A stretch of DNA of 64,000 bases, from assembly GCA_963669175.1 (NCBI GenBank), contig OY769902.1, forward strand, positions 32,001 to 96,000, given 5' to 3'. Below the pieces are notes generated by a model. It made no database searches. It saw only the letters and a program-made list of their open reading frames with translations, and was not told the DNA's origin. Positions 1 through 64,000 of this stretch are shown piece by piece. This DNA is from a bacterium. GTDB taxonomy: Bacteria > Electryoneota > Electryoneia > Electryoneales > Electryoneaceae. The first letter of the stretch is position 1; every line of letters starts with the position of its first letter. The position numbers and the translations under genes were made by a program.

Positions 1-2520
1 CCTGGTGACAACCAGCCAATCATCTCGGTAAGTGTTGAAGAAATCGATTTCGGGTATACCGTTCTGGAAGAAACCGCTGAAATCGAGTTTATTATCGAAA
101 ACATTGGCACCGTTGACCTGGTTCTGGACAGCGCCATATTCGACGAGCACTTCGACTATGAACTTGATCCACAGAACCCGGTGATCGCGCCTGATGGCCA
201 GGTTACCGTGATCGCCTCCTTCACACCGGATGAATTCGGCCTGGAGACCACTACGGCAACTATCTACTCTAACGACCCGATTCATCCGGCAGTGGATATC
301 TTCGCCCAGGGCTTTGGCGTCTACTCCATCTCCGGACCAGAAGCGGTTTCTACCATTGTGGACTTTGGATCGGTCTGGATACCGCATGAGCTGAACGGCA
401 TCGCATCCGATACCATCACGATTTACAACCCCGGCATGGATGATCTTATCCTGGAATCCATGACTTTTGTCGGAGAAGACGGTTTTTCTGCAGAAGACAT
501 TACCCCATACACTCTTGCAGTCATGGAAACAGTACAGGTTGCCATTTTCTTCCAGCCAACCCTCGATTCGGATTATGAATGTACCCTCGAATTCACCAAC
601 GACAATACCGATGATATCCTGACATTCTTCCTGTCCGGACATGGTTCCCTGTTCACACAGGATTTCGGCAATCCGTTCTGGTTTGGTCATATCCAGGATT
701 CCCCCAAAGTGACCGCGGTTGAACCCTTCGGCGATATCAACGGAGATGGCATCCGTGAGATTCTGGTCACGCACGATGATGCCAAATCGGTGTGTATTGA
801 TGGCGCCTCTTCCGGTCACCCGATCATCTACTGGACCTTTGACACCGGAACCAACAACTACAACACCGGCTATCCCCTGACAGAACGTGATGTTCTGGCT
901 GCGGGCGATTTGAACGGCGATGAGATAAACGATGTGGTCATCGGTTGTGGTGGCGGCAATGAACATGTCTATGCGTTGAACGGCCTTGACGGCAGTATCA
1001 TCTGGTCTTTCGGGGATGATGAAGACTGGGATCTGGGCGATATCAACGAAGTCTGCCTGCATGTGGACATCACTGGAGATGGAGTCAGGGAAATTCTCGC
1101 GGCGGCAGGTGACAACTCCAGTGGTGATGGACGCCGTTCCGTGTATTGCTTCAACGGCGCAACCGGAGCGCTCGAATGGATGTATGAAACGGGAGGAAGC
1201 GCCTATTCCGTATGCTCAATCTGGGACATTAACGGTGATACGGTGAACGATGTTGTTGGCGTAAACGGTGGTGATACGAACCATCTGCTGGCCATTATTG
1301 ACGGCGCCAACGGGACCGGCATCACTTCCTTCGATCCGGGCGGCCCGATATGGCAGGTGCTTTTCGCTGGCGACCTGACGGACGATGTCATCCCGGACAT
1401 CATCACCGCAGATTTTTATGACGGTATAACGGCCCGCAGTGGAGCTACCGGGGAAATCCTCTGGCAGTATACAACGGGCAGTCTTTTTACAGAGGTCGAG
1501 TTGATCGGTGATGTCAACCGAGATGCTTATTACGACTTTGCCATTGTCAATTTGACCGAAACAATACCTTTGCTTGACGGTTGCACCGGCGAAGTCATGT
1601 GGACATTTACCGCAGGTGATAACATCCTGGATGTGGAATTTTCACCGGATCTGGATAACGACCTGCTCCCGGATGTCCTGTTGACTTCACTCGACGGCAC
1701 CGTGCGTGCAGCTTCAGGCGCTGATGGAACCGAGATATTCATGATGACACCGGGCAACGGCGCTGTGGAAGTGGTTCACTCCATGGATGATATCGACAAT
1801 AACCGTAGTCCTGAGATTCTATTCGGTACTCGTAACGGCGATATCGCCTGCATCAGTGGCGGCGATTTGATCGAGGATTACCCGATCATTGCACATAATC
1901 CCGGGTACATCGAGCTCTATTTCTATGCTCATCATGGCGATTTCATCCTAGAAGAAACCCCGGACACCGTGTACAACGTCGGCACAGACACCCTGTTCCT
2001 GAGCATCGAAGATATTGTCTGGACAACCGGTTATATAGATCCGGATTACATGACTCCATCCGTTACCGATTCCATCCCTCCGGGCGGTTCAGGACTTGTC
2101 GCTCTGAACATCACAGATGAGTTTGAAGGAGATGGCATCATCGGGTATGTTCTGCTCACGACCAATGCTCCGGGCACGGAATCCGATACCGTCTGGATTG
2201 ATGCGATTTGGGCAGTGGACGAGGATAAGAGATTTCTACCCGACGAATACGCCTTGAAGGCCCCTTACCCGAACCCGTTCAACTCTACGGTTCGCATCGG
2301 GTACACCCTGCCTGAAACGGCAGATATCTCCATGCGGGTCTATGATGTCCTGGGACGGGAAGTTGTTCAACTGGCAACCGGGTTAAAACAGGCTGGCAGG
2401 TATGAACTTGCCTGGAATGGTCGGTCAGCGTCCGGTTCACCTGTCGCAAGTGGGATTTACTTCGTGCAGATGAAAGCCGGAGGCCATTCGTTCATTCAGC
2501 AGGTGCATTTAATCAAGTAA
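1..2520 (+). CDS. Secreted protein, 5'-partial: ASH/Ig-like domains, FG-GAP-type beta-propeller repeats, C-terminal T9SS/FlgD-type domain
   Basis: Frame is open from base 1 (PGDNQPIISVSVEEIDFGY...). Repeated DxNGDG motifs (GDINGDG, GDLNGDE, DITGDG, DINGD). Ends YPNPFN...VYDVLGREV...SGIYFVQM. Confidence 0.85.
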   Translation, partial: PGDNQPIISVSVEEIDFGYTVLEETAEIEFIIENIGTVDLVLDSAIFDEHFDYELDPQNPVIAPDGQVTVIASFTPDEFGLETTTATIYSNDPIHPAVDIFAQGFGVYSISGPEAVSTIVDFGSVWIPHELNGIASDTITIYNPGMDDLILESMTFVGEDGFSAEDITPYTLAVMETVQVAIFFQPTLDSDYECTLEFTNDNTDDILTFFLSGHGSLFTQDFGNPFWFGHIQDSPKVTAVEPFGDINGDGIREILVTHDDAKSVCIDGASSGHPIIYWTFDTGTNNYNTGYPLTERDVLAAGDLNGDEINDVVIGCGGGNEHVYALNGLDGSIIWSFGDDEDWDLGDINEVCLHVDITGDGVREILAAAGDNSSGDGRRSVYCFNGATGALEWMYETGGSAYSVCSIWDINGDTVNDVVGVNGGDTNHLLAIIDGANGTGITSFDPGGPIWQVLFAGDLTDDVIPDIITADFYDGITARSGATGEILWQYTTGSLFTEVELIGDVNRDAYYDFAIVNLTETIPLLDGCTGEVMWTFTAGDNILDVEFSPDLDNDLLPDVLLTSLDGTVRAASGADGTEIFMMTPGNGAVEVVHSMDDIDNNRSPEILFGTRNGDIACISGGDLIEDYPIIAHNPGYIELYFYAHHGDFILEETPDTVYNVGTDTLFLSIEDIVWTTGYIDPDYMTPSVTDSIPPGGSGLVALNITDEFEGDGIIGYVLLTTNAPGTESDTVWIDAIWAVDEDKRFLPDEYALKAPYPNPFNSTVRIGYTLPETADISMRVYDVLGREVVQLATGLKQAGRYELAWNGRSASGSPVASGIYFVQMKAGGHSFIQQVHLIK

Positions 2521-2530
2521 AACTCTGATT

Positions 2531-2680
2531 TACAGGATGGACAAGATGATGAATGACAAACAGGATAAAAAGTGCTTAACAGGATGATAGGATGATAGGA
2601 TATCAAGGATAACAAAAATGATTCCTTTTTTATAATAGTCTTGTAATTTTTTCTTTGCGTCTTTGCGTCTTGGCGTGAAA
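2531..2680. repeat. Short degenerate tandem repeats ((C/T)AGGATGA-like and CTTTGCGT octamers)
   Basis: caggatgataggatgataggat at ~2580-2601; ctttgcgt ctttgcgt cttggcgt at 2653-2676. Confidence 0.6.
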
Positions 2681-2683
2681 CAT

Positions 2684-2718
2684 AAAAAACACGCGCAACC
2701 GATTCCGGTTGCGCGTGT
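2684..2718 (-). terminator. Rho-independent terminator downstream of the peroxiredoxin
   Basis: 12-bp perfect stem ACACGCGCAACC/GGTTGCGCGTGT followed by a T run on the minus strand. Confidence 0.8.
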
Positions 2719-2742
2719 CAGGTCGTTGTGTTCAGAGGAATG

Positions 2743-3453
2743 TTATTCGAAAGCCATCTCGGGCTTCCATTCTTTCCAGACTTCCCCGGCAAGGTTGAAC
2801 CCAGGTTTCAGGGTCGGTTTTCCGGGCGTCCATCCGGATGGGGTGACTTCTCCGGTAGCCACTACATGCTGGAAGGCCTTCACCTGGCGGATCAGTTCGG
2901 ACACATTCCGTCCGACCTCCGGCGTGAGCACTTCCATGGCACGGATGTTGAAGTCAGGGTCAATGATGAAGCGTCCACGGATATCCACTCCTGCCGCTTC
3001 TTCATACACCCCGTAGGCTTTTCCGATCGCACCTCCGGCGTCGGACAACATGGGAAATGGCACCCCACCCTCGATCATTTTCGAGAGCTCTTCGTTTTGC
3101 CAGATCTTGTGGGTAAACTTGGAATCGGTACTGGCCGCCAGGACCACAACTCCCAGCTCTTCCAGTTCCTTATGCTTGGCCGCGACCGCGGTCAACTCGG
3201 TGGGTCAAACGAAGGTAAAGTCACCGGGATAGAAACAAAGTACTATCCACTTCCCTTTGTAATCGGACAACTTCACGTTTACGAAGTTGTTCTGATAAAA
3301 TGCTCCGGCCTCAAAATCCGGAGCAGGACGACCTACTCGTGCAGTCATCACTCCTCCTCCTGTCTTCTTTTCTTCCGCAACCGCCTCTTCCGGTTGCTCG
3401 GCATCCTCGCCCAGCACTCCTGCTGCCGGCGAGACACACCCTTCATCAGCCAT
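2743..3453 (-). CDS. prxU: Selenocysteine-containing peroxiredoxin (AhpC/Prx1, PrxU-type), 236 aa, Sec codon at 3207-3205
   Basis: ORFs 3205..3483 and 2743..3195 share a frame and are separated by one TGA, reading [14 protein letters not shown] (canonical FTFVCPTE). ATG at 3453 follows GGAGGAGG. Later motifs RGRFIID and VGRN. Confidence 0.92.
3176..3195 (-). promoter_or_regulatory. Putative bacterial SECIS element
   Basis: Minus-strand hairpin UUGACCGC-GGUC-GCGGCCAA (7 of 8 pairs, G in the apical loop) starts 9 nt after the UGA. Confidence 0.7.
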
Positions 3454-3673
3454 GATTCCTCCTCCTCTGTTTTCAACGACCATCTTACCATGTTCGGTAG
3501 ATTCAAGAAGATACGAAGTTAGGCAAGGTCAAAAAACAGAAGGATGTTCTCAAAAGGACAAAGGCGAGAAAAAGAAGTTCAGCGATGTGCTCACAAATTG
3601 AAATAAAGCTTTGAAAACCCCAGGATAATCTTAAAAAGTCCATTCCGAGGAGGTGAGGAGTTTTCCTTTTCTT

Positions 3674-4423
3674 TCAGTTAATTCTATAGACTCGTTCACC
3701 CGTGGGATGATAACAATACTGCACATCCCACGAAGTTCCATCTTCAAAATTCCCTGTCCACTCTGGCCACATGCTGGTATTGAAAACAAACTGAATAGAA
3801 TCCTGCGCTAATTCAGGGACGTACCAATGGAGGTGCCTGCTACTTGTAATCGAACGACTCGCAAGGCATTGGGCAAAATCAGAATTTGAATAAATGTAAA
3901 CACAAATTGCCCCATTTAACGGCGATCCAATTGAAAGATCTATCTGTTGATCAGTGTCCAGGGTTGCGGTATCCGGCAATCCAAGAATCTGCATAGGCGA
4001 TCTTACAAAGATTTCACCGTCAACAACCAGTGAATCACCTAATTCCGCTATCACTGCCGTTATAGTATCAGGAGTAAAACTGTCGAGTTGAAAAATAAAG
4101 GTTGAATCTTCGGTAAAATCTGGTTGAATCACGCCTCCGATAGATACAGTTACATCTGTTAGCGCCCTCGATGAGTAAGATATCCCTGATATGTAAGGAT
4201 TAGTTAAATCATAAAATAAGACTTTCACTTCAGCGTGGACTGGGATGACAGGATCAACACATGCTATAGTTTCATATATTCTCACCCTCATTCGCACATA
4301 CCATTCACCATTTTCAGCATCAATATCTGTTGCAGTAACCTCTTCTTTATCAGTACAACTAACGCAAAAAGAACATATAAGACAAAGAACCAGAGTGCAA
4401 GATAGTACGTTTCGTTGTCCCAC
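3674..4423 (-). CDS. Hypothetical lipoprotein, paralog of 4465..5247
   Basis: GTG start after GGAGG; signal peptide ending ...FCVSC-TDKEE; shares GLP(D/E)xAT and HxxWYVPExAxDxI motifs with its neighbour; visibly AT-richer than flanks. Confidence 0.75.
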   Translation of the reverse strand: MGQRNVLSCTLVLCLICSFCVSCTDKEEVTATDIDAENGEWYVRMRVRIYETIACVDPVIPVHAEVKVLFYDLTNPYISGISYSSRALTDVTVSIGGVIQPDFTEDSTFIFQLDSFTPDTITAVIAELGDSLVVDGEIFVRSPMQILGLPDTATLDTDQQIDLSIGSPLNGAICVYIYSNSDFAQCLASRSITSSRHLHWYVPELAQDSIQFVFNTSMWPEWTGNFEDGTSWDVQYCYHPTGERVYRIN

Positions 4424-4464
4424 AATGAAAATCCTCCCCGTTTTGAAATATTCGCTTCTTCAGG

Positions 4465-5247
4465 TCACTGAATCGTGACTTCACTATTACATTTCAGGTT
4501 TCGCGTGTAGGTGCTGAAGGTATTCCCGGAAGGTGGATATTCCGTAGTTGAATACATAACGAGATAGTTCACATCAGAATTCAGGTATATTCGATCTTTA
4601 GCGCTTTCCGGAACATACCAGTAAAAATGTTGACCTGGCTTTAGCCAGGTGCTGGTCAACTCTTGTGCATTATAGCGCCCCTCATTGCGAATCGAAAGGT
4701 GTAAACTGCTAAAGAATGAATCCGCCTGATAGAACAAATCAACATTTTCACCGCGGTTCCAAGTCGCATCTTCAGGCAACCCGATGAGACTGGGACATCG
4801 TGGTGTTCGAAGAGTATCAATCAGGAAAATGGTATCGCCCAGTGAAGCTTGAACAATGAGAGAATCGGGGTATTCAAATGAGGAAAATTGCAGATAGTAG
4901 CAATCACGCTCATCTGAATAAGGAATAAGAGAATCACCATAGTAAACAATAGCATCATTTATTTTTTGCAGAATAATAATATGATCTACCCATGGTTCGC
5001 TTTCATCCCAATAAAGGACTCCCTGCTTCACAATTTTGAAGGTCAGTAAGGGTGGCACAGCATTAGGGCTGTTCTCTATATAGAAATCTCCGTGTGAATA
5101 AAGTTGATAGAATTCATGTATAATATCATCAGGGTTATACCCCAGAGTATCGCCTGGAGTGCTTGTGAACGAATCATCATCTTCTCCGCATCCTGTAACT
5201 AACCAAAGAGACAAGATCGCGAGGAAGAGTATTCCCTGGACGCGCAT
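4465..5247 (-). CDS. Hypothetical lipoprotein, paralog of 3674..4423
   Basis: ATG at 5247 after GGAGG; lipobox LVTGC-GEDDD; LIGLPEDAT and HFYWYVPESAKDRI. Confidence 0.78.
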   Translation of the reverse strand: MRVQGILFLAILSLWLVTGCGEDDDSFTSTPGDTLGYNPDDIIHEFYQLYSHGDFYIENSPNAVPPLLTFKIVKQGVLYWDESEPWVDHIIILQKINDAIVYYGDSLIPYSDERDCYYLQFSSFEYPDSLIVQASLGDTIFLIDTLRTPRCPSLIGLPEDATWNRGENVDLFYQADSFFSSLHLSIRNEGRYNAQELTSTWLKPGQHFYWYVPESAKDRIYLNSDVNYLVMYSTTEYPPSGNTFSTYTRNLKCNSEVTIQ

Positions 5248-5442
5248 AATATCCTCCATAAAAACCTGAATACCTTGGCACAACCATTTCAAAATTCAAT
5301 ATACATCATTAAGCAAAGCTCCAACAAACGTAGCCCATACCTTTCATTCATCTTTCAACGGTAAGAAGACACGCGCAACCACTTCCGGCTACGCAACAGG
5401 ATGAGAATTTGTATTGCAGTATGGCGCTATTTTTTCAGGGAC

Positions 5443-5541
5443 GGGTGGCCAGATCCGCAAGAACAAATGCTTCCACTGTAATTGAGTCAAAAAACAATGA
5501 TGAAACATCTATTCTTGATGAGGTAGCGAGCGCATCGGGAC
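5443..5541 (+). repeat. ~100-bp fixed-length element, copy A
   Basis: GGGTGGCCAGATCCGCAAG...GAGCGCATCGGGAC, 99 bp; same ends as copies at 14091, 16737 and 62174. Confidence 0.8.
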
Positions 5542-5665
5542 AAGTCTGGTTCTGGGCGCCTCAGTCAGAAAATTAAAGCTTTATCCCAGTCTTGATCATC
5601 TGTTATCCCAGCGGGATGTTTCACCGTCTACTGTACGCGGTGAAATGGCAGGAATACCAACAAAC

Positions 5666-5692
5666 AAACCCGGCCTCAAAGAGAGGTCGGGC
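5666..5692 (-). terminator. Probable terminator after rplS
   Basis: CCCGGCCTC-aaaga-GAGGTCGGG hairpin followed by TTTGTTTG on the minus strand. Confidence 0.55.
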
Positions 5693-5739
5693 ATAGATGT
5701 CTCAACAAATGCCGGCATAAGCATGCCGGTTGTGCAGGA

Positions 5740-6096
5740 CTATTGGCGCACTTTGTCCTTGATACGGGCAGCTTTACCGATCCGGTCACGGAGATAATAA
5801 ATCTTCGCGCGACGGACACGGCCTTCACGCAGCCGCTCGATCTTCGCAATGGACGGGGAATGCAGCGGGAACACACGCTCCACACCGATGCCGCCCGAAA
5901 CTTTACGGACTGTGAACGCCGCGTTGGAGGTCTTGCCACCCTTGCGGGAGATTACCGTACCACGGAAAATCTGGATACGTTCTTTGCCGCCTTCAACAAT
6001 GCGCACATGCACATCTACCGTATCGCCAGGGCCGAATTCGGGGATATCGTCTTTCAGTTCCCTGCGGTCGAGTTCTTGAATAATCTGGTCCGACAT
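5740..6096 (-). CDS. rplS: 50S ribosomal protein L19
   Basis: [29 protein letters not shown]...GVERVFP...[12 protein letters not shown]; canonical operon position. Confidence 0.98.
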
Positions 6097-6205
6097 GACT
6101 ACACCGTTATGTTTATGCTTTCGTAGAACGTGCCAATGTATGGAAACGAATACCGTTATGCCACTGTTTTCTCAAAACGAGAGCCTCGTCCGCTCTCTAT
6201 GTCCA

Positions 6206-6907
6206 TCACTTTTGTGCTTTTAACCATGATTCATACAAATCCGGTCGAAGCTCTTTCGTGCGCTCAAGTGCCTGTTGCTGCCGCCACTCATCAATTTTCG
6301 CGTGATGACCGCTGACTAATACATCCGGAACAGACCGCCCTTCCCATTCCTGGGGCTGGGTGTAGTGCGGATGATCCAGCAGGCCACGGGTGAAACTGTC
6401 GCCTTCCGCTGATTCAAAATCGTGCAGCACACCCGGAAGCAGTCGCACCACGGCATCCGCAATCACCACCGCAGCAGGTTCACCACCAGTCAGGATATAA
6501 TCCCCGATGCTGATCTCCATGTCCACCAGGGAATCAATCGCTCGCTGATCCAGCCCCTTGTAATGGCCGCAAAGGATCACCAGGCGTTCTTCACGTGCCA
6601 GGGTTTCGGCCAGATTTTGGTCCAGCTTGCGTCCCTGTGGGCTGGTATACAGCACCTTGGGTTCCGGCTGGGGGTGACGGTCCTTCAAAGAACGCAGTGC
6701 ATCAGCGACAGGCTGCGCTTTCAGCACCATGCCGGGACCACCGCCGAATGGCTTGTCGTCCACGGTTTTATGTTTATCCGTCGCAAAATCACGAAGGTTG
6801 ATCACTTCGATTTCCGCGACACCGAACCGCTGAGCTCGCGCCAGCATGGATTCGTTCAACATCATTCGTACACCATCGGGAAAGAGCGTCACGATCTCGA
6901 TCCGCAT
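6206..6907 (-). CDS. trmD: tRNA (guanine37-N1)-methyltransferase
   Basis: DDKPFGGGPGMVL, LCGHYKGLDQR, SIGDYILTGGE, LDHPHYT. Confidence 0.98.
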   Translation of the reverse strand: MRIEIVTLFPDGVRMMLNESMLARAQRFGVAEIEVINLRDFATDKHKTVDDKPFGGGPGMVLKAQPVADALRSLKDRHPQPEPKVLYTSPQGRKLDQNLAETLAREERLVILCGHYKGLDQRAIDSLVDMEISIGDYILTGGEPAAVVIADAVVRLLPGVLHDFESAEGDSFTRGLLDHPHYTQPQEWEGRSVPDVLVSGHHAKIDEWRQQQALERTKELRPDLYESWLKAQK

Positions 6908-6941
6908 AGTTCCCTCCGTAGTACGCTTCCCGGTTCGATGA

Positions 6942-7496
6942 TCAGGCCGAACCTTCTTCAGTCTCGTTGATCAGGCCGTCCGGAAGATCCACATTGATGA
7001 TACGGTTTTCGAGATCCATCTCAACGATGAATTCAATAACCGCGGGAATCAGCACTTCGCCAAACGGGCCGTCAACCTGCCAGATATCCTGAGCTGCCTG
7101 GTCAATTACCCCGGTAACGGTTCCCAGTTCGCCATGTGTCTCATCCACAATTTTGCATCCGACCAGGTCATCGATGTAATACATGTCATCGAACAACTCG
7201 AGTCGCTGGGAATCGTCAATGAACACCTCGCCGCCGACCAGTTTTTCCGCCAGTTCGCGAAGTGGCGCTTCCTTAAATCGAACGTAGACAGCCTGACCTT
7301 CAATCCGCATCCGCTTGAACGTGTAAAACTGCGGTTCCTGTCCGGTCATCTCAACCCAGACACCGTCCAGTTCTTCGAACCGGTAGACGTCCCAGGTCAT
7401 GGGGGCGATTTTCAGGTCGCCACGCAGCCCTCTTACCTTCGCGATCAGTCCGATCTGCAAGCGGCGTGAGGGAGGAGGACAGATTGGATCAGCCAT
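6942..7496 (-). CDS. rimM: Ribosome maturation factor RimM
   Basis: IGLIAKVRGLRGDLKI, YYIDDLVGC, EVLIPAV; lies between the KH gene and trmD. Confidence 0.95.
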   Translation of the reverse strand: MADPICPPPSRRLQIGLIAKVRGLRGDLKIAPMTWDVYRFEELDGVWVEMTGQEPQFYTFKRMRIEGQAVYVRFKEAPLRELAEKLVGGEVFIDDSQRLELFDDMYYIDDLVGCKIVDETHGELGTVTGVIDQAAQDIWQVDGPFGEVLIPAVIEFIVEMDLENRIINVDLPDGLINETEEGSA

Positions 7497-7752
7497 CTTT
7501 TTCCGATTTCACCAAGTCAAGGGTGACCTTTTTACCGCGCCGTGCAGCCGTTGCAATAGCAATCTGACGAATAGCCTGAATAATACGGCCATCCTTGCCG
7601 ATTACCCTGCCTTCGTCACCAGCAGCCACGTACAAGCTGATACGAATTTTATCACCGGTAACATCAGCGTCCGCACTGACTTCTTCAGGACGGTCCACCA
7701 GATGCTTGGCAATAAAATCGACCAGGTCAGCCAACAGCTCGGCGTCAACCAT
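7489..7752 (-). CDS. khpA: KH-domain RNA-binding protein (KhpA/YlqC family)
   Basis: LVDRPEEV...DEGRVIGKDGRIIQAIR (GxxG loop); follows rpsP. Confidence 0.9.
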   Translation of the reverse strand: MVDAELLADLVDFIAKHLVDRPEEVSADADVTGDKIRISLYVAAGDEGRVIGKDGRIIQAIRQIAIATAARRGKKVTLDLVKSEKDG

Positions 7753-7758
7753 TGCGGT

Positions 7759-8340
7759 TTACTCGGCCTTTTCTTCCTTCACTTCTTCTTCGGCCGCTTC
7801 TTCCGCTTTGGGCTCTTCTGCCGGCTTCTCTTCAGCCTTGGCTTCGGCCTTTTCCTCTACCTTGGCCTCTGCCTTTTCGGGAGCCTTTTCTTCTTTCTTC
7901 TCTTCCTTCTCTTCCTTCTTGGCTTCCTTCTTCGGCTTCGGCTTTTCGACAGGTTCGGGCGGCGTCACATCAAAGACCGGCTTTTCGACCGGCTTCGTAG
8001 CTTCTTTGCCCAGGGTGCCGTAGTGACGTGCACGCAGTTCTTCGACCGCTGCTTCGATCTTTTCCTGATCGTAGCCACGCTTGGTCATGTCCCAGCGAAG
8101 CATGATGCCTTCACGACGGAACAGGCTGCGGACGGTGTCGGACGGCTTGGCGCCATTGTTCAGCCACTTGACGGCGACATCGTGATCGATCTCGACTTTG
8201 GCCGGACGGCTAAGCGGATCATAGATACCGACGTTTTCCAGGTACTTGCCATCACGACGTTGGCGGCTGTCCAATGCGACGATGCGGTAGAACGGCCTCT
8301 TTTTACGACCCATGCGGGTCAGTCTCAGCTTTACTGCCAC
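7759..8340 (-). CDS. rpsP: 30S ribosomal protein S16 with long Lys/Glu/Ala-rich C-terminal tail
   Basis: MAVKLRLTRMGRKKRPFYRIVALDSR...RDGKYLENVGIYDP. Confidence 0.97.
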   Translation of the reverse strand: MAVKLRLTRMGRKKRPFYRIVALDSRQRRDGKYLENVGIYDPLSRPAKVEIDHDVAVKWLNNGAKPSDTVRSLFRREGIMLRWDMTKRGYDQEKIEAAVEELRARHYGTLGKEATKPVEKPVFDVTPPEPVEKPKPKKEAKKEEKEEKKEEKAPEKAEAKVEEKAEAKAEEKPAEEPKAEEAAEEEVKEEKAE

Positions 8341-8354
8341 GTTTCTTTACTCCT

Positions 8355-9683
8355 CTATCCGGGCAAGGGGCCGAATCCTGCAGGCATTCCTTTTTTACCC
8401 ATCTTGCCCATCCTCTTCATCATCTTCTGCATCTGGGTGAACTGGTTCAACAACCGGTTCACATCTTGTACTGTTGTGCCACTGCCAAGTGCAATCCGTT
8501 TGCGTCGGCTGCCGTTGATGATGTTCGGCTTGCGACGCTCTTCCGGTGTCATGGACAGGATAATCGCCTCAACGTGCTTCATCTCCTTGGGATCAACTTC
8601 GATGCCCTTGAGCTGCTTGCCCACGCCGGGGATCATTTTCAACAGGTTTTCCAGCGGGCCCATGTTGGCGATCTGCTGGAGCTGGCTCAAAAAATCTTCA
8701 AGGTCAAACTGCTGCTTCTTCAACTTCTCAGCAAGCTTGGCCGTCTTTTCAAAGTCCATCGATTCCTGGGCTTTTTCCACCAGGGAGACGACGTCTCCCA
8801 TGCCCAGGATACGATTTGCCATCCGGTCGGGGTGGAATTCCTCGATCTCGTCGAGTTTTTCACCCATACCCACGAACCGGATCGGCTCGCCGGTAACTTC
8901 ACGGATGCTGAGCGCCGCCCCACCACGAGCGTCGCCGTCCATCTTGGTCAGAATAATGCCCGAAATGCCGAGCTGCTCATTAAACGCCTTGGCGGAATTC
9001 ACCGCGTCCTGACCGGTCATGCCATCAGCAACGAACAGGACTTCCGACGGTTTGAGCTGTTCCTTGATCTCGGTCAGCTCATGCATAAGGGCTTCGTCAA
9101 CGTGCAAACGGCCGGCGGTGTCCACGATTAACGTGTCCAACCCTTCGACTGATGCTTTGCGCTTGGCTTCAAGTGCGACCGCCAGGGGATTGCTTGAACG
9201 GTCTACCACGACATTAACGCCGACCTGTTCGCCAACCCGTTCGAGCTGGTCGATCGCTGCCGGACGCTGCATATCACATGCGGCCAACAGGGGACGCATG
9301 CCACGCTTTTTAAGATATAGCGCTAATTTGCCCGAACTGGTCGTTTTTCCTGAACCCTGGAGCCCCACCATCAGGTATACCGTGGGCGGCTCCTTGCTTC
9401 TGCGTAGCTGGCTCCAGTTACGTCCCAGCAGTTCCGTGAGTTCGTCGTGCAGGATCTTGACCACCTGCTGCGCCGGGGTGACCGATTTGATCACCTCTTC
9501 GCCGACTGCACGTTCTTCGACACGCTTCAGGAAACTTTTCGCAACCTTGAAGTTGACGTCCGCTTCGAGCAGAATACGCCGAACCTCACGCAGGGCAGCC
9601 TGAACATCCTTCTCGGTCAGTTTGCCACGGCCGCGAAGCTTCTTGAAAAAGCCGTCAAGTTTATCTTGTAACTCACCAAACAC
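8355..9683 (-). CDS. ffh: Signal recognition particle protein Ffh
   Basis: GLQGSGKTT, DTAGR, TKMDGDARGG, M-domain SRRKRIALGSG; probable GTG start at 9683 (MFGELQDKL). Confidence 0.98.
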   Translation of the reverse strand: MFGELQDKLDGFFKKLRGRGKLTEKDVQAALREVRRILLEADVNFKVAKSFLKRVEERAVGEEVIKSVTPAQQVVKILHDELTELLGRNWSQLRRSKEPPTVYLMVGLQGSGKTTSSGKLALYLKKRGMRPLLAACDMQRPAAIDQLERVGEQVGVNVVVDRSSNPLAVALEAKRKASVEGLDTLIVDTAGRLHVDEALMHELTEIKEQLKPSEVLFVADGMTGQDAVNSAKAFNEQLGISGIILTKMDGDARGGAALSIREVTGEPIRFVGMGEKLDEIEEFHPDRMANRILGMGDVVSLVEKAQESMDFEKTAKLAEKLKKQQFDLEDFLSQLQQIANMGPLENLLKMIPGVGKQLKGIEVDPKEMKHVEAIILSMTPEERRKPNIINGSRRKRIALGSGTTVQDVNRLLNQFTQMQKMMKRMGKMGKKGMPAGFGPLPG

Positions 9684-9693
9684 GAGCAAAACC

Positions 9694-9812
9694 AATTAGG
9701 AATTAGCAATTAGGAATTAGGAATTAGGAATTTCCAAACCCCATAAAGCAATGTCAATCAACGAATTCCAATGTCTTTCAATTACCAATTACTAATTACT
9801 AATTTCTAATTA
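9694..9812. repeat. Two oppositely oriented heptamer arrays (AATTAGG-type and AATTACT-type)
   Basis: aattagg aattagc aattagg aattagg aattagg at 9694-9728; aattacc aattact aattact aatttct aatt at 9780-9811. Confidence 0.8.
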
Positions 9813-9813
9813 T

Positions 9814-10296
9814 TTAACAGTGTCGTTCTCGAATTGTTTCGATAATCTGTGTCGTGGACAGCCCGGGTACGAGCGGAATAATTTCCACCCGTCCACCGTG
9901 CGCTTCAACCGTATCGCGGCCAACGACAGTATCCGGTGTATAATCGCCACCTTTGACCAGCACGTCCGGGATAACCGTATCAATCAACCCGGCCGGAGTG
10001 TCTTCATCAAAGAACGCGACGGCATCAACCCATTTCAGGGCGAGCAGCATGGCGGCACGATTGTCCTGATCAATAATCGGACGTTTCGGTCCCTTGATCC
10101 TGCGGACACTGGCATCGGAATTCAGGCCGATAATCAGCGCATCCCCGAAAGAACGAGCCTTCCGGATCGATTCCAAATGCCCGGCATGGAGAATGTCAAA
10201 GACTCCATTCGTAAACGCCAGAGTTTCTCCCTGCCGCCTCAGTTCTTCCCGCCAGCGTGCTGCTTCTTCCCAGGAGACCAGGGGCATGAATCGCAT
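9814..10296 (-). CDS. rfaE2: D-glycero-beta-D-manno-heptose 1-phosphate adenylyltransferase (HldE domain II)
   Basis: FTNGVFDILHAGH, GLNSDASVRRIKG, PDVLVKGGDY, GLSTT. Confidence 0.95.
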   Translation of the reverse strand: MRFMPLVSWEEAARWREELRRQGETLAFTNGVFDILHAGHLESIRKARSFGDALIIGLNSDASVRRIKGPKRPIIDQDNRAAMLLALKWVDAVAFFDEDTPAGLIDTVIPDVLVKGGDYTPDTVVGRDTVEAHGGRVEIIPLVPGLSTTQIIETIRERHC

Positions 10297-10313
10297 CCTT
10301 TCAAGCCTGTTCC

Positions 10314-10493
10314 GTCAGGTCTTGCGCAACACACACCGACTTGACAAGGTCCAAAACTTCAAGCGTGTGACCTGGCGGCACTCTTCAGATGGTTCCAAGT
10401 GTCAGGTCACACAGCGACAGAATATCAAGTGCAACTTAACCGTAAAACCAAAATTGAATTCAATTCATTTGCTTTGTCGCTGCAAGACCTGAC
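10314..10493. repeat. Nested inverted-repeat (REP-like) element, CAGGTC family
   Basis: Outer perfect 12-bp IR GTCAGGTCTTGC/GCAAGACCTGAC; inner IR TGTGACCTG/CAGGTCACA; same motifs at 16.4 kb and 40.7-40.9 kb. Confidence 0.7.
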
Positions 10494-10616
10494 ACAACAA
10501 TGCGAAATGTATTCTTGCTTAATACTACCCGTAAAATCGACGACCATCGATTGCCCTTACAGGAAGGAGGCCCCAGTGGAGCCTCCCGAACATGCTGTTC
10601 TTTCAATACTTGGGTG

Positions 10617-10690
10617 TGGGCGATACTGGAGTCGAACCAGTGACCTCTGGTATGTGAGACCAGCGCTCTAACCAACTGAGCTAATCGCCC
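10617..10690 (-). tRNA. tRNA-Val (anticodon CAC), CCA not encoded
   Basis: GGGCGATTAGCTCAGTTGGTTAGAGCG CTGGT-CTCACAT-ACCAG AGGTC ACTGGTTCGACTCCAGT ATCGCCC A: full cloverleaf with TTCGA T-loop. Confidence 0.97.
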
Positions 10691-10751
10691 TTCGTCACAT
10701 TATACCCGAGACGTATCAAGCTTTAGAGTATAGGCGACGCGAACTGAAAAA

Positions 10752-11732
10752 TCAATCCCCGGTCTCAGCGAGCAGGGCCTGTGGAGTAATCGGTACGACA
10801 CCAACTTCACCAACCACATAACCGGCTGCCATAGTAGCCAGTTTTGAGGATTCTTCAGGACTCATTCCGACTGCCTGGGCCGCGGTAATGGTAGCAATCA
10901 CAGTATCTCCAGCGCCGGAAACATCACTGATCTGGTGGTTCTTCGCCGGAATATGCAACGGCTGTTCGCCCATGCGGTACAGGCTCATCCCTTCGGCGCC
11001 GCGTGTAATCAGCACCTGCTCCGCCTGCAAACGCGCCAGCAACTCACCGGAAGCACGATCGATGTCGCTGCGGCTGCGGAGCGGACGTCCCAGGGCACGT
11101 TCCGCTTCTTTACGGTTCGGCTTGAACAGGGTAACGCCCCAATATTCGAAGAAGTTGTTAAACTTGGGATCGACAGTAACGATCATGTTCTTTTCACGGG
11201 CGCGACGCAGAGCGCCGGAGATGATATTACGTGTCATAACACCCTTGTTATAGTCTTGCAGGATAATCGCATTCGCGCCTTCCATAAGGACATCAAGGCG
11301 TTCCTCGATAGCGGCTTCCACTTCAGGACTGACTTCCGCAGTTTCTTCATTGTCGAAGCGGACGACATGCTGATCATCGGCAATCACACGTGTTTTTACC
11401 GTAGTGGGCCGATTGTCCACACAGACGATACCGCGAATATCGGCGCCTGAAAGGGCCAGCGCATCGGTCAACGCTGCGCCATCCAGGTCATCACCGATGA
11501 TACCGATCGGGGTGACACGGCAACCGAGGGAAGTCAGGTTGTAGACTACATTCCCGGCGCCGCCGGGCTTTTCCGCTTCTTCGTAGACTTCAACGACCGG
11601 TACGGGCGCTTCCGGGCTGATCCGGTTCACACGTCCCCAGATATACCGGTCCAACATTTGATCCCCCAGCACAACAACGCTGCAATCTTGAAATTTTTCC
11701 AGCGCTTGCTCGACGGTGCTACGATCAAGCAT
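10752..11732 (-). CDS. rfaE1: D-glycero-beta-D-manno-heptose 7-phosphate kinase (HldE domain I, PfkB family)
   Basis: MLDRYIWGRVNRISPEAPVPV, PGGAGNV, QDYNKG, DVSGAGDTV. Confidence 0.95.
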   Translation of the reverse strand: MLDRSTVEQALEKFQDCSVVVLGDQMLDRYIWGRVNRISPEAPVPVVEVYEEAEKPGGAGNVVYNLTSLGCRVTPIGIIGDDLDGAALTDALALSGADIRGIVCVDNRPTTVKTRVIADDQHVVRFDNEETAEVSPEVEAAIEERLDVLMEGANAIILQDYNKGVMTRNIISGALRRAREKNMIVTVDPKFNNFFEYWGVTLFKPNRKEAERALGRPLRSRSDIDRASGELLARLQAEQVLITRGAEGMSLYRMGEQPLHIPAKNHQISDVSGAGDTVIATITAAQAVGMSPEESSKLATMAAGYVVGEVGVVPITPQALLAETGD

Positions 11733-11952
11733 ACCCCTGCCTCCCTCTGGTTCTCGGGATGATTGCCCCAGTTAGGGCGAATACTGCCTGTTACCTGCGA
11801 TGAGGATGCAATGTACTGAAAAATGAAGGGGCAGACCAACCTTGACTGCTCGAAGGGAACCGGGTAACTGCTTCAGATAGCGAGCTTCTCTTGGCTCCGC
11901 TGAAGGAAATCGCTACCTTCTTTCTAAACATCCACCAAATCCAGGGGGGATA

Positions 11953-13128
11953 ATGGAAAAATACAACGTGATGTTCATTGATGATGATGTAGCTATTCTT
12001 GAAACATTCGAGAGTATGCTCAGATTCAAAGAAAACGAGTGGAACATGACATTTGCGCCGTCAGGCGAGGAAGCCTGGCAGTTTATGCAGGACACGCAGT
12101 TTGATGTGATAACACTAGATGTTGATATGCCTGATATAAACGGTATTGATTTGCTGAAACGTATTAAAGCAGATCCGAAAACCAGCGCCACCAAAGTCGT
12201 CATGGTGACCGGGCTGCAAGACGCTGACCTGAAAAGGCAAGCGCTTGAACTGGGCGCTGCCGACCTTCTCCCGAAACCTATCCGGATGATTGACCTGATC
12301 GCACGTATTAATAATGTTTTACGTGTCAAGAGGTATGAGGATGAACTGCTGGAGAAAAACAAAACCCTCCATAATCAGCTCGCGCATATTCAGTTCATGG
12401 AACTGGTCGGGATGATTGCCGCCAAGAATATTCATGATCTCAAGAATATCAACATGATTATCATGGGCTTCCTGGAATTGATGAAGATGGATGTAGAACC
12501 GGACTCGCCGTTGATGGAATCGCTGAGTGAGATGGAAACAGCGACCAAAAGGATGGATACCCGGGTAAAACATATCCTCAAGGTAGGTAAACCTTCGTTG
12601 AACATTCGTACGCTGAATGTTGTCGATGTGCTCAAAGAAGCGCTGGCCATGATAGAGCCCTTCTTCCCGAAGGGAAAAAGCGCAGCATGGGAAGAACCTG
12701 TGGAGAAGTATTACACCCGGATGGCGCATGCGCGTCTGATACAGGTATTCCTGAATCTTCTGATCCAGGCAACTGAATCAGTTTCAAAGAAAGAAACGGT
12801 CAGTATCTCATTGGATACTGTCAATAAGGAAAGTGTGCCGGATTGCCCGGAAATGAACAAAGACTACCTTCGTATCATTATTCGTGACAATGGGAAATCC
12901 CTTTCTGCCAACGCTCTCAAGAGATTGTGTGAGCTGGATGACAGCAAAGAAGGGGTGCAACAACGTAATACAGGTTTTCTTGTCAGCAAGGAAGTGATGG
13001 AAGAAGCCGGTGGGTGTATGAAGGTGAGCGCTGATCCGGAACGTGGTACGATCCGCACCATGTTAATACCTTTGGTGGAAAAAGAAGAAGAGAAGGAGTC
13101 GCTCCAAGATCCCCTGCTCAGAGAGTAA
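11953..13128 (+). CDS. Receiver + HisKA + degenerate HATPase hybrid protein
   Basis: IDDD...LDVDMPDINGIDLL...KP receiver; H-box IHDLKN; eroded ATP-binding boxes (LNLLIQA, DNGKS). Confidence 0.85.
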   Translation: MEKYNVMFIDDDVAILETFESMLRFKENEWNMTFAPSGEEAWQFMQDTQFDVITLDVDMPDINGIDLLKRIKADPKTSATKVVMVTGLQDADLKRQALELGAADLLPKPIRMIDLIARINNVLRVKRYEDELLEKNKTLHNQLAHIQFMELVGMIAAKNIHDLKNINMIIMGFLELMKMDVEPDSPLMESLSEMETATKRMDTRVKHILKVGKPSLNIRTLNVVDVLKEALAMIEPFFPKGKSAAWEEPVEKYYTRMAHARLIQVFLNLLIQATESVSKKETVSISLDTVNKESVPDCPEMNKDYLRIIIRDNGKSLSANALKRLCELDDSKEGVQQRNTGFLVSKEVMEEAGGCMKVSADPERGTIRTMLIPLVEKEEEKESLQDPLLRE

Positions 13129-13138
13129 AGGCATAAAC

Positions 13139-13855
13139 ATGTTAAAACGCTTAACCATTCTTCTATTAGTAAGCTTCATTCTGGCGCCTGTATCACATAC
13201 TTTTGCCCGGGAAGATACGCCCTGGTATCGTACCATCGGTATCAGTCTGCAACGTGATGGCATGTTCGCAACCACCTACCATACCACCGGAGATATCTGG
13301 TGGGGTTATTATGGCCCGTCCTACTTCAACGAAGGCAATTCCATTCACCGGTATGGCTACAGCTTCTATGCCCAGGCGGATGTGTATAAAACGTACTATG
13401 TGAAACTTGGCTTCCGTCTGTTGAACCAGCCCGACGATGTGCTCAAAGCGCACTATACCGAGTATGGTGTCAATACGGATGGCGAATCTGTAGAAATTCA
13501 CTACGCATCCGATATCAGCGATATGGCGGACCTGGCTGTCATTGATATCTTTGGCGGATACCGGTATCCCATGCACAAGCTGCTGAATGTCAATTTCGGT
13601 ATTGGCGTAAGCTGGTTCAGAAGTAACAACCAGGGAAAAGCCCTGTTCGGCGGGTTTGCCGACCTGGAATTCAAACCGATTCCCATGGTCGGTTTCAGCG
13701 GCGGTATCAAGTTCGCGCAAAAGGTACGGTTCAGCGAAACTCAGGAGGTCGTCGAGGAGACCACGCCATTTCGTCGAGCGACAAACACGATTCACCTTGA
13801 GTGGGACTCCTGGTGTTATTACTTTGGCATGACGGTATATCCGGGGTTGTGGTAG
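13139..13855 (+). CDS. Probable outer-membrane beta-barrel protein
   Basis: Signal peptide ending TFA; alternating aromatic/Gly strands; C-terminal YYFGMTVYPGLW. Confidence 0.65.
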   Translation: MLKRLTILLLVSFILAPVSHTFAREDTPWYRTIGISLQRDGMFATTYHTTGDIWWGYYGPSYFNEGNSIHRYGYSFYAQADVYKTYYVKLGFRLLNQPDDVLKAHYTEYGVNTDGESVEIHYASDISDMADLAVIDIFGGYRYPMHKLLNVNFGIGVSWFRSNNQGKALFGGFADLEFKPIPMVGFSGGIKFAQKVRFSETQEVVEETTPFRRATNTIHLEWDSWCYYFGMTVYPGLW

Positions 13856-13958
13856 GAAGTGAAAAAAGTAGGCAGTGAAAAAAGTGAAAAAAGAATCAGA
13901 TAATTGGGAAGTTATTGGGTGGTCCCCGGAGTTGGAAAGTTGGAAAGTTAATCCATGT

Positions 13959-14058
13959 GCATGACCCGATATGCCTGATATGCAGCATGATTCTCGTGAA
14001 ATGCTGACAACACTTGTGGGGCTTCGCCCTGTGATGAAGATGATGAGCAAGTCGGGAT
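13959..14058 (+). repeat. ~100-bp fixed-length element, diverged copy E
   Basis: GACCCGATATGC...GAGCAAGTCGGGAT; 100-bp span; stem changes are compensatory relative to copies A-D. Confidence 0.55.
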
Positions 14059-14090
14059 TATCTGAAAAGTTTGAAAGTTGAAAAGTTAAT

Positions 14091-14191
14091 GGGTGGCCCG
14101 ATCCGCAAGTGATGCAGTTGTGTGTTCCTGCTGCTGCTGCAATAGGGTGAAAGACCTGCAATCTGTTGTGTAACCTTGAGCGCATCGGGAC
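14091..14191 (+). repeat. ~100-bp fixed-length element, copy B
   Basis: GGGTGGCCCGATCCGCAAGTGA...GAGCGCATCGGGAC, 101 bp. Confidence 0.85.
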
Positions 14192-14321
14192 TATGCAGGG
14201 TTGGAAGGTTGAAAAGTTCTAAAGTTACTAATTTGTTAAAATAACGACCTCATTTATCAAAGATGTGTGGCCCGGGTGCTGGCACCCGGGAGTTGATTGT
14301 GAACAACAACTTGTAGATTTT

Positions 14322-14374
14322 GTCGTAGGGGTGAGCCGTGTAGTTTGAGGGAGCGCACGGTGTACCCCTACGAC
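14322..14374. repeat. GTAG-type REP-like palindrome
   Basis: GTCGTAGGGGT-gag-CCGTG...CACGG-tgt-ACCCCTACGAC, upstream of tolQ. Confidence 0.6.
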
Positions 14375-14404
14375 TCCTCATAAGGTCAGCAAAGAAGGCA
14401 TCTC

Positions 14405-15076
14405 ATGAGCCTCTGGACGATTTTCCTGCATGCTTCCATCGTGAACAAGCTGCTGCTTGTCATTCTGTTGGGAGCTTCGGTTTTCAGTTGGGCGATTGTC
14501 ATCGATCGTTTCCGTTATTTTCGTCGGTCACGTATCGCCGACCTGGCATTCCTGGAAGCGGTCGGGCGAGCCTGGACCCGCAAAACACTGCACAGCGCAG
14601 CGACTTCCACGAACGATTCTCCGGTTGGAAAGATTTTTCTCGCCGCAGAAGCGGAAGTCATGGCGCGTGGCAATGCGACAGTTAAAGCCTGGACCGAACT
14701 GCTTGAGATTGAACGTGAGGCCCAGCGTCCCGAGGGCGAACGTGGTCTGCCGATCCTCGCGATTATCGCCAGCGCCAGCCCGTTTGTCGGATTGATGGGA
14801 ACGGTCTGGGGAGTGATGGTAGCGTTCCTTCGGCTGGCGGAACTCCAGGGCGGGCAACCGGCGCTGGAAATGGTCGGTCCCGGTATCGCGGAAGCGTTGA
14901 TTGCTACAGCCGTAGGTCTGTTCGCAGCTATTCCGGCCGTGGTCGCATACAATGCGTTTGTCGCACAACAACGGAACCTGCAACGTCGTGCCACCGATTT
15001 CATCCGACGCCTGGAAGTGGCCATTTCTATCCCGCCCAAGGGACGTGAAGAAGACGGCGAAGAGGCCGACGCATGA
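14405..15076 (+). CDS. tolQ: MotA/TolQ/ExbB proton channel protein
   Basis: SPFVGLMGTVWGVM...GPGIAEALIATAVGLFAAIPAVVAYN. Confidence 0.85.
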   Translation: MSLWTIFLHASIVNKLLLVILLGASVFSWAIVIDRFRYFRRSRIADLAFLEAVGRAWTRKTLHSAATSTNDSPVGKIFLAAEAEVMARGNATVKAWTELLEIEREAQRPEGERGLPILAIIASASPFVGLMGTVWGVMVAFLRLAELQGGQPALEMVGPGIAEALIATAVGLFAAIPAVVAYNAFVAQQRNLQRRATDFIRRLEVAISIPPKGREEDGEEADA

Positions 15077-15543
15077 TGGGCGTCAACAATAAAAAGGGCG
15101 AGGATGACGGCCTTGAAGGACTGGCAGAAATCAACGTAACCCCGTTGGTGGATGTCTTTCTTGTCCTGCTGGTCATCTTCATGATCACTGCCCCGGTGAT
15201 CAAAACCGCCCTGGAGATGGGATTGCCCGAGTCGGAATCGGCCAATCCCAACCCGGCCCAGGGATTGACGGTGAAGGTGTTCGCCGATTCTACCATGTTC
15301 ATCGTGACCGATGATTATGAAGAACGAGTTTTTATCGGCGCATTTGGCAACCGTTTCAAGGCCATCTGGAACGATATGGATGACGAAGGCAAACGTCGTC
15401 CTGTATTCCTCGCGGCAGACGAAACCATACCCTACAGTGTGATTATTTATGCCTTGGATGTGATGCGTCAGTCCGGTGTTAAGGATATCGGTCTGCTCAC
15501 CCAGAACGCCAAGGAAGCCAAACGCCGGGGGAGACGAAAGTGA
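15073..15543 (+). CDS. tolR: ExbD/TolR family protein
   Basis: EINVTPLVDVFLVLLVIFMITAP; overlaps the tolQ stop. Confidence 0.85.
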   Translation: MMGVNNKKGEDDGLEGLAEINVTPLVDVFLVLLVIFMITAPVIKTALEMGLPESESANPNPAQGLTVKVFADSTMFIVTDDYEERVFIGAFGNRFKAIWNDMDDEGKRRPVFLAADETIPYSVIIYALDVMRQSGVKDIGLLTQNAKEAKRRGRRK

Positions 15544-16358
15544 CGACCTGGCAGTTCAGAAACGATCCACAATGGAAAAGCAGTGTGCGCCTTGCCCTGA
15601 TCTTGCACGGTGTGCTGCTTGCGTTGTTGATCATACTGCCACAATTTTCCTTTGATTCCAAACCCCAGGAAATCCAGTTCGTGCGCCTGATGGGTGGTGG
15701 GGATCGTACACCCGGCTGGATTACGTCAACCGAACGCCAGGTAACCGAAGCGAAGGTGCATGACGGCCTTCCGGTGCAACCCAAACCGCAGCCACGTGAA
15801 GAAGTGAAGACCGAACCAGCGCCTTCTCAGCAGGAAACTGTGCCCGCTTTGCAGGAAGAGACGTCCAAGCCGAAAGAGGAAACGACCCATCAGGAAGAAA
15901 CACCTGCATTACCGGAACCGGAAGTGAAGAGTAATGCGGAAGAAGGATCCAGCGAGACCGCTCGTGGTGAAGGCGCTCAGACGGAAGAGGTGAAAGAAGA
16001 AGCGTCATCGGGTACAGGAGTGGCACGTGCGCCGGGACCGGAAGGGCCGGGTCGCGGGGCCACCAGTGACGCTCAATTCGCCGGGGCGGATCGTTACATG
16101 CTGAGTGTGGAAGCGGAAGTGAACAAGAATTTCCGTTACCGCAGCCAGGGCAGCAAGCAGGTTTCAGCCGTGGTGCATTTTTACATCAACAAACGTGGAC
16201 GGGTAGAAGAACTGATCCTGATGCAGGCCAGCGGCATTGCCAGCCTGGACCAGGCCGCACAGTCCGCCGTAAAACGATCCGGCTTTCCTCCGCTCCCCAT
16301 GAGCTACCCGGCATCGCGCCTCGGGATTACCTACCGGTTCTATAACCTGAAGAAGTAG
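15540..16358 (+). CDS. TonB/TolA-like energy transducer
   Basis: N-terminal TM helix with His (LILHGVLL), Pro/Glu-rich linker, C-terminal SGIASLDQAAQSAVKRS-GFPPLP. Confidence 0.85.
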   Translation: MTTWQFRNDPQWKSSVRLALILHGVLLALLIILPQFSFDSKPQEIQFVRLMGGGDRTPGWITSTERQVTEAKVHDGLPVQPKPQPREEVKTEPAPSQQETVPALQEETSKPKEETTHQEETPALPEPEVKSNAEEGSSETARGEGAQTEEVKEEASSGTGVARAPGPEGPGRGATSDAQFAGADRYMLSVEAEVNKNFRYRSQGSKQVSAVVHFYINKRGRVEELILMQASGIASLDQAAQSAVKRSGFPPLPMSYPASRLGITYRFYNLKK

Positions 16359-16384
16359 CTCCCTCGAGGACCATCAACATTTTT

Positions 16385-16546
16385 TGGTTCCTCACAAGAA
16401 TTTGCGCATCCGGGCAAAGTTGTGGCAGGTCTTGACGCGACATTCCGTTTTCGGCTTTCGCAATGTATTTCTGAATGCACATGATACTGAAACCACCTCT
16501 CGTCCTGTTATTGTCGCGTTGTGACCTGCCACCGGTATCAGCACTC
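16385..16546 (+). repeat. ~160-bp dispersed repeat; inverted copy at ~40800-40962
   Basis: Contains ATGATACTGAAACCACCTCTCGTCCTGTTATTGTCGCGTTGTGACCTGCCACCGGTATCAGCACTC, whose exact reverse complement lies at ~40800-40865. Confidence 0.9.
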
Positions 16547-16736
16547 CAGTGGACCATTGCACCTGCTATGATGTTGTCGGCAATACGAGCATGTCATACA
16601 GAACACCCTGTAAATCAGGCCACCCAGGCATTCCGCAGTTCCCGACGGCAAGTTTACATATCATTCAGCATATCCCGGAATCGTAATGCAGTTCAATTAT
16701 ATATCTTAATTCTTCATTCTTAATTCACAAGAGGTT

Positions 16737-16837
16737 GGGTGACCCGATCCGCAGGTGATGCAACTTCCGTTTTCGATTCAGCAGGAAAACTCTCATTACA
16801 TCTCTTATTCAATCGATACTCATGAGCGCATCGGGAC
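16737..16837 (+). repeat. ~100-bp fixed-length element, copy C, followed by an inverted right end of the E variant at 16865-16881
   Basis: GGGTGACCCGATCCGCAGGTGA...GAGCGCATCGGGAC, 101 bp; ATCCCGACTTGCTCATC is the reverse complement of 14042-14058. Confidence 0.85.
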
Positions 16838-17004
16838 AGGGCTTCACACAAAAGAGAAAACGCAATCCCGACTTGCTCATCCTCACTCGGCACGGTTGCT
16901 ATTGATTGCAAGCGGTGATAGTTTATCAGGATGAGTGTGCTGTAAACGTAGAGGACTATTTCCGTTAATTTGATTCATTTCTGAAAGATACGCATGGAGG
17001 CTAC

Positions 17005-18741
17005 ATGCGGCTTCATTTTCGTGCTAACCTGACCTGCCTGCCAGGGATAGTCCTGTTGTTCACTGTATTGTTTTCAACCGTCCCGGTATTTGCCGATTGG
17101 CCGGACACTGGCTTGCAAGTCACTCCACCGGGTTGTACAGGTCGTTACAAAGTCGTCCCGGATGGTGTGGGCGGCGCCTATATCGGCTGGTATGTCGAAG
17201 TCTCGCCCGATATGATGGGCTCTCTGGTACAACACATCGACGCCGATGGGAACATCCTGTGGGATCCACAGGGAATCTCAGCCGTAGACCCGGATTCTGC
17301 CCACAGAACAATCTTCTATGACCTGCTGGCAGATGGTGAGGGTAACCTGCTGGTACTCTCCATAGCGCGATTGCTTGATCAGGTGGGAAGTTTTTTTACA
17401 GTTCAGAAACTGTCACCATCGGGTGAACGGTTGTGGGGCGCTACGGGACGTAGTGTTACTGGAGATTCGTCATCTACAACAGATGCAGGCTTCTCAGATC
17501 CCATGGTACTGGATGAGAACGGCAATATCATTGTTATTTACATGGCGATGGATGATGACGAGCTCTTGTGCTTTTCAAGCAAGCTGGATACGAATGGAGA
17601 TGTAGTCTGGACCACGCTGCTCGGTGATCATTTTACCTCTCATGGACAGTGTGTTCCTGATGGTGAGGGGGGCGTCATTTATGCCAGGCGTGGAGTCAAT
17701 GCAGACTATGATCATGCGATCCTTGGGGCGCGTGTGGACTCCGAAGGCAACAGCGTTTGGTGGCCCAGTAACTATTATCTCCTGAACCGTCAACCGGACA
17801 ATAATGTATATCCCACACAACACTTCAAGCTGATTCCCAGGCCGTCTGGCGGGGCGCTGATGGTCGCACAGTCTTTCAGTGCATCCAATATCCCGCCTTG
17901 TGAATTTCTGTTAGTCGTCATTGAGCCGGATGGAGACTTTCCACTTGGTCCAAGAGGAGCTACGATATTTCGCTGTGACGACATGGTTGATTTTGATATG
18001 GTAATGCATGATGATATCCTGTATGTATCCCTTTACAACAGGGACAGCCCACCGGAACGTGGGCATTATGTCTTCCGAACGGATGAAAACGGAACACTCC
18101 TGGATCCGGGGGGGTACGTAGAATTCGATACAACTTCACTGCGTGGTAGTGAAGTAAGAATTGAACCAACAACAGACCATCTCCTGATCGCCTATTCGCG
18201 AAAGGTATCTCCCACCAACTCCACGCGTTACCCCCATTGCCAGGCATTCACGGCTGAAGGGAGTTTTCCCTGGGGTGCTGTTGGGCATCTGATTGCGGAT
18301 ACGACACTGCCCTATGACGGTTACCGCCTGCAAACCTGCAATGTGGGTGGCGATACGGTTTTTGTTGCCTGGATGCCTAATGAGACCAGTGTTGTGACTG
18401 TAATGCCCGTTTATCCAGACGGCAGCACACCCTGGTATGACAACCCGGTGCAGGAAAGGTCAACCGCGCCGAATCCCCAGAGTTTCCGGATAGATTCGGT
18501 TTATCCCCAACCCTTCAACCACCAGGTCCATATCTCGTTCTTCCTACCTGAACCGGACCGGGTGACCTTTACCATATACAACCTGAACGGTCAGGTTGTG
18601 CAGAACATGACACACCATTTCGAGCAAGCCGGACAGCAGGTGATGAACCTTGATTTGAAAACAACAGCAGCCGGTGTCTTCTATATAAAAGTAATCAGCG
18701 GAGATCAAAGCTGCGTCTCTAAGCTGGTGCATATAAAATAG
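17005..18741 (+). CDS. Secreted beta-propeller-like repeat protein with T9SS-type C-terminal domain
   Basis: Signal peptide; repeats PDGVGGAYIGW...QHIDADGNILW; C-terminal VYPQPFN...IYNLNGQVV...AGVFYIKV. Confidence 0.8.
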   Translation: MRLHFRANLTCLPGIVLLFTVLFSTVPVFADWPDTGLQVTPPGCTGRYKVVPDGVGGAYIGWYVEVSPDMMGSLVQHIDADGNILWDPQGISAVDPDSAHRTIFYDLLADGEGNLLVLSIARLLDQVGSFFTVQKLSPSGERLWGATGRSVTGDSSSTTDAGFSDPMVLDENGNIIVIYMAMDDDELLCFSSKLDTNGDVVWTTLLGDHFTSHGQCVPDGEGGVIYARRGVNADYDHAILGARVDSEGNSVWWPSNYYLLNRQPDNNVYPTQHFKLIPRPSGGALMVAQSFSASNIPPCEFLLVVIEPDGDFPLGPRGATIFRCDDMVDFDMVMHDDILYVSLYNRDSPPERGHYVFRTDENGTLLDPGGYVEFDTTSLRGSEVRIEPTTDHLLIAYSRKVSPTNSTRYPHCQAFTAEGSFPWGAVGHLIADTTLPYDGYRLQTCNVGGDTVFVAWMPNETSVVTVMPVYPDGSTPWYDNPVQERSTAPNPQSFRIDSVYPQPFNHQVHISFFLPEPDRVTFTIYNLNGQVVQNMTHHFEQAGQQVMNLDLKTTAAGVFYIKVISGDQSCVSKLVHIK

Positions 18742-19660
18742 GATACCCCCTGCGTTCTATACTACTTATGGCTGAATTGCCCGGTACACCCCTTTTTCGC
18801 CTATGTGCTCCCTGTGACAATAGTGAACCAGTGTGATTAAACGGAATACTCGCCCTGTTCAGCTCTTCCATTGAAACATCATGCCGTTGACCATCCCCCC
18901 AGCCAGCATGCCCCCTCCATGATCGGAAACTTCAGCTCTGATTTTTCTCTCCATTTTCCAGAGAATTGACGCAGCATTTCACCCCTTGCTTGGCCCAAGA
19001 TGACAATAGCAAATATTTCGATTTGATTCTTGTCATTTAATTATTGTTGTTGCACAATCATTCAACACTATTACAAAATAATACTGATTATTATCTAATT
19101 AATGCATATTATTATACGATTATATCTAGCTATTATGAGACTCCTGGAGGCATAAAAATTTGTTCTATTCATAATACCCTGTTGTTGACTGGCTATTATA
19201 ACAGTTACTAGAGTATTGATTATGCATATACTATTAGCACTATCATATTTGGTGTTATTGGTAATATTTCACCAATATCGTATTATTTCCTGAGATATAT
19301 CACAAACCAAGAATATGCAAAATTTATCTAATATACCAATTGCATAATATTTGTATTCATTATATTCATCATTTTAATATTTTATATGTTATTACAATAT
19401 GATATCAAAGGTTATTAAGATCTTATTGCAAATATTTAATTATGTTTTAGAAGTCGTATAACAAGTATTAGTGCCATTATTGTCATTTATTAAGCATCCT
19501 GCACTGCTTCCCTGTTGATCTTACGTACATCCTGATTGCAGTAAAACTGAATTGTTGTAACTGGTTGGTTAAGACGATTCTGCCATTCGGGAATACGTTT
19601 ACTGCTCTGGCGAAAGAATGGCCTAACGGAAAGAAGCACTCATCAAAGGAGGGAAGTACC

Positions 19661-20053
19661 ATGAGGAAAACAGTCATTCTGACAGCAGTATTATTGGCCA
19701 TGTTCCTGTTGAGCACGACAGGTTACTGCTGGGTGTGGGAAGAGATTTTCCGGGAAAACACAATCCGGTTTGCCAGGGTTGATGACCACCCGACATCCGA
19801 ACCTGACCAGGCGGCATCGAAGTTCATAAGCACGGATGATGATGTCAGCGCGGTACGTCTGGCTATTTGTGACGATCATGGTTTCCCGGTCCATTATCAT
19901 GTCGTCTTTAATCCTGTGGTAAACACGGGATATGATCTCATCACCACACAGTATGATGATCTGTATGGGTACGAAGCATCCATGACCGTAACTGGCGGAA
20001 GCTTTATGGCATTTTCGCAATATGTTAGAGCCAAGATCATCTATCCGTACTGA
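19661..20053 (+). CDS. Small secreted protein of unknown family, paralog 1 of 5
   Basis: Start at ATG 19661 after GGAGGG, by alignment with paralogs; MRKTVIL...TGYC|WVWEEIF...SKF...DDDV...VHYH...AKIIYPY. Confidence 0.9.
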   Translation: MRKTVILTAVLLAMFLLSTTGYCWVWEEIFRENTIRFARVDDHPTSEPDQAASKFISTDDDVSAVRLAICDDHGFPVHYHVVFNPVVNTGYDLITTQYDDLYGYEASMTVTGGSFMAFSQYVRAKIIYPY

Positions 20054-20122
20054 GCAGGCTAATACCACGCCATAGCTCACGAGCTATGGAGACTCGATGT
20101 TCAATTCCGGGAGGAAAGAACG

Positions 20123-20515
20123 ATGCGTAAAACAGTTATTCTGATCACTGTGATGGTTGCCATGTTCCTCGTAACCAGCACGGCATTTTGTTGGGAATGG
20201 GAAGAAGTATTCCGTGAAAATACAACCCGCAACGCCAGGGTTGCTGGTCATCCAACATCAGAACCTGACCAGGCGGCATCGAAGTTCTTGAGCACAGATG
20301 ATGATGTCGCAGCGGTGTTATTGGCAATTCGCGATCCCTTCGGTGTTCCCGTTCATTATCACCTGGTCTTCAACCCGGCCGTCAACACAGCTTATGACCA
20401 CTTCAGCACCCATTACGTTGATCTCTACGGTTATGATGCTTCCATGACAGTTGCAGGTGGCGGTTTCCAGGCGAATACGGAATACGTGAAGGCGAAAATA
20501 GTCTATCCGTACTGA
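20123..20515 (+). CDS. Small secreted protein of unknown family, paralog 2 of 5
   Basis: GGAGG RBS; MRKTVIL...TAFC|WEWEEVF...AKIVYPY. Confidence 0.9.
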   Translation: MRKTVILITVMVAMFLVTSTAFCWEWEEVFRENTTRNARVAGHPTSEPDQAASKFLSTDDDVAAVLLAIRDPFGVPVHYHLVFNPAVNTAYDHFSTHYVDLYGYDASMTVAGGGFQANTEYVKAKIVYPY

Positions 20516-20584
20516 CAACCGTGATCCCCTCCCAACGCCTGAACATTTTGGGCTTGTGATGATCACTATTAGGAGGAAAGAACG

Positions 20585-20977
20585 ATGCGTAAAACAACCA
20601 TACTGATCACAGTTATGCTTGCCATGTTTCTCTTAACCAGCAATGCCTTCTGCTGGGAGTGGGAAGAGGTTTTCCGTGTGAATGAGATCCGCTTTGCCAC
20701 AGTTGCGGGCATCCCAACCTCTATCCCCGATCAGGCAGCCTCGAAGTTTAAAAGCACTGATGATGATGTAACCGGTGTACGGCTGACGATTTGTGACGGA
20801 GGTGGATTCCCTGTCCATTACCATTCCGTAATGAATCCGGTTGTAAATACCACCTACGATCTGGTTACAACTCACGTGGCTAGCTTATACCGGTACGAAG
20901 CTTCCATGACGGTTGCCGGGGGCAACTTCACAAACCTGAGCGAGTATGTGGAAGCAAAAATCACGTATCCATACTGA
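20585..20977 (+). CDS. Small secreted protein of unknown family, paralog 3 of 5
   Basis: AGGAGG RBS; MRKTTIL...NAFC|WEWEEVF...AKITYPY. Confidence 0.9.
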   Translation: MRKTTILITVMLAMFLLTSNAFCWEWEEVFRVNEIRFATVAGIPTSIPDQAASKFKSTDDDVTGVRLTICDGGGFPVHYHSVMNPVVNTTYDLVTTHVASLYRYEASMTVAGGNFTNLSEYVEAKITYPY

Positions 20978-21047
20978 CGCAGGTATTGTCAATTCCGTGA
21001 GCATTTGATCATGGAAGTCTAAAGTTCATTTTGGGGAGAAAAGAAAA

Positions 21048-21437
21048 ATGCGTAAAACAGTCATTCTGCTAACTATCCTCCTGTCGATAGCACTGTTGAG
21101 CAACGTCGGTTTCTGCTGGGAATGGGAAGAAGTGTTTAGGGCCAACCTGGAACTATCCAGCATGGTTGGAGATCCTTCACCCGATATACCTGCTTTTGCT
21201 TTTTCGAAGTTTGAAAACACGGATGATGACGTTGACGCTGTGAAACTGGTCATTATACAGGGTGGAATGCCGGTACATTACCATATGATAGAAAATCCTG
21301 CAACCAATTTCACTTACACTCTCACCACGATCCATTTCATAGACCTGTTTGGATGCCCGGCCTATATGTCCGTATGCGGCGGTAACTTCGAGAATCCAAC
21401 AGAGTACGTTGCTGCAAAAATCGTGTATCCGTTCTAG
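21048..21437 (+). CDS. Small secreted protein of unknown family, paralog 4 of 5
   Basis: MRKTVIL...VGFC|WEWEEVF...AKIVYPF. Confidence 0.9.
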   Translation: MRKTVILLTILLSIALLSNVGFCWEWEEVFRANLELSSMVGDPSPDIPAFAFSKFENTDDDVDAVKLVIIQGGMPVHYHMIENPATNFTYTLTTIHFIDLFGCPAYMSVCGGNFENPTEYVAAKIVYPF

Positions 21438-21512
21438 TGAATCGATTCAACAGAAGACCCTGATTCTGTTTCATGGCCTTCTACCATCGTTTGTTGAAAG
21501 AGGAGTATTACC

Positions 21513-21899
21513 ATGCGTAACACAGCTATTGTCCTTGCCATCCTGCTGTCAATGTTCCTGATCAGCGGTTCGGCGTTCTGCTGGGAGTGGGAACAGGTAT
21601 TCACGGCCAATGCCGAGTTGATCGACATCATTACTGACAACGGGATTACGAATCCTGATCAGGCGCTTTCCAAGTTTGTCAATTATGATGATGACGTAAC
21701 AGATGTCAAGCTGGCGATTATCCACAATGGTATTTGTGTTCACTACCATGTTGAAGTTAATCCAGTCGTGAACACGGACTATTACATGATCACAACGCAT
21801 TTCGACGATCTCATCGGAAGCGAAGCTGTCATGGTCGTCGCGGGTGGAAATTTTCAGCCGCGTGAATATCTGGTTGCCAAGATCGTTTATCCTTTCTAA
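21513..21899 (+). CDS. Small secreted protein of unknown family, paralog 5 of 5
   Basis: GAGGAG RBS; MRNTAIV...SAFC|WEWEQVF...AKIVYPF. Confidence 0.9.
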   Translation: MRNTAIVLAILLSMFLISGSAFCWEWEQVFTANAELIDIITDNGITNPDQALSKFVNYDDDVTDVKLAIIHNGICVHYHVEVNPVVNTDYYMITTHFDDLIGSEAVMVVAGGNFQPREYLVAKIVYPF

Positions 21900-21912
21900 C
21901 GAACGAACTTTT

Positions 21913-21947
21913 GCAGAAGTCCATGATCACGCATCATGGACTTCTGC
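21913..21947 (+). terminator. Strong hairpin closing the five-gene array (terminator or mRNA stabiliser)
   Basis: Perfect 15-bp stem GCAGAAGTCCATGAT-cacgc-ATCATGGACTTCTGC followed by TGTTGTTCT. Confidence 0.7.
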
Positions 21948-22027
21948 TGTTGTTCTATCGCTCTTTCGATATGGACTTGCAGGCAGTTAACACCTGGACA
22001 ATGTCCAGGATGATTTTCGGAGTAATC

Positions 22028-23818
22028 ATGCGTATTCCGGTTCAGGTACTTGTCATCTTGCTGTCGATTTCGTTCGGAGTAAACGCCGCAGTGTTGAACA
22101 TTCCCGGCGATTACGACAAAATCCAGGATGCTGTTGACCAGGCACAGCCGCTTGATACTGTGCTCGTAGCGGACGGCATCTATCATGAACAGGTTATTGC
22201 CTGGGAGGTACCCATTACACTGGCAAGCCTGTTCCTGCTGGATGGCGACTCGAGCCATATCAGTCAAACCATCATTCATCCGGATGATTCCACCCGTTAC
22301 CAGTCAGCGCTTCGGATGGCACTTGCAGATGGTGACACGTCCCGGGTATGCGGACTGACTTTTACCGGCGGGCACCTGGACAGGATGGGGCATAATGACA
22401 GCACACGTTATGGCGGCGGGATTTATACTCATGGGGGAACAGCCTGGATCGAGCACTGTATCATCCGCGACAATGTGGCAAGGATGGGCGGCGGAATCTA
22501 TCTGGATGATGCCAATGGAATCATCACCAACTGCATTGTGGACAATAACCGTATGACAGCCGGTGGCGCAGGGATTCACATGGAGCTGTCCGAACACGCC
22601 TCCAAATCGCTTTACTCTGCTTCGATTACCCGCTCTTCGATTACTCGTAATGAACCCTACAGTATCAATGACATCAATAACAGTGGCGGTGGAATCCTCA
22701 TTACCGGTAACCGGAATGTTCACTGTGACATCATTGACAACACCATTACAGACAACAATGCGTTTGAGATGGGCGGTGGGGTACTTGTCGGGATCAATAC
22801 CGGCAACGGTACCGCTGCCAGCACGTGTACGATGACCGGAAATACAATCCATAATAACGGCGCCTGTGCATTTGGCGGTGTGGGAATTGCCGGGGATATC
22901 GTTGAGCTGAGTTTCCTGAACAACAACGTAACGCAGAACCTGGCAGCGCGTGAATGGGGGTCCGGGATTGGCCTGCTGAATAGCCCGGAAAATCCATCGT
23001 ACGAGATCGCTGGGAACCATTTCGTTGAGAACAAAGGGACTATCGGCGGAGCTGTCCTTTCTTTCGCCAACGCCCGTATCCATGACAATATCTTCATGAA
23101 CAACCAGGGACGTACTATCTCAGCAATTATTTTCTGGACCAACCCGGCGGATACTGGCAAAGTTCTTTATGTTGAACGGAATATTTTCTACGGTCAGCAA
23201 TTCGACACCGAACAACCGGACAAGTATATTGCCGCAGTTTCGCCAGCATCCGACAATATCTATTTACACCTGCACCAGAACGATTTCATCAACAATCAGT
23301 CTTACGCTTCGGGATTACATACCATTGCGCACCAGCGTCACCCCGGTGTTCTTTACGCAGAAAACAATTACTGGGGGCATGCAAGCGGTCCGTATCATCC
23401 TGAGGAAAATCCCGAAGGCCTGGGCGACACGGTACGTTCCAATATCAGCATACTTCCTTTCCTCACGGAACCGGCTACAGCCCCGCACTCAATCAAACCT
23501 ATATTCCCGGAAAACAATGCCGCGATTTCTCCTGAGAAGAATACCTTTTCCTGGACTGCGGCGATTGATCTTACAACCATGACACCGCTTACCTACACGC
23601 TGGAGCTGTCCGAAGAACCCGGTTTTTCGAATACCCGGACAATCCCGGCCGGACAGGATACAAGCGTTGTAGTGGAACAGGTTGATCCTGATCGAAAATA
23701 CTACTGGCGCGTTTATGCGGAGGACTCCTTCGGCCTGCGTGGATATTCGAAGACAGCCACCTTTGTCACCAGTAGCAGCATTGCCAATACGAGAAGCGCG
23801 ACCAGTACACATCAATGA
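22028..23818 (+). CDS. Secreted right-handed parallel beta-helix repeat protein with C-terminal Fn3-like domain
   Basis: ATG 22028 after GGAG; NIPGDYDKIQDAVD...DTVLVADGIY; many GGGI repeats; AENNYWGHASGPYHP; YYWRVYAED. Confidence 0.82.
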   Translation: MRIPVQVLVILLSISFGVNAAVLNIPGDYDKIQDAVDQAQPLDTVLVADGIYHEQVIAWEVPITLASLFLLDGDSSHISQTIIHPDDSTRYQSALRMALADGDTSRVCGLTFTGGHLDRMGHNDSTRYGGGIYTHGGTAWIEHCIIRDNVARMGGGIYLDDANGIITNCIVDNNRMTAGGAGIHMELSEHASKSLYSASITRSSITRNEPYSINDINNSGGGILITGNRNVHCDIIDNTITDNNAFEMGGGVLVGINTGNGTAASTCTMTGNTIHNNGACAFGGVGIAGDIVELSFLNNNVTQNLAAREWGSGIGLLNSPENPSYEIAGNHFVENKGTIGGAVLSFANARIHDNIFMNNQGRTISAIIFWTNPADTGKVLYVERNIFYGQQFDTEQPDKYIAAVSPASDNIYLHLHQNDFINNQSYASGLHTIAHQRHPGVLYAENNYWGHASGPYHPEENPEGLGDTVRSNISILPFLTEPATAPHSIKPIFPENNAAISPEKNTFSWTAAIDLTTMTPLTYTLELSEEPGFSNTRTIPAGQDTSVVVEQVDPDRKYYWRVYAEDSFGLRGYSKTATFVTSSSIANTRSATSTHQ

Positions 23819-24001
23819 GGAATTAATTCGAATTGCTTGTATAATCTGAATATTCAGCAGAATGTATTTATTGAAGTATTAGATGATTACATAGCCAGGC
23901 AATGACTTGTCAGCAATTCGAGAACTACGGTAGTGGTTTCCCGATAACCCCACCGTCCAGCGTCGCCTGTTTGGCGCTCATGGCGAGTCAACGGCTGCCT
24001 T

Positions 24002-25852
24002 TTACCGCACCAACAGCAGGCGTTTTGTCAATGTCTGCACCTCTGTCTGCATCCTCACAAAATACACTCCGGACGGCAGACTATCCGCATTCCAGGCAAA
24101 TTGGCGATAGCCAGCTTGCAGTTTGCCATTGTGCAGGGTTGCCACGTGCTGTCCCAACACATTAATAACATCGAGTTCAACCACGGCCGTACGTTCCAGA
24201 TCGACCTGTACAATCGTCTGGCCATTGAACGGGTTCGGATATGAGGACAGAATCGCGAAGTCGCGCGGGACGTTCCTGCCGGATGTCCTTTCCGGAGCAT
24301 CCACAGTTCCGATAAACTGCCATCTGTCGATGACACCATCATTATCCAGATCTTCACCCGGATCAAGCAGACCGTTTCCGTTGACATCTTCCCCGTTATA
24401 GGCGACCTGCGCCCATTCGGAGTTGGTATAGAGATTCGCCCGACGCGCCTCGGAATCCGCCCCATCTCCCTGCCAACGTCCCCCAACAACCGCGAAGGCT
24501 ACATGCAGACGTTGCCCGGGAAGCAGATTCGGGTAGGGACCGTGACTGGTCAATAAAATCCAGCTCTGCTGATGATCCATGTCTGTCGGGATGTTCTCGT
24601 AATCCGGATGTCGCGTCATATGCACATAGCGTTGCTCTTCTGTGACGAGCATGGGCCAATCCTGGGGGAACATTGATCCCAGCCATACCCAGGGATGGAA
24701 ATAGGTGGCTGTTGTATCCTGGGAAGGTTCAGCGCCAAGCATGCGAACCCCCAGGTAACTCTGGGACCAGCCTGCATCGCCATCATAGTCGTACCCGATA
24801 CCCATGTTATAATCCTGGGCAAATCCCGGCATATTGTCATACCAGCTCCAGCGCCCTCCCGGACCGCCGTCATCATCATAGATATTCGTGTAGTTCATGT
24901 TCCCGATGGATGCATCTGTCCACACGCCAAACCTGGGTTGCTGAATCACATTCCCCAGCCATACGGTATCGCCAACATCGTATTCCAGCACATCCCTCGT
25001 CTCATATTCATAATAACCATACTCTTCAGCGATGAAATAATCATCCGGAATGTTGGTGATGGTATAATACAGAATGACAAAATCATCCCCGTACTCGAAG
25101 TTCCATGCATAGGCTTCCTGCACGACATGCACTCCCAGCGGCTGATGATCCGGGATATGGTATTGCTCGCCGGGAATAGTGGTGTTCGTATCGGTGTAGG
25201 CGCAGATCAGATCCTGGTGACTGACAGCGTCCGGGTGATGAAGCAGTGCGTAGTTCCGGTACGGACTGCTTGCCGACGTATCAGTCAGAATGGAACGGGT
25301 AACGATGGTATCCCAATCGGTTGTGCCGAAGCTGATAATACCGTCTTGAATGGGCGCTTCGAGAACGTCGTTAAACACGACCACACTGTCAGACGCCACT
25401 CGTGACAGGTCGAACCGTTTGTCCGCCTTGGCCAGGTGCTGAAAGATCGGGTTCCACTCGATTTGATTCGTACGAGCGACAGTGAACTCCATCCCGCCGT
25501 CATCATAATGAAAGACACCGTCATAGATCGCGGTGGACACCAGGCGTTCACCATCTTTCTGCCCACCGATCCAGATCCCGGCATAAGACAGGTGCTCTAC
25601 CTGGAAACGGGTGCTGTCTGTACGAAGCTGGTACCAGCAGGAGGGCTGCCCTTCTGTGTTAAATCCCTGCCCCAGTATCCCGATGTTGGTCACGGTCAGG
25701 CCGAGATTGCCCACGCTGGTGTAATGCAGGTAATCTTCGTCCAGGGTGGCGCGTTGCGGATGGTTTGTCCGTGGTGAGGCCGCAAGCGTGATTGAAACCA
25801 TAATCAGAAGCGAAAAGCTGTAAAGCAAATACTTCTTCAGCGTAACAGTCAT
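24002..25852 (-). CDS. Secreted hypothetical protein with T9SS-type C-terminal domain
   Basis: Signal peptide; VGNLGLTVTNIG; Ca-binding-like EDVNGNGLLDPGEDLDNDGVID; SYPNPFN...LPSGVYFVRM. Confidence 0.82.
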   Translation of the reverse strand: MTVTLKKYLLYSFSLLIMVSITLAASPRTNHPQRATLDEDYLHYTSVGNLGLTVTNIGILGQGFNTEGQPSCWYQLRTDSTRFQVEHLSYAGIWIGGQKDGERLVSTAIYDGVFHYDDGGMEFTVARTNQIEWNPIFQHLAKADKRFDLSRVASDSVVVFNDVLEAPIQDGIISFGTTDWDTIVTRSILTDTSASSPYRNYALLHHPDAVSHQDLICAYTDTNTTIPGEQYHIPDHQPLGVHVVQEAYAWNFEYGDDFVILYYTITNIPDDYFIAEEYGYYEYETRDVLEYDVGDTVWLGNVIQQPRFGVWTDASIGNMNYTNIYDDDGGPGGRWSWYDNMPGFAQDYNMGIGYDYDGDAGWSQSYLGVRMLGAEPSQDTTATYFHPWVWLGSMFPQDWPMLVTEEQRYVHMTRHPDYENIPTDMDHQQSWILLTSHGPYPNLLPGQRLHVAFAVVGGRWQGDGADSEARRANLYTNSEWAQVAYNGEDVNGNGLLDPGEDLDNDGVIDRWQFIGTVDAPERTSGRNVPRDFAILSSYPNPFNGQTIVQVDLERTAVVELDVINVLGQHVATLHNGKLQAGYRQFAWNADSLPSGVYFVRMQTEVQTLTKRLLLVR

Positions 25853-26024
25853 ATCCCTCTCCGAAGTAGACAGAGTCTTATTGTTAAGCTATTCAGGATA
25901 AGATTCATAGATCAAGTGAATCTTGCAAGTTAATGCAAATACTTCCACCATCGAGAGCAAAAACATGTTTTGCCCAACCCGATCCCCAGGGGATCACACA
26001 ACAAGACACTATACTAATTCGACT

Positions 26025-26153
26025 GAAAATCGGGACTGCTACTCTATTTCGCCAGCAAGAGTGCTGACGCCTGTTATCGGGGTTCGCGAAAAAACCGTGA
26101 TCATTCATTCCCAGAATAGAGATAGCGAAATAGGTAGCTGTCCCAGGATTTTC
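26025..26153. repeat. Inverted REP-like doublet (129 bp), GGGAC family; sister at 53656-53785
   Basis: GAAAATCGGGACTGCTAC...AGGTAGCTGTCCCAGGATTTTC. Confidence 0.8.
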
Positions 26154-26202
26154 GACTTTGATACAAAATATTGCTATTCTCGTTTTATTGCCGTCATATT
26201 AT

Positions 26203-26294
26203 AAAAACACCCGGGATTCACAATGAATCCCGGGCGAGTGAGGTATGCAGAAACGAAAAACGGGACAGACCACTTTGGGTCAGTCCCTGTTTTT
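26203..26294 (-). terminator. Two hairpins downstream of the M16 operon (terminator candidates)
   Basis: CCCGGGATTCA-caa-TGAATCCCGGG and AAAAACGGGAC..GTCCCTGTTTTT. Confidence 0.6.
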
Positions 26295-26304
26295 CGTTGG
26301 CAAC

Positions 26305-27771
26305 TCAGAAGGTCTCGTATTCGTCCATGGAAATACGCTGCACTTCACCGAACTTTTCTACCTGCGGAATGATATCATCAGCAACACCAACCAGCACGAT
26401 CCGGATGTTTTCCGGTTGCAGGTACTTGACTGCTGCCGCATTCACTTCATCCAGGGTCACACTGCCGTAATTCTTACGGAAGTTGGCGATGTAATCTTCC
26501 GGGACGCCCAGTTCATAAAGGATGGTAGTGATGAACTTACCGCCAACCTGTGCCGGTGTTTCAAAGCCCATGACATAGGTGCCGATGATGTACGCCTTGG
26601 CATCGGTCAGCTCATCATTGTTGAAACCTTCTGCACGGACATTATTCATCACACCAAGCATCTCTTCTACCATGAGGCCGGTGTTTTCCGTGCCGGTATA
26701 GGTATCCATGGTATAAGCGCCTTTTTGGCGACGGTAATCGAGCCCGGAATACGCACCATAGGTGAGGCCCAGCTCGTTACGTACCCTCAGCATCAGGTGA
26801 CTGGAGAAGCCGCCGCCGCCGAACAGGTAATTCATCAAGTTGAAAGCGTAGTAGTTCTCATGGTTCATGTTCTTCGGAGCAAGAATATATCCCATGCGAA
26901 TCTGGGTCTGGACTGCGTCCGGCTTGTCAACGACCAGGATCTTGCCGCCCGGCTTTTCCGTCGGATCAGGATGCGCCACTGCCGGAAGGTCATTACCTTT
27001 CCAATCACCGAAATACTTGTTGATAAGTTTATGTGCTTTCTTCGGCTCAATGTCACCGGACACCACCATCACAGCGCCCTTGGGGGTCAACAGCACATTT
27101 TGCAGGTCCACCAGGTCCTGACGTGTAAAACTCTGTACGCTCTCCATGGTTCCGTTCTGGGGAAGACCATAGGGGTGATCCGCGCCGTAGACAAAACGTG
27201 TCCAGACTTTATCCGCGATAGCGCTGGGCTCATCTTTTTCCATCATCAGTCCGCTCATCCACTGCTGACGGGCACGTTCGATTTCTGCTTCCGGGAATGT
27301 GGGATTCATAATCACATCGGCCATGATTTCAAGACCGGTTTCCAGGTCGCGCGTCAACACATCCATGCCCACATTACAGGCATTGTATCCGGAGGAGACG
27401 GACAGGGAACCGCCAATGAAGTCCATTGTGGCCGCAATGTCCTGAGCAGAACGGGTTTCAGTCCCCTGGTCCAGCAGACCGGACATAAAATCAACCAGAC
27501 CGGCCTTGTCCAGCGGACAGTACAGTCCAGCGCCCGGCATGTTTATCTGCACAGAGGCAACCGGCAATTCATGGCTCGGGATGTAATAGACCGTCATGCC
27601 GTTCTTCAGGGACTTCTTTGTAATGTCCGGCAAGGGCATCGGAGACATGTCGATGTGTTGTTTCGCATCGTATGCAGGCACCAGGTCCACATCGCCTTCT
27701 GCCATCGCCCAACCAAATCCACTCAGCAGAATGCCAAGTGAAAGCAGCGCAAGCATGGTCATCCGTTTCAT
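26305..27771 (-). CDS. M16 (pitrilysin) family peptidase, non-catalytic subunit, secreted
   Basis: LKNGMTV, GTETRSA, LFGGGGFSSHLMLRVRNELGLTYG; no HxxEH. Confidence 0.9.
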   Translation of the reverse strand: MKRMTMLALLSLGILLSGFGWAMAEGDVDLVPAYDAKQHIDMSPMPLPDITKKSLKNGMTVYYIPSHELPVASVQINMPGAGLYCPLDKAGLVDFMSGLLDQGTETRSAQDIAATMDFIGGSLSVSSGYNACNVGMDVLTRDLETGLEIMADVIMNPTFPEAEIERARQQWMSGLMMEKDEPSAIADKVWTRFVYGADHPYGLPQNGTMESVQSFTRQDLVDLQNVLLTPKGAVMVVSGDIEPKKAHKLINKYFGDWKGNDLPAVAHPDPTEKPGGKILVVDKPDAVQTQIRMGYILAPKNMNHENYYAFNLMNYLFGGGGFSSHLMLRVRNELGLTYGAYSGLDYRRQKGAYTMDTYTGTENTGLMVEEMLGVMNNVRAEGFNNDELTDAKAYIIGTYVMGFETPAQVGGKFITTILYELGVPEDYIANFRKNYGSVTLDEVNAAAVKYLQPENIRIVLVGVADDIIPQVEKFGEVQRISMDEYETF

Positions 27772-29162
27772 TCTTCACCTCCTGTCATGCTTACATCTAC
27801 CGGTTTCGCTTCGTTGTCCGGTACGACGATGACTACAGTACGATTCAGCGGGGAGAGGTACGTCGCCACGACACGCTGCACATCTTCCGGGGTCACTTCC
27901 GCGTAATCCTTCAACCGTTCGGTGAAGGCGCGCCAGTCGCCATTGTTGGTAACTACTGTCTCACCAATCTGGCTGGCTTTACCACTGACAGTCATCAGGC
28001 TGAACACAAAATCAGCTTCAAGCTGGTTGCGGGCTTTCTGCATTTCAAATTCCGTCGGGCCATTCGCGGCAAGGGAATCGATCACGCCAAAAAGGGAGGC
28101 TTCCGCTTCCTCAATATCACGACCGGGAATTACCCCGATATAGGTGATGAACAGGCCGGGATCCTTCAGAGCAATCATCTGGCCACCGGCGAAAGGCGCT
28201 ACCTGCTGTTCGTAAACACAGGTCTTGTACAGACGTGAAGACTGGCCATCCGCGAGGATCTTCTGCGCGATTTCCAGCGCTGCCATATCTCTATGGGTTG
28301 ACGCCGGAATATGGTAAGAAGCCAGCAGAATCGGCAGTTGAGCCGGACGATGCAGATAGATACGACGTTCGCCCTGCTGCGGCGGTTCCTGGGTGATGAC
28401 TTGCGGCGGCTGGGGCTGGGCTTCCAAATTGCCGTAATACTTCTCGATCAGCTTGATCGCCTTGTCGGAATCAAAATCACCTGCCAGCACGATGGTCGCG
28501 TTGTTCGGCGCATAAAACGTCCGGTAGAACTTGCCCATCCGTTCAAGGTCATACGCCTTCAGGTCGCTCATCCAGCCGATGATCGGCCAGCTATACGGAT
28601 GCGCCATGTAGGAGTTGCTGATCAACTGTTCGAAAGCGCTGCCGAACAGATCGTTGTCAACGCGTACCAGGCGTTCTTCTTCGACAACCGTGTGTTCCGG
28701 TTCAAAGGTCTCCGGGGTAAGTTCGAGATTGACCGAACGCTCCGCTTCAAGATGCACCACCAGCTCGAGCTGATCGGAAGGAATGTTTTCGAAGAACTGG
28801 GTACGATCCCAGGATGTGTTGGCGTTGCAGTAACCGCCATGACGCTTCACCATGTTGTTGTGCTCTTCCGGACCGTACTTCTTTGAGCCACGGAACATCA
28901 TGTGTTCAAACATGTGCGCCATACCGGTCATGCCGGCGTGCTCATCACGGCTGCCAACATGATAGAAAACCTTGTAGCTGACAATCGGTGTGCTGTGATC
29001 TTCCAGCATCAATACTCGCAGCCCGTTGTCCAGGGTATGCTCCTTGACATCGAGCAATTCCGGATTCAATTGAATAGGTTCGGGCGCTTCCGGGGTGTCA
29101 CCCGCCCAACAGACTACCGCCATCAGCAGCAGGACTGCCACGATAAACGAGTTTCTCGCCAT
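27768..29162 (-). CDS. M16 (pitrilysin) family zinc peptidase, catalytic subunit, secreted
   Basis: TGMAHMFEHMMFRGS (HxxEH), NANTSWDRT, VVEEER; probable start 29162 after GGAGG. Confidence 0.93.
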   Translation of the reverse strand: MARNSFIVAVLLLMAVVCWAGDTPEAPEPIQLNPELLDVKEHTLDNGLRVLMLEDHSTPIVSYKVFYHVGSRDEHAGMTGMAHMFEHMMFRGSKKYGPEEHNNMVKRHGGYCNANTSWDRTQFFENIPSDQLELVVHLEAERSVNLELTPETFEPEHTVVEEERLVRVDNDLFGSAFEQLISNSYMAHPYSWPIIGWMSDLKAYDLERMGKFYRTFYAPNNATIVLAGDFDSDKAIKLIEKYYGNLEAQPQPPQVITQEPPQQGERRIYLHRPAQLPILLASYHIPASTHRDMAALEIAQKILADGQSSRLYKTCVYEQQVAPFAGGQMIALKDPGLFITYIGVIPGRDIEEAEASLFGVIDSLAANGPTEFEMQKARNQLEADFVFSLMTVSGKASQIGETVVTNNGDWRAFTERLKDYAEVTPEDVQRVVATYLSPLNRTVVIVVPDNEAKPVDVSMTGGEE

Positions 29163-29607
29163 CTCTCTGTTCTCCTCCTTCGTCACAAAGACGATTCCGT
29201 TGTTTATCTATAGCTCACATCACTTTCTCTTGAAACATGAAAATATCCCAGTAACCACAGGCTCTCAAGAGCGCAGGCACACTTGTTTCACTTTACTGGA
29301 ATTGGTATGACGTACGAGTATTGAAACACTACTCGAAAAGTAGACGGGGAATTGCTGCAAATCCCGACCACACGGGCAGTGTACGGTCAAGACATTGGAA
29401 AATCTGGAATTTGGAATTTCACTCCACCACGCGCTGTGGAAACTACGATTCTCGGCTGGAACCAGCATTGCAAGTTGGGGTCCAGTTTATGGTTAACACT
29501 ACCTGACTTGAGAATAACGAACCGGGACTGATCCACCACGATCTGTCCCGGTTTCGTATCTAACCCTATGCACAAATCTTACAACAATTTAGATAATGCT
29601 GTCAGCC

Positions 29608-31968
29608 TCATCCCATCAACGCGATATCGAGCACCTCAGCGATCTCTTTTACCGGGTGGAACTCGATCTGCGCCTGCACATCTTTCGGCACATCTTCCAG
29701 GTCTTTCCGGTTATCCCAGGGGATGATCACATGCTTGATCCGGGCACGATTGGCCGCGACCACCTTTTCACGCAAACCGCCAATCGGTAACACTTTTCCG
29801 GTCAGGGTCACTTCCCCGGTCATGGCGACATCCTTGCGAACCTTCTTGTTCCGGAACAAGGACACCAGGCTGGTCGCCATCGTAACCCCTGCGGAAGGTC
29901 CATCCTTTGGCACCGCCCCTTCGGGAACATGAAGATGTAAATCCTGCTTGTCCAGAACCGGCTTTTTAAGGCCCAGTTCTTTCTGATGTCCCTTGATCCA
30001 GGAGAGTGCAATCTGGGCGGACTCTTTCATAACATCGCCCAACTGCCCGGTCACCTGTATACGTCCACGCCCCGGCGAAAGCGATGTTTCAATCTCCAGC
30101 ACCGTACCGCCGACCGTGGTATACGCCAATCCGGTCGTGACTCCTACCGAGGCTTTGCGTCGCACCCAATGCGGGGTCACCTTGTGAGGACCGATATAAT
30201 CTGCAAGCGTGTCCTGTTTAATGACGGCCTGCCCGTTGTGCTTCCCTTCGGCCACATTCAACGCCACCTTGCGACATACTTTGCCGATGGTGCGTTCGAG
30301 GTTACGAACACCCGCTTCACGAGTGTAAAAAGTGACCATGTCCTCAAGCGCTTTGTCCGTAAAACGGATATACTTCTTCGCTAAGCCATTAACATCAACC
30401 TGACGCGGGACAAGGTAGTTCCTGGCAATCTGAACCTTTTCATCCGGGATATAGCCCGACAAGCGGATGACTTCCATCCTGTCCTTCAGAGGCGGCGGGA
30501 TGTTCCCCTCATAGTTGGCCGTCGTAATGAAGAACACCTTGGACAGGTCAAACTCGACCTCGATATAATGATCTGCAAAGGTGTGGTTCTGCGCCGGGTC
30601 AAGCACCTCCAGCAAAGCCGAAGAGGGATCGCCACGGAAATCGGAAACCAGCTTGTCGATTTCATCCAGCATGAACAGAGGATTGCGAACGCCGACCTTC
30701 TTGATGTTCTGCAGGATGCGTCCCGGCATGGCGCCGACATAGGTGCGTCGATGCCCACGGATCTCCGCCTCGTCACGCACCCCGCCCAACGCCATACGGA
30801 CAAATTCACGTCCCATCGCTCGCGCAATAGACTGCCCAAGGCTGGTTTTGCCAACTCCCGGAGGACCAACCAGGCAGATGATCGGGCCGGGCGCGTCCGG
30901 CTTCAGCTTCTGAACCGCAAGGACTTCGAGAATGCGTTCTTTCACATCCTCCAGCCCGTAATGGTCTTCATCGAGAATACGACGCGCTTCCGCCAGATCC
31001 AGCTTGTCATCGCTCTCCTTGCGCCAGGGTAGGGTAACCAGATAATCGAGGTAGGTTGTAATGACAGAGTATTCGGCGGAAGAGGGATTCATTCTCGCCA
31101 GCCGTTCAATCTCTTTCTTCGCTACTTCGACAACCTCTTCCGGCAAGTCCGCTTCTTCGATTTTTCTGCGCCACTCTTCGGCCTCACCATCGCCGTCTTC
31201 ATCCTCACCCAGTTCCTTCCGAATCATTTTTAACTGCTGACGCAGGTAATATTCACGCTGAGTCTTGGATATCTCTTCTTTTGTTTTGTCCTGCAATGAA
31301 GTCCCGATCCGCAGGATTTCAAGTTCACGATCCAGCAGTTTTCGAACCAATCGCAGACGGTCGGGCACCTTTATCGCTTCAAGTACCGACTGCCGCGCTG
31401 TGTTATCGATGTTGATGTTAGCTGCGATCAGGTCAGCCAGCATCCCCGGATCTTCCACACTGTGAACCGCAGTCCTGAATTCATCCGGGAATTGCGGCGA
31501 CTGTTCGGCAACCTCATCAAAGGATTCTCGAACGGTACGAATCAAGGCTTCCAGGCGTACAGTCTTTCTGGGCTTCGCCTGTTGCATTTCGATTTCACCA
31601 ATCGGATAAGGATCGGTCTGCACCAGTCCTTTCAACCTGAACCGTCCAAGCCCCTGGCCGATGATCCGCATGGTTCCATCTGGCGCTCGCAGCATTTTCA
31701 GGATCATCATTACCGTTCCGACATCGTAGACATCCTTCATGGATTCTACTTTGGCAGAGTTGGGTTGACGCATGATGGCTGCAATCATACGATTTCCGCC
31801 ACCCTGCACGGCATCATTGACCAACTGTATGACCTGGTCATCGTTAATTGCCAGCGGAACGATAATACCCGGGAAAATGACCAGTTCGTTCGAGGTAAAA
31901 AGAGGTAGCTTTTCAGGAATACTCAACTTCCCCGGCGCCACGACTTCAATGTTGTCCAAATCGGCCAT
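29608..31968 (-). CDS. lon: ATP-dependent Lon protease
   Basis: DEDHYGLEDVKERI, GPPGVGKT, LDEIDK, PKDGPSAG, IGGLREK. Confidence 0.98.
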   Translation of the reverse strand: MADLDNIEVVAPGKLSIPEKLPLFTSNELVIFPGIIVPLAINDDQVIQLVNDAVQGGGNRMIAAIMRQPNSAKVESMKDVYDVGTVMMILKMLRAPDGTMRIIGQGLGRFRLKGLVQTDPYPIGEIEMQQAKPRKTVRLEALIRTVRESFDEVAEQSPQFPDEFRTAVHSVEDPGMLADLIAANINIDNTARQSVLEAIKVPDRLRLVRKLLDRELEILRIGTSLQDKTKEEISKTQREYYLRQQLKMIRKELGEDEDGDGEAEEWRRKIEEADLPEEVVEVAKKEIERLARMNPSSAEYSVITTYLDYLVTLPWRKESDDKLDLAEARRILDEDHYGLEDVKERILEVLAVQKLKPDAPGPIICLVGPPGVGKTSLGQSIARAMGREFVRMALGGVRDEAEIRGHRRTYVGAMPGRILQNIKKVGVRNPLFMLDEIDKLVSDFRGDPSSALLEVLDPAQNHTFADHYIEVEFDLSKVFFITTANYEGNIPPPLKDRMEVIRLSGYIPDEKVQIARNYLVPRQVDVNGLAKKYIRFTDKALEDMVTFYTREAGVRNLERTIGKVCRKVALNVAEGKHNGQAVIKQDTLADYIGPHKVTPHWVRRKASVGVTTGLAYTTVGGTVLEIETSLSPGRGRIQVTGQLGDVMKESAQIALSWIKGHQKELGLKKPVLDKQDLHLHVPEGAVPKDGPSAGVTMATSLVSLFRNKKVRKDVAMTGEVTLTGKVLPIGGLREKVVAANRARIKHVIIPWDNRKDLEDVPKDVQAQIEFHPVKEIAEVLDIALMG

Positions 31969-31971
31969 AGG

Positions 31972-32430
31972 TTATCCCTGTTGTATGTGTATTCTTCTTT
32001 TGATCTTCACTTTGCTGGGGCGTTTTTCGAGATTTACGGTCAGCATGCCGTTTCGATATTCAGCGCTTACAGTATCCGCACACACAACCGCAGGTAATCG
32101 GAATGTCCGCTCAAAGGGACCGTACGTTACTTCCATAAGGTGATACTGCCTGCGGGGTGCATCCTTTTCCTGGCGGGCGCCTTTGAGAATCAGCAAATCA
32201 CGCTGGAGGGTTAATTCTACATCTTTGACTGAAATACCGGAAATGTCTATCACCAGTACAATGTGAGTTTCGGTTTCAAACATGTCAGCGGCTGGCCGCC
32301 ATCCCTCATCGCCTGGCATCATGGCCGGACGCAACCCGCCAAAGGCGAACTCAAAATAGCTGTCCAGATCACCGAACTGCCCTTTATCCGGTGACAGGAT
32401 TTCCACTTTCTTACTGGCCGTGTCCATCAT
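31972..32430 (-). CDS. Hsp20/alpha-crystallin small heat shock protein
   Basis: WRPAADMFET, EVTYGPFERTFRLP, AEYRNGMLTVNLEK; directly upstream of lon. Confidence 0.92.
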   Translation of the reverse strand: MMDTASKKVEILSPDKGQFGDLDSYFEFAFGGLRPAMMPGDEGWRPAADMFETETHIVLVIDISGISVKDVELTLQRDLLILKGARQEKDAPRRQYHLMEVTYGPFERTFRLPAVVCADTVSAEYRNGMLTVNLEKRPSKVKIKRRIHIQQG

Positions 32431-32556
32431 CCACTCCCCTCTTTCCAGGTGGATCGTTTCGCTCCTGCAAAATAATACGTCCAATCAGCAGCAGATGTTT
32501 CTCGATTTCAGCATACAAACTACGCTATCAGAGCCAGAATCACTATGGTTCAGCAT

Positions 32557-32579
32557 AAAAAACCCGGCTTTTGCCGGGT
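32557..32579 (-). terminator. Rho-independent terminator after dksA
   Basis: ACCCGGC-tttt-GCCGGGT followed by a T run on the minus strand. Confidence 0.7.
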
Positions 32580-32676
32580 AGTAGAATCTATATCGAAAAA
32601 AGAATGTAGCTCACCTGAAGAACCGATAAACAAACGTGTTCACCGGTCATGGAACATGGGCTGTACCTGTAAATGG

Positions 32677-33129
32677 TTACCGTCCAGTTTCTTCACGCGC
32701 ACGCTTGGCCTCGATTGAAAGGGTCGCATGGGGCACTGCTTCCAGCCGCTTAAACTGGATGGGCCGTCCTGTATCACGGCAATACCCATAAGTCCCGTTC
32801 TTCATCCTGGACAAAGCGGCATTCAAGTGTTGCAGGAACTTGCGCTCCCGCTGAATCATCATGAAAAGCTTCTCACGTTCCTGCGCATCGGTGCCATGCT
32901 CAGCCATATGCAACGAATAGGTTGAATTGTCACCGGTGTAGTCGCCAACCGTCTGCAATGCTGCATCTTCCAGTGATGCAAGATTGGCTTCTGTCGTGGA
33001 GATCTTTTCCAGGATGAGATTACGGAAATAGGGCATATCCTCAGGCGTATACCTGCGGACGCCATCATCCGGCACATCCTGCGCCTTGTCCTTTGCCGGC
33101 TCGTGCGGTTTCTTCTTCTTGTCCGTCAC
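32677..33129 (-). CDS. dksA: TraR/DksA family transcriptional regulator (single-Cys variant)
   Basis: HMAEHGTDAQERE...ALSRMKNGTYGYCRDTGRPIQFKRLEAVPHATLSIEAK. Confidence 0.88.
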   Translation of the reverse strand: MTDKKKKPHEPAKDKAQDVPDDGVRRYTPEDMPYFRNLILEKISTTEANLASLEDAALQTVGDYTGDNSTYSLHMAEHGTDAQEREKLFMMIQRERKFLQHLNAALSRMKNGTYGYCRDTGRPIQFKRLEAVPHATLSIEAKRAREETGR

Positions 33130-33307
33130 AACTGCCTCACTGCTTCGTAACCGGGGTTACCCCCCTGAATGTGTGTGCAAGCACGCAGTAAGATAATGTG
33201 TTTCATACCCGGAAACCAGATGTGTCAACTCGTCTATACATTGCAAAAAATGATAGTGAGACCGTATAAACCCCGGCTAATTAAATGAAATTCCGCTCAT
33301 TACAGGA

Positions 33308-34078
33308 TTACGCCTTTTCTGCATTCTCCTCCTGTTCAGGGGGGCTAACGCCATGAAGGTCCAGAATCTTCACCCCCTCTGCATAGTCTATTTCTTTCAG
33401 CTCACGTAAGGCCAGCATTTTATCAACAAGCAATTTCATGCGCTTTATCTGGCTGCGAACTTTGTCATGCTGCAGCGCCTGCAGATCCGAATCCTCTTTC
33501 TTCATGTCCGCAAGATCTACGGCCCCCTGCATGATCGCCAGGGGATTGTTAAACTCATGCGCTATAGTCATTGCCAACTGCGCCACAGTGGACAGTTGCT
33601 GAGCCTGGATCTCCATTTTGATTGACCGCTGAAGACGTAACTGCGTTCGCACCCTTGCCATCAATTCAATAGCCTTGAAAGGTTTGGTGATATAATCTAC
33701 AGCGCCTATCTCGAAACCGGCCACAACATCATCACTTTCTGTCTTGGCCGTGAGAAAGATTACCGGGATTGAAGCAGTCTCTTCGTCCTCCTTCAGCCGT
33801 TTGCAGACAGTCATACCATCAATCCCGGGCATCATGATGTCCAGGAGGATCAAGTCCGGATTGGCCTTTTTCACCAGGTTCAGCGCCTGCTCGCCATCTG
33901 TCGCGAAGGAAACCCGGCATCCCTCCTTATCCAGTACGGTTCCGAGCACCTGTAAATTCTGAGGCGTGTCATCGACGATAAGAATCTTCGCCCCCTTTGT
34001 AGACTCACAGGTATCCGGTATAGTGAAATCACTGACATTCACGTCAGTGTCGCCAGCCGAGGTGTTTTTATCTGTCAT
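33308..34078 (-). CDS. Response regulator receiver fused to HisKA, no HATPase
   Basis: ILIVDDTPQN...LLDIMMPGIDG...DYITKPF; AHEFNNPL; ORF ends ~60 aa later. Confidence 0.88.
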   Translation of the reverse strand: MTDKNTSAGDTDVNVSDFTIPDTCESTKGAKILIVDDTPQNLQVLGTVLDKEGCRVSFATDGEQALNLVKKANPDLILLDIMMPGIDGMTVCKRLKEDEETASIPVIFLTAKTESDDVVAGFEIGAVDYITKPFKAIELMARVRTQLRLQRSIKMEIQAQQLSTVAQLAMTIAHEFNNPLAIMQGAVDLADMKKEDSDLQALQHDKVRSQIKRMKLLVDKMLALRELKEIDYAEGVKILDLHGVSPPEQEENAEKA

Positions 34079-37000
34079 CGGATTGTCTCCTGACTTCCTC
34101 CAGAATATCACCGAAGTAAGCTAAGGTACCCGGTAATCGTTTGACATCAAATTGTGAAGCCTGTTGATGCAAAGTAGTAGCCCATTGGGTTAATGCCTTA
34201 TGCTTATTACGATCCCCGATATCCATGAGATCCTGTGCAAAGGTCTTAATTTCATCAACATATAAAGTTTCCTGTAACTCTTTCCACCTCTCCTCAAGAG
34301 CAATGTCTTTGAGTTCATCCAGTTCCTGCCAGTTGCTGTCTTCAAGACCCAATCCCGTTTTTTCAATTTCCTGACCAGTATCCTTAGTTAGCATTGTTGC
34401 ATCATCATATGGCAGAAGCCGGGCCAATTCCTTCACAAAATCTTCCAGCGAGGTCGGCTTTTTCAGGTACCCGCTATAGCCTGCGCTGAGCATTTTGTCA
34501 GCAGTGCCTTTCATGGCAGATGCAGTCAGCGAAATCACCGGTATTTTGGAAAGATCCTTGTGTGCCTTCAGAATTTTGATTGTCTCCATACCGTCCAGCA
34601 CCGGCATGACCATATCCAGCAATATGATATCTGGTTTGTGCTTGCGTGCCATTTCAATGCCTTCACGCCCATTCTCCGCCTCTATACACGTGAGTTTCAA
34701 CCGATCCAGGTAAATTCGCGCAAGACTGCGGTTAACCGGGGAATCATCAACCACCAGAACCGTAGCTGGCCTGAATCGTATATTAGTGACAGCAACTTCT
34801 TTTATTGTTGATTCCTTTTCTTTGAGTTTTTTCGCTTTCACCTTTTTAAACATCAGAATAAAATGGCTGCCTTTCCCTTTTTCACTTTCAACTTTTATCG
34901 ATCCACCCATCATTTCCACTAGTCGTTGCGTGATAGTCAACCCCAGCCCGGTCCCGCCAAACTCCGCATTCCTTTGGCCTTTCTGTTGTACAAACGCATT
35001 AAAAATTGTACTCACCTGGTCTTCAGGGATTCCTATCCCGGTGTCGCTGACCTTGATTTTAATATCCACACTCTGCGGTTGAGATCGGTTTTTCCTGGCG
35101 TCCAGAACAACTCGCACTTCTCCCTTTTTTGTAAACTTGATTGCATTACCGACAAGATTGATCAGGACTTGACGGAACCTGACCTCATCACCAACAATAG
35201 CCTCAGGCACAGCGTCTGAAATATCGACAGAAAACGCCAGTTTCTTTTCACGGGCCTTCAAGTCAAACATCTGTTGAATTTCACGCCCCATGACAGACAA
35301 TGAAAATTCCGAAGGTTGCAATTCAAGTTTGCCCGCTTCAATTTTCGAGAGATCCAGAATATCGTCGATCAGTTTCAGAAGGGTCTGGGCGCTGGAAGAG
35401 ATGGTGCCAATGTATTCCAATTGACGCGCATCGGTAACTTCCTGTCCAAGTATATCAGAGAAGCCGAGAATCGCATTCATGGGTGTGCGAATCTCGTGGC
35501 TGACATTCGCAAGAAACTGGGATTTCATCCGGTCTGCTTCTTCAGCGCGCTGTTTCGCTTCTCGCAACTGTCGCGCTACTTCCCGGGATTCTGTTATATC
35601 CATTTGAATTCCGGCCATCTGTACCGGTTTCCCCTCTTCATCACGAGCCACTACTTTCCCCGCATTGAAGATCCAGATGTAATGCCCATTCTTGTGTTTC
35701 AGTCGATATTCCATCTCATAGATCTCGGTGTCGCCCTGAAGGTGTTTCTGAGTCGCTTCGAGAACCTGGCCGATATCATCCGGATGAACACGCTCCGACC
35801 AGGAGTCCACATCAAAAGCTTTCTCTTCGGGTGTGTAGCCCAGCATTTGTAAAAAACGCTCGTCATAGAGTGTAGAATTTGATTCGATATTCCATTCCCA
35901 TAATCCCAACTCAGCGCCTTCCAGCGCTGCGAAAAGCCGTTCTCGTTGTTTATCTGCCTCTCGCCGCATCTCCAGCAGTTCAGTGATATCCTGCGCGGTG
36001 CCACGATACCCAACAAGCTTGCCAAACCGGTCGAACATCGGTTCACCGGATACACGCTGCCATGTAATTCGACCATCCGGCCAGACAATCTTATGCTCAA
36101 GATTTTTAAACGAGATCCCTTTGTAGCCGATTCGCAAGAACTCGTCCTGCAAACGCTCGACCTCTTCCTTTGGCATGAAATCAAATACTGTTTTCCCTAT
36201 TACTTCCTCTTTCTTTCGCCCCAGGATGGTCTCAATCCTGTCTGATACAAACGTATATAGCCCCTCGGAATCCATCTCCCAGAAGTATTCTCCAGCGGCA
36301 AAGGCAACATCTCGAAACCTTTTTTCGCTTTCACGCAACTCGTTTTCGATTTTAACCTGATCCGTAATATCCGCAGCCACCAACAAAACAGCTACCTGTC
36401 CAAGGTCCAGCGGAACTGCCGAATACTTGATCCATTGAATGGGATCGTCTTCAACCTGAACACCCAGGATACGCCCCTCAACAGCTTTACCAGTCTTTAG
36501 AACAATTGCACTGGACAGATCTTCCGGAAGAACACGTTGTCCTTCACGATCATAGTAGTTCAGGTTCTCAGGATGATAACTGCCCTCAGGACCGGGAGGT
36601 TCTTTGAGTCCAAGCAATTCCATGCCTTTCTTATTCGCATCAATGATTCTTCCATCTTTGCAAATAACTGCATAACCGATTGGTGAAGATTCAAAGATGG
36701 TTTTATAAATCTGCTGTTGAGTCTCGTAGGCCTGAACTGTGGCTTGAGCTTCCTTTTTGCTTCGCCAGTCGCGAAGGGTTCGCCTTAGTGTGTGCCCCAG
36801 TACCCGTAAAGTCTGCTCGGATTTCGGAATATAATCCATGGCGCCTTTTTTCATGATTTCCACGGCTGTTTTTTCATCGCCATGGCCAGTCATAACAATG
36901 AAAGGACAAGCCGAATTTTCCGGATCAACAGGCAGTAATTCTGTCCCCTGCCCATCGCCCAGGTACAAATCCGTTACAACAATATCCGGTGATTTATGTT

Positions 37001-37145
37001 CAAGAGCGAAACGCGCCTGTTTCAGGGAGTGAACCCAGGTAACCTGCCAGGCATCATCATCCTTTTCAAGAGTGCTCTGCACAATCTGGGCATGCTGCTT
37101 GTCATCTTCAACCAGCAGAACATTGACAGACTTCGCTTTCCCCAT
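34068..37145 (-). CDS. Hybrid sensor histidine kinase (REC-PAS-PAS-PAS-HisKA-HATPase-REC)
   Basis: LVEDD...TDLYL; PAS/PAC motifs (RVHPDD, EYRLKHKNG); SHEIRTPMN; NLVGNAIKFT; DTGIGI; GGTGLGL; LDMVMP. Confidence 0.93.
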   Translation of the reverse strand: MGKAKSVNVLLVEDDKQHAQIVQSTLEKDDDAWQVTWVHSLKQARFALEHKSPDIVVTDLYLGDGQGTELLPVDPENSACPFIVMTGHGDEKTAVEIMKKGAMDYIPKSEQTLRVLGHTLRRTLRDWRSKKEAQATVQAYETQQQIYKTIFESSPIGYAVICKDGRIIDANKKGMELLGLKEPPGPEGSYHPENLNYYDREGQRVLPEDLSSAIVLKTGKAVEGRILGVQVEDDPIQWIKYSAVPLDLGQVAVLLVAADITDQVKIENELRESEKRFRDVAFAAGEYFWEMDSEGLYTFVSDRIETILGRKKEEVIGKTVFDFMPKEEVERLQDEFLRIGYKGISFKNLEHKIVWPDGRITWQRVSGEPMFDRFGKLVGYRGTAQDITELLEMRREADKQRERLFAALEGAELGLWEWNIESNSTLYDERFLQMLGYTPEEKAFDVDSWSERVHPDDIGQVLEATQKHLQGDTEIYEMEYRLKHKNGHYIWIFNAGKVVARDEEGKPVQMAGIQMDITESREVARQLREAKQRAEEADRMKSQFLANVSHEIRTPMNAILGFSDILGQEVTDARQLEYIGTISSSAQTLLKLIDDILDLSKIEAGKLELQPSEFSLSVMGREIQQMFDLKAREKKLAFSVDISDAVPEAIVGDEVRFRQVLINLVGNAIKFTKKGEVRVVLDARKNRSQPQSVDIKIKVSDTGIGIPEDQVSTIFNAFVQQKGQRNAEFGGTGLGLTITQRLVEMMGGSIKVESEKGKGSHFILMFKKVKAKKLKEKESTIKEVAVTNIRFRPATVLVVDDSPVNRSLARIYLDRLKLTCIEAENGREGIEMARKHKPDIILLDMVMPVLDGMETIKILKAHKDLSKIPVISLTASAMKGTADKMLSAGYSGYLKKPTSLEDFVKELARLLPYDDATMLTKDTGQEIEKTGLGLEDSNWQELDELKDIALEERWKELQETLYVDEIKTFAQDLMDIGDRNKHKALTQWATTLHQQASQFDVKRLPGTLAYFGDILEEVRRQSDDR

Positions 37146-37285
37146 CGCTCCCTCCGGTTCACTACCAACAAGCATGTATTAGTAGTTGACACAGAATATT
37201 TCTATCAGCAATGACCATACCGATCATATAAAACAAGATATATTGCTGTTCTCGATTTTATTCCGTCATAATGGAGATTGCCGGG

Positions 37286-37472
37286 AAAAGGGGACGGGAT
37301 CCTTTTCCTCGCGCGCATATGAAACACTCTCGCCGAACTTGTGGAAAAGGAAACTGTACCCTTTTCCGTGTACGTCCTGCCTGCTCTCAAGAAAAAGGGT
37401 ACAGCCACCTTTCCCGGTCCATGCTCACAGCGGGAAGGCTTTGCCCAAGGGAAAGGAAACTGTCCCCTTTTT
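37286..37472. repeat. Two tandem inverted REP-like doublets (~82 bp each), AAAAGGG(G/T)AC family
   Basis: AAAAGGGGACGGGATCCTTTTCC/GGAAAAGGAAACTGTACCCTTTT and AAAAAGGGTACAGCCACCTTTCCC/GGGAAAGGAAACTGTCCCCTTTTT. Confidence 0.75.
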
Positions 37473-37880
37473 CCATATCCTTATCCTTTATTCCAACCAT
37501 ATGGTTGACCTTTCACTGATCTGGCACATGACCACATGACGGAATAATAATGGGAATCGCTATAGCAATCAAATCATCATTTGCAGTATAAAAATGATAC
37601 TAATTCAATGTGACGCGGGTCACATTATTGGATTCTTGGGTTTCACCAGGCTCCATCGAGCATATGAAAAATCAGACTCGCTTGCTTTTTTATTATCAAT
37701 TACACACAATCGTCAACACCGCAATGCGCTTAAATACAACCACTTAAAACCAGAACAAGCAGAATTAGCCATGTGATTATATACTAAACTTAACCGCATC
37801 TTTCCCCGGCCAGAGTCAACTATCCGGAATCACAGGAGCTTTCCTGCCTACAAGGTACTTTTTACGCAGACAAAAAACGC

Positions 37881-37973
37881 GGGTTGTTCGGCCCCCTGTT
37901 CGAGAAAAGAGACTTCCGCCCCGAACAACCCAATCGCGAGCAGGGGTGACTGGAAGATAGCGAGGAGGCTATC
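37881..37973 (+). promoter_or_regulatory. Structured 5' leader: overlapping stems plus an RBS-containing hairpin
   Basis: 11-bp stem 37881-91/37921-31; 10-bp stem 37893-902/37937-46; GATAGC-GAGGAG-GCTATC directly before the ATG. Confidence 0.4.
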
Positions 37974-40463
37974 ATGAGCGAATACTCCCGCTTTCGGTTC
38001 CTGGACCCGTTTATCTGGTTCATCGCAGTACTGTTTATTCTGTTGCTGGCATTCGCAGGTGTTGTCTGTGCCCAGCCCAACATTCCACAAGCCACCCCGG
38101 TCGTCGGAGCTGAGATTCTCCAGATCGAAACCATGGCTCTCAGCGGCGCCGAAACTCGAATTGTCGTATCCACTTTCAGCCCAAATTCCCTGATGTACGC
38201 GGATATGGACCACAGTGTCAGCCCGCCAACCCCAACCGCATGGCAGGCTGTTCCGGATATGGACATGAATGCAGGTTACGGCTATGATGTCGTGGGATTA
38301 GCCTGTGATGGAGTTAGTGGTTTCATTTACGCTTCCCACAATGATTCCGGCCTGGTTGGACTGGATTGCACCCCCGGATCCCTTTTCAACATTGATCCAC
38401 GGGAAGCGTTGGATGTGGAAGTGTATGACTCACACCTCTACTATGTAATCGCTGACACGGCAACGACCAGCCTGTACCTGTACTGGCGAACGATCAACCC
38501 AAGTGGAACGGTCAACTCGCCCGACAGCCTGCTCGTTTCATCGTCCTTTGTAAAAGATGGCATGCCGCCGAATATCATGGTCAGCCCGAGCACGCAGCAG
38601 GTCTATGTCTTCATTCAAGGCACGCCACCTGCACTCTATCGCACCTCTGATCTGTACAACAGTCTGAGCAGCGCTTCGACAACTTTAACCGGCTTGCCCT
38701 TGACCGATGTAGCAGCTACCGGAAATATATACGCTTACTCCGGTATTGCCCCGGATGGACGTATCATTCTGGCAGGCTATTCTTTCCTGGCCAATCCACC
38801 TTACGCCTATGTAGCCTATTCGGATGACGAAGGCGATCCCTGGACTACATACGATGTCCCCACCCAGCACTCCAGCTTCGGCAACGATATCGCCTTCTCC
38901 GGCAACAGCAGTGCATACCATGTATACATCGGCAGGATGGTCAGCGACGCAGAAGGCACCAGTGGTTCCTGGTCATGGATGCCGACGACTACCAGCGGCG
39001 CAGCGCCACGCAATAGCTTTGTAGGCGTTGATCCCAACGACAACAACTATATCTATATCCGCACCAATTGGGGTATGGCTTATTCGGATACACGCGGCAA
39101 TCCGCTCTATGACATGAACGACGACATGTACGCCCTGCAGGTGAATGATTTCGACCAGGAATACATTAAGGAAGACAGTTGGGTGGCTACCCTTTCCGGC
39201 ATCTGGTATGTGGAAGACTATCAGACCAGCCCGGTCTGGACTGCCCACCCAATCTGGCCCGGCGGTGACACACGCCCCTACTACTCTGTCGCAACGACTG
39301 TCACGGCGGATACTGTCTATGCCGGGAACTCGGGCGTGATCTACCGATACGACACCTCCAGCGGTCCGGTCAGCGACATGGCCTTTACCCAGCTTTTTGA
39401 TGGTCACACCTATTACGACATGTACCACGGCGAAACCTGCATTGCCTATGACTCCACCTCGTCTATCGGTGGCATCGAACGAATCGCTGTTGGTTTCAAC
39501 GACATGTCTGTCCTGGGCGACACGCTGCCTCGTGGAGGGATCATAGTCGGCACCAACAGCGGCGGCTGGAACTGGCTGGAAATCACTGGCGGCGCTATTC
39601 CTTCAGACGGTGCAGACATCAACGATATCGTGGTCGTAGATGAAAGCGGCGTCAGTGTGATCTATGCTGCCACTAATTATGAGATGAACGCTTTCGGCAC
39701 GACACGTTCCATCTACCGTGTAGAAGAACTGCCCGGTGGCGGCTGGGACGCTCCATCCCAGGACATGCTGAATGCGTACCAGAATATCAGCGCCAGCATC
39801 TTTGACCTGGAAGTGGCCCACAACGGTGACCTGTACGCCTGCGGCACCGACGCCGGCGGCAATCACCCGGTAATCTATCAGAAGGTCGCCGGTGGTTTGC
39901 AGTGGAACAGCCTTACGCTTACCCTTACCGGTCTGCCTTCAGATGGCATTGCCCACGCTGTCACGTACGACAATACCCTGGGTGACCTGTACATCGCGGT
40001 CAACCATGAAGTGTATGTACTGACCAGCGGCGCTTCATCCTGGAGCCTGTATTCTTCCTACCCGGTCGGCACCGATATACAGTTCATGTACTACGACGAG
40101 CTGATGGTCGGAACCGGAACCGGCTTGTACGCACACATTCCAGACACGGATGCGGAAGAACGGAACACCGAGAACCTGCTGCCCGAAACTTTCGAACTGG
40201 GTCAGCCTTATCCCAACCCGTTCAACGCGACCATGGCCGTAGAACTGACCCTTCCAAGGGCAACCGAAGTGCATGCTGAAGTTTATAACGTCAATGGACG
40301 ACTGGTGACAACGCTTGTCAATCAGGGCCTTGCCGCAGGAAACCACCGCCTGGTATGGCATGGCAATACGGATGCTGGCATCACCGCATCATCCGGAATG
40401 TATTTCCTGAAAGTCAATGTCGGTGATACGGTGCAGATGAGAAGAATGACGCTGATCAAATAG
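37974..40463 (+). CDS. Secreted beta-propeller-like protein with T9SS/FlgD-type C-terminal domain
   Basis: Hydrophobic signal region; Asp-box-like YSDDEGDPW; PYPNPFN...VYNVNGRLV...SSGMYFLKV. Confidence 0.82.
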   Translation: MSEYSRFRFLDPFIWFIAVLFILLLAFAGVVCAQPNIPQATPVVGAEILQIETMALSGAETRIVVSTFSPNSLMYADMDHSVSPPTPTAWQAVPDMDMNAGYGYDVVGLACDGVSGFIYASHNDSGLVGLDCTPGSLFNIDPREALDVEVYDSHLYYVIADTATTSLYLYWRTINPSGTVNSPDSLLVSSSFVKDGMPPNIMVSPSTQQVYVFIQGTPPALYRTSDLYNSLSSASTTLTGLPLTDVAATGNIYAYSGIAPDGRIILAGYSFLANPPYAYVAYSDDEGDPWTTYDVPTQHSSFGNDIAFSGNSSAYHVYIGRMVSDAEGTSGSWSWMPTTTSGAAPRNSFVGVDPNDNNYIYIRTNWGMAYSDTRGNPLYDMNDDMYALQVNDFDQEYIKEDSWVATLSGIWYVEDYQTSPVWTAHPIWPGGDTRPYYSVATTVTADTVYAGNSGVIYRYDTSSGPVSDMAFTQLFDGHTYYDMYHGETCIAYDSTSSIGGIERIAVGFNDMSVLGDTLPRGGIIVGTNSGGWNWLEITGGAIPSDGADINDIVVVDESGVSVIYAATNYEMNAFGTTRSIYRVEELPGGGWDAPSQDMLNAYQNISASIFDLEVAHNGDLYACGTDAGGNHPVIYQKVAGGLQWNSLTLTLTGLPSDGIAHAVTYDNTLGDLYIAVNHEVYVLTSGASSWSLYSSYPVGTDIQFMYYDELMVGTGTGLYAHIPDTDAEERNTENLLPETFELGQPYPNPFNATMAVELTLPRATEVHAEVYNVNGRLVTTLVNQGLAAGNHRLVWHGNTDAGITASSGMYFLKVNVGDTVQMRRMTLIK

Positions 40464-40477
40464 TACAAAACACATTT

Positions 40478-41059
40478 CCTGTAATCGCGGGGAATCAGGT
40501 CGGAATCCCCGCGATTACAGGACGTGCCGGACAGTATAACCACCGTTAAAAATCGTTCTTGGTCCCGAAGGGACGAAACATGAATAGGATGTGCCGGACA
40601 GTATAACAACCGTTAATAGAATCGTTCGGCTGCTCACAAGAATTTGTGCATATTATCGACGAGCACGTTTCGTCAGGTCTTGACGTGATGCCTTTTTCTT
40701 GTTCTTCTCCACAATTTCAGACATCTATCTGACTTCACACATGCCATTTCGCATGATAGATCATCATCAAGCATCACGTTGTGACCTGACGATAGCGAGA
40801 GTGCTGATACCGGTGGCAGGTCACAACGCGACAATAACAGGACGAGAGGTGGTTTCAGTATCATCGTGTATTCGGGAAAACATCGCGAAAGCCGAAAACG
40901 GACCGTCGCGTCAAGACCTGCCACAACATTGCCCGGTTGCACAAATTCTTGTGTGGAACCAATCGTTCTTGGTCCCGAAGGGACGAAACGTGAATAGCGC
41001 GGGTCGCAAGCCCCGGGAAACAAACGACAACAACATTTCCACCCCGCAGGGGTGGCACA
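40478..41059. repeat. Composite cluster of REP-like repeats
   Basis: Hairpin CCTGTAATCGCGGGGA..TCCCCGCGATTACAGG; direct repeat GTGCCGGACAGTATAACnACCGTTAA (40524, 40591); nested IR element ~40633-40952; AATCGTTCTTGGTCCCGAAGGGACGAAAC (40551, 40961); three-hairpin unit 40972-41059. Confidence 0.8.
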
Positions 41060-41364
41060 TAGAAGAGATATAGAAGAGTACAAAACACCCTTTTCATAAA
41101 CAGAAGGACTTTTCCCAGTCATTCCCTCCCTGCATGCGGGGTAGCCCAACCTCGCAAAGTAGTACCACCCGATCGCAGTGCAACCCGGGCCATGCCCGGG
41201 TTGCGCATTTTAGATTGCTGCACTCCACGCAAGCCAGTGCTCCCCGGCAGCGGGTTGTCTGAACTATTATCCGAGAAAGCCGTCTGATTCTTACCGGATG
41301 TGACCTTGCCCCCCTGTGAAATTCGCTTCCTTTTTGTATATTCCCTCAACCACGGAGGAAACCG

Positions 41365-42141
41365 ATGGCTCGGATCATCACCCTGGCAAGCGGCAAAGGC
41401 GGCACTGGCAAAACCACGGTCGCTTTCCATCTCGCTGCAGCGTTGGCGCACCTGGACCGTTGGGTTCTGGTTATCGATCTTGACCCGCAAGGCTCGCTCA
41501 CGTTTGCCTCGCAAGTGCAGGCGGCGGCGAAAGAAAACGGCACCGTTACCGACGTTTTCACCGGTCGAAAAACCCTCGAACAGGTTATTGTACAGCGTGC
41601 ATCCGCGCCTGAAATGCCCACTTTTGATATTGTCCCAGCGAATGGCAGACTGTCTGACTGGGAATTCAAATACGACCGTCCCGCATGGCATTCCATCTTG
41701 AATCATGACTTGGCGCGTGCGAAAGAGAAATACGACTTCATCCTGATCGATTCTGCCGCGTCTATCGGCATCCTCATGATTAATGCCCTGTTCGCCTCTA
41801 CTGAAGTGATCGCGCCCATACCTCCGGAACCCATGGCCCTGCCGGGTATCAACCGTATCCGTGGTATTATGAGAAACGTGGACAGGAGCTTCCATCACAC
41901 GATTGATGAGTTCCGAATTCTCTTGACACGTTATAACGCAGATCGTCCCACGACAAAAACCACGGAAGATCTGGTCCGTGAAAAATTCCCGGACACCTTC
42001 CGCACCGTCATCCGTGATTCGGCCCTGCTTCCGCGCATCACCGGGGATGGCGTCACGGTTTTCGAGGACTTCTATGGACGCAACCAGGCACAGTCCTTTG
42101 ATCAACTGGCACGTGAGCTGATGCGTATGGGGCAGAAATAG
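41365..42141 (+). CDS. parA: ParA/Soj family ATPase (no adjacent parB)
   Basis: SGKGGTGKTT deviant Walker A; IDLDPQGSLT; YDFILID. Confidence 0.88.
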   Translation: MARIITLASGKGGTGKTTVAFHLAAALAHLDRWVLVIDLDPQGSLTFASQVQAAAKENGTVTDVFTGRKTLEQVIVQRASAPEMPTFDIVPANGRLSDWEFKYDRPAWHSILNHDLARAKEKYDFILIDSAASIGILMINALFASTEVIAPIPPEPMALPGINRIRGIMRNVDRSFHHTIDEFRILLTRYNADRPTTKTTEDLVREKFPDTFRTVIRDSALLPRITGDGVTVFEDFYGRNQAQSFDQLARELMRMGQK

Positions 42142-42146
42142 GAATT

Positions 42147-42692
42147 ATGACCCGATCACGCCCCAAAGATGAAAGCCTGATTAACGCCACAGGCAAGAAC
42201 TGGCAATGGTGGTTCGCTGCGCTGGATGCTGCGGGCATGGCGGACAAGGATCACCGCACCATTGTCGCCGAGGTAAAGAAACTGGGCTGCGAAAGCGCTT
42301 GGTGGCAGCAGACGATTACAGTTGAATACGAACGTGAGCGCGGCCTGCGGGATATCCACCAGCGCAGTGACGGCCACTACGAAATCAGCCGTCAACGCAC
42401 CCTCAACCTTCCGGCTGAAGAGCTGATCGAACTGGTCCGCAATCCTGAAAAACGCGTTCAATGGCTGAAAACACCCCTGCCGGAACCACAGGAGAAAATC
42501 CTTTCCGGAAACCCGCTGTTCATCTTCCCCTGGCCGGGTGGACACAGTTCGCTGTATGTCGTTGTCGAGGCCAAAGGCGAGACCAAAGCATCCATCACCC
42601 TGGTTCATCGAGACCTGTCCGGGCCGGAAGAATGTGAGGCGATCAAACCCTTCTGGAACGAAGTCGCAGAGAAACTGAAACAAGTAATTTGA
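42147..42692 (+). CDS. Conserved hypothetical protein (DUF4287-like N terminus, SRPBCC-like C terminus)
   Basis: ATGKNWQWWFAALD...WWQQTITVEYERERGLR; ITLVHRDL...IKPFW. Family recalled from motifs, not searched. Confidence 0.7.
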   Translation: MTRSRPKDESLINATGKNWQWWFAALDAAGMADKDHRTIVAEVKKLGCESAWWQQTITVEYERERGLRDIHQRSDGHYEISRQRTLNLPAEELIELVRNPEKRVQWLKTPLPEPQEKILSGNPLFIFPWPGGHSSLYVVVEAKGETKASITLVHRDLSGPEECEAIKPFWNEVAEKLKQVI

Positions 42693-42772
42693 CCATCACA
42701 TTGGTAATGCTTGAACACAATGACGTTTGCTCTGATTCCCAGCATAGCAGACTGTATCAGCATGCAAATGGA

Positions 42773-42963
42773 ATTCATTCCCGCGAAGGTGGGAACCGAA
42801 GCTTGCGGTGTCCCGTCTGTTTGGGACAGCCGTTATTCCAGTCATGTTGCGATATTACAAGAGGTTAAGTGTTCTCAAGAGGCGCATTACATTGAGAGCT
42901 TTTTGTGCGAGCAACTTGTTGTATTGTCGATACTTGCCTGGATCCCCATCTTCATGGGGATGA
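42773..42963. repeat. Degenerate inverted pair of TCATTCCCGCGAAG-type REP-like palindromes
   Basis: TTCATTCCCGCGAAGGTGGGAACC at ~42773 and GGATCCCCATCTTCATGGGGATGAA at ~42940. Confidence 0.55.
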
Positions 42964-43114
42964 AATTGTAGCCTATTCTGCGACAGTCTGGAAGGCTGGG
43001 ATGAAAGCGTTTTCTTATCTGAACAGCCTGGCAGACGGGGACTTGTGTGCCGAGGCGTATCTACTCAGTAAGCCGTTCAATCCATTGATCATAACAAAAC
43101 CAGCCATAGCAAAC

Positions 43115-43292
43115 TCATTCCGCCTTCAGCACATCCACCGGGTTCCGTTCCGCAGCACGCACTGCGATCCCAAGCGTCGCCAGCAGAGCAAAGACAAGCG
43201 TACAGAGCCCTGCGACCGGAAGCGTTCACCAAGGCAAAGATCCTATTTCGCTTGAGGTTGCGTAGCGCCAGACGTAGCACCAGAAAGGACAT
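43115..43292 (-). pseudogene. ABC transporter permease (FtsX/MacB-type) remnant with large internal deletion
   Basis: N terminus MSFLVLRLALRNLKRNRIFALVN joined out of frame to C terminus VAGLCTLVFALLATLGIAVRAAERNPVDVLKAE*. Confidence 0.75.
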
Positions 43293-43381
43293 AATCCTGC
43301 CTCACCTGTTGTTTCAGGTCTTTCACATAAGACAGGTAATGCAAATGTATTGTTACAGGAAGTCTCCTGACATATAACACG

Positions 43382-43414
43382 AAAAAACGGGCTACCCGAA
43401 TCGGATAGCCCGTT
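43382..43414 (-). terminator. Rho-independent terminator after the C25 gene
   Basis: AACGGGCTA-cccgaatcgga-TAGCCCGTT with a T run on the minus strand. Confidence 0.75.
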
Positions 43415-43437
43415 GAATGTCTTACGCTATCAGACAT

Positions 43438-46400
43438 TTACTTCATGTAGATGACCTTGGACATGGCGGCATTTGCGCCAGCCTGCAGCCTGATGAAGTA
43501 GATGCCGGAACTCAGGCTGTTGTTGCCCAGGTTCCAGGAAAGGTTGTGCTTCCCGGCGTCCATATGACGGTCCACCAGGCGGGCAACTTCCTGACCCATC
43601 ACATTATACACCGTCAACCGTACACTGGCCGCATCCGGAAGATCAAAACGGATATGGGTCGTGGAGTTGAACGGGTTCGGATACGCGTTATGCAGCGCGA
43701 ACTGTGTCGGGACCGCATCAGCCTGGATATCATCCACACCGACAAAGTCAGACGGAGCCATGGTGGTGAAACGAATCGCACGGCCATTTTCAATCGGCGC
43801 GGCTGCTTCCGGGTAGGACAACGCGTAGGTGTATTCGAGACCGGCCGTGTGGCTGTGGTTTTCGATCCCTACGGTTGCACCATTATTGTCCGAATCCACG
43901 TTGCTGACATCATGATAATGAATCTCAATAATGTCATCATTGGTCGGGGTCGTACCATCGGCGACATCCTGCAACACCAGGGTGAAGTCTTCCGGGTATT
44001 CAATGGCCGGCAGCCCGTACTTGTTGTGGCACAGGTACTGGATCAGCATCCGGTTGTTCGCTTCATCGTAGTACGTGTAGACAACATTGAACTCGTTGGT
44101 CGGCGGCTTCAGATCATCCCAGAAAGGCGCGATCACTGTCTGCGGACCAAGCGCGGACGGCAGGTTCCAGTTACGGAAGTTCAACCGTGTGTAGTTCGGC
44201 TCTTCTTCAAGGCTGACCCAACCGTTGGAACTGATCGTGAAGTTGTTGCCGGCTTCGTAGACTTCGCCATAATAGGTGAAGTCGAAGGGCAGTTCCATGA
44301 TCAGGTTTTCATCGTCACGCAGTTCGTGCATGACAGCGCCCTGCATGCTGGACAGATCAAAAGCGGTATAGGTCGGCACGACTTCATCTGCATTCTCGAA
44401 GCCGGTATCCGTATTGTCGTAAGCGAAGTAACCATGACCATCCGGGCCAAGTGGATCTGTGGTGCTCACACCTTCCAGCGCGATCTGGAATGCGCCGCTG
44501 CCCAGGTCGCCTTCATCACTGGAATAGAAAACCGAATAGGTCACGGGGCAACCGCTGTAAACACCCTCAGCAATCTGGACTGTAAACGGGGATTGGGTGG
44601 TAACTGTCGCGCCTGCGGCCACATTGCCCAGGCTGGCTGTGCCGGTTGTCACGGTGACACCGGTATGCCAGCTTTGCAGGGTTACAGATACATTGTTTGC
44701 ATCCATAACTCCTACATTGGTGAAGGTCAGGTTCAATTCTGCCGTATTGTTCGGCATGTAGGAACCACTGGCGACTGCATAACCGTCATATACCATCCGG
44801 ACCGTTTCGATCGGAATCCAGATTTTACCCGAGAATGTTCTGTCGCCGGTTGTGATCTCGGCGGTGAACTCGAGCTCCACATCGTTGGCCAGAGGTTCAT
44901 CCAGGGTAAAGACAAACGGCGTTGAATTGACGGCTGTTGCGCCTGCTGCGATGTTTCCATATTCGACAGTCGCGGTGCTGATTGTCACCAGTTCGTCGTT
45001 CTCGTTCGAAAGTGTTACAGAAACACCTGTTTCGCTTTCAGCGCCCGTGTTGATCAAGGTGAGGTCTACTTCAACTTCATCGCCAACGAAGAACCCAAGG
45101 TTGCCGCCTGAGTTCCAGGTCCAGGATTGTACACCGACACGGTGAGTCGGCTGCCAGACATTGATGGTGTCGATAATGGCTTCGTAGTCAGGACGGGTCA
45201 CGGTGAGATACAGTTCACCGGTCTGCACACCGGCCAGGTTCAGGTTGTACTGGCCCTGTACATCAGTCCAGCCACCATCGATCAGCACCAGGTCGCCGCC
45301 CTGTTCCTGGGTAACCTGCACATGAGCGTCTTTCAATCCCCAGAAGGTTTCACTGTCAGCGATGCGAACATCAAGATAGTTCTGACCGTAGGGTACTGTG
45401 TTGCTGAAGTTGTCTGCTATATGCATGGCTTTGGGACGCCAGCGCCAGACCTGCAGGGACGGGTCACCAATGATGTGGTAAACATGATGGTAAAACTCAA
45501 CCATGTCACCGCTACCGGTACGTGTCGGATGACCGTTATAGATTTCCATCTTTCCGGCAAACAACGCTGCGGAAAGGTTGGTTACGTCATGATCAAAAAT
45601 GGTAGTGAAAGCGCCACCAAGAAGAGGATTGTTAAACTTGGTCTGGGTATGCAGATCTGTCGGCGCCATAACGGTAACTGCGCCGGTTGGAGCAGTTGCA
45701 GTACCGGCAGTGATCCAGGTCGTTGCGAAGCACTTCGTGTTCGTATTGTTCGCGAAGTCACCAGTATTACAGACGAATGATCCGACAATGGGGAAATTCC
45801 ATTCGTTGCTCAACTGATCGACGTTGTTGTTACGGAAGTTCGGGGCAATCCAACCATCCGAGTCGCCCCAACCACGATAGGCCACATACAGCGGACCATC
45901 ATCCACTGAGTTGCGAATCTCGGATTCACTCGCCTGGTAGCCACCGTTCCGCCAGAACAGAGTATCAACAACCAGGTAATCCCAGTCGGTGAGGAAACGG
46001 TTGCGCAGCCACTCAAGGGTCATCAGCGGGGACAAGGGCGGATCGCCACTTTCCGAATAGTTGCCACCGACCAGCGAAGCATGCAGCCAGCGCTGTTCAT
46101 CTGTTCTTGGCACCCGATGCGGGTCGCTTTCGTACTGAACCACGCGACGAGTGGCGCTCAAGGCTTCACCCGGAGTGCCTACCGGCATACGTCCAATCCA
46201 GAATTCCGGGAAATAGTCATTTCCTTCCTGGAAAGTGTAAGGCCAGTCGGTCGCGTCTGGCGCTTCCTGCGGGAATGCGGGATTCTGTATCGTCTCGTGC
46301 GGAATGTTCACCATACCACGGTTGACATCGCCCAGCAGCAATACATACTCGAGCGGCGGATCCAGTGTTTCGTAATATTCAGTCAACTCATTGGAAAGGT

Positions 46401-47163
46401 CCGTATACGTAGGGGTTGAAGCCAGATCATGCACGACAACATGAAAACCACGATTGGTTTTCCACTCGATATACTCGCTGATCTGTGATGTATACAGAGG
46501 CGGCGCAACAATGACCAACGATCCCTGCGTATCGGAAAGCCGTGTGCCCAACTCGTCCAGGCCATTCAGCAGAACTTCCTGGTAAGCCGGCCAGAAAGCG
46601 CGTGAAACCGGACGAGACGGCTCTTCGGCCGGTGTATCCAGCATGCCGGTAACCTCAACACGAACATCCAGCTTCGTCGCCACCCAGGACTGCCCGGAAT
46701 CATCTTTATACACCGGGTTGATCACAAGGGGAGCAACGGTTACATCACGCCAGATACCGGCAGTGCCCAACGAAGCCCACTGCGCTTCCACAGGCGCCTG
46801 GTCCAGGGATACGGCATCGCCAATGATACCAAGCATACTCACCGGAACCACTTCGCCACCGGTTATCACCAGGCGGGCATCACGATTCCAGGGTAAACGT
46901 ACCATGCCTTTGACACTTGCGACGGCATCTTCATCGTAAGTGACGCGTTCTCCCGAAAGGAGAACAGACATCTGGTTGTTGTTCATCTCTACGGTTGCTG
47001 ATCCCGCCGTCCAGGCGAATTCCAGCGCGTCTCCAGTCTCTCCGGCAAAGGACAGCCGTGCTTCTGGCTGAACCGCCGAATCGAGGGTGACCTGTGCCGC
47101 TACAGCGACACCAGCCGCTGCACACAGTGCAAGCATCACCATCACTACGGCCAAACGTCTCAT
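43438..47163 (-). CDS. Peptidase C25 (gingipain) family protein with propeptide, Ig-like domains and T9SS-type C-terminal domain
   Basis: YIEWKTNRGF, EYVLLLGD, TDWPY, PEFWIGRM, YRGWG...FVCNTGDF, YHIIGDPSL; AYPNPFN...SSGIYFIRL. Confidence 0.9.
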   Translation of the reverse strand: MRRLAVVMVMLALCAAAGVAVAAQVTLDSAVQPEARLSFAGETGDALEFAWTAGSATVEMNNNQMSVLLSGERVTYDEDAVASVKGMVRLPWNRDARLVITGGEVVPVSMLGIIGDAVSLDQAPVEAQWASLGTAGIWRDVTVAPLVINPVYKDDSGQSWVATKLDVRVEVTGMLDTPAEEPSRPVSRAFWPAYQEVLLNGLDELGTRLSDTQGSLVIVAPPLYTSQISEYIEWKTNRGFHVVVHDLASTPTYTDLSNELTEYYETLDPPLEYVLLLGDVNRGMVNIPHETIQNPAFPQEAPDATDWPYTFQEGNDYFPEFWIGRMPVGTPGEALSATRRVVQYESDPHRVPRTDEQRWLHASLVGGNYSESGDPPLSPLMTLEWLRNRFLTDWDYLVVDTLFWRNGGYQASESEIRNSVDDGPLYVAYRGWGDSDGWIAPNFRNNNVDQLSNEWNFPIVGSFVCNTGDFANNTNTKCFATTWITAGTATAPTGAVTVMAPTDLHTQTKFNNPLLGGAFTTIFDHDVTNLSAALFAGKMEIYNGHPTRTGSGDMVEFYHHVYHIIGDPSLQVWRWRPKAMHIADNFSNTVPYGQNYLDVRIADSETFWGLKDAHVQVTQEQGGDLVLIDGGWTDVQGQYNLNLAGVQTGELYLTVTRPDYEAIIDTINVWQPTHRVGVQSWTWNSGGNLGFFVGDEVEVDLTLINTGAESETGVSVTLSNENDELVTISTATVEYGNIAAGATAVNSTPFVFTLDEPLANDVELEFTAEITTGDRTFSGKIWIPIETVRMVYDGYAVASGSYMPNNTAELNLTFTNVGVMDANNVSVTLQSWHTGVTVTTGTASLGNVAAGATVTTQSPFTVQIAEGVYSGCPVTYSVFYSSDEGDLGSGAFQIALEGVSTTDPLGPDGHGYFAYDNTDTGFENADEVVPTYTAFDLSSMQGAVMHELRDDENLIMELPFDFTYYGEVYEAGNNFTISSNGWVSLEEEPNYTRLNFRNWNLPSALGPQTVIAPFWDDLKPPTNEFNVVYTYYDEANNRMLIQYLCHNKYGLPAIEYPEDFTLVLQDVADGTTPTNDDIIEIHYHDVSNVDSDNNGATVGIENHSHTAGLEYTYALSYPEAAAPIENGRAIRFTTMAPSDFVGVDDIQADAVPTQFALHNAYPNPFNSTTHIRFDLPDAASVRLTVYNVMGQEVARLVDRHMDAGKHNLSWNLGNNSLSSGIYFIRLQAGANAAMSKVIYMK

Positions 47164-47591
47164 GGGTGCCTCCGGATTTTGGTCCGCCGAATAGCAGAGC
47201 TATTCGGGTCATGTTATGTGAAAACAGACTCTTGTGAACCAACGGGCCGTGCAAATTATGCACGTATTGTGCATAGAGAATGCAAGGAAGCAAGATGATA
47301 AACCAAACACTACGGAGTCAACCAAATCGGCTCCCCTTGGGCCCTCGCACTTCAGTAAAATAGTAACAAATCTATTCATAACAGGTTACGATAAAATATA
47401 AATTGGAATTTCACGAAAACACTGCCTGTGTAAACCTGAAAACCGGAAAATCGCCCACACCTGTTACAAATACGAGCAAAACGTGTGACATCATGTCTCC
47501 TGCAATCCACATGTCTCCGGTGAGAGCATACCTGCTGATGCTCATGAAAGGATTTTCTTGAAGGCAAACCTGATTCTTGTTACCATTATTC

Positions 47592-48131
47592 ATGGCCAAA
47601 TCGAATCGTCGACAAAAAAACCATGCCGCCAACGCCTTGCCGAGACTCTTCCCGGCATATCATGCTGCGCTGGAACAGGCCTTCATGGAAGTAAAATTAA
47701 TCCCCATCGTGGTGGAGCCGGTGGAAACCGCCCGACGGTTAATCATGATCAGGAATAAACTGAAAGCTGCATTGAAACGGACACCGGGACGTGTACGCAG
47801 GAAAGCCGCAAAGTGGTACTGGATCGGAATGCTGGTGTCATTCCTGCTGATTCTTGCTGTATTCACATTAACCCTTCTTTGGGCCGGACTGGACTATCCC
47901 CCTCCGGAATTCCTCCTCTATGAACCCTGGTTTCCGGTAGCCGCTTTCCTGGCAGGATTGCTCGTGGCAACAATACCGGCACTCGCTGCAAACCAGTACC
48001 GCAATGCGCAGATTCGATCCCTCGGTGGCAATATTGCACAGGCATGTAATTCTGCGGTGCTGATCTTCGATGTTGCCGTAGTCAAATCGCTGCTCCACCC
48101 CAAACCACACCCGGATGATGTTGTTGACTAA
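47592..48131 (+). CDS. Hypothetical membrane protein (2 TM)
   Basis: ORF fills the gap between oppositely oriented genes; two hydrophobic segments. Confidence 0.6.
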   Translation: MAKSNRRQKNHAANALPRLFPAYHAALEQAFMEVKLIPIVVEPVETARRLIMIRNKLKAALKRTPGRVRRKAAKWYWIGMLVSFLLILAVFTLTLLWAGLDYPPPEFLLYEPWFPVAAFLAGLLVATIPALAANQYRNAQIRSLGGNIAQACNSAVLIFDVAVVKSLLHPKPHPDDVVD

Positions 48132-48156
48132 AACTGCCCGAATCTGTGCCTGAAAA

Positions 48157-49734
48157 CTACATGTAGCGGTAAAGCCCCAGCGATTTCATAGCGACCAGTG
48201 TCGCCTGGATATGGACGAACATCTCATTACCCAGGGAGTACCGCGCCATCTCCTTGAAATCGTGCGGGCTGAGTCCCAGACGATAGGCATAGGCGAAGCG
48301 AGCGCTGCCTTCTGTTTCCGGCAGTACGATATAGTGAATTCCACGCGAACGAATCAGCTTGCCCATGCGGTATTCCTGCAATGCTTTCAATTCCTCCTTG
48401 CCGCACAGACCGCCCATATCCAGGATCTTGTGCTCACACCTGTAGCTCATCAAGCCAACATCGAATACGGCTACGGTCTGCCCCTCGGGAACCTGTTCAC
48501 GCACTGTTTCCGCCATCTTGACGTGAATCCGGTTCAAATGATCCATCGATCCGGCGTGATACCCGGCCCAGCGTATTCCCTGGGGAACAAACCCCAGCAG
48601 AAGAACCCCGAGAATACCATACAGGACATAACCGGCGACGGGAAATTCACGAAACTTCTCTCGGAATCCGCCCACACCTGCTGCAACCAGCCAAGGTCCG
48701 AAAACCCAGAGCGGCCAGACATAACGCCCCATGTGACTCGGCGTGGGGAGGAATAGATAATAAAATGCCAGGTGCATCACGATGAACAGCGCTACAGGCC
48801 TTCCCCAACGGCTCTTCCATGCAAACACAGCCCCGGCCACCGCCAGAATAAATACCAGCGCCCCCCAGATCATGCCGAATCCAAACCCGGGGCCAATGAA
48901 GTTGACCAGACGTTCCCAGATCATCCCGGTCATGCGAACCATGTGAATCAACGTACGTGGGATGTCCTGCAACGGCGAGGGCGGCAGGTCGATCAACCAG
49001 CGCCTTGCGGCAAGAGTATTGGGTGTACTTCCCGCCAGGAGTGTAAGAATACCATACCCGAAAACAGCGCTTGCAAATGGAATCCCGACCATCAACACCC
49101 TGGACTTCAGGCTTCGCCAACCGTTCTCTTCCGGTATTTCCGAAGTGTTGCCGGGAAGAAACTGGCTTGCCAGCATTGCTAGCGGAAGGAGGAATGTCTC
49201 CGCACGCACCAAGGTAGCCAGTGAAGCGAAAACCAGGGTGCGTTTGAACTTGTCCTGAGCAAAAGCATCCAGCGCCAGGAAAACAAACGCCGCTGCGAGA
49301 AGCGGTTCCATGCCGGTCTGGGAGAGTGCGGCAAGTTGACCAATCAGGGCGAGTGAAAGTGCGGCAATCCAGGCAAGCATGCCCTTCATCTGACGAGCGA
49401 ACCACTGGCTTCCTGCCCAGACTGCAAGCAACCAGCTACCAGTGGAGAAGAACCACGCCACACGATCAGCCGGAATCCCAACTTTGGCGCCAACAGCGAG
49501 CAACATCGTCCACAACAGCGAACTGCTGCCCCCGCCGCCTTCGCCCGGATTCAGGCCAAGTTTGCCCGTATCAGCAAGGTTTTCCGCCAGACGAGCGTGA
49601 ATATACCCGTCATCCAGGGTCAGCAACCACCCGATCCCCTTCACATGCGCGGTCACCATGTACGCCACCACCAGTGCTAGCGCGGCAAGTGTCGCCACGA
49701 TCGGAATCAATCGCTGTCGGATGCTGGGTTGCAT
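48157..49734 (-). CDS. Polytopic membrane protein, probable GT-C fold glycosyltransferase
   Basis: TLDDGYIHARLAENL..G...NPGE...SSSLLW after TM1; GMEP; LVRAE; many TM helices; DVGLMSY...DMGGL. Confidence 0.72.
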   Translation of the reverse strand: MQPSIRQRLIPIVATLAALALVVAYMVTAHVKGIGWLLTLDDGYIHARLAENLADTGKLGLNPGEGGGGSSSLLWTMLLAVGAKVGIPADRVAWFFSTGSWLLAVWAGSQWFARQMKGMLAWIAALSLALIGQLAALSQTGMEPLLAAAFVFLALDAFAQDKFKRTLVFASLATLVRAETFLLPLAMLASQFLPGNTSEIPEENGWRSLKSRVLMVGIPFASAVFGYGILTLLAGSTPNTLAARRWLIDLPPSPLQDIPRTLIHMVRMTGMIWERLVNFIGPGFGFGMIWGALVFILAVAGAVFAWKSRWGRPVALFIVMHLAFYYLFLPTPSHMGRYVWPLWVFGPWLVAAGVGGFREKFREFPVAGYVLYGILGVLLLGFVPQGIRWAGYHAGSMDHLNRIHVKMAETVREQVPEGQTVAVFDVGLMSYRCEHKILDMGGLCGKEELKALQEYRMGKLIRSRGIHYIVLPETEGSARFAYAYRLGLSPHDFKEMARYSLGNEMFVHIQATLVAMKSLGLYRYM

Positions 49735-49888
49735 GTCTCTGTCCAGTTGAATCGTGTCAACTTATGCTTCTATCGCGATACTCGAAAAAGTCCCATTGTG
49801 TCACCCCCAGCATGGAGCAAGTATTTGTCACGACGAAACTTTTTCCTTTGAAGAATATTGTAGGGATTTATATCATCGCATATCTGAA

Positions 49889-50014
49889 ATGTATATCTGA
49901 TATAAATTTCTGCTATGTATATCTGCTATGTATATCTGCTATGTATCTGCTATGTATCTGCTATGTATCTGTTATGTATCTGCTATGTATCTGTTATATA
50001 TATCTGCTATCTGA
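49889..50014. repeat. Tandem minisatellite, 11/13-bp unit TCTGCTATGTA(TA), about 9-10 copies
   Basis: tctgctatgtata x2, tctgctatgta x2, tctgttatgta, tctgctatgta, tctgttatatata, with degenerate flanking units. Confidence 0.9.
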
Positions 50015-50020
50015 ATATTT

Positions 50021-50224
50021 AGCAGGCTTTAGCCTGCTCTTCTTAGCACCCGGCTTCAGCCGGGGTGAAAAGATGTCAACAATAATTCCGAGCGCGCTTT
50101 AGCGTGCTTGCCAGGTATAAATACTGATTCCGGAAAGCACCCTGAAGGGCGCTCACCACTTCTTTATCACCAAGAACACCCCGGCTGAAGCCGGGTGCTA
50201 AAAAGAGCCTGCTGAAGCAGGCTG
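50021..50224. repeat. Symmetric inverted REP-like element (~200 bp) of three nested palindrome pairs
   Basis: Perfect 25-bp IR TTAGCACCCGGCTTCAGCCGGGGTG (50043-67 / 50177-201); outer AGCAGGCTTTAGCCTGCT / AGCCTGCTGAAGCAGGCT; inner GAGCGC..GTGCTT / AAGCAC..GCGCTC. Confidence 0.85.
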
Positions 50225-50302
50225 ATAACTATTCGAATCAACAACAACATGCGTGAACTCCTATATTTCAAGATACAGAATATTCCAACAATATAGAATG
50301 CC

Positions 50303-52093
50303 CTACTCAAATCTCGCCCGCAGATCTTTAATATCCGCTTCACGGCGTTGTTCATTCAACCAGTCTGTATAAACCTGTTGACGTTTTTGCTGAACCCGTT
50401 GCTCCATGTATATCGCTTTATGCCGTTCCCATTCCCCCGGATCAGGATCGTCCAGCTTGTCCAGGCGCACGATAATGAAGCCGTTGTTGACCTGGATCGG
50501 ATCACTGCATTCGCCGGGTGAAAGACTGAGCACTGTCTTCACGAAAACAGAATCCCCTTCCAGCCCGGACCCATTCGCGGAACGTGAAATCCAGGACCGT
50601 GAGCTTATAAACTGGATATCTTTTTCTTTAGCGATGCTTTCCATGGCATTGCCACGCACCAGCTCTTCACGGAGATCCAATGCGACCTGGCGTGCTCTTT
50701 CCTGTTGTTTACGATAGAGTAGACGTTCCCGCAAGGCCTCCTTCGCCTGTTCAAACGTCTGCATCTCCTCCGGGATATCACCCACAGCTTCAAACACCCC
50801 AAACTTGTTCCCGAACCGCTGGGGAGCGCTGATGGTTCGCAGGGGAGCGCTCAACAGGAAATCGGCCAGCTCCTTTTTATAGCCGAATCCCGGGATCTGG
50901 CCGCTGTCATCCAGCGCATCAATAGCGTCCACTTTCACCGAATACATACGCGCTGCATTGGTCATGCCCATCCGTGCGGCATCTTTCCTGAAGCTTTCTG
51001 CCGAAGCTTCCAGTTTCGCCGGATCGCTGGGCTGCTGGAGTATGGCCACGAGAATATGACGAATATTCACTTCTTCGGAAGGGCCATTACCACGTCTGCC
51101 TTCTATCTTTACCAGGTGATAGCCCATCTGGGTCTCAACCGGCCCTACGACGTCCCCGACCTTACCATTGAACGCCGCATCCTCCAGTTCAGGCATGAGC
51201 CAGCCACGTTTCACCCACCCGATCAGACCGCCACGAGCTTTGGTGGGATCATTGCTCTCAACCGTCGCCAAACGTGCGAAATCTTCTCCACGATTCAAAC
51301 GATTCTGAAGAGTCTCGATCTTATGAAACGCAGCAGTTCGCATGCTTTCGGACGGTTTATCCTCAAAAACAACCACATTGACACGCCTGCGTGGGCCGAA
51401 ACGAAACTCCTCCAGGTGCTGCTGGAAATAAGCACGCAGCATCTCGTCTGTTAGTGCACTCGCATCGACTTCCATTTCGTAAAAGGGTATCCAGAGATAG
51501 CTCGCCTGTCCGCGCCTGTTTTGCTTCACATATTCCGCTTTGGCGCTGGCCTCATCCTGCGGAATGCTCTGCGCCAGTTCAGTCTGAACACGTTCACGTT
51601 GTAGAATCAGCATGATCAACTGTTCGATGCGCCCCACAACCGCACGGTTCTTCAGGTCATTGTAGAAAGTGACATACGTCTGCTTGTTGAATTTGCCCGA
51701 GGAATCCTGGAACCTCCTGTTTTGCAGCACCTGTATCGGTGGCGGATTGTTTTCGACCGCTTCCGCCAGGTCTGCCTGTTCAACCGGGACGCCATGATCC
51801 CGCAACCAGCGATCCAGCAAGGCAGCTTCGATCATTTCCTGGAAAATCTCTTCGCTGATATGACGTTCGATGGATGGCGTCAGTGTTCGCAGATCCCCCA
51901 GCACACGCTCATATTCAATCGCCTGGTTCACATTGGACTGGTAACGGCCCCAGTCGATAATCATATCATCAACCATTCCCGCCGCGCTGTCCGGGATTGT
52001 ACTGGTATCTTTTGCCGTCTTCTTTTCGCCACACCCGCTGAAAAGAAGCACGCTAACCACGAAAAGCAGTATTGCTGTACGGTACCAACGCAT
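50303..52093 (-). CDS. Parvulin-type peptidyl-prolyl isomerase lipoprotein (PpiD/SurA/PrsA-like)
   Basis: Lipobox LFSGC; GEDFARLA..ESNDP..RGGLIGW; GPVETQMGYHLVKI; IRHIL; probable start 52093. Confidence 0.88.
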   Translation of the reverse strand: MRWYRTAILLFVVSVLLFSGCGEKKTAKDTSTIPDSAAGMVDDMIIDWGRYQSNVNQAIEYERVLGDLRTLTPSIERHISEEIFQEMIEAALLDRWLRDHGVPVEQADLAEAVENNPPPIQVLQNRRFQDSSGKFNKQTYVTFYNDLKNRAVVGRIEQLIMLILQRERVQTELAQSIPQDEASAKAEYVKQNRRGQASYLWIPFYEMEVDASALTDEMLRAYFQQHLEEFRFGPRRRVNVVVFEDKPSESMRTAAFHKIETLQNRLNRGEDFARLATVESNDPTKARGGLIGWVKRGWLMPELEDAAFNGKVGDVVGPVETQMGYHLVKIEGRRGNGPSEEVNIRHILVAILQQPSDPAKLEASAESFRKDAARMGMTNAARMYSVKVDAIDALDDSGQIPGFGYKKELADFLLSAPLRTISAPQRFGNKFGVFEAVGDIPEEMQTFEQAKEALRERLLYRKQQERARQVALDLREELVRGNAMESIAKEKDIQFISSRSWISRSANGSGLEGDSVFVKTVLSLSPGECSDPIQVNNGFIIVRLDKLDDPDPGEWERHKAIYMEQRVQQKRQQVYTDWLNEQRREADIKDLRARFE

Positions 52094-52226
52094 GGTTGCC
52101 TCAGAATCGTTGTCTTCGAACGTGAAAAGATAGGCGACAGGCCATACAAATCCAACCGTCCGTTGCACAACCTTCATTTTCATGTTACAATCGGGTGAAG
52201 CTTTCTCGGACTGAAAGGAGTTACGG

Positions 52227-53603
52227 ATGCGCCGCCTGTTTCTGCTGCTATGCCTCGGACTGACGATTCCTGCGCTGAGCTTTGGACAACCTTTACAGGG
52301 AACGATTTACGGCGAAGTCGGTCCGGGTATTGTCCAGGTAAGCGACACCTGTTATGTCCCTGCCGACAGCATCCTGACCATCCTCCCCGGCACTACGCTT
52401 TCCTTCACCGGTCCGTTCTCCATCGAAGTTCAAGGCAGCGTCATGGCTGTCGGCAATGAAGCAGAACCTGTTCAATTCTGCAATGACGAGACTTCCAGTT
52501 TCGATTGGACCGGCTTCCGTTTCATCAATTCGGACAGCTCCAGCTTTGTGCATTGTTCTTTCGTCGATGCCATGGCCGGGGAACAATCTCCCGAATCCTA
52601 TGGCGGCGCGATTTATATGAACCGTGCTATCATCAATTTCGAGTATTGCACCTTCACCGGCAATTATGCCAGCAAAGGCGGCGCGCTGTATGTCTATAAT
52701 TCAACTGCCTACCTGACCTGTTCCCTGCTGGAAGAGAACAGCGCCCAGGTTGAAGGCGGCGCCTTGTATATCTCCGGATCCGATTTCACCATCTTCCGTT
52801 GCATTTTCAACAGTAACTCCGCCGTCACACGTGGCGGCGTATTTTCCATCCTCAATTCACCGGAAAGCATGTATAACTGCACCTTTATCAACAATGAAGC
52901 TGCTATCGGAGCGGCGATCTATCATATCAGCAATACCGTCCAGCTCTACAACAGTATCTTTGCCGGAAATATCGGCCAGTCAACGATAATCAACGACATG
53001 AACGCCAATTTCATCGCCCAGTATAACTGTTTTTACGAGAACGATGAGAATTTTGAGGGCGACAACCTGCACCCGGCCCTGGGCATGATCCTACGCGTGA
53101 ACCAGAACGGCGATTCCTGCGACTTCTTTTACAACCTCTATCGTGACCCGGTGTTATCGCCCTGGCGTGGTGATCACGGTGAAGTGTATATCCTGGAAAA
53201 CTCACCCTGCATCGATGCGGGAGATCCGGCCAGTGAGGTCTATGATCCGGACGGTTCAATCCCGGACATGGGTGCGTATCCCTATTCGGCGGATGATGTT
53301 ACCGATCCTCCGCAATCTTCAGCGATTCCGGGAACTTTTGCCTTCGAGGACGTCTATCCAAATCCCTTCAACGGGGACGTTACCATCGGTTACTCCTTGC
53401 CGTCCACGTCAGCGGTAAAGGCAGATGTGTATGCCCTGGATGGCCGTCTCGTGACCTCATTATCCGTCCCGATGCGGCAGGCAGGCAACGGTCAGGTTCA
53501 TTGGCGCCCGGACGTTTCTCTTTCCAGCGGGGTGTACCTGGTGAAGTTGACAGCAACAGATTTGAACATGACAGGACTGACAAAGGTGGTTTACGTCAAG
53601 TGA
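52227..53603 (+). CDS. Secreted right-handed beta-helix (Pmp-like GGA(I/L)/FxxN) protein with T9SS-type C-terminal domain
   Basis: YGGAIY, FTGNYASKGGALY, SPCIDAGDP..DPDGS.PDMGAY, VYPNPFN...SSGVYLVKL. Confidence 0.85.
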   Translation: MRRLFLLLCLGLTIPALSFGQPLQGTIYGEVGPGIVQVSDTCYVPADSILTILPGTTLSFTGPFSIEVQGSVMAVGNEAEPVQFCNDETSSFDWTGFRFINSDSSSFVHCSFVDAMAGEQSPESYGGAIYMNRAIINFEYCTFTGNYASKGGALYVYNSTAYLTCSLLEENSAQVEGGALYISGSDFTIFRCIFNSNSAVTRGGVFSILNSPESMYNCTFINNEAAIGAAIYHISNTVQLYNSIFAGNIGQSTIINDMNANFIAQYNCFYENDENFEGDNLHPALGMILRVNQNGDSCDFFYNLYRDPVLSPWRGDHGEVYILENSPCIDAGDPASEVYDPDGSIPDMGAYPYSADDVTDPPQSSAIPGTFAFEDVYPNPFNGDVTIGYSLPSTSAVKADVYALDGRLVTSLSVPMRQAGNGQVHWRPDVSLSSGVYLVKLTATDLNMTGLTKVVYVK

Positions 53604-53655
53604 TTGATTTTGTCTGATTTGTATGGATTTGGCTATCAATGATTTGCATGTTACA

Positions 53656-53785
53656 GAAAATCGGGACTGCTACACTTTTCTGCAGGAAACATACCTTTTA
53701 TACAAGACAAATGACTGTTTAGATAGATAAATACCGGTTTTCATAGAGAAATAAGAGCAGAAAAGGTAGCTGTCCCAAGATTTTC
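53656..53785. repeat. Inverted REP-like doublet (130 bp); sister of 26025-26153
   Basis: GAAAATCGGGACTGCTAC...AGGTAGCTGTCCCAAGATTTTC. Confidence 0.8.
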
Positions 53786-53879
53786 CCACTGGCATCGTGA
53801 TGAAGCAGGCGAAAAATCCGGTACAGTCACCTTTTCACCACCTCTGATTGTATTCTCTTGGATTTGAGAATATATATGG

Positions 53880-53962
53880 AAAAAGGGGACCGCTTTCTTT
53901 TGCACAAGGAAAGTAAGAGTGTTCTATTATGGCGCAAGGAAAAGGATTCCACCCCCTTTTTC
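53880..53962. repeat. Inverted REP-like doublet (~83 bp), AAAAGGGGAC family
   Basis: AAAAAGGGGACCGCTTTCTTTT / AAAAGGATTCCACCCCCTTTTT. Confidence 0.55.
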
Positions 53963-54030
53963 CCGGCAGTTTTATGGCGAAAAAAACCGAGTACTGCCAA
54001 GGTTCTAAAAATCTTGAATCCCCTTCGTTT

Positions 54031-54120
54031 ACCTCGAAGAGGTGAAACGTGAAAGGCGCGGTGCGTAAGCGCCGGGAAACAAATACACTTACCACCTTTC
54101 GATCCCGAAGGGATTGCACA
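54031..54120 (+). repeat. Three-hairpin REP-like unit; sister of 40972-41059
   Basis: ACCTC-GAA-GAGGT gaaacgtgaa.. CGGTGC-GTAA-GCGCCG ggaaacaaa.. ATCCC-GAA-GGGAT tgcaca. Confidence 0.75.
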
Positions 54121-54329
54121 ATCACTTCATGATCCAATTCGACGAAAAATTATCTTCTTCATCATTCCTCATTCTGCCCACCATATATTTTTACTATCTT
54201 GCTGAACATGTTGCTTGTGAGGATACCATCATGATCCTGCTGGAAAACTCATGGGGAGAACATTCCAGCGCATTCCAATTCCGACCGGTTGACAGTATCG
54301 CGATCTTTTTTCGTACGGGGGAGTGAACA

Positions 54330-57300
54330 ATGAATCGTATTTCGGTCAAACCCGCCTGGGTGGCATTCTTTCTGCTGGCGCTGCTTGCACTGTCCATACC
54401 GGGTTGTGAACAAGGGAACAGCGTTTTCATCAAGGAAGCGCAACCGCAGAATCCAGTCCCACGCACCAGCAATATCACCATCCTGTTTTCCACGGATATT
54501 GTTGGCAACGAACGTGTTGGCGAATCTTTTGACAGCGCCGACGTGACCATTGATCCCCCGTTCCCCGGCTGGTATCGCTGGATTGACACTCGTTCCCTGC
54601 AGTTTATGCCTACGGAACCTCTGCCGCCTTCCAGCCGGTTTACCTTTACCGTCAATTCCGGTGTAATTGAGGTTCCGGGCATCACCATGACCGGAAAAAA
54701 ATCCTTTGATATCTACACAACTCCCTTCTCCGTGCTGGCTGTTCACCATATTATGACCCCCTCATCAACCAATCCGAAGAATGCTATCCTTACTGTCCAG
54801 CTCACCTTCACCGACCCGGTCGAACCTGACGAAGTGCTGAACAATGTTCGTATCTACAGTGAGAACTCCAACCGTGAGATCGGTTTCACCCTGTTGAACC
54901 CTTCAGGCGCAGCGAGCGAATTCACACTTGTTACGGAAGACCTGGTCCGTCCGGAAAAAGAAAACAGCTTTGTTCGGGTTGAAGTTGACGCCGCCATCAA
55001 ATGCCTTAACGGAACCCTGCCGTTGGGGGAAACGGAAGCTCGCAAAGTCTCGCTGGAGAAGCTGGATGAGCTGAAAGTGAACAGCATTTCTCCATCCCAG
55101 CATGACAAGGCATTCAGCATTTCCATACGCTTATCCATTCCAATCGATCCGGTTGATGCCAGCAAATACATTGAACTGCAGCCGGAAATGGATTATGAGG
55201 TTGTGTCAGGCTATTCTGACCAGTTGCTGATTACCGGTGATTTCAAGCAGGAACAGCAGGTCCGGGTTATCCTGAAACCGGGATTGACCGCGTTGAACGG
55301 AAAACTCCTGGAAAAGGAATTCAGCCAGACAATCACCTTCCCCAAGCTGCAACCCTCGGTCTCCTTTGCATCACCCGGGAGATACCTGTCCCACAGTGGG
55401 ATGCAGAATGTGGCGCTGGAAGTGGTGAATATGGACAGCATACGTGTCCAGGTAGCCAAGATTTACACCAATAACCTGGTGCATTTCCTTCACAACGGTG
55501 GATTGGGCGGTCTTTACGGGAATACCGGCAATTATGGCACAACCGTTGTAAACGAATTGATTCCCATCTCCTCGCCTGACGGGTATCCGCTTGAGGTGCC
55601 GACACCCGTTACAGTCAACTTCGAAAACTTGCTGCGTGATAACCCGTCCGGTTTGTTCGTGATGACACTTCGCGACAATAACCGTTACTGGCGCAGCGAC
55701 AGCCGTTGCATCATGATCACTGACATCGGTATGATCGCCAAACGTGCGGAAGACGAGTTGCATGTCTGGGCTTTGTCCACCAGCACACTTCGCCCCTTGA
55801 ACGGTGTCCGGATTGAACTGCTCAGCGACAATAACCAGTCCATGGGTAAAGCGGTCACAGACGGTGAAGGTCATGCTATCATTCGCGGATTGAATGGACT
55901 GGAAGAGGATTTCAACCCGTTTGTCATTGCCGCGCAGCATGGTCAGGACTTTTCATTCCTTGATTTCGGAAGCAGTTACATCTCGACGTCAAACTTTGAC
56001 GTTGGTGGCGATAGTTACCATAGCAAACCGTTTGACGCCTGGTTGTACGGTGATCGTGATGTGTACCGTCCCGGCGAGACCGCGCATATCGCCTGTATCG
56101 TTCGTTCCACCAGCGGTCTGGTCCCCTCCAACTTCCCGGTTCGGATGAAGATAACCGACCCGGCCGGAAGAACTGTATTCGAGGAAAAGGGACGGTTGGG
56201 GCTGGAAAGTATGGATGAGTTCACCTTCGACATCCCTGCGTTTGCCCGTACCGGACACTATTACGCTCAACTCTACGCTACCGGTGACAACACTATCGGA
56301 GACTACAGTTTCCAGGTGGAAGAGTTCATGCCGGACCGGATCAAGGTGGGCCTTGAAACCAACGGAGACCAATTTGCACCCGGGGATACGATCAGAGTCG
56401 ATGTCACTGGTACCATGCTGTTCGGTCCACCCGCCTCAGGCAGACGTAGCGAAGCGGTCCTTACCATGACACCGACCTCGTTCCAGTCCGGAAATTGGTC
56501 CGACTTCACATTCGGGAACAGTGAACGCGAATTCTCCCGTCTGGAAGAAAACCTCGGTGAACAGAAACTGGACGACAATGGTATAGCGGAATTTGCCTAT
56601 GTCATCGGTGAAGGCAATCGTCCCCCGGCAGCGTTAAAGGGAAATATCCGCGCTACGGTATATGAGATGGGCGGACGTGCGGTGAATAATTATCAAAACG
56701 TAACGATTTACCCCTATTCCCGATACATAGGTGTCAAACGCCAGAACAGCGCCTACGCTGTACCCAATAAAGCGGAAAACATCCAGTTTGTTGTGATCGA
56801 TCCTGAAGGAAATCCGGTCAACACCGATAAGCTTGAAATTACCTTCTTCAAGTACAACTGGCGGACCAGCCTGGTTCGGGATCGCAACGGTCATTATTAC
56901 CGTTCCAACCGTGTACCGCAAATCATCGGACGAGAAACTGCGTCGTTTTCCGGCACTCAAGCGTCGGTGGAATTCACTCCCCCGACCTATGGCAGTTACG
57001 GCGTCCAGATCGAAGATCCGGAATCCGGCGCTTCTTCTTTGATCATGTTCTATGCCAGCGGCTGGGGATACAGTCCCTGGGCCATGCAGAACCCGGATCA
57101 GATAGAACTGGAACTGGATCGTGAGGCATACAAACCCGGACAATCGGCCAATGTTCTGGTGAAAGCGCCGTTCGGTGGAAAACTGCTGCTAACCGTGGAA
57201 CGGGATAACATCCTCTATTCCCGTTTGATCGCGATGGAGGGCAATACCGCAGAGATCAGCATTCCGGTTCGGAACAGCTTTGAACCGAATGCCTATGTCT

Positions 57301-59783
57301 GCGCCACATTGGTGCGTGCGGGACAGGATGTTGATCCCGAAGCGCCCATGCGCGCCATCGGGATTGTTCCGCTTATGATTGACATGAGCAGTCACCGCAT
57401 GGGATTGACCATTTCCGCCCCGAAAGAGATGCGTCCAAAACAACCGATGGAAGTCACCCTGACCGCACGCGGTGCGTCCGGGACAGCGGCGGTCACCCTC
57501 GCCGCTGTCGATGAAGGCATCCTGCAACTGACCAACTATCAGACGCCTGACCCGTACAGCTATTACTTCGGGAAACGTCAGCTAAATGTATCCACCTATG
57601 ACCTGTTCCAGAAACTGATGCCGGAAACCGAAGCGGCCAAGTTGCATTCCAGCCCCGGCGGCGGCAAAAGCGCGGCAGATATGGGGCATGTTTCCGCGTT
57701 GTCGCAGCACCGGGTCAAACCGGTATCGTTATGGTCAGGCATTGTGACCATGAACAGTGGCCGTGCGAAAATCAAGTTTGATATTCCCGAGTTCAACGGA
57801 CGCCTGCGTCTGATGGCGGTGGCGGTCGATGGGAACAACTATGACGCGGCCGAAAGCTACGTGCAGGTGCGCGATCCTGTTGTCCTGACCCCGACCTTCC
57901 CGCGTTTCGTTGCCGGTGGCGATAAGTTCCGCGTTCCGGTGAATGTATTCAACGGCACCGGGAAAACCGCATCCATCGTTGTCAAGCTGGATATTGAAGG
58001 CCCGTTGACGATTGACGGTGCGAATAGTCAGACAGTGGAAGTGCAGCCGGAAAAAGAGGGACAGGTTTTCTTCTCGCTGGAAGCGAAACATGCGCATGAA
58101 CTTGCCACGGCTACATTGACTGCCACCGGTGGCGGAGTTTCGGTTTCTGTGAAAACCACACTTCCGGTTCGTCCGCCAACCCAACCGCAAAGCTTCAGCG
58201 GGGCGAGTTCCTTCGAGGCAGGTAATAAAGTCACCATCAATCTGCCCGGCGATTTCGTAGAAGGGACAGATTCATACGCATTGCATGTTATGTCCACACC
58301 CGGCCTGGAATACTCGGCCAGCCTTGAATACCTGCTGAAATACCCATACGGATGTCTCGAACAGACCGCATCCTGTGCGTTCCCCTTGCTGTACTATGAT
58401 GATCTGGCCAAGCAGGTTTACCCGGACCAGTTCCACGATTCCGCGCCTGAATACTATGTCCAGGAAGCCATTACAAAGATCATCTCGTTGCAGAATTCGA
58501 ATGGCTCGTTCAGCTACTGGCCCGGTGATGATATGGAAACCCGCTACCCCTGGGCATCGATCTATGCTGCCCATTTCCTCGTGGAAGCAAAAGAGATGGG
58601 CTATGATGTTACTGATTCCGTTTTGAAACAGGCTCGCAGGTTCCTGAAAAATGTGGTTGACGGGAAATACGACTTTGAAACATCCTGGTTTTCACACTGG
58701 GGAAATACCCTGTCTTCCTCTTACCAGGAACGATACAACATGCGAATCCGTACTTACGCCATGTTTGTCCTGGCCATGATGGATAAACCCGAACGTGGCG
58801 CGATGAATGTGATCTTTGACCGGAAAAAGGACAAGCTTACCCCGGAATCACGCGCACTGCTGGCCGGAGCCTATGCCATGAGCGGTGATATGGCCACCGC
58901 GCGTGAACTCCTGCCCCAGAAAGCCTATCCGGAATCCGATCAAAACAGGCAGAACGGCTACAGCTTTTACAGCCAGACCCGTTCCGATGCGATCAACCTG
59001 CATGTGCTGGCCCACTTCCAGCCGGACAGCCCGGTTATTCCTGTCCTGGTCGAACGCTTAAAGAAACAATCTCACAGTGGCAGGTGGTACACAACTCAGG
59101 AAAACGCATGGGCGCTGCTTGCCCTGGGACGCCTGTATCATGGAATCGGCGATTCCGACTATACTGGACGAGTACTGGTGGATGGCAAAGAAACCGCCAC
59201 CTTCGATTCTGAACCATTTTCCATTTCGGCAAAGGATTGGGCAAACAAAAAGATAGAACTTAGCACCGAAGGGAAAGGCAGGTGTTTCTATTACTGGGAA
59301 GCACGCGGACTGCCTGAGAAGCCACAATACCTGGATGTCAACGAAGGTATGAAAGTCACACGAAATTACTACTCGTATGACGGTCAATCGCTGGCCCTTG
59401 ATGAGATCAAACAGGGTGACCTGGTTGTGGTGGAAATCATTGTCTCCAACACCAGCAGCCGGTATTGCCTGTTCAACGTGATCGTCGATGATATGCTTCC
59501 GGCTGGATTGGAAGTTGAGAATCCACGCCTGGAATCACGTCAGCAACTGACCTGGATCAATCGTTCCGGTATCCTGAACCCCACATCCATGGACATGCGG
59601 GATGATCGTGTCCTGCTGTTCCTTGACCTGAATTCCAGAAATGACCGCCGGTACTATTATTCTGCGCGTGCTGTAACGACAGGACGCTTTGCGCTGCCCC
59701 CGATCCAGGCGGAAACCATGTATGATCCTACGATCCGCAGTATCAGTTCTTCCGGGGTCATGGAGGTCAAACCCAGGAAATGA
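54330..59783 (+). CDS. Bacterial alpha-2-macroglobulin family lipoprotein
   Basis: Lipobox SIPGC; DRDVYRPGET; VEEFMPDR; AAVDEGIL; thioester YPYGCLEQ; YTTQENAW; DMLPAGLE; adjacent to pbpC. Confidence 0.96.
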   Translation: MNRISVKPAWVAFFLLALLALSIPGCEQGNSVFIKEAQPQNPVPRTSNITILFSTDIVGNERVGESFDSADVTIDPPFPGWYRWIDTRSLQFMPTEPLPPSSRFTFTVNSGVIEVPGITMTGKKSFDIYTTPFSVLAVHHIMTPSSTNPKNAILTVQLTFTDPVEPDEVLNNVRIYSENSNREIGFTLLNPSGAASEFTLVTEDLVRPEKENSFVRVEVDAAIKCLNGTLPLGETEARKVSLEKLDELKVNSISPSQHDKAFSISIRLSIPIDPVDASKYIELQPEMDYEVVSGYSDQLLITGDFKQEQQVRVILKPGLTALNGKLLEKEFSQTITFPKLQPSVSFASPGRYLSHSGMQNVALEVVNMDSIRVQVAKIYTNNLVHFLHNGGLGGLYGNTGNYGTTVVNELIPISSPDGYPLEVPTPVTVNFENLLRDNPSGLFVMTLRDNNRYWRSDSRCIMITDIGMIAKRAEDELHVWALSTSTLRPLNGVRIELLSDNNQSMGKAVTDGEGHAIIRGLNGLEEDFNPFVIAAQHGQDFSFLDFGSSYISTSNFDVGGDSYHSKPFDAWLYGDRDVYRPGETAHIACIVRSTSGLVPSNFPVRMKITDPAGRTVFEEKGRLGLESMDEFTFDIPAFARTGHYYAQLYATGDNTIGDYSFQVEEFMPDRIKVGLETNGDQFAPGDTIRVDVTGTMLFGPPASGRRSEAVLTMTPTSFQSGNWSDFTFGNSEREFSRLEENLGEQKLDDNGIAEFAYVIGEGNRPPAALKGNIRATVYEMGGRAVNNYQNVTIYPYSRYIGVKRQNSAYAVPNKAENIQFVVIDPEGNPVNTDKLEITFFKYNWRTSLVRDRNGHYYRSNRVPQIIGRETASFSGTQASVEFTPPTYGSYGVQIEDPESGASSLIMFYASGWGYSPWAMQNPDQIELELDREAYKPGQSANVLVKAPFGGKLLLTVERDNILYSRLIAMEGNTAEISIPVRNSFEPNAYVCATLVRAGQDVDPEAPMRAIGIVPLMIDMSSHRMGLTISAPKEMRPKQPMEVTLTARGASGTAAVTLAAVDEGILQLTNYQTPDPYSYYFGKRQLNVSTYDLFQKLMPETEAAKLHSSPGGGKSAADMGHVSALSQHRVKPVSLWSGIVTMNSGRAKIKFDIPEFNGRLRLMAVAVDGNNYDAAESYVQVRDPVVLTPTFPRFVAGGDKFRVPVNVFNGTGKTASIVVKLDIEGPLTIDGANSQTVEVQPEKEGQVFFSLEAKHAHELATATLTATGGGVSVSVKTTLPVRPPTQPQSFSGASSFEAGNKVTINLPGDFVEGTDSYALHVMSTPGLEYSASLEYLLKYPYGCLEQTASCAFPLLYYDDLAKQVYPDQFHDSAPEYYVQEAITKIISLQNSNGSFSYWPGDDMETRYPWASIYAAHFLVEAKEMGYDVTDSVLKQARRFLKNVVDGKYDFETSWFSHWGNTLSSSYQERYNMRIRTYAMFVLAMMDKPERGAMNVIFDRKKDKLTPESRALLAGAYAMSGDMATARELLPQKAYPESDQNRQNGYSFYSQTRSDAINLHVLAHFQPDSPVIPVLVERLKKQSHSGRWYTTQENAWALLALGRLYHGIGDSDYTGRVLVDGKETATFDSEPFSISAKDWANKKIELSTEGKGRCFYYWEARGLPEKPQYLDVNEGMKVTRNYYSYDGQSLALDEIKQGDLVVVEIIVSNTSSRYCLFNVIVDDMLPAGLEVENPRLESRQQLTWINRSGILNPTSMDMRDDRVLLFLDLNSRNDRRYYYSARAVTTGRFALPPIQAETMYDPTIRSISSSGVMEVKPRK

Positions 59784-62143
59784 CAGGTACGGAGGCATCG
59801 AGGAATCTTCTTCAGCACGTGAGAAACTGGCTCAGCCATCACCCGCGAATACGGAATACACTTTTCGTATTGGTGGGGATGGCTGTGCTATTTGTGTTGT
59901 TGCTGCTTGTGGTTCCCCTGCCACCGGACAGTATGAATCCTCCGGCTTCAACGGTTGTCTTTGACCATGAAGGCAAGTTGCTGCGGGTGTACCTGTCTTC
60001 CGAGGATGCCTACCTGGTCCCGGCAGCGCTGGATGACATTTCTCCCCATCTACAGGCCGCGTTTCTTACCTATGAAGACCGTTATTTTTACGCCCATCCG
60101 GGGCTGAACCCGGTCGCCATCACACGCGCTGCATGGATGAACCTGCGTGCCGGAAAGGTGCTGTCAGGCGGATCTACCATCACCCAGCAGTTGGCGCGAA
60201 TGATTGACCCACGTCCTCGTACTCTACCGGTCAAACTGCTTGAAGCCTTTCGCGCACTGCAACTCGAATTGCGGTATTCAAAGAAGGAAATCTTTACTGC
60301 CTATCTGAACCGAGTCCCCTTCGGCGGAAATGTGATCGGTGTGGAAGCGGCGTCGCAGATATACTTCGGCAAACCGTCTCGCGAACTTGGTCCGGGTGAA
60401 GCGGCGCTACTCGCAGCGATCCCCAAGTCCCCGGCGAACCTGCGTCCGGATCGTTACCCGGAAGCCGCCCGGAAACGCCGAGACGAAGTACTTCGTCGTA
60501 TGCTCGAAAACGATGTGATCACATCGGACCAGTTTGATCGCGCGATTGCGGAATCAGCGGCGCATGGCTGGAAACCGTTCCCACTCTACGCACCTCATGT
60601 TTGTGATGAGCTCGCTGCCGCTTCAGGTCGCACGGGAAGAAAATACACAACCACAATCGACCTGAAGATTCAGGAAACCGCGCGGCGCCTGCTGGAACGT
60701 CATGTCAACCAGCTACGCGGGTTCAACATCTCCAACGGCGCTTTGGTGATACTGGAAAATGAAACCGGAGCAGTTCGAGCGCTGGTGGGGTCGGCGGATT
60801 ATTTTGATGAGAAAAATGGCGGCCAGGTGAACGGCGCTCTGGCAGAACGATCCCCCGGCTCCACTCTTAAACCGTTTGTCTATGCGCTGGGCATTGATGA
60901 TGGCCTGCTGACACCTTCCACCCTGCTGGAAGACATTCCGGTGAGCTACAGCGGGTATGCCCCGGTGAACTATGACGAAACCTTCCAGGGAATGATCACC
61001 GCACAATATGCGCTTACCCATTCGCTCAATGTCCCGGCCGTCAATGTGTTGCACGACGTTGGCCTGACACGCTTGATCGGTTTCCTCCGACAAGGCGGTA
61101 TCCATACCCTGGAAAAGGGGCCGGAACATTTCGGCCTGTCGCTGATCCTGGGCGGTGTCGGGGTACGTTTGCTGGAACTGACCAACCTGTACGCCATGCT
61201 GGCGCGTCAGGGTGAGTTTATTTCCTATCGCCTGCTGGAATCCCAGCCGGTATTGCAATCCAAACGATTGCTGACTGAAGGTTCCGCCTTTATCATCACC
61301 GATATGCTGACCGAGGTGCGTCGTCCCGATTTCCCGTCCACATGGGAATACACCGCCAACCTGCCCAAGATCGCCTGGAAGACCGGGACATCATACGGCA
61401 ACCGTGATGCCTGGAGCATCGGCTATACCCCGCGCTACACCATTGGGGTATGGATCGGGAATTTCTCCGGTGTGGGCGCTCCGGCGCTGGTGGGCGCGGA
61501 TGCCGCCGGACCGTTGCTCTTCGACCTGTTCACCGCACTTGAAGCGGGAAAAGGTGAATGGTATCTGCGGCCGGTGGAGGTGGATGAACGTGAGGTCTGC
61601 GCCCTGTCCGGCATGCTGCCCGGGCCGGGCTGTACCGAAATAAAACGCGAGCTGTATCATGTGGATTATTCACTTCGTGAAGAATGTACCTTCCACCAGG
61701 TCTATGAGATCGATGATGCAACCGGCTATCGTTTGTGCCCTTCCTGCCGTGTCGGTAAGTACTATCAAGAGAAAGTGTTCGTCACCTGGCCTTCCAAAAT
61801 TACGGCGTGGCGAAGGTCTGTAGGACTTCCCCTTGAGACCATCCCGCAACATGATCCCAAATGCAGCCGTATCGCAGGAGAAAACGCCCCGTCTATCCGT
61901 TCCCCGGAAGAAGGGATCACGTACATTATTCGCAGGTTTGTGCCCCTTGAAGATCAACAGATTCCGCTTGAGGCAGCCTTTGGCAGTGATGTGAAAACGG
62001 TGTACTGGTTCGTGGACCGGGAGTTAATCTTTGAAGGAAAACCGGATCAGCTTGTTTTCTGGCCCCCGGAGCGTGGAAAACACACCGTTACATGCATGGA
62101 TGACGAGGGACGCGAAGCCAGCCGTGAGATTGTGGTGGAGTAA
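59780..62143 (+). CDS. pbpC: Penicillin-binding protein 1C
   Basis: Transglycosylase EDRYF, GGSTITQQ; transpeptidase STLK, SLN, KTGT; C-terminal PBP1C domain; overlaps the A2M stop. Confidence 0.96.
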   Translation: MTGTEASRNLLQHVRNWLSHHPRIRNTLFVLVGMAVLFVLLLLVVPLPPDSMNPPASTVVFDHEGKLLRVYLSSEDAYLVPAALDDISPHLQAAFLTYEDRYFYAHPGLNPVAITRAAWMNLRAGKVLSGGSTITQQLARMIDPRPRTLPVKLLEAFRALQLELRYSKKEIFTAYLNRVPFGGNVIGVEAASQIYFGKPSRELGPGEAALLAAIPKSPANLRPDRYPEAARKRRDEVLRRMLENDVITSDQFDRAIAESAAHGWKPFPLYAPHVCDELAAASGRTGRKYTTTIDLKIQETARRLLERHVNQLRGFNISNGALVILENETGAVRALVGSADYFDEKNGGQVNGALAERSPGSTLKPFVYALGIDDGLLTPSTLLEDIPVSYSGYAPVNYDETFQGMITAQYALTHSLNVPAVNVLHDVGLTRLIGFLRQGGIHTLEKGPEHFGLSLILGGVGVRLLELTNLYAMLARQGEFISYRLLESQPVLQSKRLLTEGSAFIITDMLTEVRRPDFPSTWEYTANLPKIAWKTGTSYGNRDAWSIGYTPRYTIGVWIGNFSGVGAPALVGADAAGPLLFDLFTALEAGKGEWYLRPVEVDEREVCALSGMLPGPGCTEIKRELYHVDYSLREECTFHQVYEIDDATGYRLCPSCRVGKYYQEKVFVTWPSKITAWRRSVGLPLETIPQHDPKCSRIAGENAPSIRSPEEGITYIIRRFVPLEDQQIPLEAAFGSDVKTVYWFVDRELIFEGKPDQLVFWPPERGKHTVTCMDDEGREASREIVVE

Positions 62144-62173
62144 TCTTGTGTTATGTTCCATTACATCCAGGAC

Positions 62174-62273
62174 GGGTTGCCCGATCCGCAAGTGATTGAT
62201 TTTCCATAGCTGATGCCGCCAGAATACTCCTACACAAGCAAGACCAATCGCTTCACTCCGAGCGCATCGGGAC
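62174..62273 (+). repeat. ~100-bp fixed-length element, copy D
   Basis: GGGTTGCCCGATCCGCAAGTGA...GAGCGCATCGGGAC, 100 bp. Confidence 0.85.
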
Positions 62274-62290
62274 TGAGCAGAAGACTCCGC

Positions 62291-62373
62291 AAAAAGGGAC
62301 AGCCACCTTATGAAACCCGACAGCAAGCAGTCGGGCCAAGCGCGCTCTACGTGGAAAGGAAACAATCCCCTTT
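62291..62373. repeat. Inverted REP-like doublet (~83 bp), AAAAGGGAC family
   Basis: AAAAGGGACAGCCACCTT / GGAAAGGAAACAATCCCCTTTT; resembles the 37.3-37.5 kb doublets. Confidence 0.7.
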
Positions 62374-62482
62374 TGCTGCTACTTGACTACAGGCGGACTG
62401 ACGCTCTATATAGAACAAACCCCGCCGGGCAGCCGTTTCCGCTTCGCTTCAGCGTGCTTCAAGCCGTCGGGGCCAGATTCTT

Positions 62483-64000
62483 TCACTGCGCATCCAGTGT
62501 TTCACGCACTTTCTGGGAGAGAGTATCCACATTGAAGGGCTTCTGGATGAAGGCCACACCTTCCTCAAGAATACCACGCTGGGCAATAACATTCGCCGTG
62601 TACCCGGACATGTACAGCGTCTTCATCCCCGGTTTCATGACTGTTAGTTTCTGGTGGAGTTGTTTCCCGTTCATGCCGGGCATAACCACATCGGTGAGCA
62701 GCAGGTGAAGATGCCCTTTATGGACATCCACCAGGCTGATGGCATCGGCTGGTGTTCTGGCGACCAGAACATGGAAACCGTCACGCTCCAGCACACGTTT
62801 TGCCAGGCGGAGAATGGACAATTCATCTTCAACCACGAGAATCGTTTCGGTCCCACGTGTTTTTTGCTTCGCCTTTGATTGTGCAGCAACCTTTTCTGTA
62901 GCGTCATGTCGAGGGAAATAGATATTGAATGTTGTACCCTCGCCAAGTGTACTGCTGGCATGGATAACACCGTTGTTCTGCTGCACGATACCGTAAATCG
63001 TGGAAAGCCCCAGCCCGGTCCCTTCGCCCAATTCCTTTGTGGTATAGAAAGGCTCGAACATACGTTCCAGTGTCTCGTCATCCATCCCGGTGCCGGTGTC
63101 CGTAATGGACAACAAGACATAATCACCCGGTAAAACAGGCATGTCTTTACGCGAATGCTGCTCGGTCAACTGGACATTTTCCGTGGAAATGGCAATCGAA
63201 CCGACTCCGGCGATGGCATCGCGGGAGTTTACGACGAGATTGGTGAGAATCTGGTCTACCTGGGATGGATCGATCAGGATCGTCCAGACATCATCCGACG
63301 TCTTGAACTCAAGCTCAATATCCTCGCCGATCAACCGCTTGAGCATTTTCCCCTGCTCAAGGATCAGACGGTTCAGGTCTACCGGTTTGGGTTTGATGAT
63401 CTGCTTGCGTGAGAAGGAAAGCAGTTGACGGGTAAGATCCGCAGAGCGATGTGCCGCCCGACCTATTTCCAGCAAGTCCTGGTATAGGGATTCACCCTCT
63501 TTAACATCATTCATGGCCATCTCTGTCGTACCAATAATGACCGCCAGCATATTGTTGAAATCGTGGGCAACCCCACCAGCCAGACGTCCGATAGCCTCCA
63601 TTTTCTGGGCTTGATTGTACTGTTCTTCCAGTTTCGCGCGTTCTTCTTCCGCCATTCTGCTTTCAACCAGTGATCCGATCAGTTGCGCAGCAAATTTCAG
63701 GCGGTGCTTGGCCATTTCGACAATGTACGGCGGCCTGGAATCATAGGCATTCGCGTGTTCAACCAGCAGGTCATAATCAATATTGTATTTTTGTGATAGC
63801 AACTGCAATAATTCAGGATCTTTGGGAGGATCGCCATAACCGAAATTGATAGAACCAACGACTTCATTGCCCGCGCAGATGGGAAGCGCATACAAACGAA
63901 TGCCGCCGTTGCATTCTATATCAACAGGTGTCTTCTGCTTAATCGCAAGCCGTGAACAAGAGTTCCAACAGGATTCATGGCATAACCATTTCCCGGATTC
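62483..64000 (-). CDS. Hybrid sensor histidine kinase/response regulator, 5'-partial, with a Cys-rich PocR-like sensor region
   Basis: Frame is open to the window end (ESGKWLCHESCWNSCSRLAI...IECNGGIRLYALPI); AGGVAHDFNN; NLVVNSRDA; GTGLGL; LVVEDE...TDVVMP. Confidence 0.92.
   Translation of the reverse strand, partial: ESGKWLCHESCWNSCSRLAIKQKTPVDIECNGGIRLYALPICAGNEVVGSINFGYGDPPKDPELLQLLSQKYNIDYDLLVEHANAYDSRPPYIVEMAKHRLKFAAQLIGSLVESRMAEEERAKLEEQYNQAQKMEAIGRLAGGVAHDFNNMLAVIIGTTEMAMNDVKEGESLYQDLLEIGRAAHRSADLTRQLLSFSRKQIIKPKPVDLNRLILEQGKMLKRLIGEDIELEFKTSDDVWTILIDPSQVDQILTNLVVNSRDAIAGVGSIAISTENVQLTEQHSRKDMPVLPGDYVLLSITDTGTGMDDETLERMFEPFYTTKELGEGTGLGLSTIYGIVQQNNGVIHASSTLGEGTTFNIYFPRHDATEKVAAQSKAKQKTRGTETILVVEDELSILRLAKRVLERDGFHVLVARTPADAISLVDVHKGHLHLLLTDVVMPGMNGKQLHQKLTVMKPGMKTLYMSGYTANVIAQRGILEEGVAFIQKPFNVDTLSQKVRETLDAQ

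Follow-up and report, generated by a model that had tools for sequence, protein, structure and literature searches.

Dispersed ~100-nt repeats with a fixed large loop, probably REP-type elements of one RAYT in an uncultured bacterial lineage

Dispersed repeats of about 100 nt in the genome of this uncultured bacterial lineage are very probably REP-type elements with a GTGG-type 5' tag, belonging to one REP-associated tyrosine transposase (RAYT). At least 156 copies are present genome-wide on both strands, nearly all between genes, and five of them lie within the window, by which we mean the whole 64-kb stretch of DNA that was analysed. The family would thereby be of the REP/BIME/REPIN kind, unusual only in the fixed loop of ~72 nt under its short closing stem, and its members look as though the loop of the short REPs usual in this bacterial family had been enlarged.

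Anatomy of the unit

The unit of family F1 (giant-loop REP) consists of an unpaired tag Y-GGGTGG, a 10-bp stem starting from CCCGA, an interior of ~72 nt, the closing strand of the stem up to TCGGG, and a final A-Y. Its ends read GGGTGGCCCGA and TCGGGAY, and no inverted counterpart of the 5' tag is present at the 3' end. The tag GGGTGG abuts the stem and carries 1.2–2.0 bits at its positions (106 copies). This arrangement agrees with the REP rule of a GTAG or GTGG left unpaired 0–2 nt 5' of the stem, as worded in the available extracts of PMC6006769; GTGG is recorded as a variant of the REP GTAG tag in the extracts of PMC3733652 and PMC6006769. The rule for the basal stem is at least 7 pairs.

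The CCCGAT-type pairing of the ends, which the initial annotation had described, is borne out, and so are the compensatory changes in the stem. In 41 representative copies 89.8% of the stem cells pair and 5 of the 10 pairs vary on both sides; the observed covariation was reached by none of 500 shuffles. A variable seventh position divides the stem into 6 + 3 pairs; it is unpaired in 25 of the 41 copies and otherwise U-A (11), G-C (4) or G-U (1). The C-C mismatch noted earlier as conserved is therefore a property of one subfamily but not of the family. Length is indeed fixed, with 105 of 106 anchored copies genome-wide measuring 90–94 nt from stem to stem; the broad spacer-length distribution that had been named beforehand as evidence against the element was not what we saw, the distribution being very narrow across the genome.

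The interiors had been described as unrelated. However, alignment of 116 copies reveals the conserved motifs AAGTGATG, TTCC and GAATACTC as well as graded subfamilies. In 61 of 88 copies an RTAC motif lies at a distance of exactly 44 nt from the 5' stem. GTGATG is located 3' of the 5' stem and an invariant GA stands ahead of the 3' stem. RNAalifold, applied to all copies and to subfamilies, found no conserved interior fold beyond the closing stem, and no single copy folded better than its shuffles (z from -1.3 to +0.8). The consensus fold is weak as DNA (-1.4 to -2.4 kcal/mol), while the consensus stem is stronger as RNA (-7.5 to -9 kcal/mol). A profile of the interior alone matched only partial copies outside the elements. 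A coding unit was considered and rejected, the GWPDPQV frame being open in only 26 of 67 copies and the other frames in 4–30 of 67.

The stem covariation, the fixed length, the GTGATG and GA next to the stem and the greater stability of the stem as RNA are also what would be seen if the repeats encoded a family of structured small RNAs or of RNA elements acting in cis, with a protein partner, the DNA repeat being only their gene. Such an RNA could combine a closing stem with a GUGAUG...UGA junction of the K-turn or box C/D-like type, or could have a Y-RNA-like stem, and the 5' end of the unit is similar to the 5' end of Y RNAs. However, Rfam gave no match at gathering score in the window, nor at E up to 10 in the region 13900-16900, and the genome, which is 95.9% complete, contains neither a TROVE/Ro gene nor an L7Ae-family gene (PF01248). 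The lack of a conserved interior fold speaks against an RNA as well, and the copies are found on either strand whatever the direction of the neighbouring genes (12 vs 13, 23 vs 23 and 18 vs 15). The K-turn would not be canonical because F1 has four bases, not three, between the stem and GA. Identity with Y RNA was rejected on the TROVE and Rfam results, and a box C/D or K-turn RNA on the PF01248 result and the stem-GA spacing. An RNA family, which had been left as an option in the form of an ncRNA motif, is accordingly very unlikely in our judgement.

Copies within the window

All five copies reported in the initial annotation are present, are intergenic and lie on the + strand, and the F1 ends are as described there. 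They are not due to chance, as the pattern CCGATCCGC-N60-90-GCGCATCGGGAC has three matches in the window and none in 100 shuffles; the exact 14-mer GAGCGCATCGGGAC occurs four times, every time on the + strand. The common orientation holds inside the window only, as 68 matches on the + strand and 66 on the - strand were found genome-wide.

The F1 copy at 5443..5541 (+, 99 bp, 72.7 bits) is flanked by a hypothetical gene and rplS, both on the - strand, and has lost one stem pair because its 5' stem reads CCAGAT. The F1 copy at 14091..14191 (+, 81.3 bits) is located upstream of exbB and forms a tandem with the copy at 13959..14058 (+), which lies 32 nt upstream of it. This latter copy, with the tag GCATGA and the stem CCCGATATGC/GCAAGTCGGG, does contain the A-A mismatch ascribed to it, but it is a member of a separate sister family of 39 copies, F2. 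Because the F2 stem is normally perfect (CCCGAyTTGC/GCAAGTCGGG), the mismatch is a mutation confined to this copy.

The F1 copy at 16737..16837 (+, 97.9 bits) is situated between a TonB-like gene and a Por-secretion-tail gene. A contig from another sequencing run matches here only at 16736-16836, which fixes the borders of the unit. The supposed half copy at 16865..16881 (-) is inverted as claimed, but it is a remnant of the 3' end of an F2-type unit (GATGAGCAAGTCGGGAT) without a matching 5' end after it. The F1 copy at 62174..62273 (+, 85.5 bits) has a class-A penicillin-binding protein gene (+) on one side and, on the other, a histidine kinase gene (-) that is convergent with it. At 62316..62340 (-) a short sister REP is present, with the tag TTGG and the hairpin CCCGAC-TGCTTGCT-GTCGGG, which belongs to the family that brackets a paralogous RAYT at 2.242 Mb.

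Distribution in the genome

The family has the many intergenic copies that are typical of REPs. Open frames of at least 100 codons contain 65 of the 156 copies, as against 82.5% of random segments, and only 5 of the 156 fall in frames longer than 1 kb. Convergent genes surround 46 of 116 copies and divergent genes 12 of 116. The strand bias with respect to replication that had been suggested as a check did not emerge, since 65 copies are oriented to one side and 51 to the other, a difference which is not significant.

Single copies make up 73 of the 111 clusters. The 45 adjacent pairs comprise 21 tail-to-tail, 21 tandem and 3 head-to-head arrangements, and the inverted tail-to-tail doublets (n = 17) have gaps of 23–34 nt and a total span of 234–252 nt, which corresponds to the alternating orientation and regular spacing of BIMEs. 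No target-site duplication of 3–8 bp was detected at any offset in 106 copies, which is the expectation for a Y1 HUH enzyme.

The inverted-repeat ends, together with the central mismatch of one subfamily, raise the question of a MITE moved by a DDE transposase via the 10-bp terminal inverted repeats, or of an attC-like integron site. Integron attC sites have R''/R' core sites of the form RYYYAAC / GTTRRRY. By inspection the ends of our units contain no such core sites, which leaves the recombination-site option offered initially without support, and the copies are scattered singly rather than in cassette arrays. A conserved 5' tag lacking an inverted 3' partner and the lack of target-site duplications disagree with a DDE-type MITE. 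Either origin is barely credible.

Linkage to a RAYT

The units are linked to a RAYT gene located outside the window, at G000:C1:4081900-4082460. Its 187-aa ORF reaches 92 bits against the NCBIfam model NF047646 for REP-associated tyrosine transposases (cut-off 80) and matches the E. coli TnpA-REP structure 4er8; both the HVH of the HUH motif and the catalytic Tyr, in EYIHSNPV, are intact. The gene is flanked by 4.5 near-consensus copies, two full ones and a 28-nt inverted piece on one side and an inverted doublet on the other, of which the nearest are 32 and 66 nt away. The genome has 10 Y1_Tnp matches, and copies are found within 3 kb of this RAYT only, at none of the other nine. The search beside RAYT/TnpA genes that the initial annotation had advised thus leads to one intact RAYT bracketed by copies, as is characteristic of REPs and their cognate enzyme. 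Neither family F2 nor a further family, F3, has its own RAYT alongside.

Relatives of this RAYT in other genomes carry the same tag. At four of six inspected loci the gene has GGGTGG, with a short hairpin after it, on both sides. Of 66 such loci, 17 have GGGTGG in the 300 nt upstream and 16 have CCACCC in the 300 nt downstream, against a background of 8% per 300-nt stretch. The paralogous RAYT of the same genome (48% identity) lies between copies of a classical short REP, G-y-k-TGG followed by CCCGAC-TGCTTGCT-GTCGGG, of which 97 exact cores were counted. A short form of the F2 stem, TGG-CCCGAYTTGC-NN-GCAAGTCGGG, occurs 4 and 2 times in two genomes of the same family and is absent from G000.

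RAYT linkage, the tag common to relatives, the covarying stem and the narrow length together favour a non-autonomous HUH/RAYT hairpin element selected for structure and length and not for the sequence of its core, as had been proposed from the window. In single-stranded DNA, for example the lagging-strand template, the two ends of the unit would pair, and the Y1 HUH enzyme would read the stem foot and the 5' tag, cut and rejoin. The unit may thus be copied or moved without a target duplication, the copies settling mostly downstream of genes. The part recognized would be the tag and the outer 5 bp of the stem, which are most conserved, with the inner stem free to change as long as pairing is kept. 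The interior sequence would drift while its length and a few motifs are retained, so that a unit apparently has to be of the right length to be copied. Recognition of stem and tag alone does not explain the fixed length or the interior motifs. Also counting against the REP reading are a loop far outside the published rules, a weak DNA fold, the lack of a replication-orientation bias, the lack of a separate RAYT beside families F2 and F3, and the failure to find an empty site at the loci compared.

Search in other genomes

The model of the family found no match in 40 related genomes, the same genus included, and the tag-and-stem pattern occurred at chance level in 78 genomes. When 185,579 species genomes were scanned for exact 18-mers, 17 single matches came back, all in unrelated taxa; according to our own estimate about 17 are expected by chance. 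A metagenome relative that is ~85% identical across the locus carries the element at the orthologous position, while contigs of other sequencing runs gave no reliable excision junction. The only genome of the same genus, G001, has lost synteny at all three loci tried, the flanking genes being on different contigs or beside other neighbours, and no empty site was seen. Literature searches of full text with 12-13-mers of the element yielded only what appears from the listings to be unrelated work.

The retention of a copy at the same site in the ~85% identical relative bears on the possibility that the units are REP-derived and are kept mainly for a host function, as a protein-binding platform or a transcript-end stabiliser, and not by transposition. 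The IHF-binding BIMEs of E. coli provide a model for such a role. Interior motifs at fixed distances, a length held despite diverging sequences and the enrichment between convergent genes (46/116) would suit it. However, the intact RAYT flanked by near-consensus copies speaks against it, and the absence of model matches from 40 related genomes, with the tag-and-stem pattern at chance level in 78, agrees better with a young expansion than with an old host function. We consider maintenance mainly for a host function to be improbable.

Two size classes of hairpin

Hairpins anchored on TGGCCCGA (n = 276) fall into two size classes, with 108 at 20–29 nt, 129 at 90–99 nt and only 6 at 30–89 nt. Within the long class, 107 of the 129 tagged hairpins measure 91–93 nt from stem to stem. 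The reversed genome, used as a control, gave 14 partners, none of them in the 20–29 or 90–99 classes. Published REP rules, in the available extracts of PMC6006769 and PMC3733652, allow loops of 2–5 nt or 'long hairpins' of 20–40 bp, and the ~72-nt loop falls far outside both this size and that of a bulged long hairpin.

Length and a centrally placed motif are kept in the long class across families whose interiors can barely be aligned. It is possible, and we put it forward tentatively, that loop length itself is selected and that copying of the long form requires a second contact. This contact could be a second site for a protein or for the RAYT in the centre of the loop, or it could consist in the length of the single-stranded loop being measured. 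If this is true, the long units would be a distinct 'macro-loop' REP class with an interior module having its own function, and such a class, if real, cannot be seen by REP-finding rules that allow loops of 2–5 nt.

Comparison with known repeats

Rickettsia palindromic elements (RPEs), which measure roughly 100–150 bp, are often inserted in frame inside genes, and we know of no RAYT dedicated to them. Our units share with RPEs the palindromic ends and a short terminal tag, which in RPEs is CGTC according to the available extract of PMC3733652. In contrast to RPEs, our family has no more than 5 of its 156 copies in frames of over 1 kb, and no frame is kept open through the copies.

A close likeness in kind is to the E. 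coli-type REP/BIME and RAYT system (PDB 4er8; tags GT[AG]G in Di Nocera 2013 and Quentin 2018). Both have a high copy number and an extragenic location, an unpaired GTGG-type tag 5' of a covarying stem, a single bracketed RAYT, regular inverted doublets and no target duplication. However, the loop here is ~72 nt instead of 2–5 nt, the unit ~100 nt instead of 20–40 bp, and the units carry fixed interior sequence motifs. The host also differs, being an uncultured lineage whose closest named relative by L19 is a Candidatus Electryonea clarkiae MAG (77% identity).

The REPINs of P. fluorescens SBW25, as described in the available part of Bertels and Rainey 2011 (PMC3116915), are similar in their ~100-nt units with highly conserved ends and a less conserved middle, in the 5' single-stranded tail and in RAYT linkage. 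A REPIN consists of two complete inverted REPs pairing over the full length into one long hairpin, whereas the present unit has one tag, one 10-bp stem and an unpaired interior, with no inverted 3' tag and no conserved interior pairing. REPIN-like inverted doublets of these units do exist, and they span ~245 nt.

The short REPs of the same genome and of two genomes of the same family share the tag core and the outer stem CCCGA/TCGGG with our units, and the short REP in the two same-family genomes has exactly the stem of F2. Each of these short families is linked to a RAYT clade that shares 40–48% identity with the RAYT described here. They differ in a loop of 2–8 nt against ~72 nt, and intermediates are almost absent (6/276).

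Significance

To our knowledge, work on REP and REPIN systems has been confined almost entirely to Proteobacteria, and the rules by which these systems are found call for a tight hairpin. The uncultured lineage studied here has a RAYT linked to ~100-nt units whose REP-type features are limited to the tag and the 10-bp stem, and whose loop, although about fifteen times the published limit, keeps its length to within 1–2 nt. Many unusual intergenic hairpins of this genome, and many of its spurious small ORFs, are explained by the copies. If the RAYT handles these units, its substrate would need only the tag and the stem foot, and automated surveys would undercount REPs. The short and long classes, with two paralogous RAYTs in one genome, would then be a natural test of REP size.

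Fixed-length elements in the window and across the genome

The approximately 100-nt elements are a real and abundant family of repetitive extragenic palindromes (REPs) that is linked to a REP-associated tyrosine transposase (RAYT) and carries a giant loop of fixed length (~72 nt). Re-inspection of the window bore out the coordinates listed in the initial annotation for the four main copies as well as for the variant one, all of them on the forward strand, and all five are intergenic. In the main family (F1), the copy at 5443-5541 lies downstream of rplS, the copy at 16737-16837 has a TonB-like gene on one side and a Por-secretion-tail gene on the other, and the copy at 62174-62273 is flanked by a penicillin-binding protein gene and, convergent to it, a histidine kinase gene. 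The fourth (14091-14191) is located upstream of exbB together with the variant copy (13959-14058), which belongs to a sister family (F2). The exact 3'-end 14-mer of the elements occurs four times in the window, always on the forward strand, and the bipartite pattern CCGATCCGC-N60-90-GCGCATCGGGAC gives three matches in the window against none in 100 shuffles. In a contig of a different run, similarity is confined to window positions 16736-16836 and the sequence on either side differs, which confirms the borders of the unit. Short octamer tandem runs of the GTTGGAAA/GTTGAAAA type (13925-13950, 14068-14090 and 14197-14228) directly adjoin the F2 and F1 copies.

Searching the single 5.447-Mb bacterial contig, of which the window forms positions 32001-96000, with a profile derived from the four F1 window copies and iterated once gives 134 matches; 116 of them are full-length and were aligned. 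With 68 matches on the plus and 66 on the minus strand, the common orientation proposed initially holds inside the window but not genome-wide. The search seeded by the variant copy yields 39 full-length F2 matches, and merging both families leaves 156 units. These form 111 clusters, of which 73 are single copies, 33 are doublets, 3 are triplets and 2 are quadruplets. A looser pattern search adds 57 candidates, which include a third family, GGGTGG-CCCGATTTTGCC...GGCAAAGTCGGG, and, by an informal tally, many F2-like units whose interiors differ considerably.

The length of the element is strikingly fixed. In an alignment-free structural count, TGGCCCGA was taken as anchor and a downstream TCGGG arm was required to pair at 8/10 positions at least. 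The anchor occurs 405 times in the genome and has such an arm in 276 cases, 108 of which measure 20-29 nt and 129 measure 90-99 nt, with only 6 hairpins of 30-89 nt; the same count on the reversed genome yields 14 partners, and neither the 20-29 nor the 90-99 class contains any of them. Within the longer class 107 of the 129 hairpins are 91-93 nt long. The broad spacer distribution that the initial annotation named as counter-evidence is therefore not seen, and the fixed length originally claimed stands.

Anatomy of the unit

The 116-copy alignment and the boundary profile give the order of the unit as Y, the tag GGGTGG, a 5' stem of CCCGA plus 5 nt, the interior, a 3' stem of 5 nt plus TCGGG, and A-Y. 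Among 41 representative copies, 89.8% of the cells of the 10-bp stem are paired, and two-sided changes are present in five stem pairs (such as U-A or A-U in place of G-C). The observed covariation is reached by none of 500 shuffles, and slid registers are only 17-41% paired. The seventh stem position is unpaired in 25 of the 41 copies and is otherwise U-A (11), G-C (4) or G-U (1). The C-C mismatch described as conserved is therefore a trait of a subfamily and not of the family as a whole.

The interiors, which had been regarded as unrelated, are not random: AAGTGATG comes after the 5' stem, the 3' stem is preceded by an invariant GA, and 61 of 88 copies have an RTAC motif at a distance of 44 nt from the 5' stem. 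No conserved interior fold was found, as RNA or as DNA, either across all copies or per subfamily, and single copies fold no better than shuffled sequences. As DNA, the stem alone has only marginal stability, hence a protein or partial pairing of the interior may be needed. A coding role of the unit was rejected, as no reading frame is kept open across copies.

Placement in the genome

Throughout the genome the units avoid genes. On a crude ORF map, 46 of 116 units lie between convergent genes compared with 12 of 116 between divergent genes, and their orientation is independent of the direction of neighbouring genes. Replication-strand bias, raised in the initial annotation, is absent (65 versus 51 units; GC skew places the origin at about 0.77 Mb and the terminus at about 3.42 Mb), and no target duplication is seen at the units. 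The 17 tail-to-tail doublets have a near-constant total length (234-252 nt) with unrelated spacers, which is reminiscent of BIMEs. Four F2 copies of one subfamily (positions 573826, 2127529, 4048607 and 4768298 of the contig) are located near the 5' ends of four open frames of 3.4-3.7 kb, which means either that these frames truly begin downstream of the copies or that the unit has been duplicated along with paralogous genes.

A RAYT gene flanked by copies

The genome contains ten Y1_Tnp matches and seven matches to the RAYT model, four of which exceed the cut-off. Copies are found near only one of the ten Y1_Tnp genes, a 187-aa ORF at contig positions 4081900-4082460, which scores 92 bits on NF047646 (cut-off 80), matches E. 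coli TnpA-REP (4er8) and retains both the HUH motif and the catalytic Tyr. As the initial annotation had suggested checking, copies flank this gene on both sides: one flank holds two units plus a 28-nt inverted piece, the other an inverted doublet, and the nearest units are 32 and 66 nt away. A GC-rich hairpin, GGCCCCGTCCGGCTTGTCCGGCGGGGT (4081489-4081524, or 1990-2025 of the extracted locus L027), adjoins the RAYT locus; part of it is a 14-mer with 34 genome occurrences, and the hairpin represents a further family of small palindromes or a type of terminator.

Short REPs and other repeat families

A classical short REP stands on both sides of a paralogous RAYT gene of the same genome (2242310-2242849), on one side as a tandem array of six copies, and the tag core and outer stem of this REP are those of the ~100-nt units. 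The short REP core has 97 exact genome occurrences, one of them at window 62316-62340 on the reverse strand (a TTGG tag followed by CCCGAC-TGCTTGCT-GTCGGG), which makes the ATG-started ORF at 62310-62708 look spurious. This stretch has 90-100% matches in several contigs of a same-genus genome. The F2 stem in short form is present in two same-family genomes and absent from the studied genome.

Relatives of the RAYT (40-48% identity) are common across the same family and phylum and also occur in MAGs from other phyla in a public collection. GGGTGG followed by a short hairpin is present on both sides at four of six inspected loci, and the outward-oriented tag is about threefold enriched around these relatives (66 loci). 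At the nine loci tagged on both sides, those hairpins that were read off have loops of ~2-23 nt.

Nearly every one of the ten Y1/RAYT-like genes is flanked by an abundant 14-mer of its own (26 to 108 occurrences), which indicates that many REP, TIR or IS200-end families coexist in the genome. Another inverted-end repeat, GGCAGGTCTTGACGCGACA ... TGTCGCGTTGTGACCTGCC, lies at window 16386-16543, where summed contig depth is very high; a 14-mer inside it has 79 genome occurrences and is found on both flanks of a RAYT-like gene at 5.087 Mb. A stretch of ~45 nt at window 13857-13904, just past the stop of ORF 13139-13855, has more than 40 matching places in the same-genus genome (79-90%) and raised contig depth, and is a further small, genus-shared repeat family, unlike the 100-nt units.

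Distribution in relatives

The covariance model gives 93-126 matches in the studied genome, but no match in 15 genomes of the same family (including one of the same genus) or in 25 other genomes of the phylum. Likewise, the tag-and-stem pattern has 67 matches here and 0-1 per genome in 78 other genomes, not above the reversed control. A close ortholog of the 187-aa RAYT is absent from the same-genus genome (best match E = 3e-8). A metagenome relative, ~85% identical over the locus, has a unit at the same site (window 16704-17050). It follows that the family is of recent origin or confined to its lineage, although it predates the split from that relative.

Comparison with known REP systems

In excerpts of two published accounts (PMC3733652, PMC6006769), the tag of a REP is GTAG or GTGG and stands 0-2 nt from the stem; the stem has 6-13 or 7-20 bp, the loop 2-5 nt unless the hairpin is of the bulged long type, and the whole element 20-40 bp. 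Measured against these excerpts, the ~100-nt units agree in all features except the loop. The closest description in print, judging from an excerpt of Bertels and Rainey (PMC3116915), is that of REPINs, in which a spacer separates conserved ends. However, a REPIN consists of two full REPs which pair throughout, whereas the units described here do not. The novelty lies in the giant fixed-length loop, the REP kind itself being already known.

In the favoured and quite probable reading, the RAYT would act on single-stranded DNA, where it would recognise the tag together with the foot of the stem and copy the unit, with the loop tolerated. The family matters mainly for the limits of RAYT substrates and for the blind spot of the rules by which REPs are found.

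Follow-up and report, generated by a model that had tools for sequence, protein, structure and literature searches.

Organisation of the locus

The window (the whole stretch of DNA that was analysed, 64,000 nucleotides in length) carries five consecutive small genes upstream of a gene for a beta-helix protein, with a hairpin between them and an AT-rich island 5' of the array.

19001..19480, no strand assigned: AT-rich island, 24.4% GC against 50.1% for the genome, within the 919-nt gap 5' of the array
19661..20053, + strand: copy 1, 130 aa, with a putative signal peptide of ~23 aa and a predicted 107-aa jelly-roll domain (ORF list, alignment)
20123..20515, + strand: copy 2, 130 aa, shortest branch of the tree, the copy used for modelling (pLDDT 96)
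20585..20977, + strand: copy 3, 130 aa (ORF list, alignment)
21048..21437, + strand: copy 4, 129 aa (ORF list, alignment)
21513..21899, + strand: copy 5, 128 aa, adjoining the beta-helix gene
21913..21947, + strand: hairpin 3' of the array and 5' of the beta-helix gene, with a 15-bp stem (7 G-C) and a 5-nt loop, then UGUUGUUCU
22028..23818, + strand: candidate partner gene, 596 aa if translation starts at the ATG at 22028, with a signal peptide, a right-handed parallel beta-helix, and FN3

The earlier note described five co-oriented genes at 19661-21899 encoding 128-130 aa, each with its own ribosome-binding site and spaced by about 70 bp, and the coordinates and sites agree with it. The intergenic gaps were 69, 69, 70, and 75 nt, the repeat period was 462-465 nt, and a GGAGG-like site was located 6-9 nt 5' of the ATG in all five copies. 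The ORF list places copy 1 inside a longer TTG frame (19565-20053). For the beta-helix gene, an ATG at 22001 is a possible alternative start, and the listed TTG at 21911 falls inside the hairpin.

All the motifs that the note had named as invariant were present in the alignment of the five copies. The invariant residues comprised C23-W24-x-W26-E27, S53-K54-F55, D59-D60-D61-V62, and V77-H78-Y79-H80 in the N-terminal half, and N84-P85-x-x-N88, A106-x-M108-x-V110-x-G112-G113-x-F115, and Y121-x-x-A124-K125-I126-x-Y128-P129 in the C-terminal half. The other four copies were 70, 68, 50, and 52% identical to copy 1. As pS was saturated among the five copies (0.71-0.86) while pN stayed at 0.16-0.34, purifying selection acts on each of the five frames; the five genes are real and are old paralogs.

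The encoded proteins are acidic (pI of 4.2-4.9) and highly charged, and they contain zero to two Cys residues. Their signal peptides were assigned by eye, and a Cys stands beside the predicted cleavage site in each copy, preceded by F or Y in all five. The lipobox consensus at the end of a signal peptide is [LVI][ASTVI][GAS]C. A bacterial lipoprotein was rejected on reading the sequences, given the F/Y at -1 and the relatives (G001 and G003), which read A-x-A before W and have no Cys. The five copies had no match to Por_Secre_tail or to the type A sorting domain of type IX secretion (T9SS; PF18962/TIGR04183), in keeping with the earlier statement that they lack a T9SS-type tail.

Sequence relatives

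The note had called the family unrecognised, and the searches bore this out. No Pfam or NCBIfam model matched any of the five copies (Pfam to an E-value of 1), and Pfam at E-values up to 10 gave nothing relevant for 10 family members; a TasA/camelysin-type model was absent from the matches of both sets at these thresholds. A word-indexed search with the family returned self matches only, and two true relatives emerged when 1.84 billion representatives were searched exhaustively with the profile. The PDB sequence search with the family profile yielded only AcrIF9 (E of 0.47), and the ESM Atlas gave no lead (best score of 0.89, unnamed clusters). The long repetitive proteins P0006 and P0009-P0011 were discarded as relatives because their scores were summed over 5-23 repeat stretches and their sequences are unrelated repeats.

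Membership in DUF7689 (PF24738) was also rejected: one of 10 members, a single relative's copy, matched it over the full length at 17.8 bits (E of 0.0055) against a gathering cut-off of 22.6 bits. A true DUF7689 member in G007 (137 bits) lacks a signal peptide and lies in an unrelated gene context, and the term DUF7689 gave no match in the literature search.

Outside the source genome, homologs detectable by sequence were found in G001 (two separate loci), G003 (one locus), and G006 (one locus). All of them are single-copy, and the tandem arrangement raised in the note as a possible property of homologs is not seen at these loci. Mature-only profiles searched against 13,862 ORFs of the source genome found only the five copies. 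Judged by these searches, the family is a near-orphan present in few related bacteria. An H-x-H motif (H55-x-H57), W1, W3, and Y105 were invariant in the eight core members; in G006, the most distant member, it is not clear that the first of the two His residues is retained. The D-D-D motif, which the note had named together with H-x-H as a possible metal-binding element, is not kept outside the source genome, where the relatives read DNT, EPN, and GTD.

Predicted fold and structural neighbours

The AlphaFold2 monomer of mature copy 2, which drew on eight family sequences, was a complete eight-stranded jelly-roll beta-sandwich (pLDDT of 96.0 and pTM of 0.86) with strands of 6-9 residues. The model places both terminal strands, WEWEEVF at the N-terminus (E2-7) and E99-104 at the C-terminus, inside the fold, with block pLDDT values of 94-97. 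The picture of conserved strands joined by variable loops, drawn from the sequence in the earlier note, holds only loosely on this model, as invariant residues occupied 21 of 58 predicted strand positions and 18 of 49 non-strand positions, which are nearly equal shares. A small eight-stranded outer-membrane barrel, an idea prompted by the C-terminal aromatic residue, was rejected by reasoning from the strand lengths, the highly charged sequence, and the matches to jelly rolls rather than barrels.

The top structural match was the p24/TMED GOLD domain 5azx_A (Z of 8.1, rmsd of 3.1, 94 of 107 residues aligned, identity of 10%), followed by CBM16 2zew_A (Z of 7.7, rmsd of 3.1, 97 aligned), SGBP-B 7kwc (Z of 7.6, rmsd of 3.1, 100 aligned), the Tk-SP C-terminal domain (Z of 7.6), and PirA 7fcn_A (Z of 6.2). 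The Foldseek rows included CBM6 (1uxx and 1gmm), PirA 3x0t_A (E of 1.1e-3, TM of 0.45), and C1q/TNF-like trimers. Ena2A was the first Foldseek row by E-value (2e-4), yet its TM was 0.35 and its rmsd 9.4; Ena3A was also present. The matches of the model are only generic; Z values of this size are common among unrelated sandwiches. The neighbours of the predicted fold are binding or appendage jelly rolls, a class dominated by carbohydrate-binding and recognition modules.

CBM6, CBM16, and the C-terminal domain of Bacteroides SGBP-B resemble the small proteins, as these are predicted, in being exported, aromatic-rich, eight-stranded jelly rolls of about 100 residues encoded beside a large secreted protein. 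However, the family has no sequence similarity to any Pfam CBM, and unrelated sandwiches commonly reach such Z values. Known CBMs are as a rule part of the enzyme that they serve, whereas the small proteins here come from a tandem array of genes of their own. PirA, from the binary toxins PirA/PirB of Photorhabdus and Vibrio, is a small stand-alone jelly roll that works with a larger partner, as is proposed here, and pirA lies just upstream of pirB. The match to its fold is weak and generic, however, and PirB is a Cry-like pore former whereas the partner here is a beta-helix/FN3 protein; nothing at the locus suggests toxicity. GOLD is a eukaryotic cargo-receptor domain; although it was the best structural match, it has no sequence-family link and scored only 0.4 Z above unrelated rows, which suggests a shared common fold only.

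Bacillus Ena endospore-appendage subunits and chaperone-usher pilins are likewise small secreted beta-sandwich proteins. Ena subunits have a jelly roll and an N-terminal connector with conserved Cys residues that cross-link subunits. The present family, in contrast, has no conserved connector Cys, and its lone Cys at the predicted cleavage site is confined to the source genome. Chaperone-usher pilins have an incomplete Ig-like fold that lacks the last strand and a free N-terminal extension, whereas the fold predicted here is a closed eight-strand sandwich.

The downstream beta-helix protein and its neighbours

The product of 22028-23818 does not carry the T9SS C-terminal sorting domain found in its homologs: Pfam gave only a weak fn3 match and no Por_Secre_tail. 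No frameshifted or remnant tail was found after 23818 in three frames. The labels returned for the beta-helix family were generic (Beta_helix, NosD, and Chlam_PMP only). Against TIGR04247 (NosD), the product scored 20.7 bits over its N-terminal 35 residues only, where the cut-off is 300, and the PDB NosD had an E-value of 0.23.

Among 11 flanking proteins, encoded at 11953-31968, a scan with Pfam identified a response regulator/kinase, ExbB, ExbD, TonB, T9SS-tail proteins, M16 peptidases, and Lon. Two of these neighbours, 17005-18741 and 24002-25852, matched the T9SS tail (PF18962/TIGR04183) with E-values of 4e-10 and 1e-9. No ABC transporter of the NosF/NosY type was found among the 11 proteins, and a NosD-type maturation system (beta-helix NosD with a small NosL) was rejected on this ground and on the NosD score below the cut-off. 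The scan found no PapD-like chaperone or usher either.

Recurrence of the gene pair

Each of the four sequence-detectable homologs outside the source genome precedes a homolog of the 22028-23818 gene on the same strand, at a distance of 60-111 nt (cassettes G001 C224, G001 C177, G003 C37, and G006 C112), and the downstream protein of the relatives is a parallel beta-helix/FN3/T9SS-tail protein. Positional counterparts were counted with a criterion of 95-165 aa, a signal-peptide-like N-terminus, and a location within 250 nt upstream. In the source genome, such an ORF preceded five of nine full-length beta-helix paralogs, compared with 1 of 272 other ORFs whose match was confined to the FN3/CTD part of the profile and 15 of 1524 other ORFs of at least 400 aa; two of the five cassettes are recent duplicates, and the events are therefore not independent. 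For the best beta-helix match of each relative genome, a small ORF was present at 8 of 10 loci from the same taxonomic family and at three of nine outside it. Four of the nine paralogs in the source genome and three of the six closest homologs in relatives (G001 C187, G003 C38, and G003 C66) have no small gene; therefore, the beta-helix protein needs no cis-encoded partner.

Sequence homology between the five-copy family and the small proteins of other cassettes was not supported, as no significant similarity was obtained. With hhalign, A6 and A5 aligned only in the signal peptide, and mature-only A3 against A7 gave a probability of 0.24%; pairwise BLAST within a 25-sequence set gave only weak links (E of 0.001-0.05), which do not establish one superfamily. 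For the positional analog in G014, one of five AlphaFold2 models reached a pLDDT of 65.8; this low-confidence model had eight strands at similar positions, and its list of structure matches shared several rows with that of copy 2, but at this confidence it carries no weight as evidence. The main contextual clue to a role of the small proteins, which the note had overlooked, is that their genes repeatedly precede a beta-helix gene.

Hairpin and AT-rich island

Folding of the 21913-21947 hairpin gave a z of -5.2, and none of 200 shuffles folded as well. A hairpin (z of -2.9 or lower) followed the last small gene in 10 of the 13 cassettes folded. The element at 21913-21947 looks like a terminator, an attenuator, or a 3'-end stabiliser. 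It may be a full terminator, in which case the array would be transcribed independently of the beta-helix gene and only their adjacency would link them. Rfam had no match in 18000-24500.

The AT-rich island (19001-19480) is one of only 10 such regions in 5.45 Mb (0.04% of 480-nt windows) and is presumed to be a promoter or regulatory region. A 14-nt direct repeat occurs at 19026 and 19476, and promoter-like hexamers occur but were no commoner than in shuffles. A repeated mobile element was rejected, as the island is unique in the genome by blastn.

Predicted complex

A complex of mature copy 2 with residues 22-596 of the beta-helix protein was predicted with a score of 0.53 (runs of 0.59, 0.53, and 0.17), and the best of three controls scored 0.00. 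Agreement of contacts among the runs was at least 80%, with a partner pLDDT of at least 84. Of 157 solved complexes, 116 reached the pass mark, as did 2 of 215 mismatched pairs; passing scores of 0.60 or lower were obtained for only 18 of the 157 solved complexes and for both passing mismatches, and these benchmark counts hold only roughly for the present score because custom alignments were used. The verdict, a modelled one, was weak support for binding of the small protein to the beta-helix protein.

Interpretation of the array

The reading that we favour, tentatively and at a little under an even chance, is that a small Sec-exported jelly roll of about 105 aa, which acts as a dedicated partner of the downstream beta-helix/FN3 protein, has expanded in tandem to five genes in this lineage. 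The export, co-expression ratio, physical binding, and biochemical role that we infer for the small proteins would combine as follows. The array would be transcribed as a unit from the AT-rich region, largely ending or being stabilised at the hairpin, so that more of the small proteins than of the beta-helix protein would be produced. After removal of the signal peptide, each would fold as a complete monomeric jelly roll, bind the beta-helix protein, and work in trans as an accessory module. Its favoured role would be ligand or glycan recognition or decoration, like a detached CBM or PirA beside PirB. A single beta-helix protein does not obviously need five diverged partners; the five copies could represent alternative specificities, or partners for beta-helix paralogs without a small gene of their own.

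The small proteins might instead be stand-alone lectin-like or metal-binding jelly rolls, periplasmic or released, whose copies bind different ligands and which are merely co-located or co-regulated with the beta-helix gene. A fold class dominated by recognition modules, the aromatic-rich composition, and the invariant H-x-H, Trp, and Tyr residues of the core members fit this explanation, as do the strong hairpin between the array and the beta-helix gene and the weak complex score. It is nevertheless somewhat unlikely: the recurrent same-strand place upstream of beta-helix genes, which extends across genera and to sequence-unrelated small proteins, would be hard to explain unless the two were directly tied in function, D-D-D is not conserved, and H-x-H is doubtful in G006. 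Distinctly unlikely, in our judgement, is a periplasmic inhibitor, immunity protein, or folding escort that is made first and in excess and that binds the beta-helix protein to keep it inactive or export-competent until secretion. The position of the small gene, the surplus of small transcript implied by the hairpin, the predicted binding, and the absence of a T9SS tail, which would leave the small proteins in the periplasm, are all consistent with such a function, but the generically labelled beta-helix family has no known or predictable enzymatic activity, five diverged inhibitors per target would be unexpected, many beta-helix paralogs have no small gene, and the portions of the literature on T9SS cargo available to our search mentioned no such partner.

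The earlier note had proposed polymerisation by donor-strand exchange or assembly into a filament or sheath. Strict conservation of both chain ends in the five copies, a hairpin after the small genes that recalls major-subunit operons, the Ena2A/Ena3A and C1q/TNF-like rows, and the Cys by the predicted cleavage site could suggest homo- or hetero-oligomerising subunits (a filament, a sheath, or a TNF/C1q-like trimer) with the beta-helix protein as anchor, tip, or assembly factor. Donor-strand exchange, however, is not supported: the monomer model is complete and includes the WEWEEVF strand, and the homologs are single-copy, two outcomes that the note itself had listed as refuting the polymer idea, and chaperone, usher, and sortase-like genes are absent among the 11 neighbours. 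The Ena superpositions are poor and no relative has the N-terminal Cys, and we consider the whole oligomer scheme highly improbable. The small proteins are more likely partners of the beta-helix protein than fibre subunits. A further elaboration of the partner reading, which we regard as a long shot, is that several copies of the tail-less jelly rolls dock on their cognate beta-helix protein and, where that protein has a T9SS tail, ride the type IX system as passengers; the result would be a two-component surface structure in which exchangeable heads set the ligand specificity, with the five-gene array as the head repertoire.

Implications

If this last scheme were true, it would constitute cargo hitchhiking and modular surface recognition of a kind that is not described for T9SS. 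Bacteria with T9SS carry hundreds of tail-bearing cargo proteins, most without known function; in the source genome, the FN3/CTD portion of the profile matched 272 ORFs. If a secreted protein that is small, tail-less, and fast-evolving recurs directly upstream of a single beta-helix cargo family, it would be a partner specific to that cargo, of which the accessible T9SS cargo literature gave no instance. Should the binding not be real, what remains would be a lineage-restricted family of small periplasmic beta-sandwiches of modest interest. Because as few as eight sequences sufficed for a confident model, the family is practical for structure determination and binding assays. If the binding is real, the pair would raise the issue of how the small protein gets to where it acts although it has no tail, and it would provide a handle on the role of an abundant beta-helix family.

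Five-gene array of small, putatively exported proteins

The best-supported reading of the array is that a small exported jelly-roll protein, the partner of the neighbouring beta-helix protein, has undergone a five-fold expansion specific to this lineage. The array comprises the following genes:

19661–20053, forward strand, copy 1 (130 aa)
20123–20515, forward strand, copy 2 (130 aa)
20585–20977, forward strand, copy 3 (130 aa)
21048–21437, forward strand, copy 4 (129 aa)
21513–21899, forward strand, copy 5 (128 aa)

The intergenic gaps were 69, 69, 70, and 75 nt in order, giving a repeat period of 462–465 nt, and a GGAGG-like site preceded the ATG of every copy (5/5). The ORF list and these sites confirmed the earlier note's description of five co-oriented genes of approximately 130 codons, each with its own ribosome-binding site and spaced by approximately 70 bp, and all the motifs that it called invariant were present in 5/5 copies in the alignment. 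Copies 2–5 were 70, 68, 50, and 52% identical to copy 1, respectively. Pairwise synonymous differences (pS) were saturated (0.71–0.86) and non-synonymous differences were low (0.16–0.34); thus, the copies are old paralogs, each under purifying selection, and neither a recent amplification nor chance ORFs. A tree of ten relatives placed them in a single clade with moderate support (83/86), within which copy 2 had the shortest branch.

Upstream of the array lies a 480-nt island (19001–19480) with a GC content of 24.4%, compared with 50.1% for the genome. It occurred once in the genome (blastn), was one of 10 equally AT-rich regions across 5.45 Mb, and was bracketed by a 14-nt direct repeat (13/14 identical) at 19026 and 19476. 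It may serve as a promoter or regulatory region, or it may be what is left of an insertion. Proteins with a T9SS tail (C-terminal sorting domain) are encoded on both sides of the locus (17005–18741, forward strand, 578 aa; 24002–25852, reverse strand, 616 aa), and neither has any other Pfam domain. An ordinary-looking ExbB–ExbD–TonB trio (14405–16358) precedes the former.

Sequence relatives of the window family

Copies 1–5 and their sequence relatives (the window family) are a real near-orphan, and the family is indeed unrecognised, as had been suggested from the sequence. No Pfam or NCBIfam model matched it, and of 568 candidates that a word-indexed search drew from 5.8 billion clusters, only the five window proteins matched. 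When 1.84 billion representatives were searched exhaustively with a profile, eight proteins reached E ≤ 0.001: two of the window proteins, two true relatives (P0007, 128 aa; P0008, 133 aa), and four long repetitive proteins rejected as relatives, their scores being summed over 5–23 stretches.

No sixth copy was found in the genome of the window (G000). Across the 61 genomes searched from the phylum, strong matches were confined to two loci in G001, which is in the same genus, and to G003, which belongs to another; 3 of the 16 genomes of the taxonomic family matched at E ≤ 0.001. A fourth member, in G006, was first located through its position and then confirmed independently at full length (E 1.1e-6, among 443 ORFs) using a mature-only profile built from eight core members. 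Residues invariant in these eight were W1, W3, N10, S30, I46, H55, H57, P62, V87, G90, Y98, Y105, and P106 (mature numbering). D-D-D-V was specific to G000 and not shared by relatives. As the signal peptides of relatives end in A-x-A with W immediately after, the A/G-F/Y-C of the window copies most likely represents positions −3 to −1 of a signal peptidase I site.

In another relative, G007, locus L063 721–1161 (G007:C343) encodes a true DUF7689 protein (137 bits) that has no signal peptide and is unrelated to the array. It adjoins a 149-aa protein in a context resembling a two-gene module.

Predicted fold

The AlphaFold2 model of mature copy 2, built from an alignment of only eight sequences, had a mean pLDDT of 96.0 and a pTM of 0.86, with eight strands and no low-confidence segments; both the N- and C-terminal ends were strands within the domain. 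In a Foldseek search of the PDB, 14 matches reached E ≤ 0.001, with TM-scores never above 0.57; these included Ena2A (TM 0.35, rmsd 9.4), p24 GOLD, CBM6, C1q, the Tk-SP C-terminal domain, and PirA. In a search independent of Foldseek, the sole chain with Z ≥ 8 was GOLD 5azx_A (Z 8.1, rmsd 3.1, 94 residues aligned), followed by CBM16, CD109/TEP-type domains, SGBP-B, Tk-SP, TNF-like 4-1BBL, and XepA/YomS at Z 6.9–7.7, a range that the search tool describes as common among unrelated sandwiches. Matches in a viral structure library were similarly generic. Together, the complete eight-strand model and the generic matches indicate that the protein is predicted to be a complete, generic jelly-roll beta-sandwich that fits no assignable family.

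Pairing with beta-helix genes

The gene just downstream of the array (22028–23818) encodes a protein with a signal peptide, GGGxY-type parallel beta-helix repeats, an FN3 domain, and the invariant motif NYWG...SGPYHP..NP.G.GD. A PDB sequence search gave only weak, partial matches. Relatives carry precomputed Pfam labels (Beta_helix, NosD, Chlam_PMP, and Por_Secre_tail) and source names such as 'right-handed parallel beta-helix repeat-containing protein', 'T9SS type A sorting domain-containing protein', and 'hypothetical'. Unlike aligned homologs in relatives, which carry a T9SS type A tail, and the other G000 paralogs, the window protein is tail-less, and no tail remnant was found past its stop codon.

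At all four loci outside G000 with a sequence-detectable homolog, the small gene was single, on the same strand, and 60–111 nt upstream of a homolog of 22028–23818 of approximately 670–690 aa. G000 contains nine full-length beta-helix paralogs by profile search, five of which had, on the same strand and no more than 250 nt upstream, a small ORF (128–143 aa) that a crude detector called signal-peptide-like. Such an ORF was found at 1 of 272 ORFs whose match was limited to the FN3/tail part of the profile, and at 15 of 1524 other ORFs of at least 400 aa. The resulting enrichment (p = 5e-8, Fisher's test) is overstated because the paralogs are non-independent and the five cassettes include two recent duplicates. 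The four small ORFs outside the window were located 39–71 nt ahead of full-length beta-helix/T9SS paralogs:

G000:C1:286020–286415, reverse strand, small signal-peptide ORF
G000:C1:1941196–1941591, forward strand, small signal-peptide ORF
G000:C1:4670404–4670835, reverse strand, small signal-peptide ORF
G000:C1:123460–123846, reverse strand, small signal-peptide ORF

Sequence similarity between these ORFs (128–143 aa) and the window family was undetectable, and two of the four cassettes were near-identical duplicates. For the best beta-helix match of each relative genome, a small ORF was present at 8 of 10 loci within the taxonomic family and at 3 of 9 beyond it, a count that drops nine loci with no complete large ORF and one row matching the tail only. 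G013 and G014 each have two tandem small secreted genes, approximately 52% identical, upstream of the beta-helix gene, which is an independent duplication in another genus:

L020 472–897 and 969–1379, tandem small genes (G014)
L021 3770–4195 and 3287–3760, reverse strand, tandem small genes (G013)

The sequence-unrelated small proteins at this position (positional analogs) have 97–113 mature residues, an acidic pI of 4.1–6.0, and mostly an aromatic residue or Y-P motif at the C-terminal end. Profile searches detected no homology to the window family, with only weak pairwise links; one low-confidence model (pLDDT 65.8) had eight strands at positions similar to those of copy 2. The pairing is wider than the window sequence family. 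It is not obligatory, as the small gene was absent at 4 of the 9 G000 paralogs and 3 of the 6 closest homologs in relatives.

Elsewhere in G000, three tandem beta-helix/T9SS paralogs (G000:C1:4259192–4266068, reverse strand) have no upstream small gene. The 272 ORFs with FN3/T9SS-tail-only matches, some exceeding 10,000 aa, indicate a very large T9SS secretome.

A stem-loop with a 15-bp stem (21913–21947, z −5.2) separates copy 5 from the beta-helix gene. Comparable hairpins of unrelated sequence were found 3' of the last small gene in 10 of 13 cassettes folded (z −2.95 to −7.6; the other three, −0.5, +1.6, and +1.9), several followed by U-rich runs, and in G014 an additional hairpin separated the two small genes. 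Spacers inside the window array folded weakly (z −2.0 to +0.1). The hairpin is a putative terminator, attenuator, or 3'-end stabiliser, and it would raise small-gene transcripts above the beta-helix transcript.

Candidate role of the small proteins

The earlier note had suggested subunits that polymerise by donor-strand exchange or hetero-oligomerise into a filament or sheath. The copy 2 monomer was modelled as closed and complete, the window-family homologs outside G000 were single-copy, no assembly genes were found among the 11 flanking proteins scanned, and the N-terminal Cys was not conserved; the donor-strand polymer is therefore unsupported.

A single complex prediction for binding to the beta-helix protein (mature copy 2 and beta-helix residues 22–596) scored 0.53 (runs 0.59, 0.53, and 0.17; verdict 'weak support') against 0.00 for the best of three controls, with contact agreement between runs of at least 80% and partner pLDDT of at least 84. 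Of 157 solved complexes, 116 attained the mark, as did 2 of 215 mismatched pairs, but those attaining it at ≤ 0.60 were just 18 of the 157 together with both passing mismatches; these counts hold only roughly because our own alignments were supplied. Given the prior of a conserved pairing, the prediction modestly raises the odds of binding and is no proof of it. The small protein could also be an inhibitor or escort in the periplasm, or a binding protein that acts alone; both alternatives are live. We favour a trans-acting recognition or decoration module as its candidate role on four grounds: its class of fold, its invariant aromatic and His residues, how fast the sequences diverge, and how diversified the copies are.

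In the parts of the literature consulted, no description was found of a small tail-less partner of a beta-helix T9SS cargo. What is new here is the recurring cassette, in which a hairpin stands between a small jelly-roll gene and the beta-helix gene that follows it.
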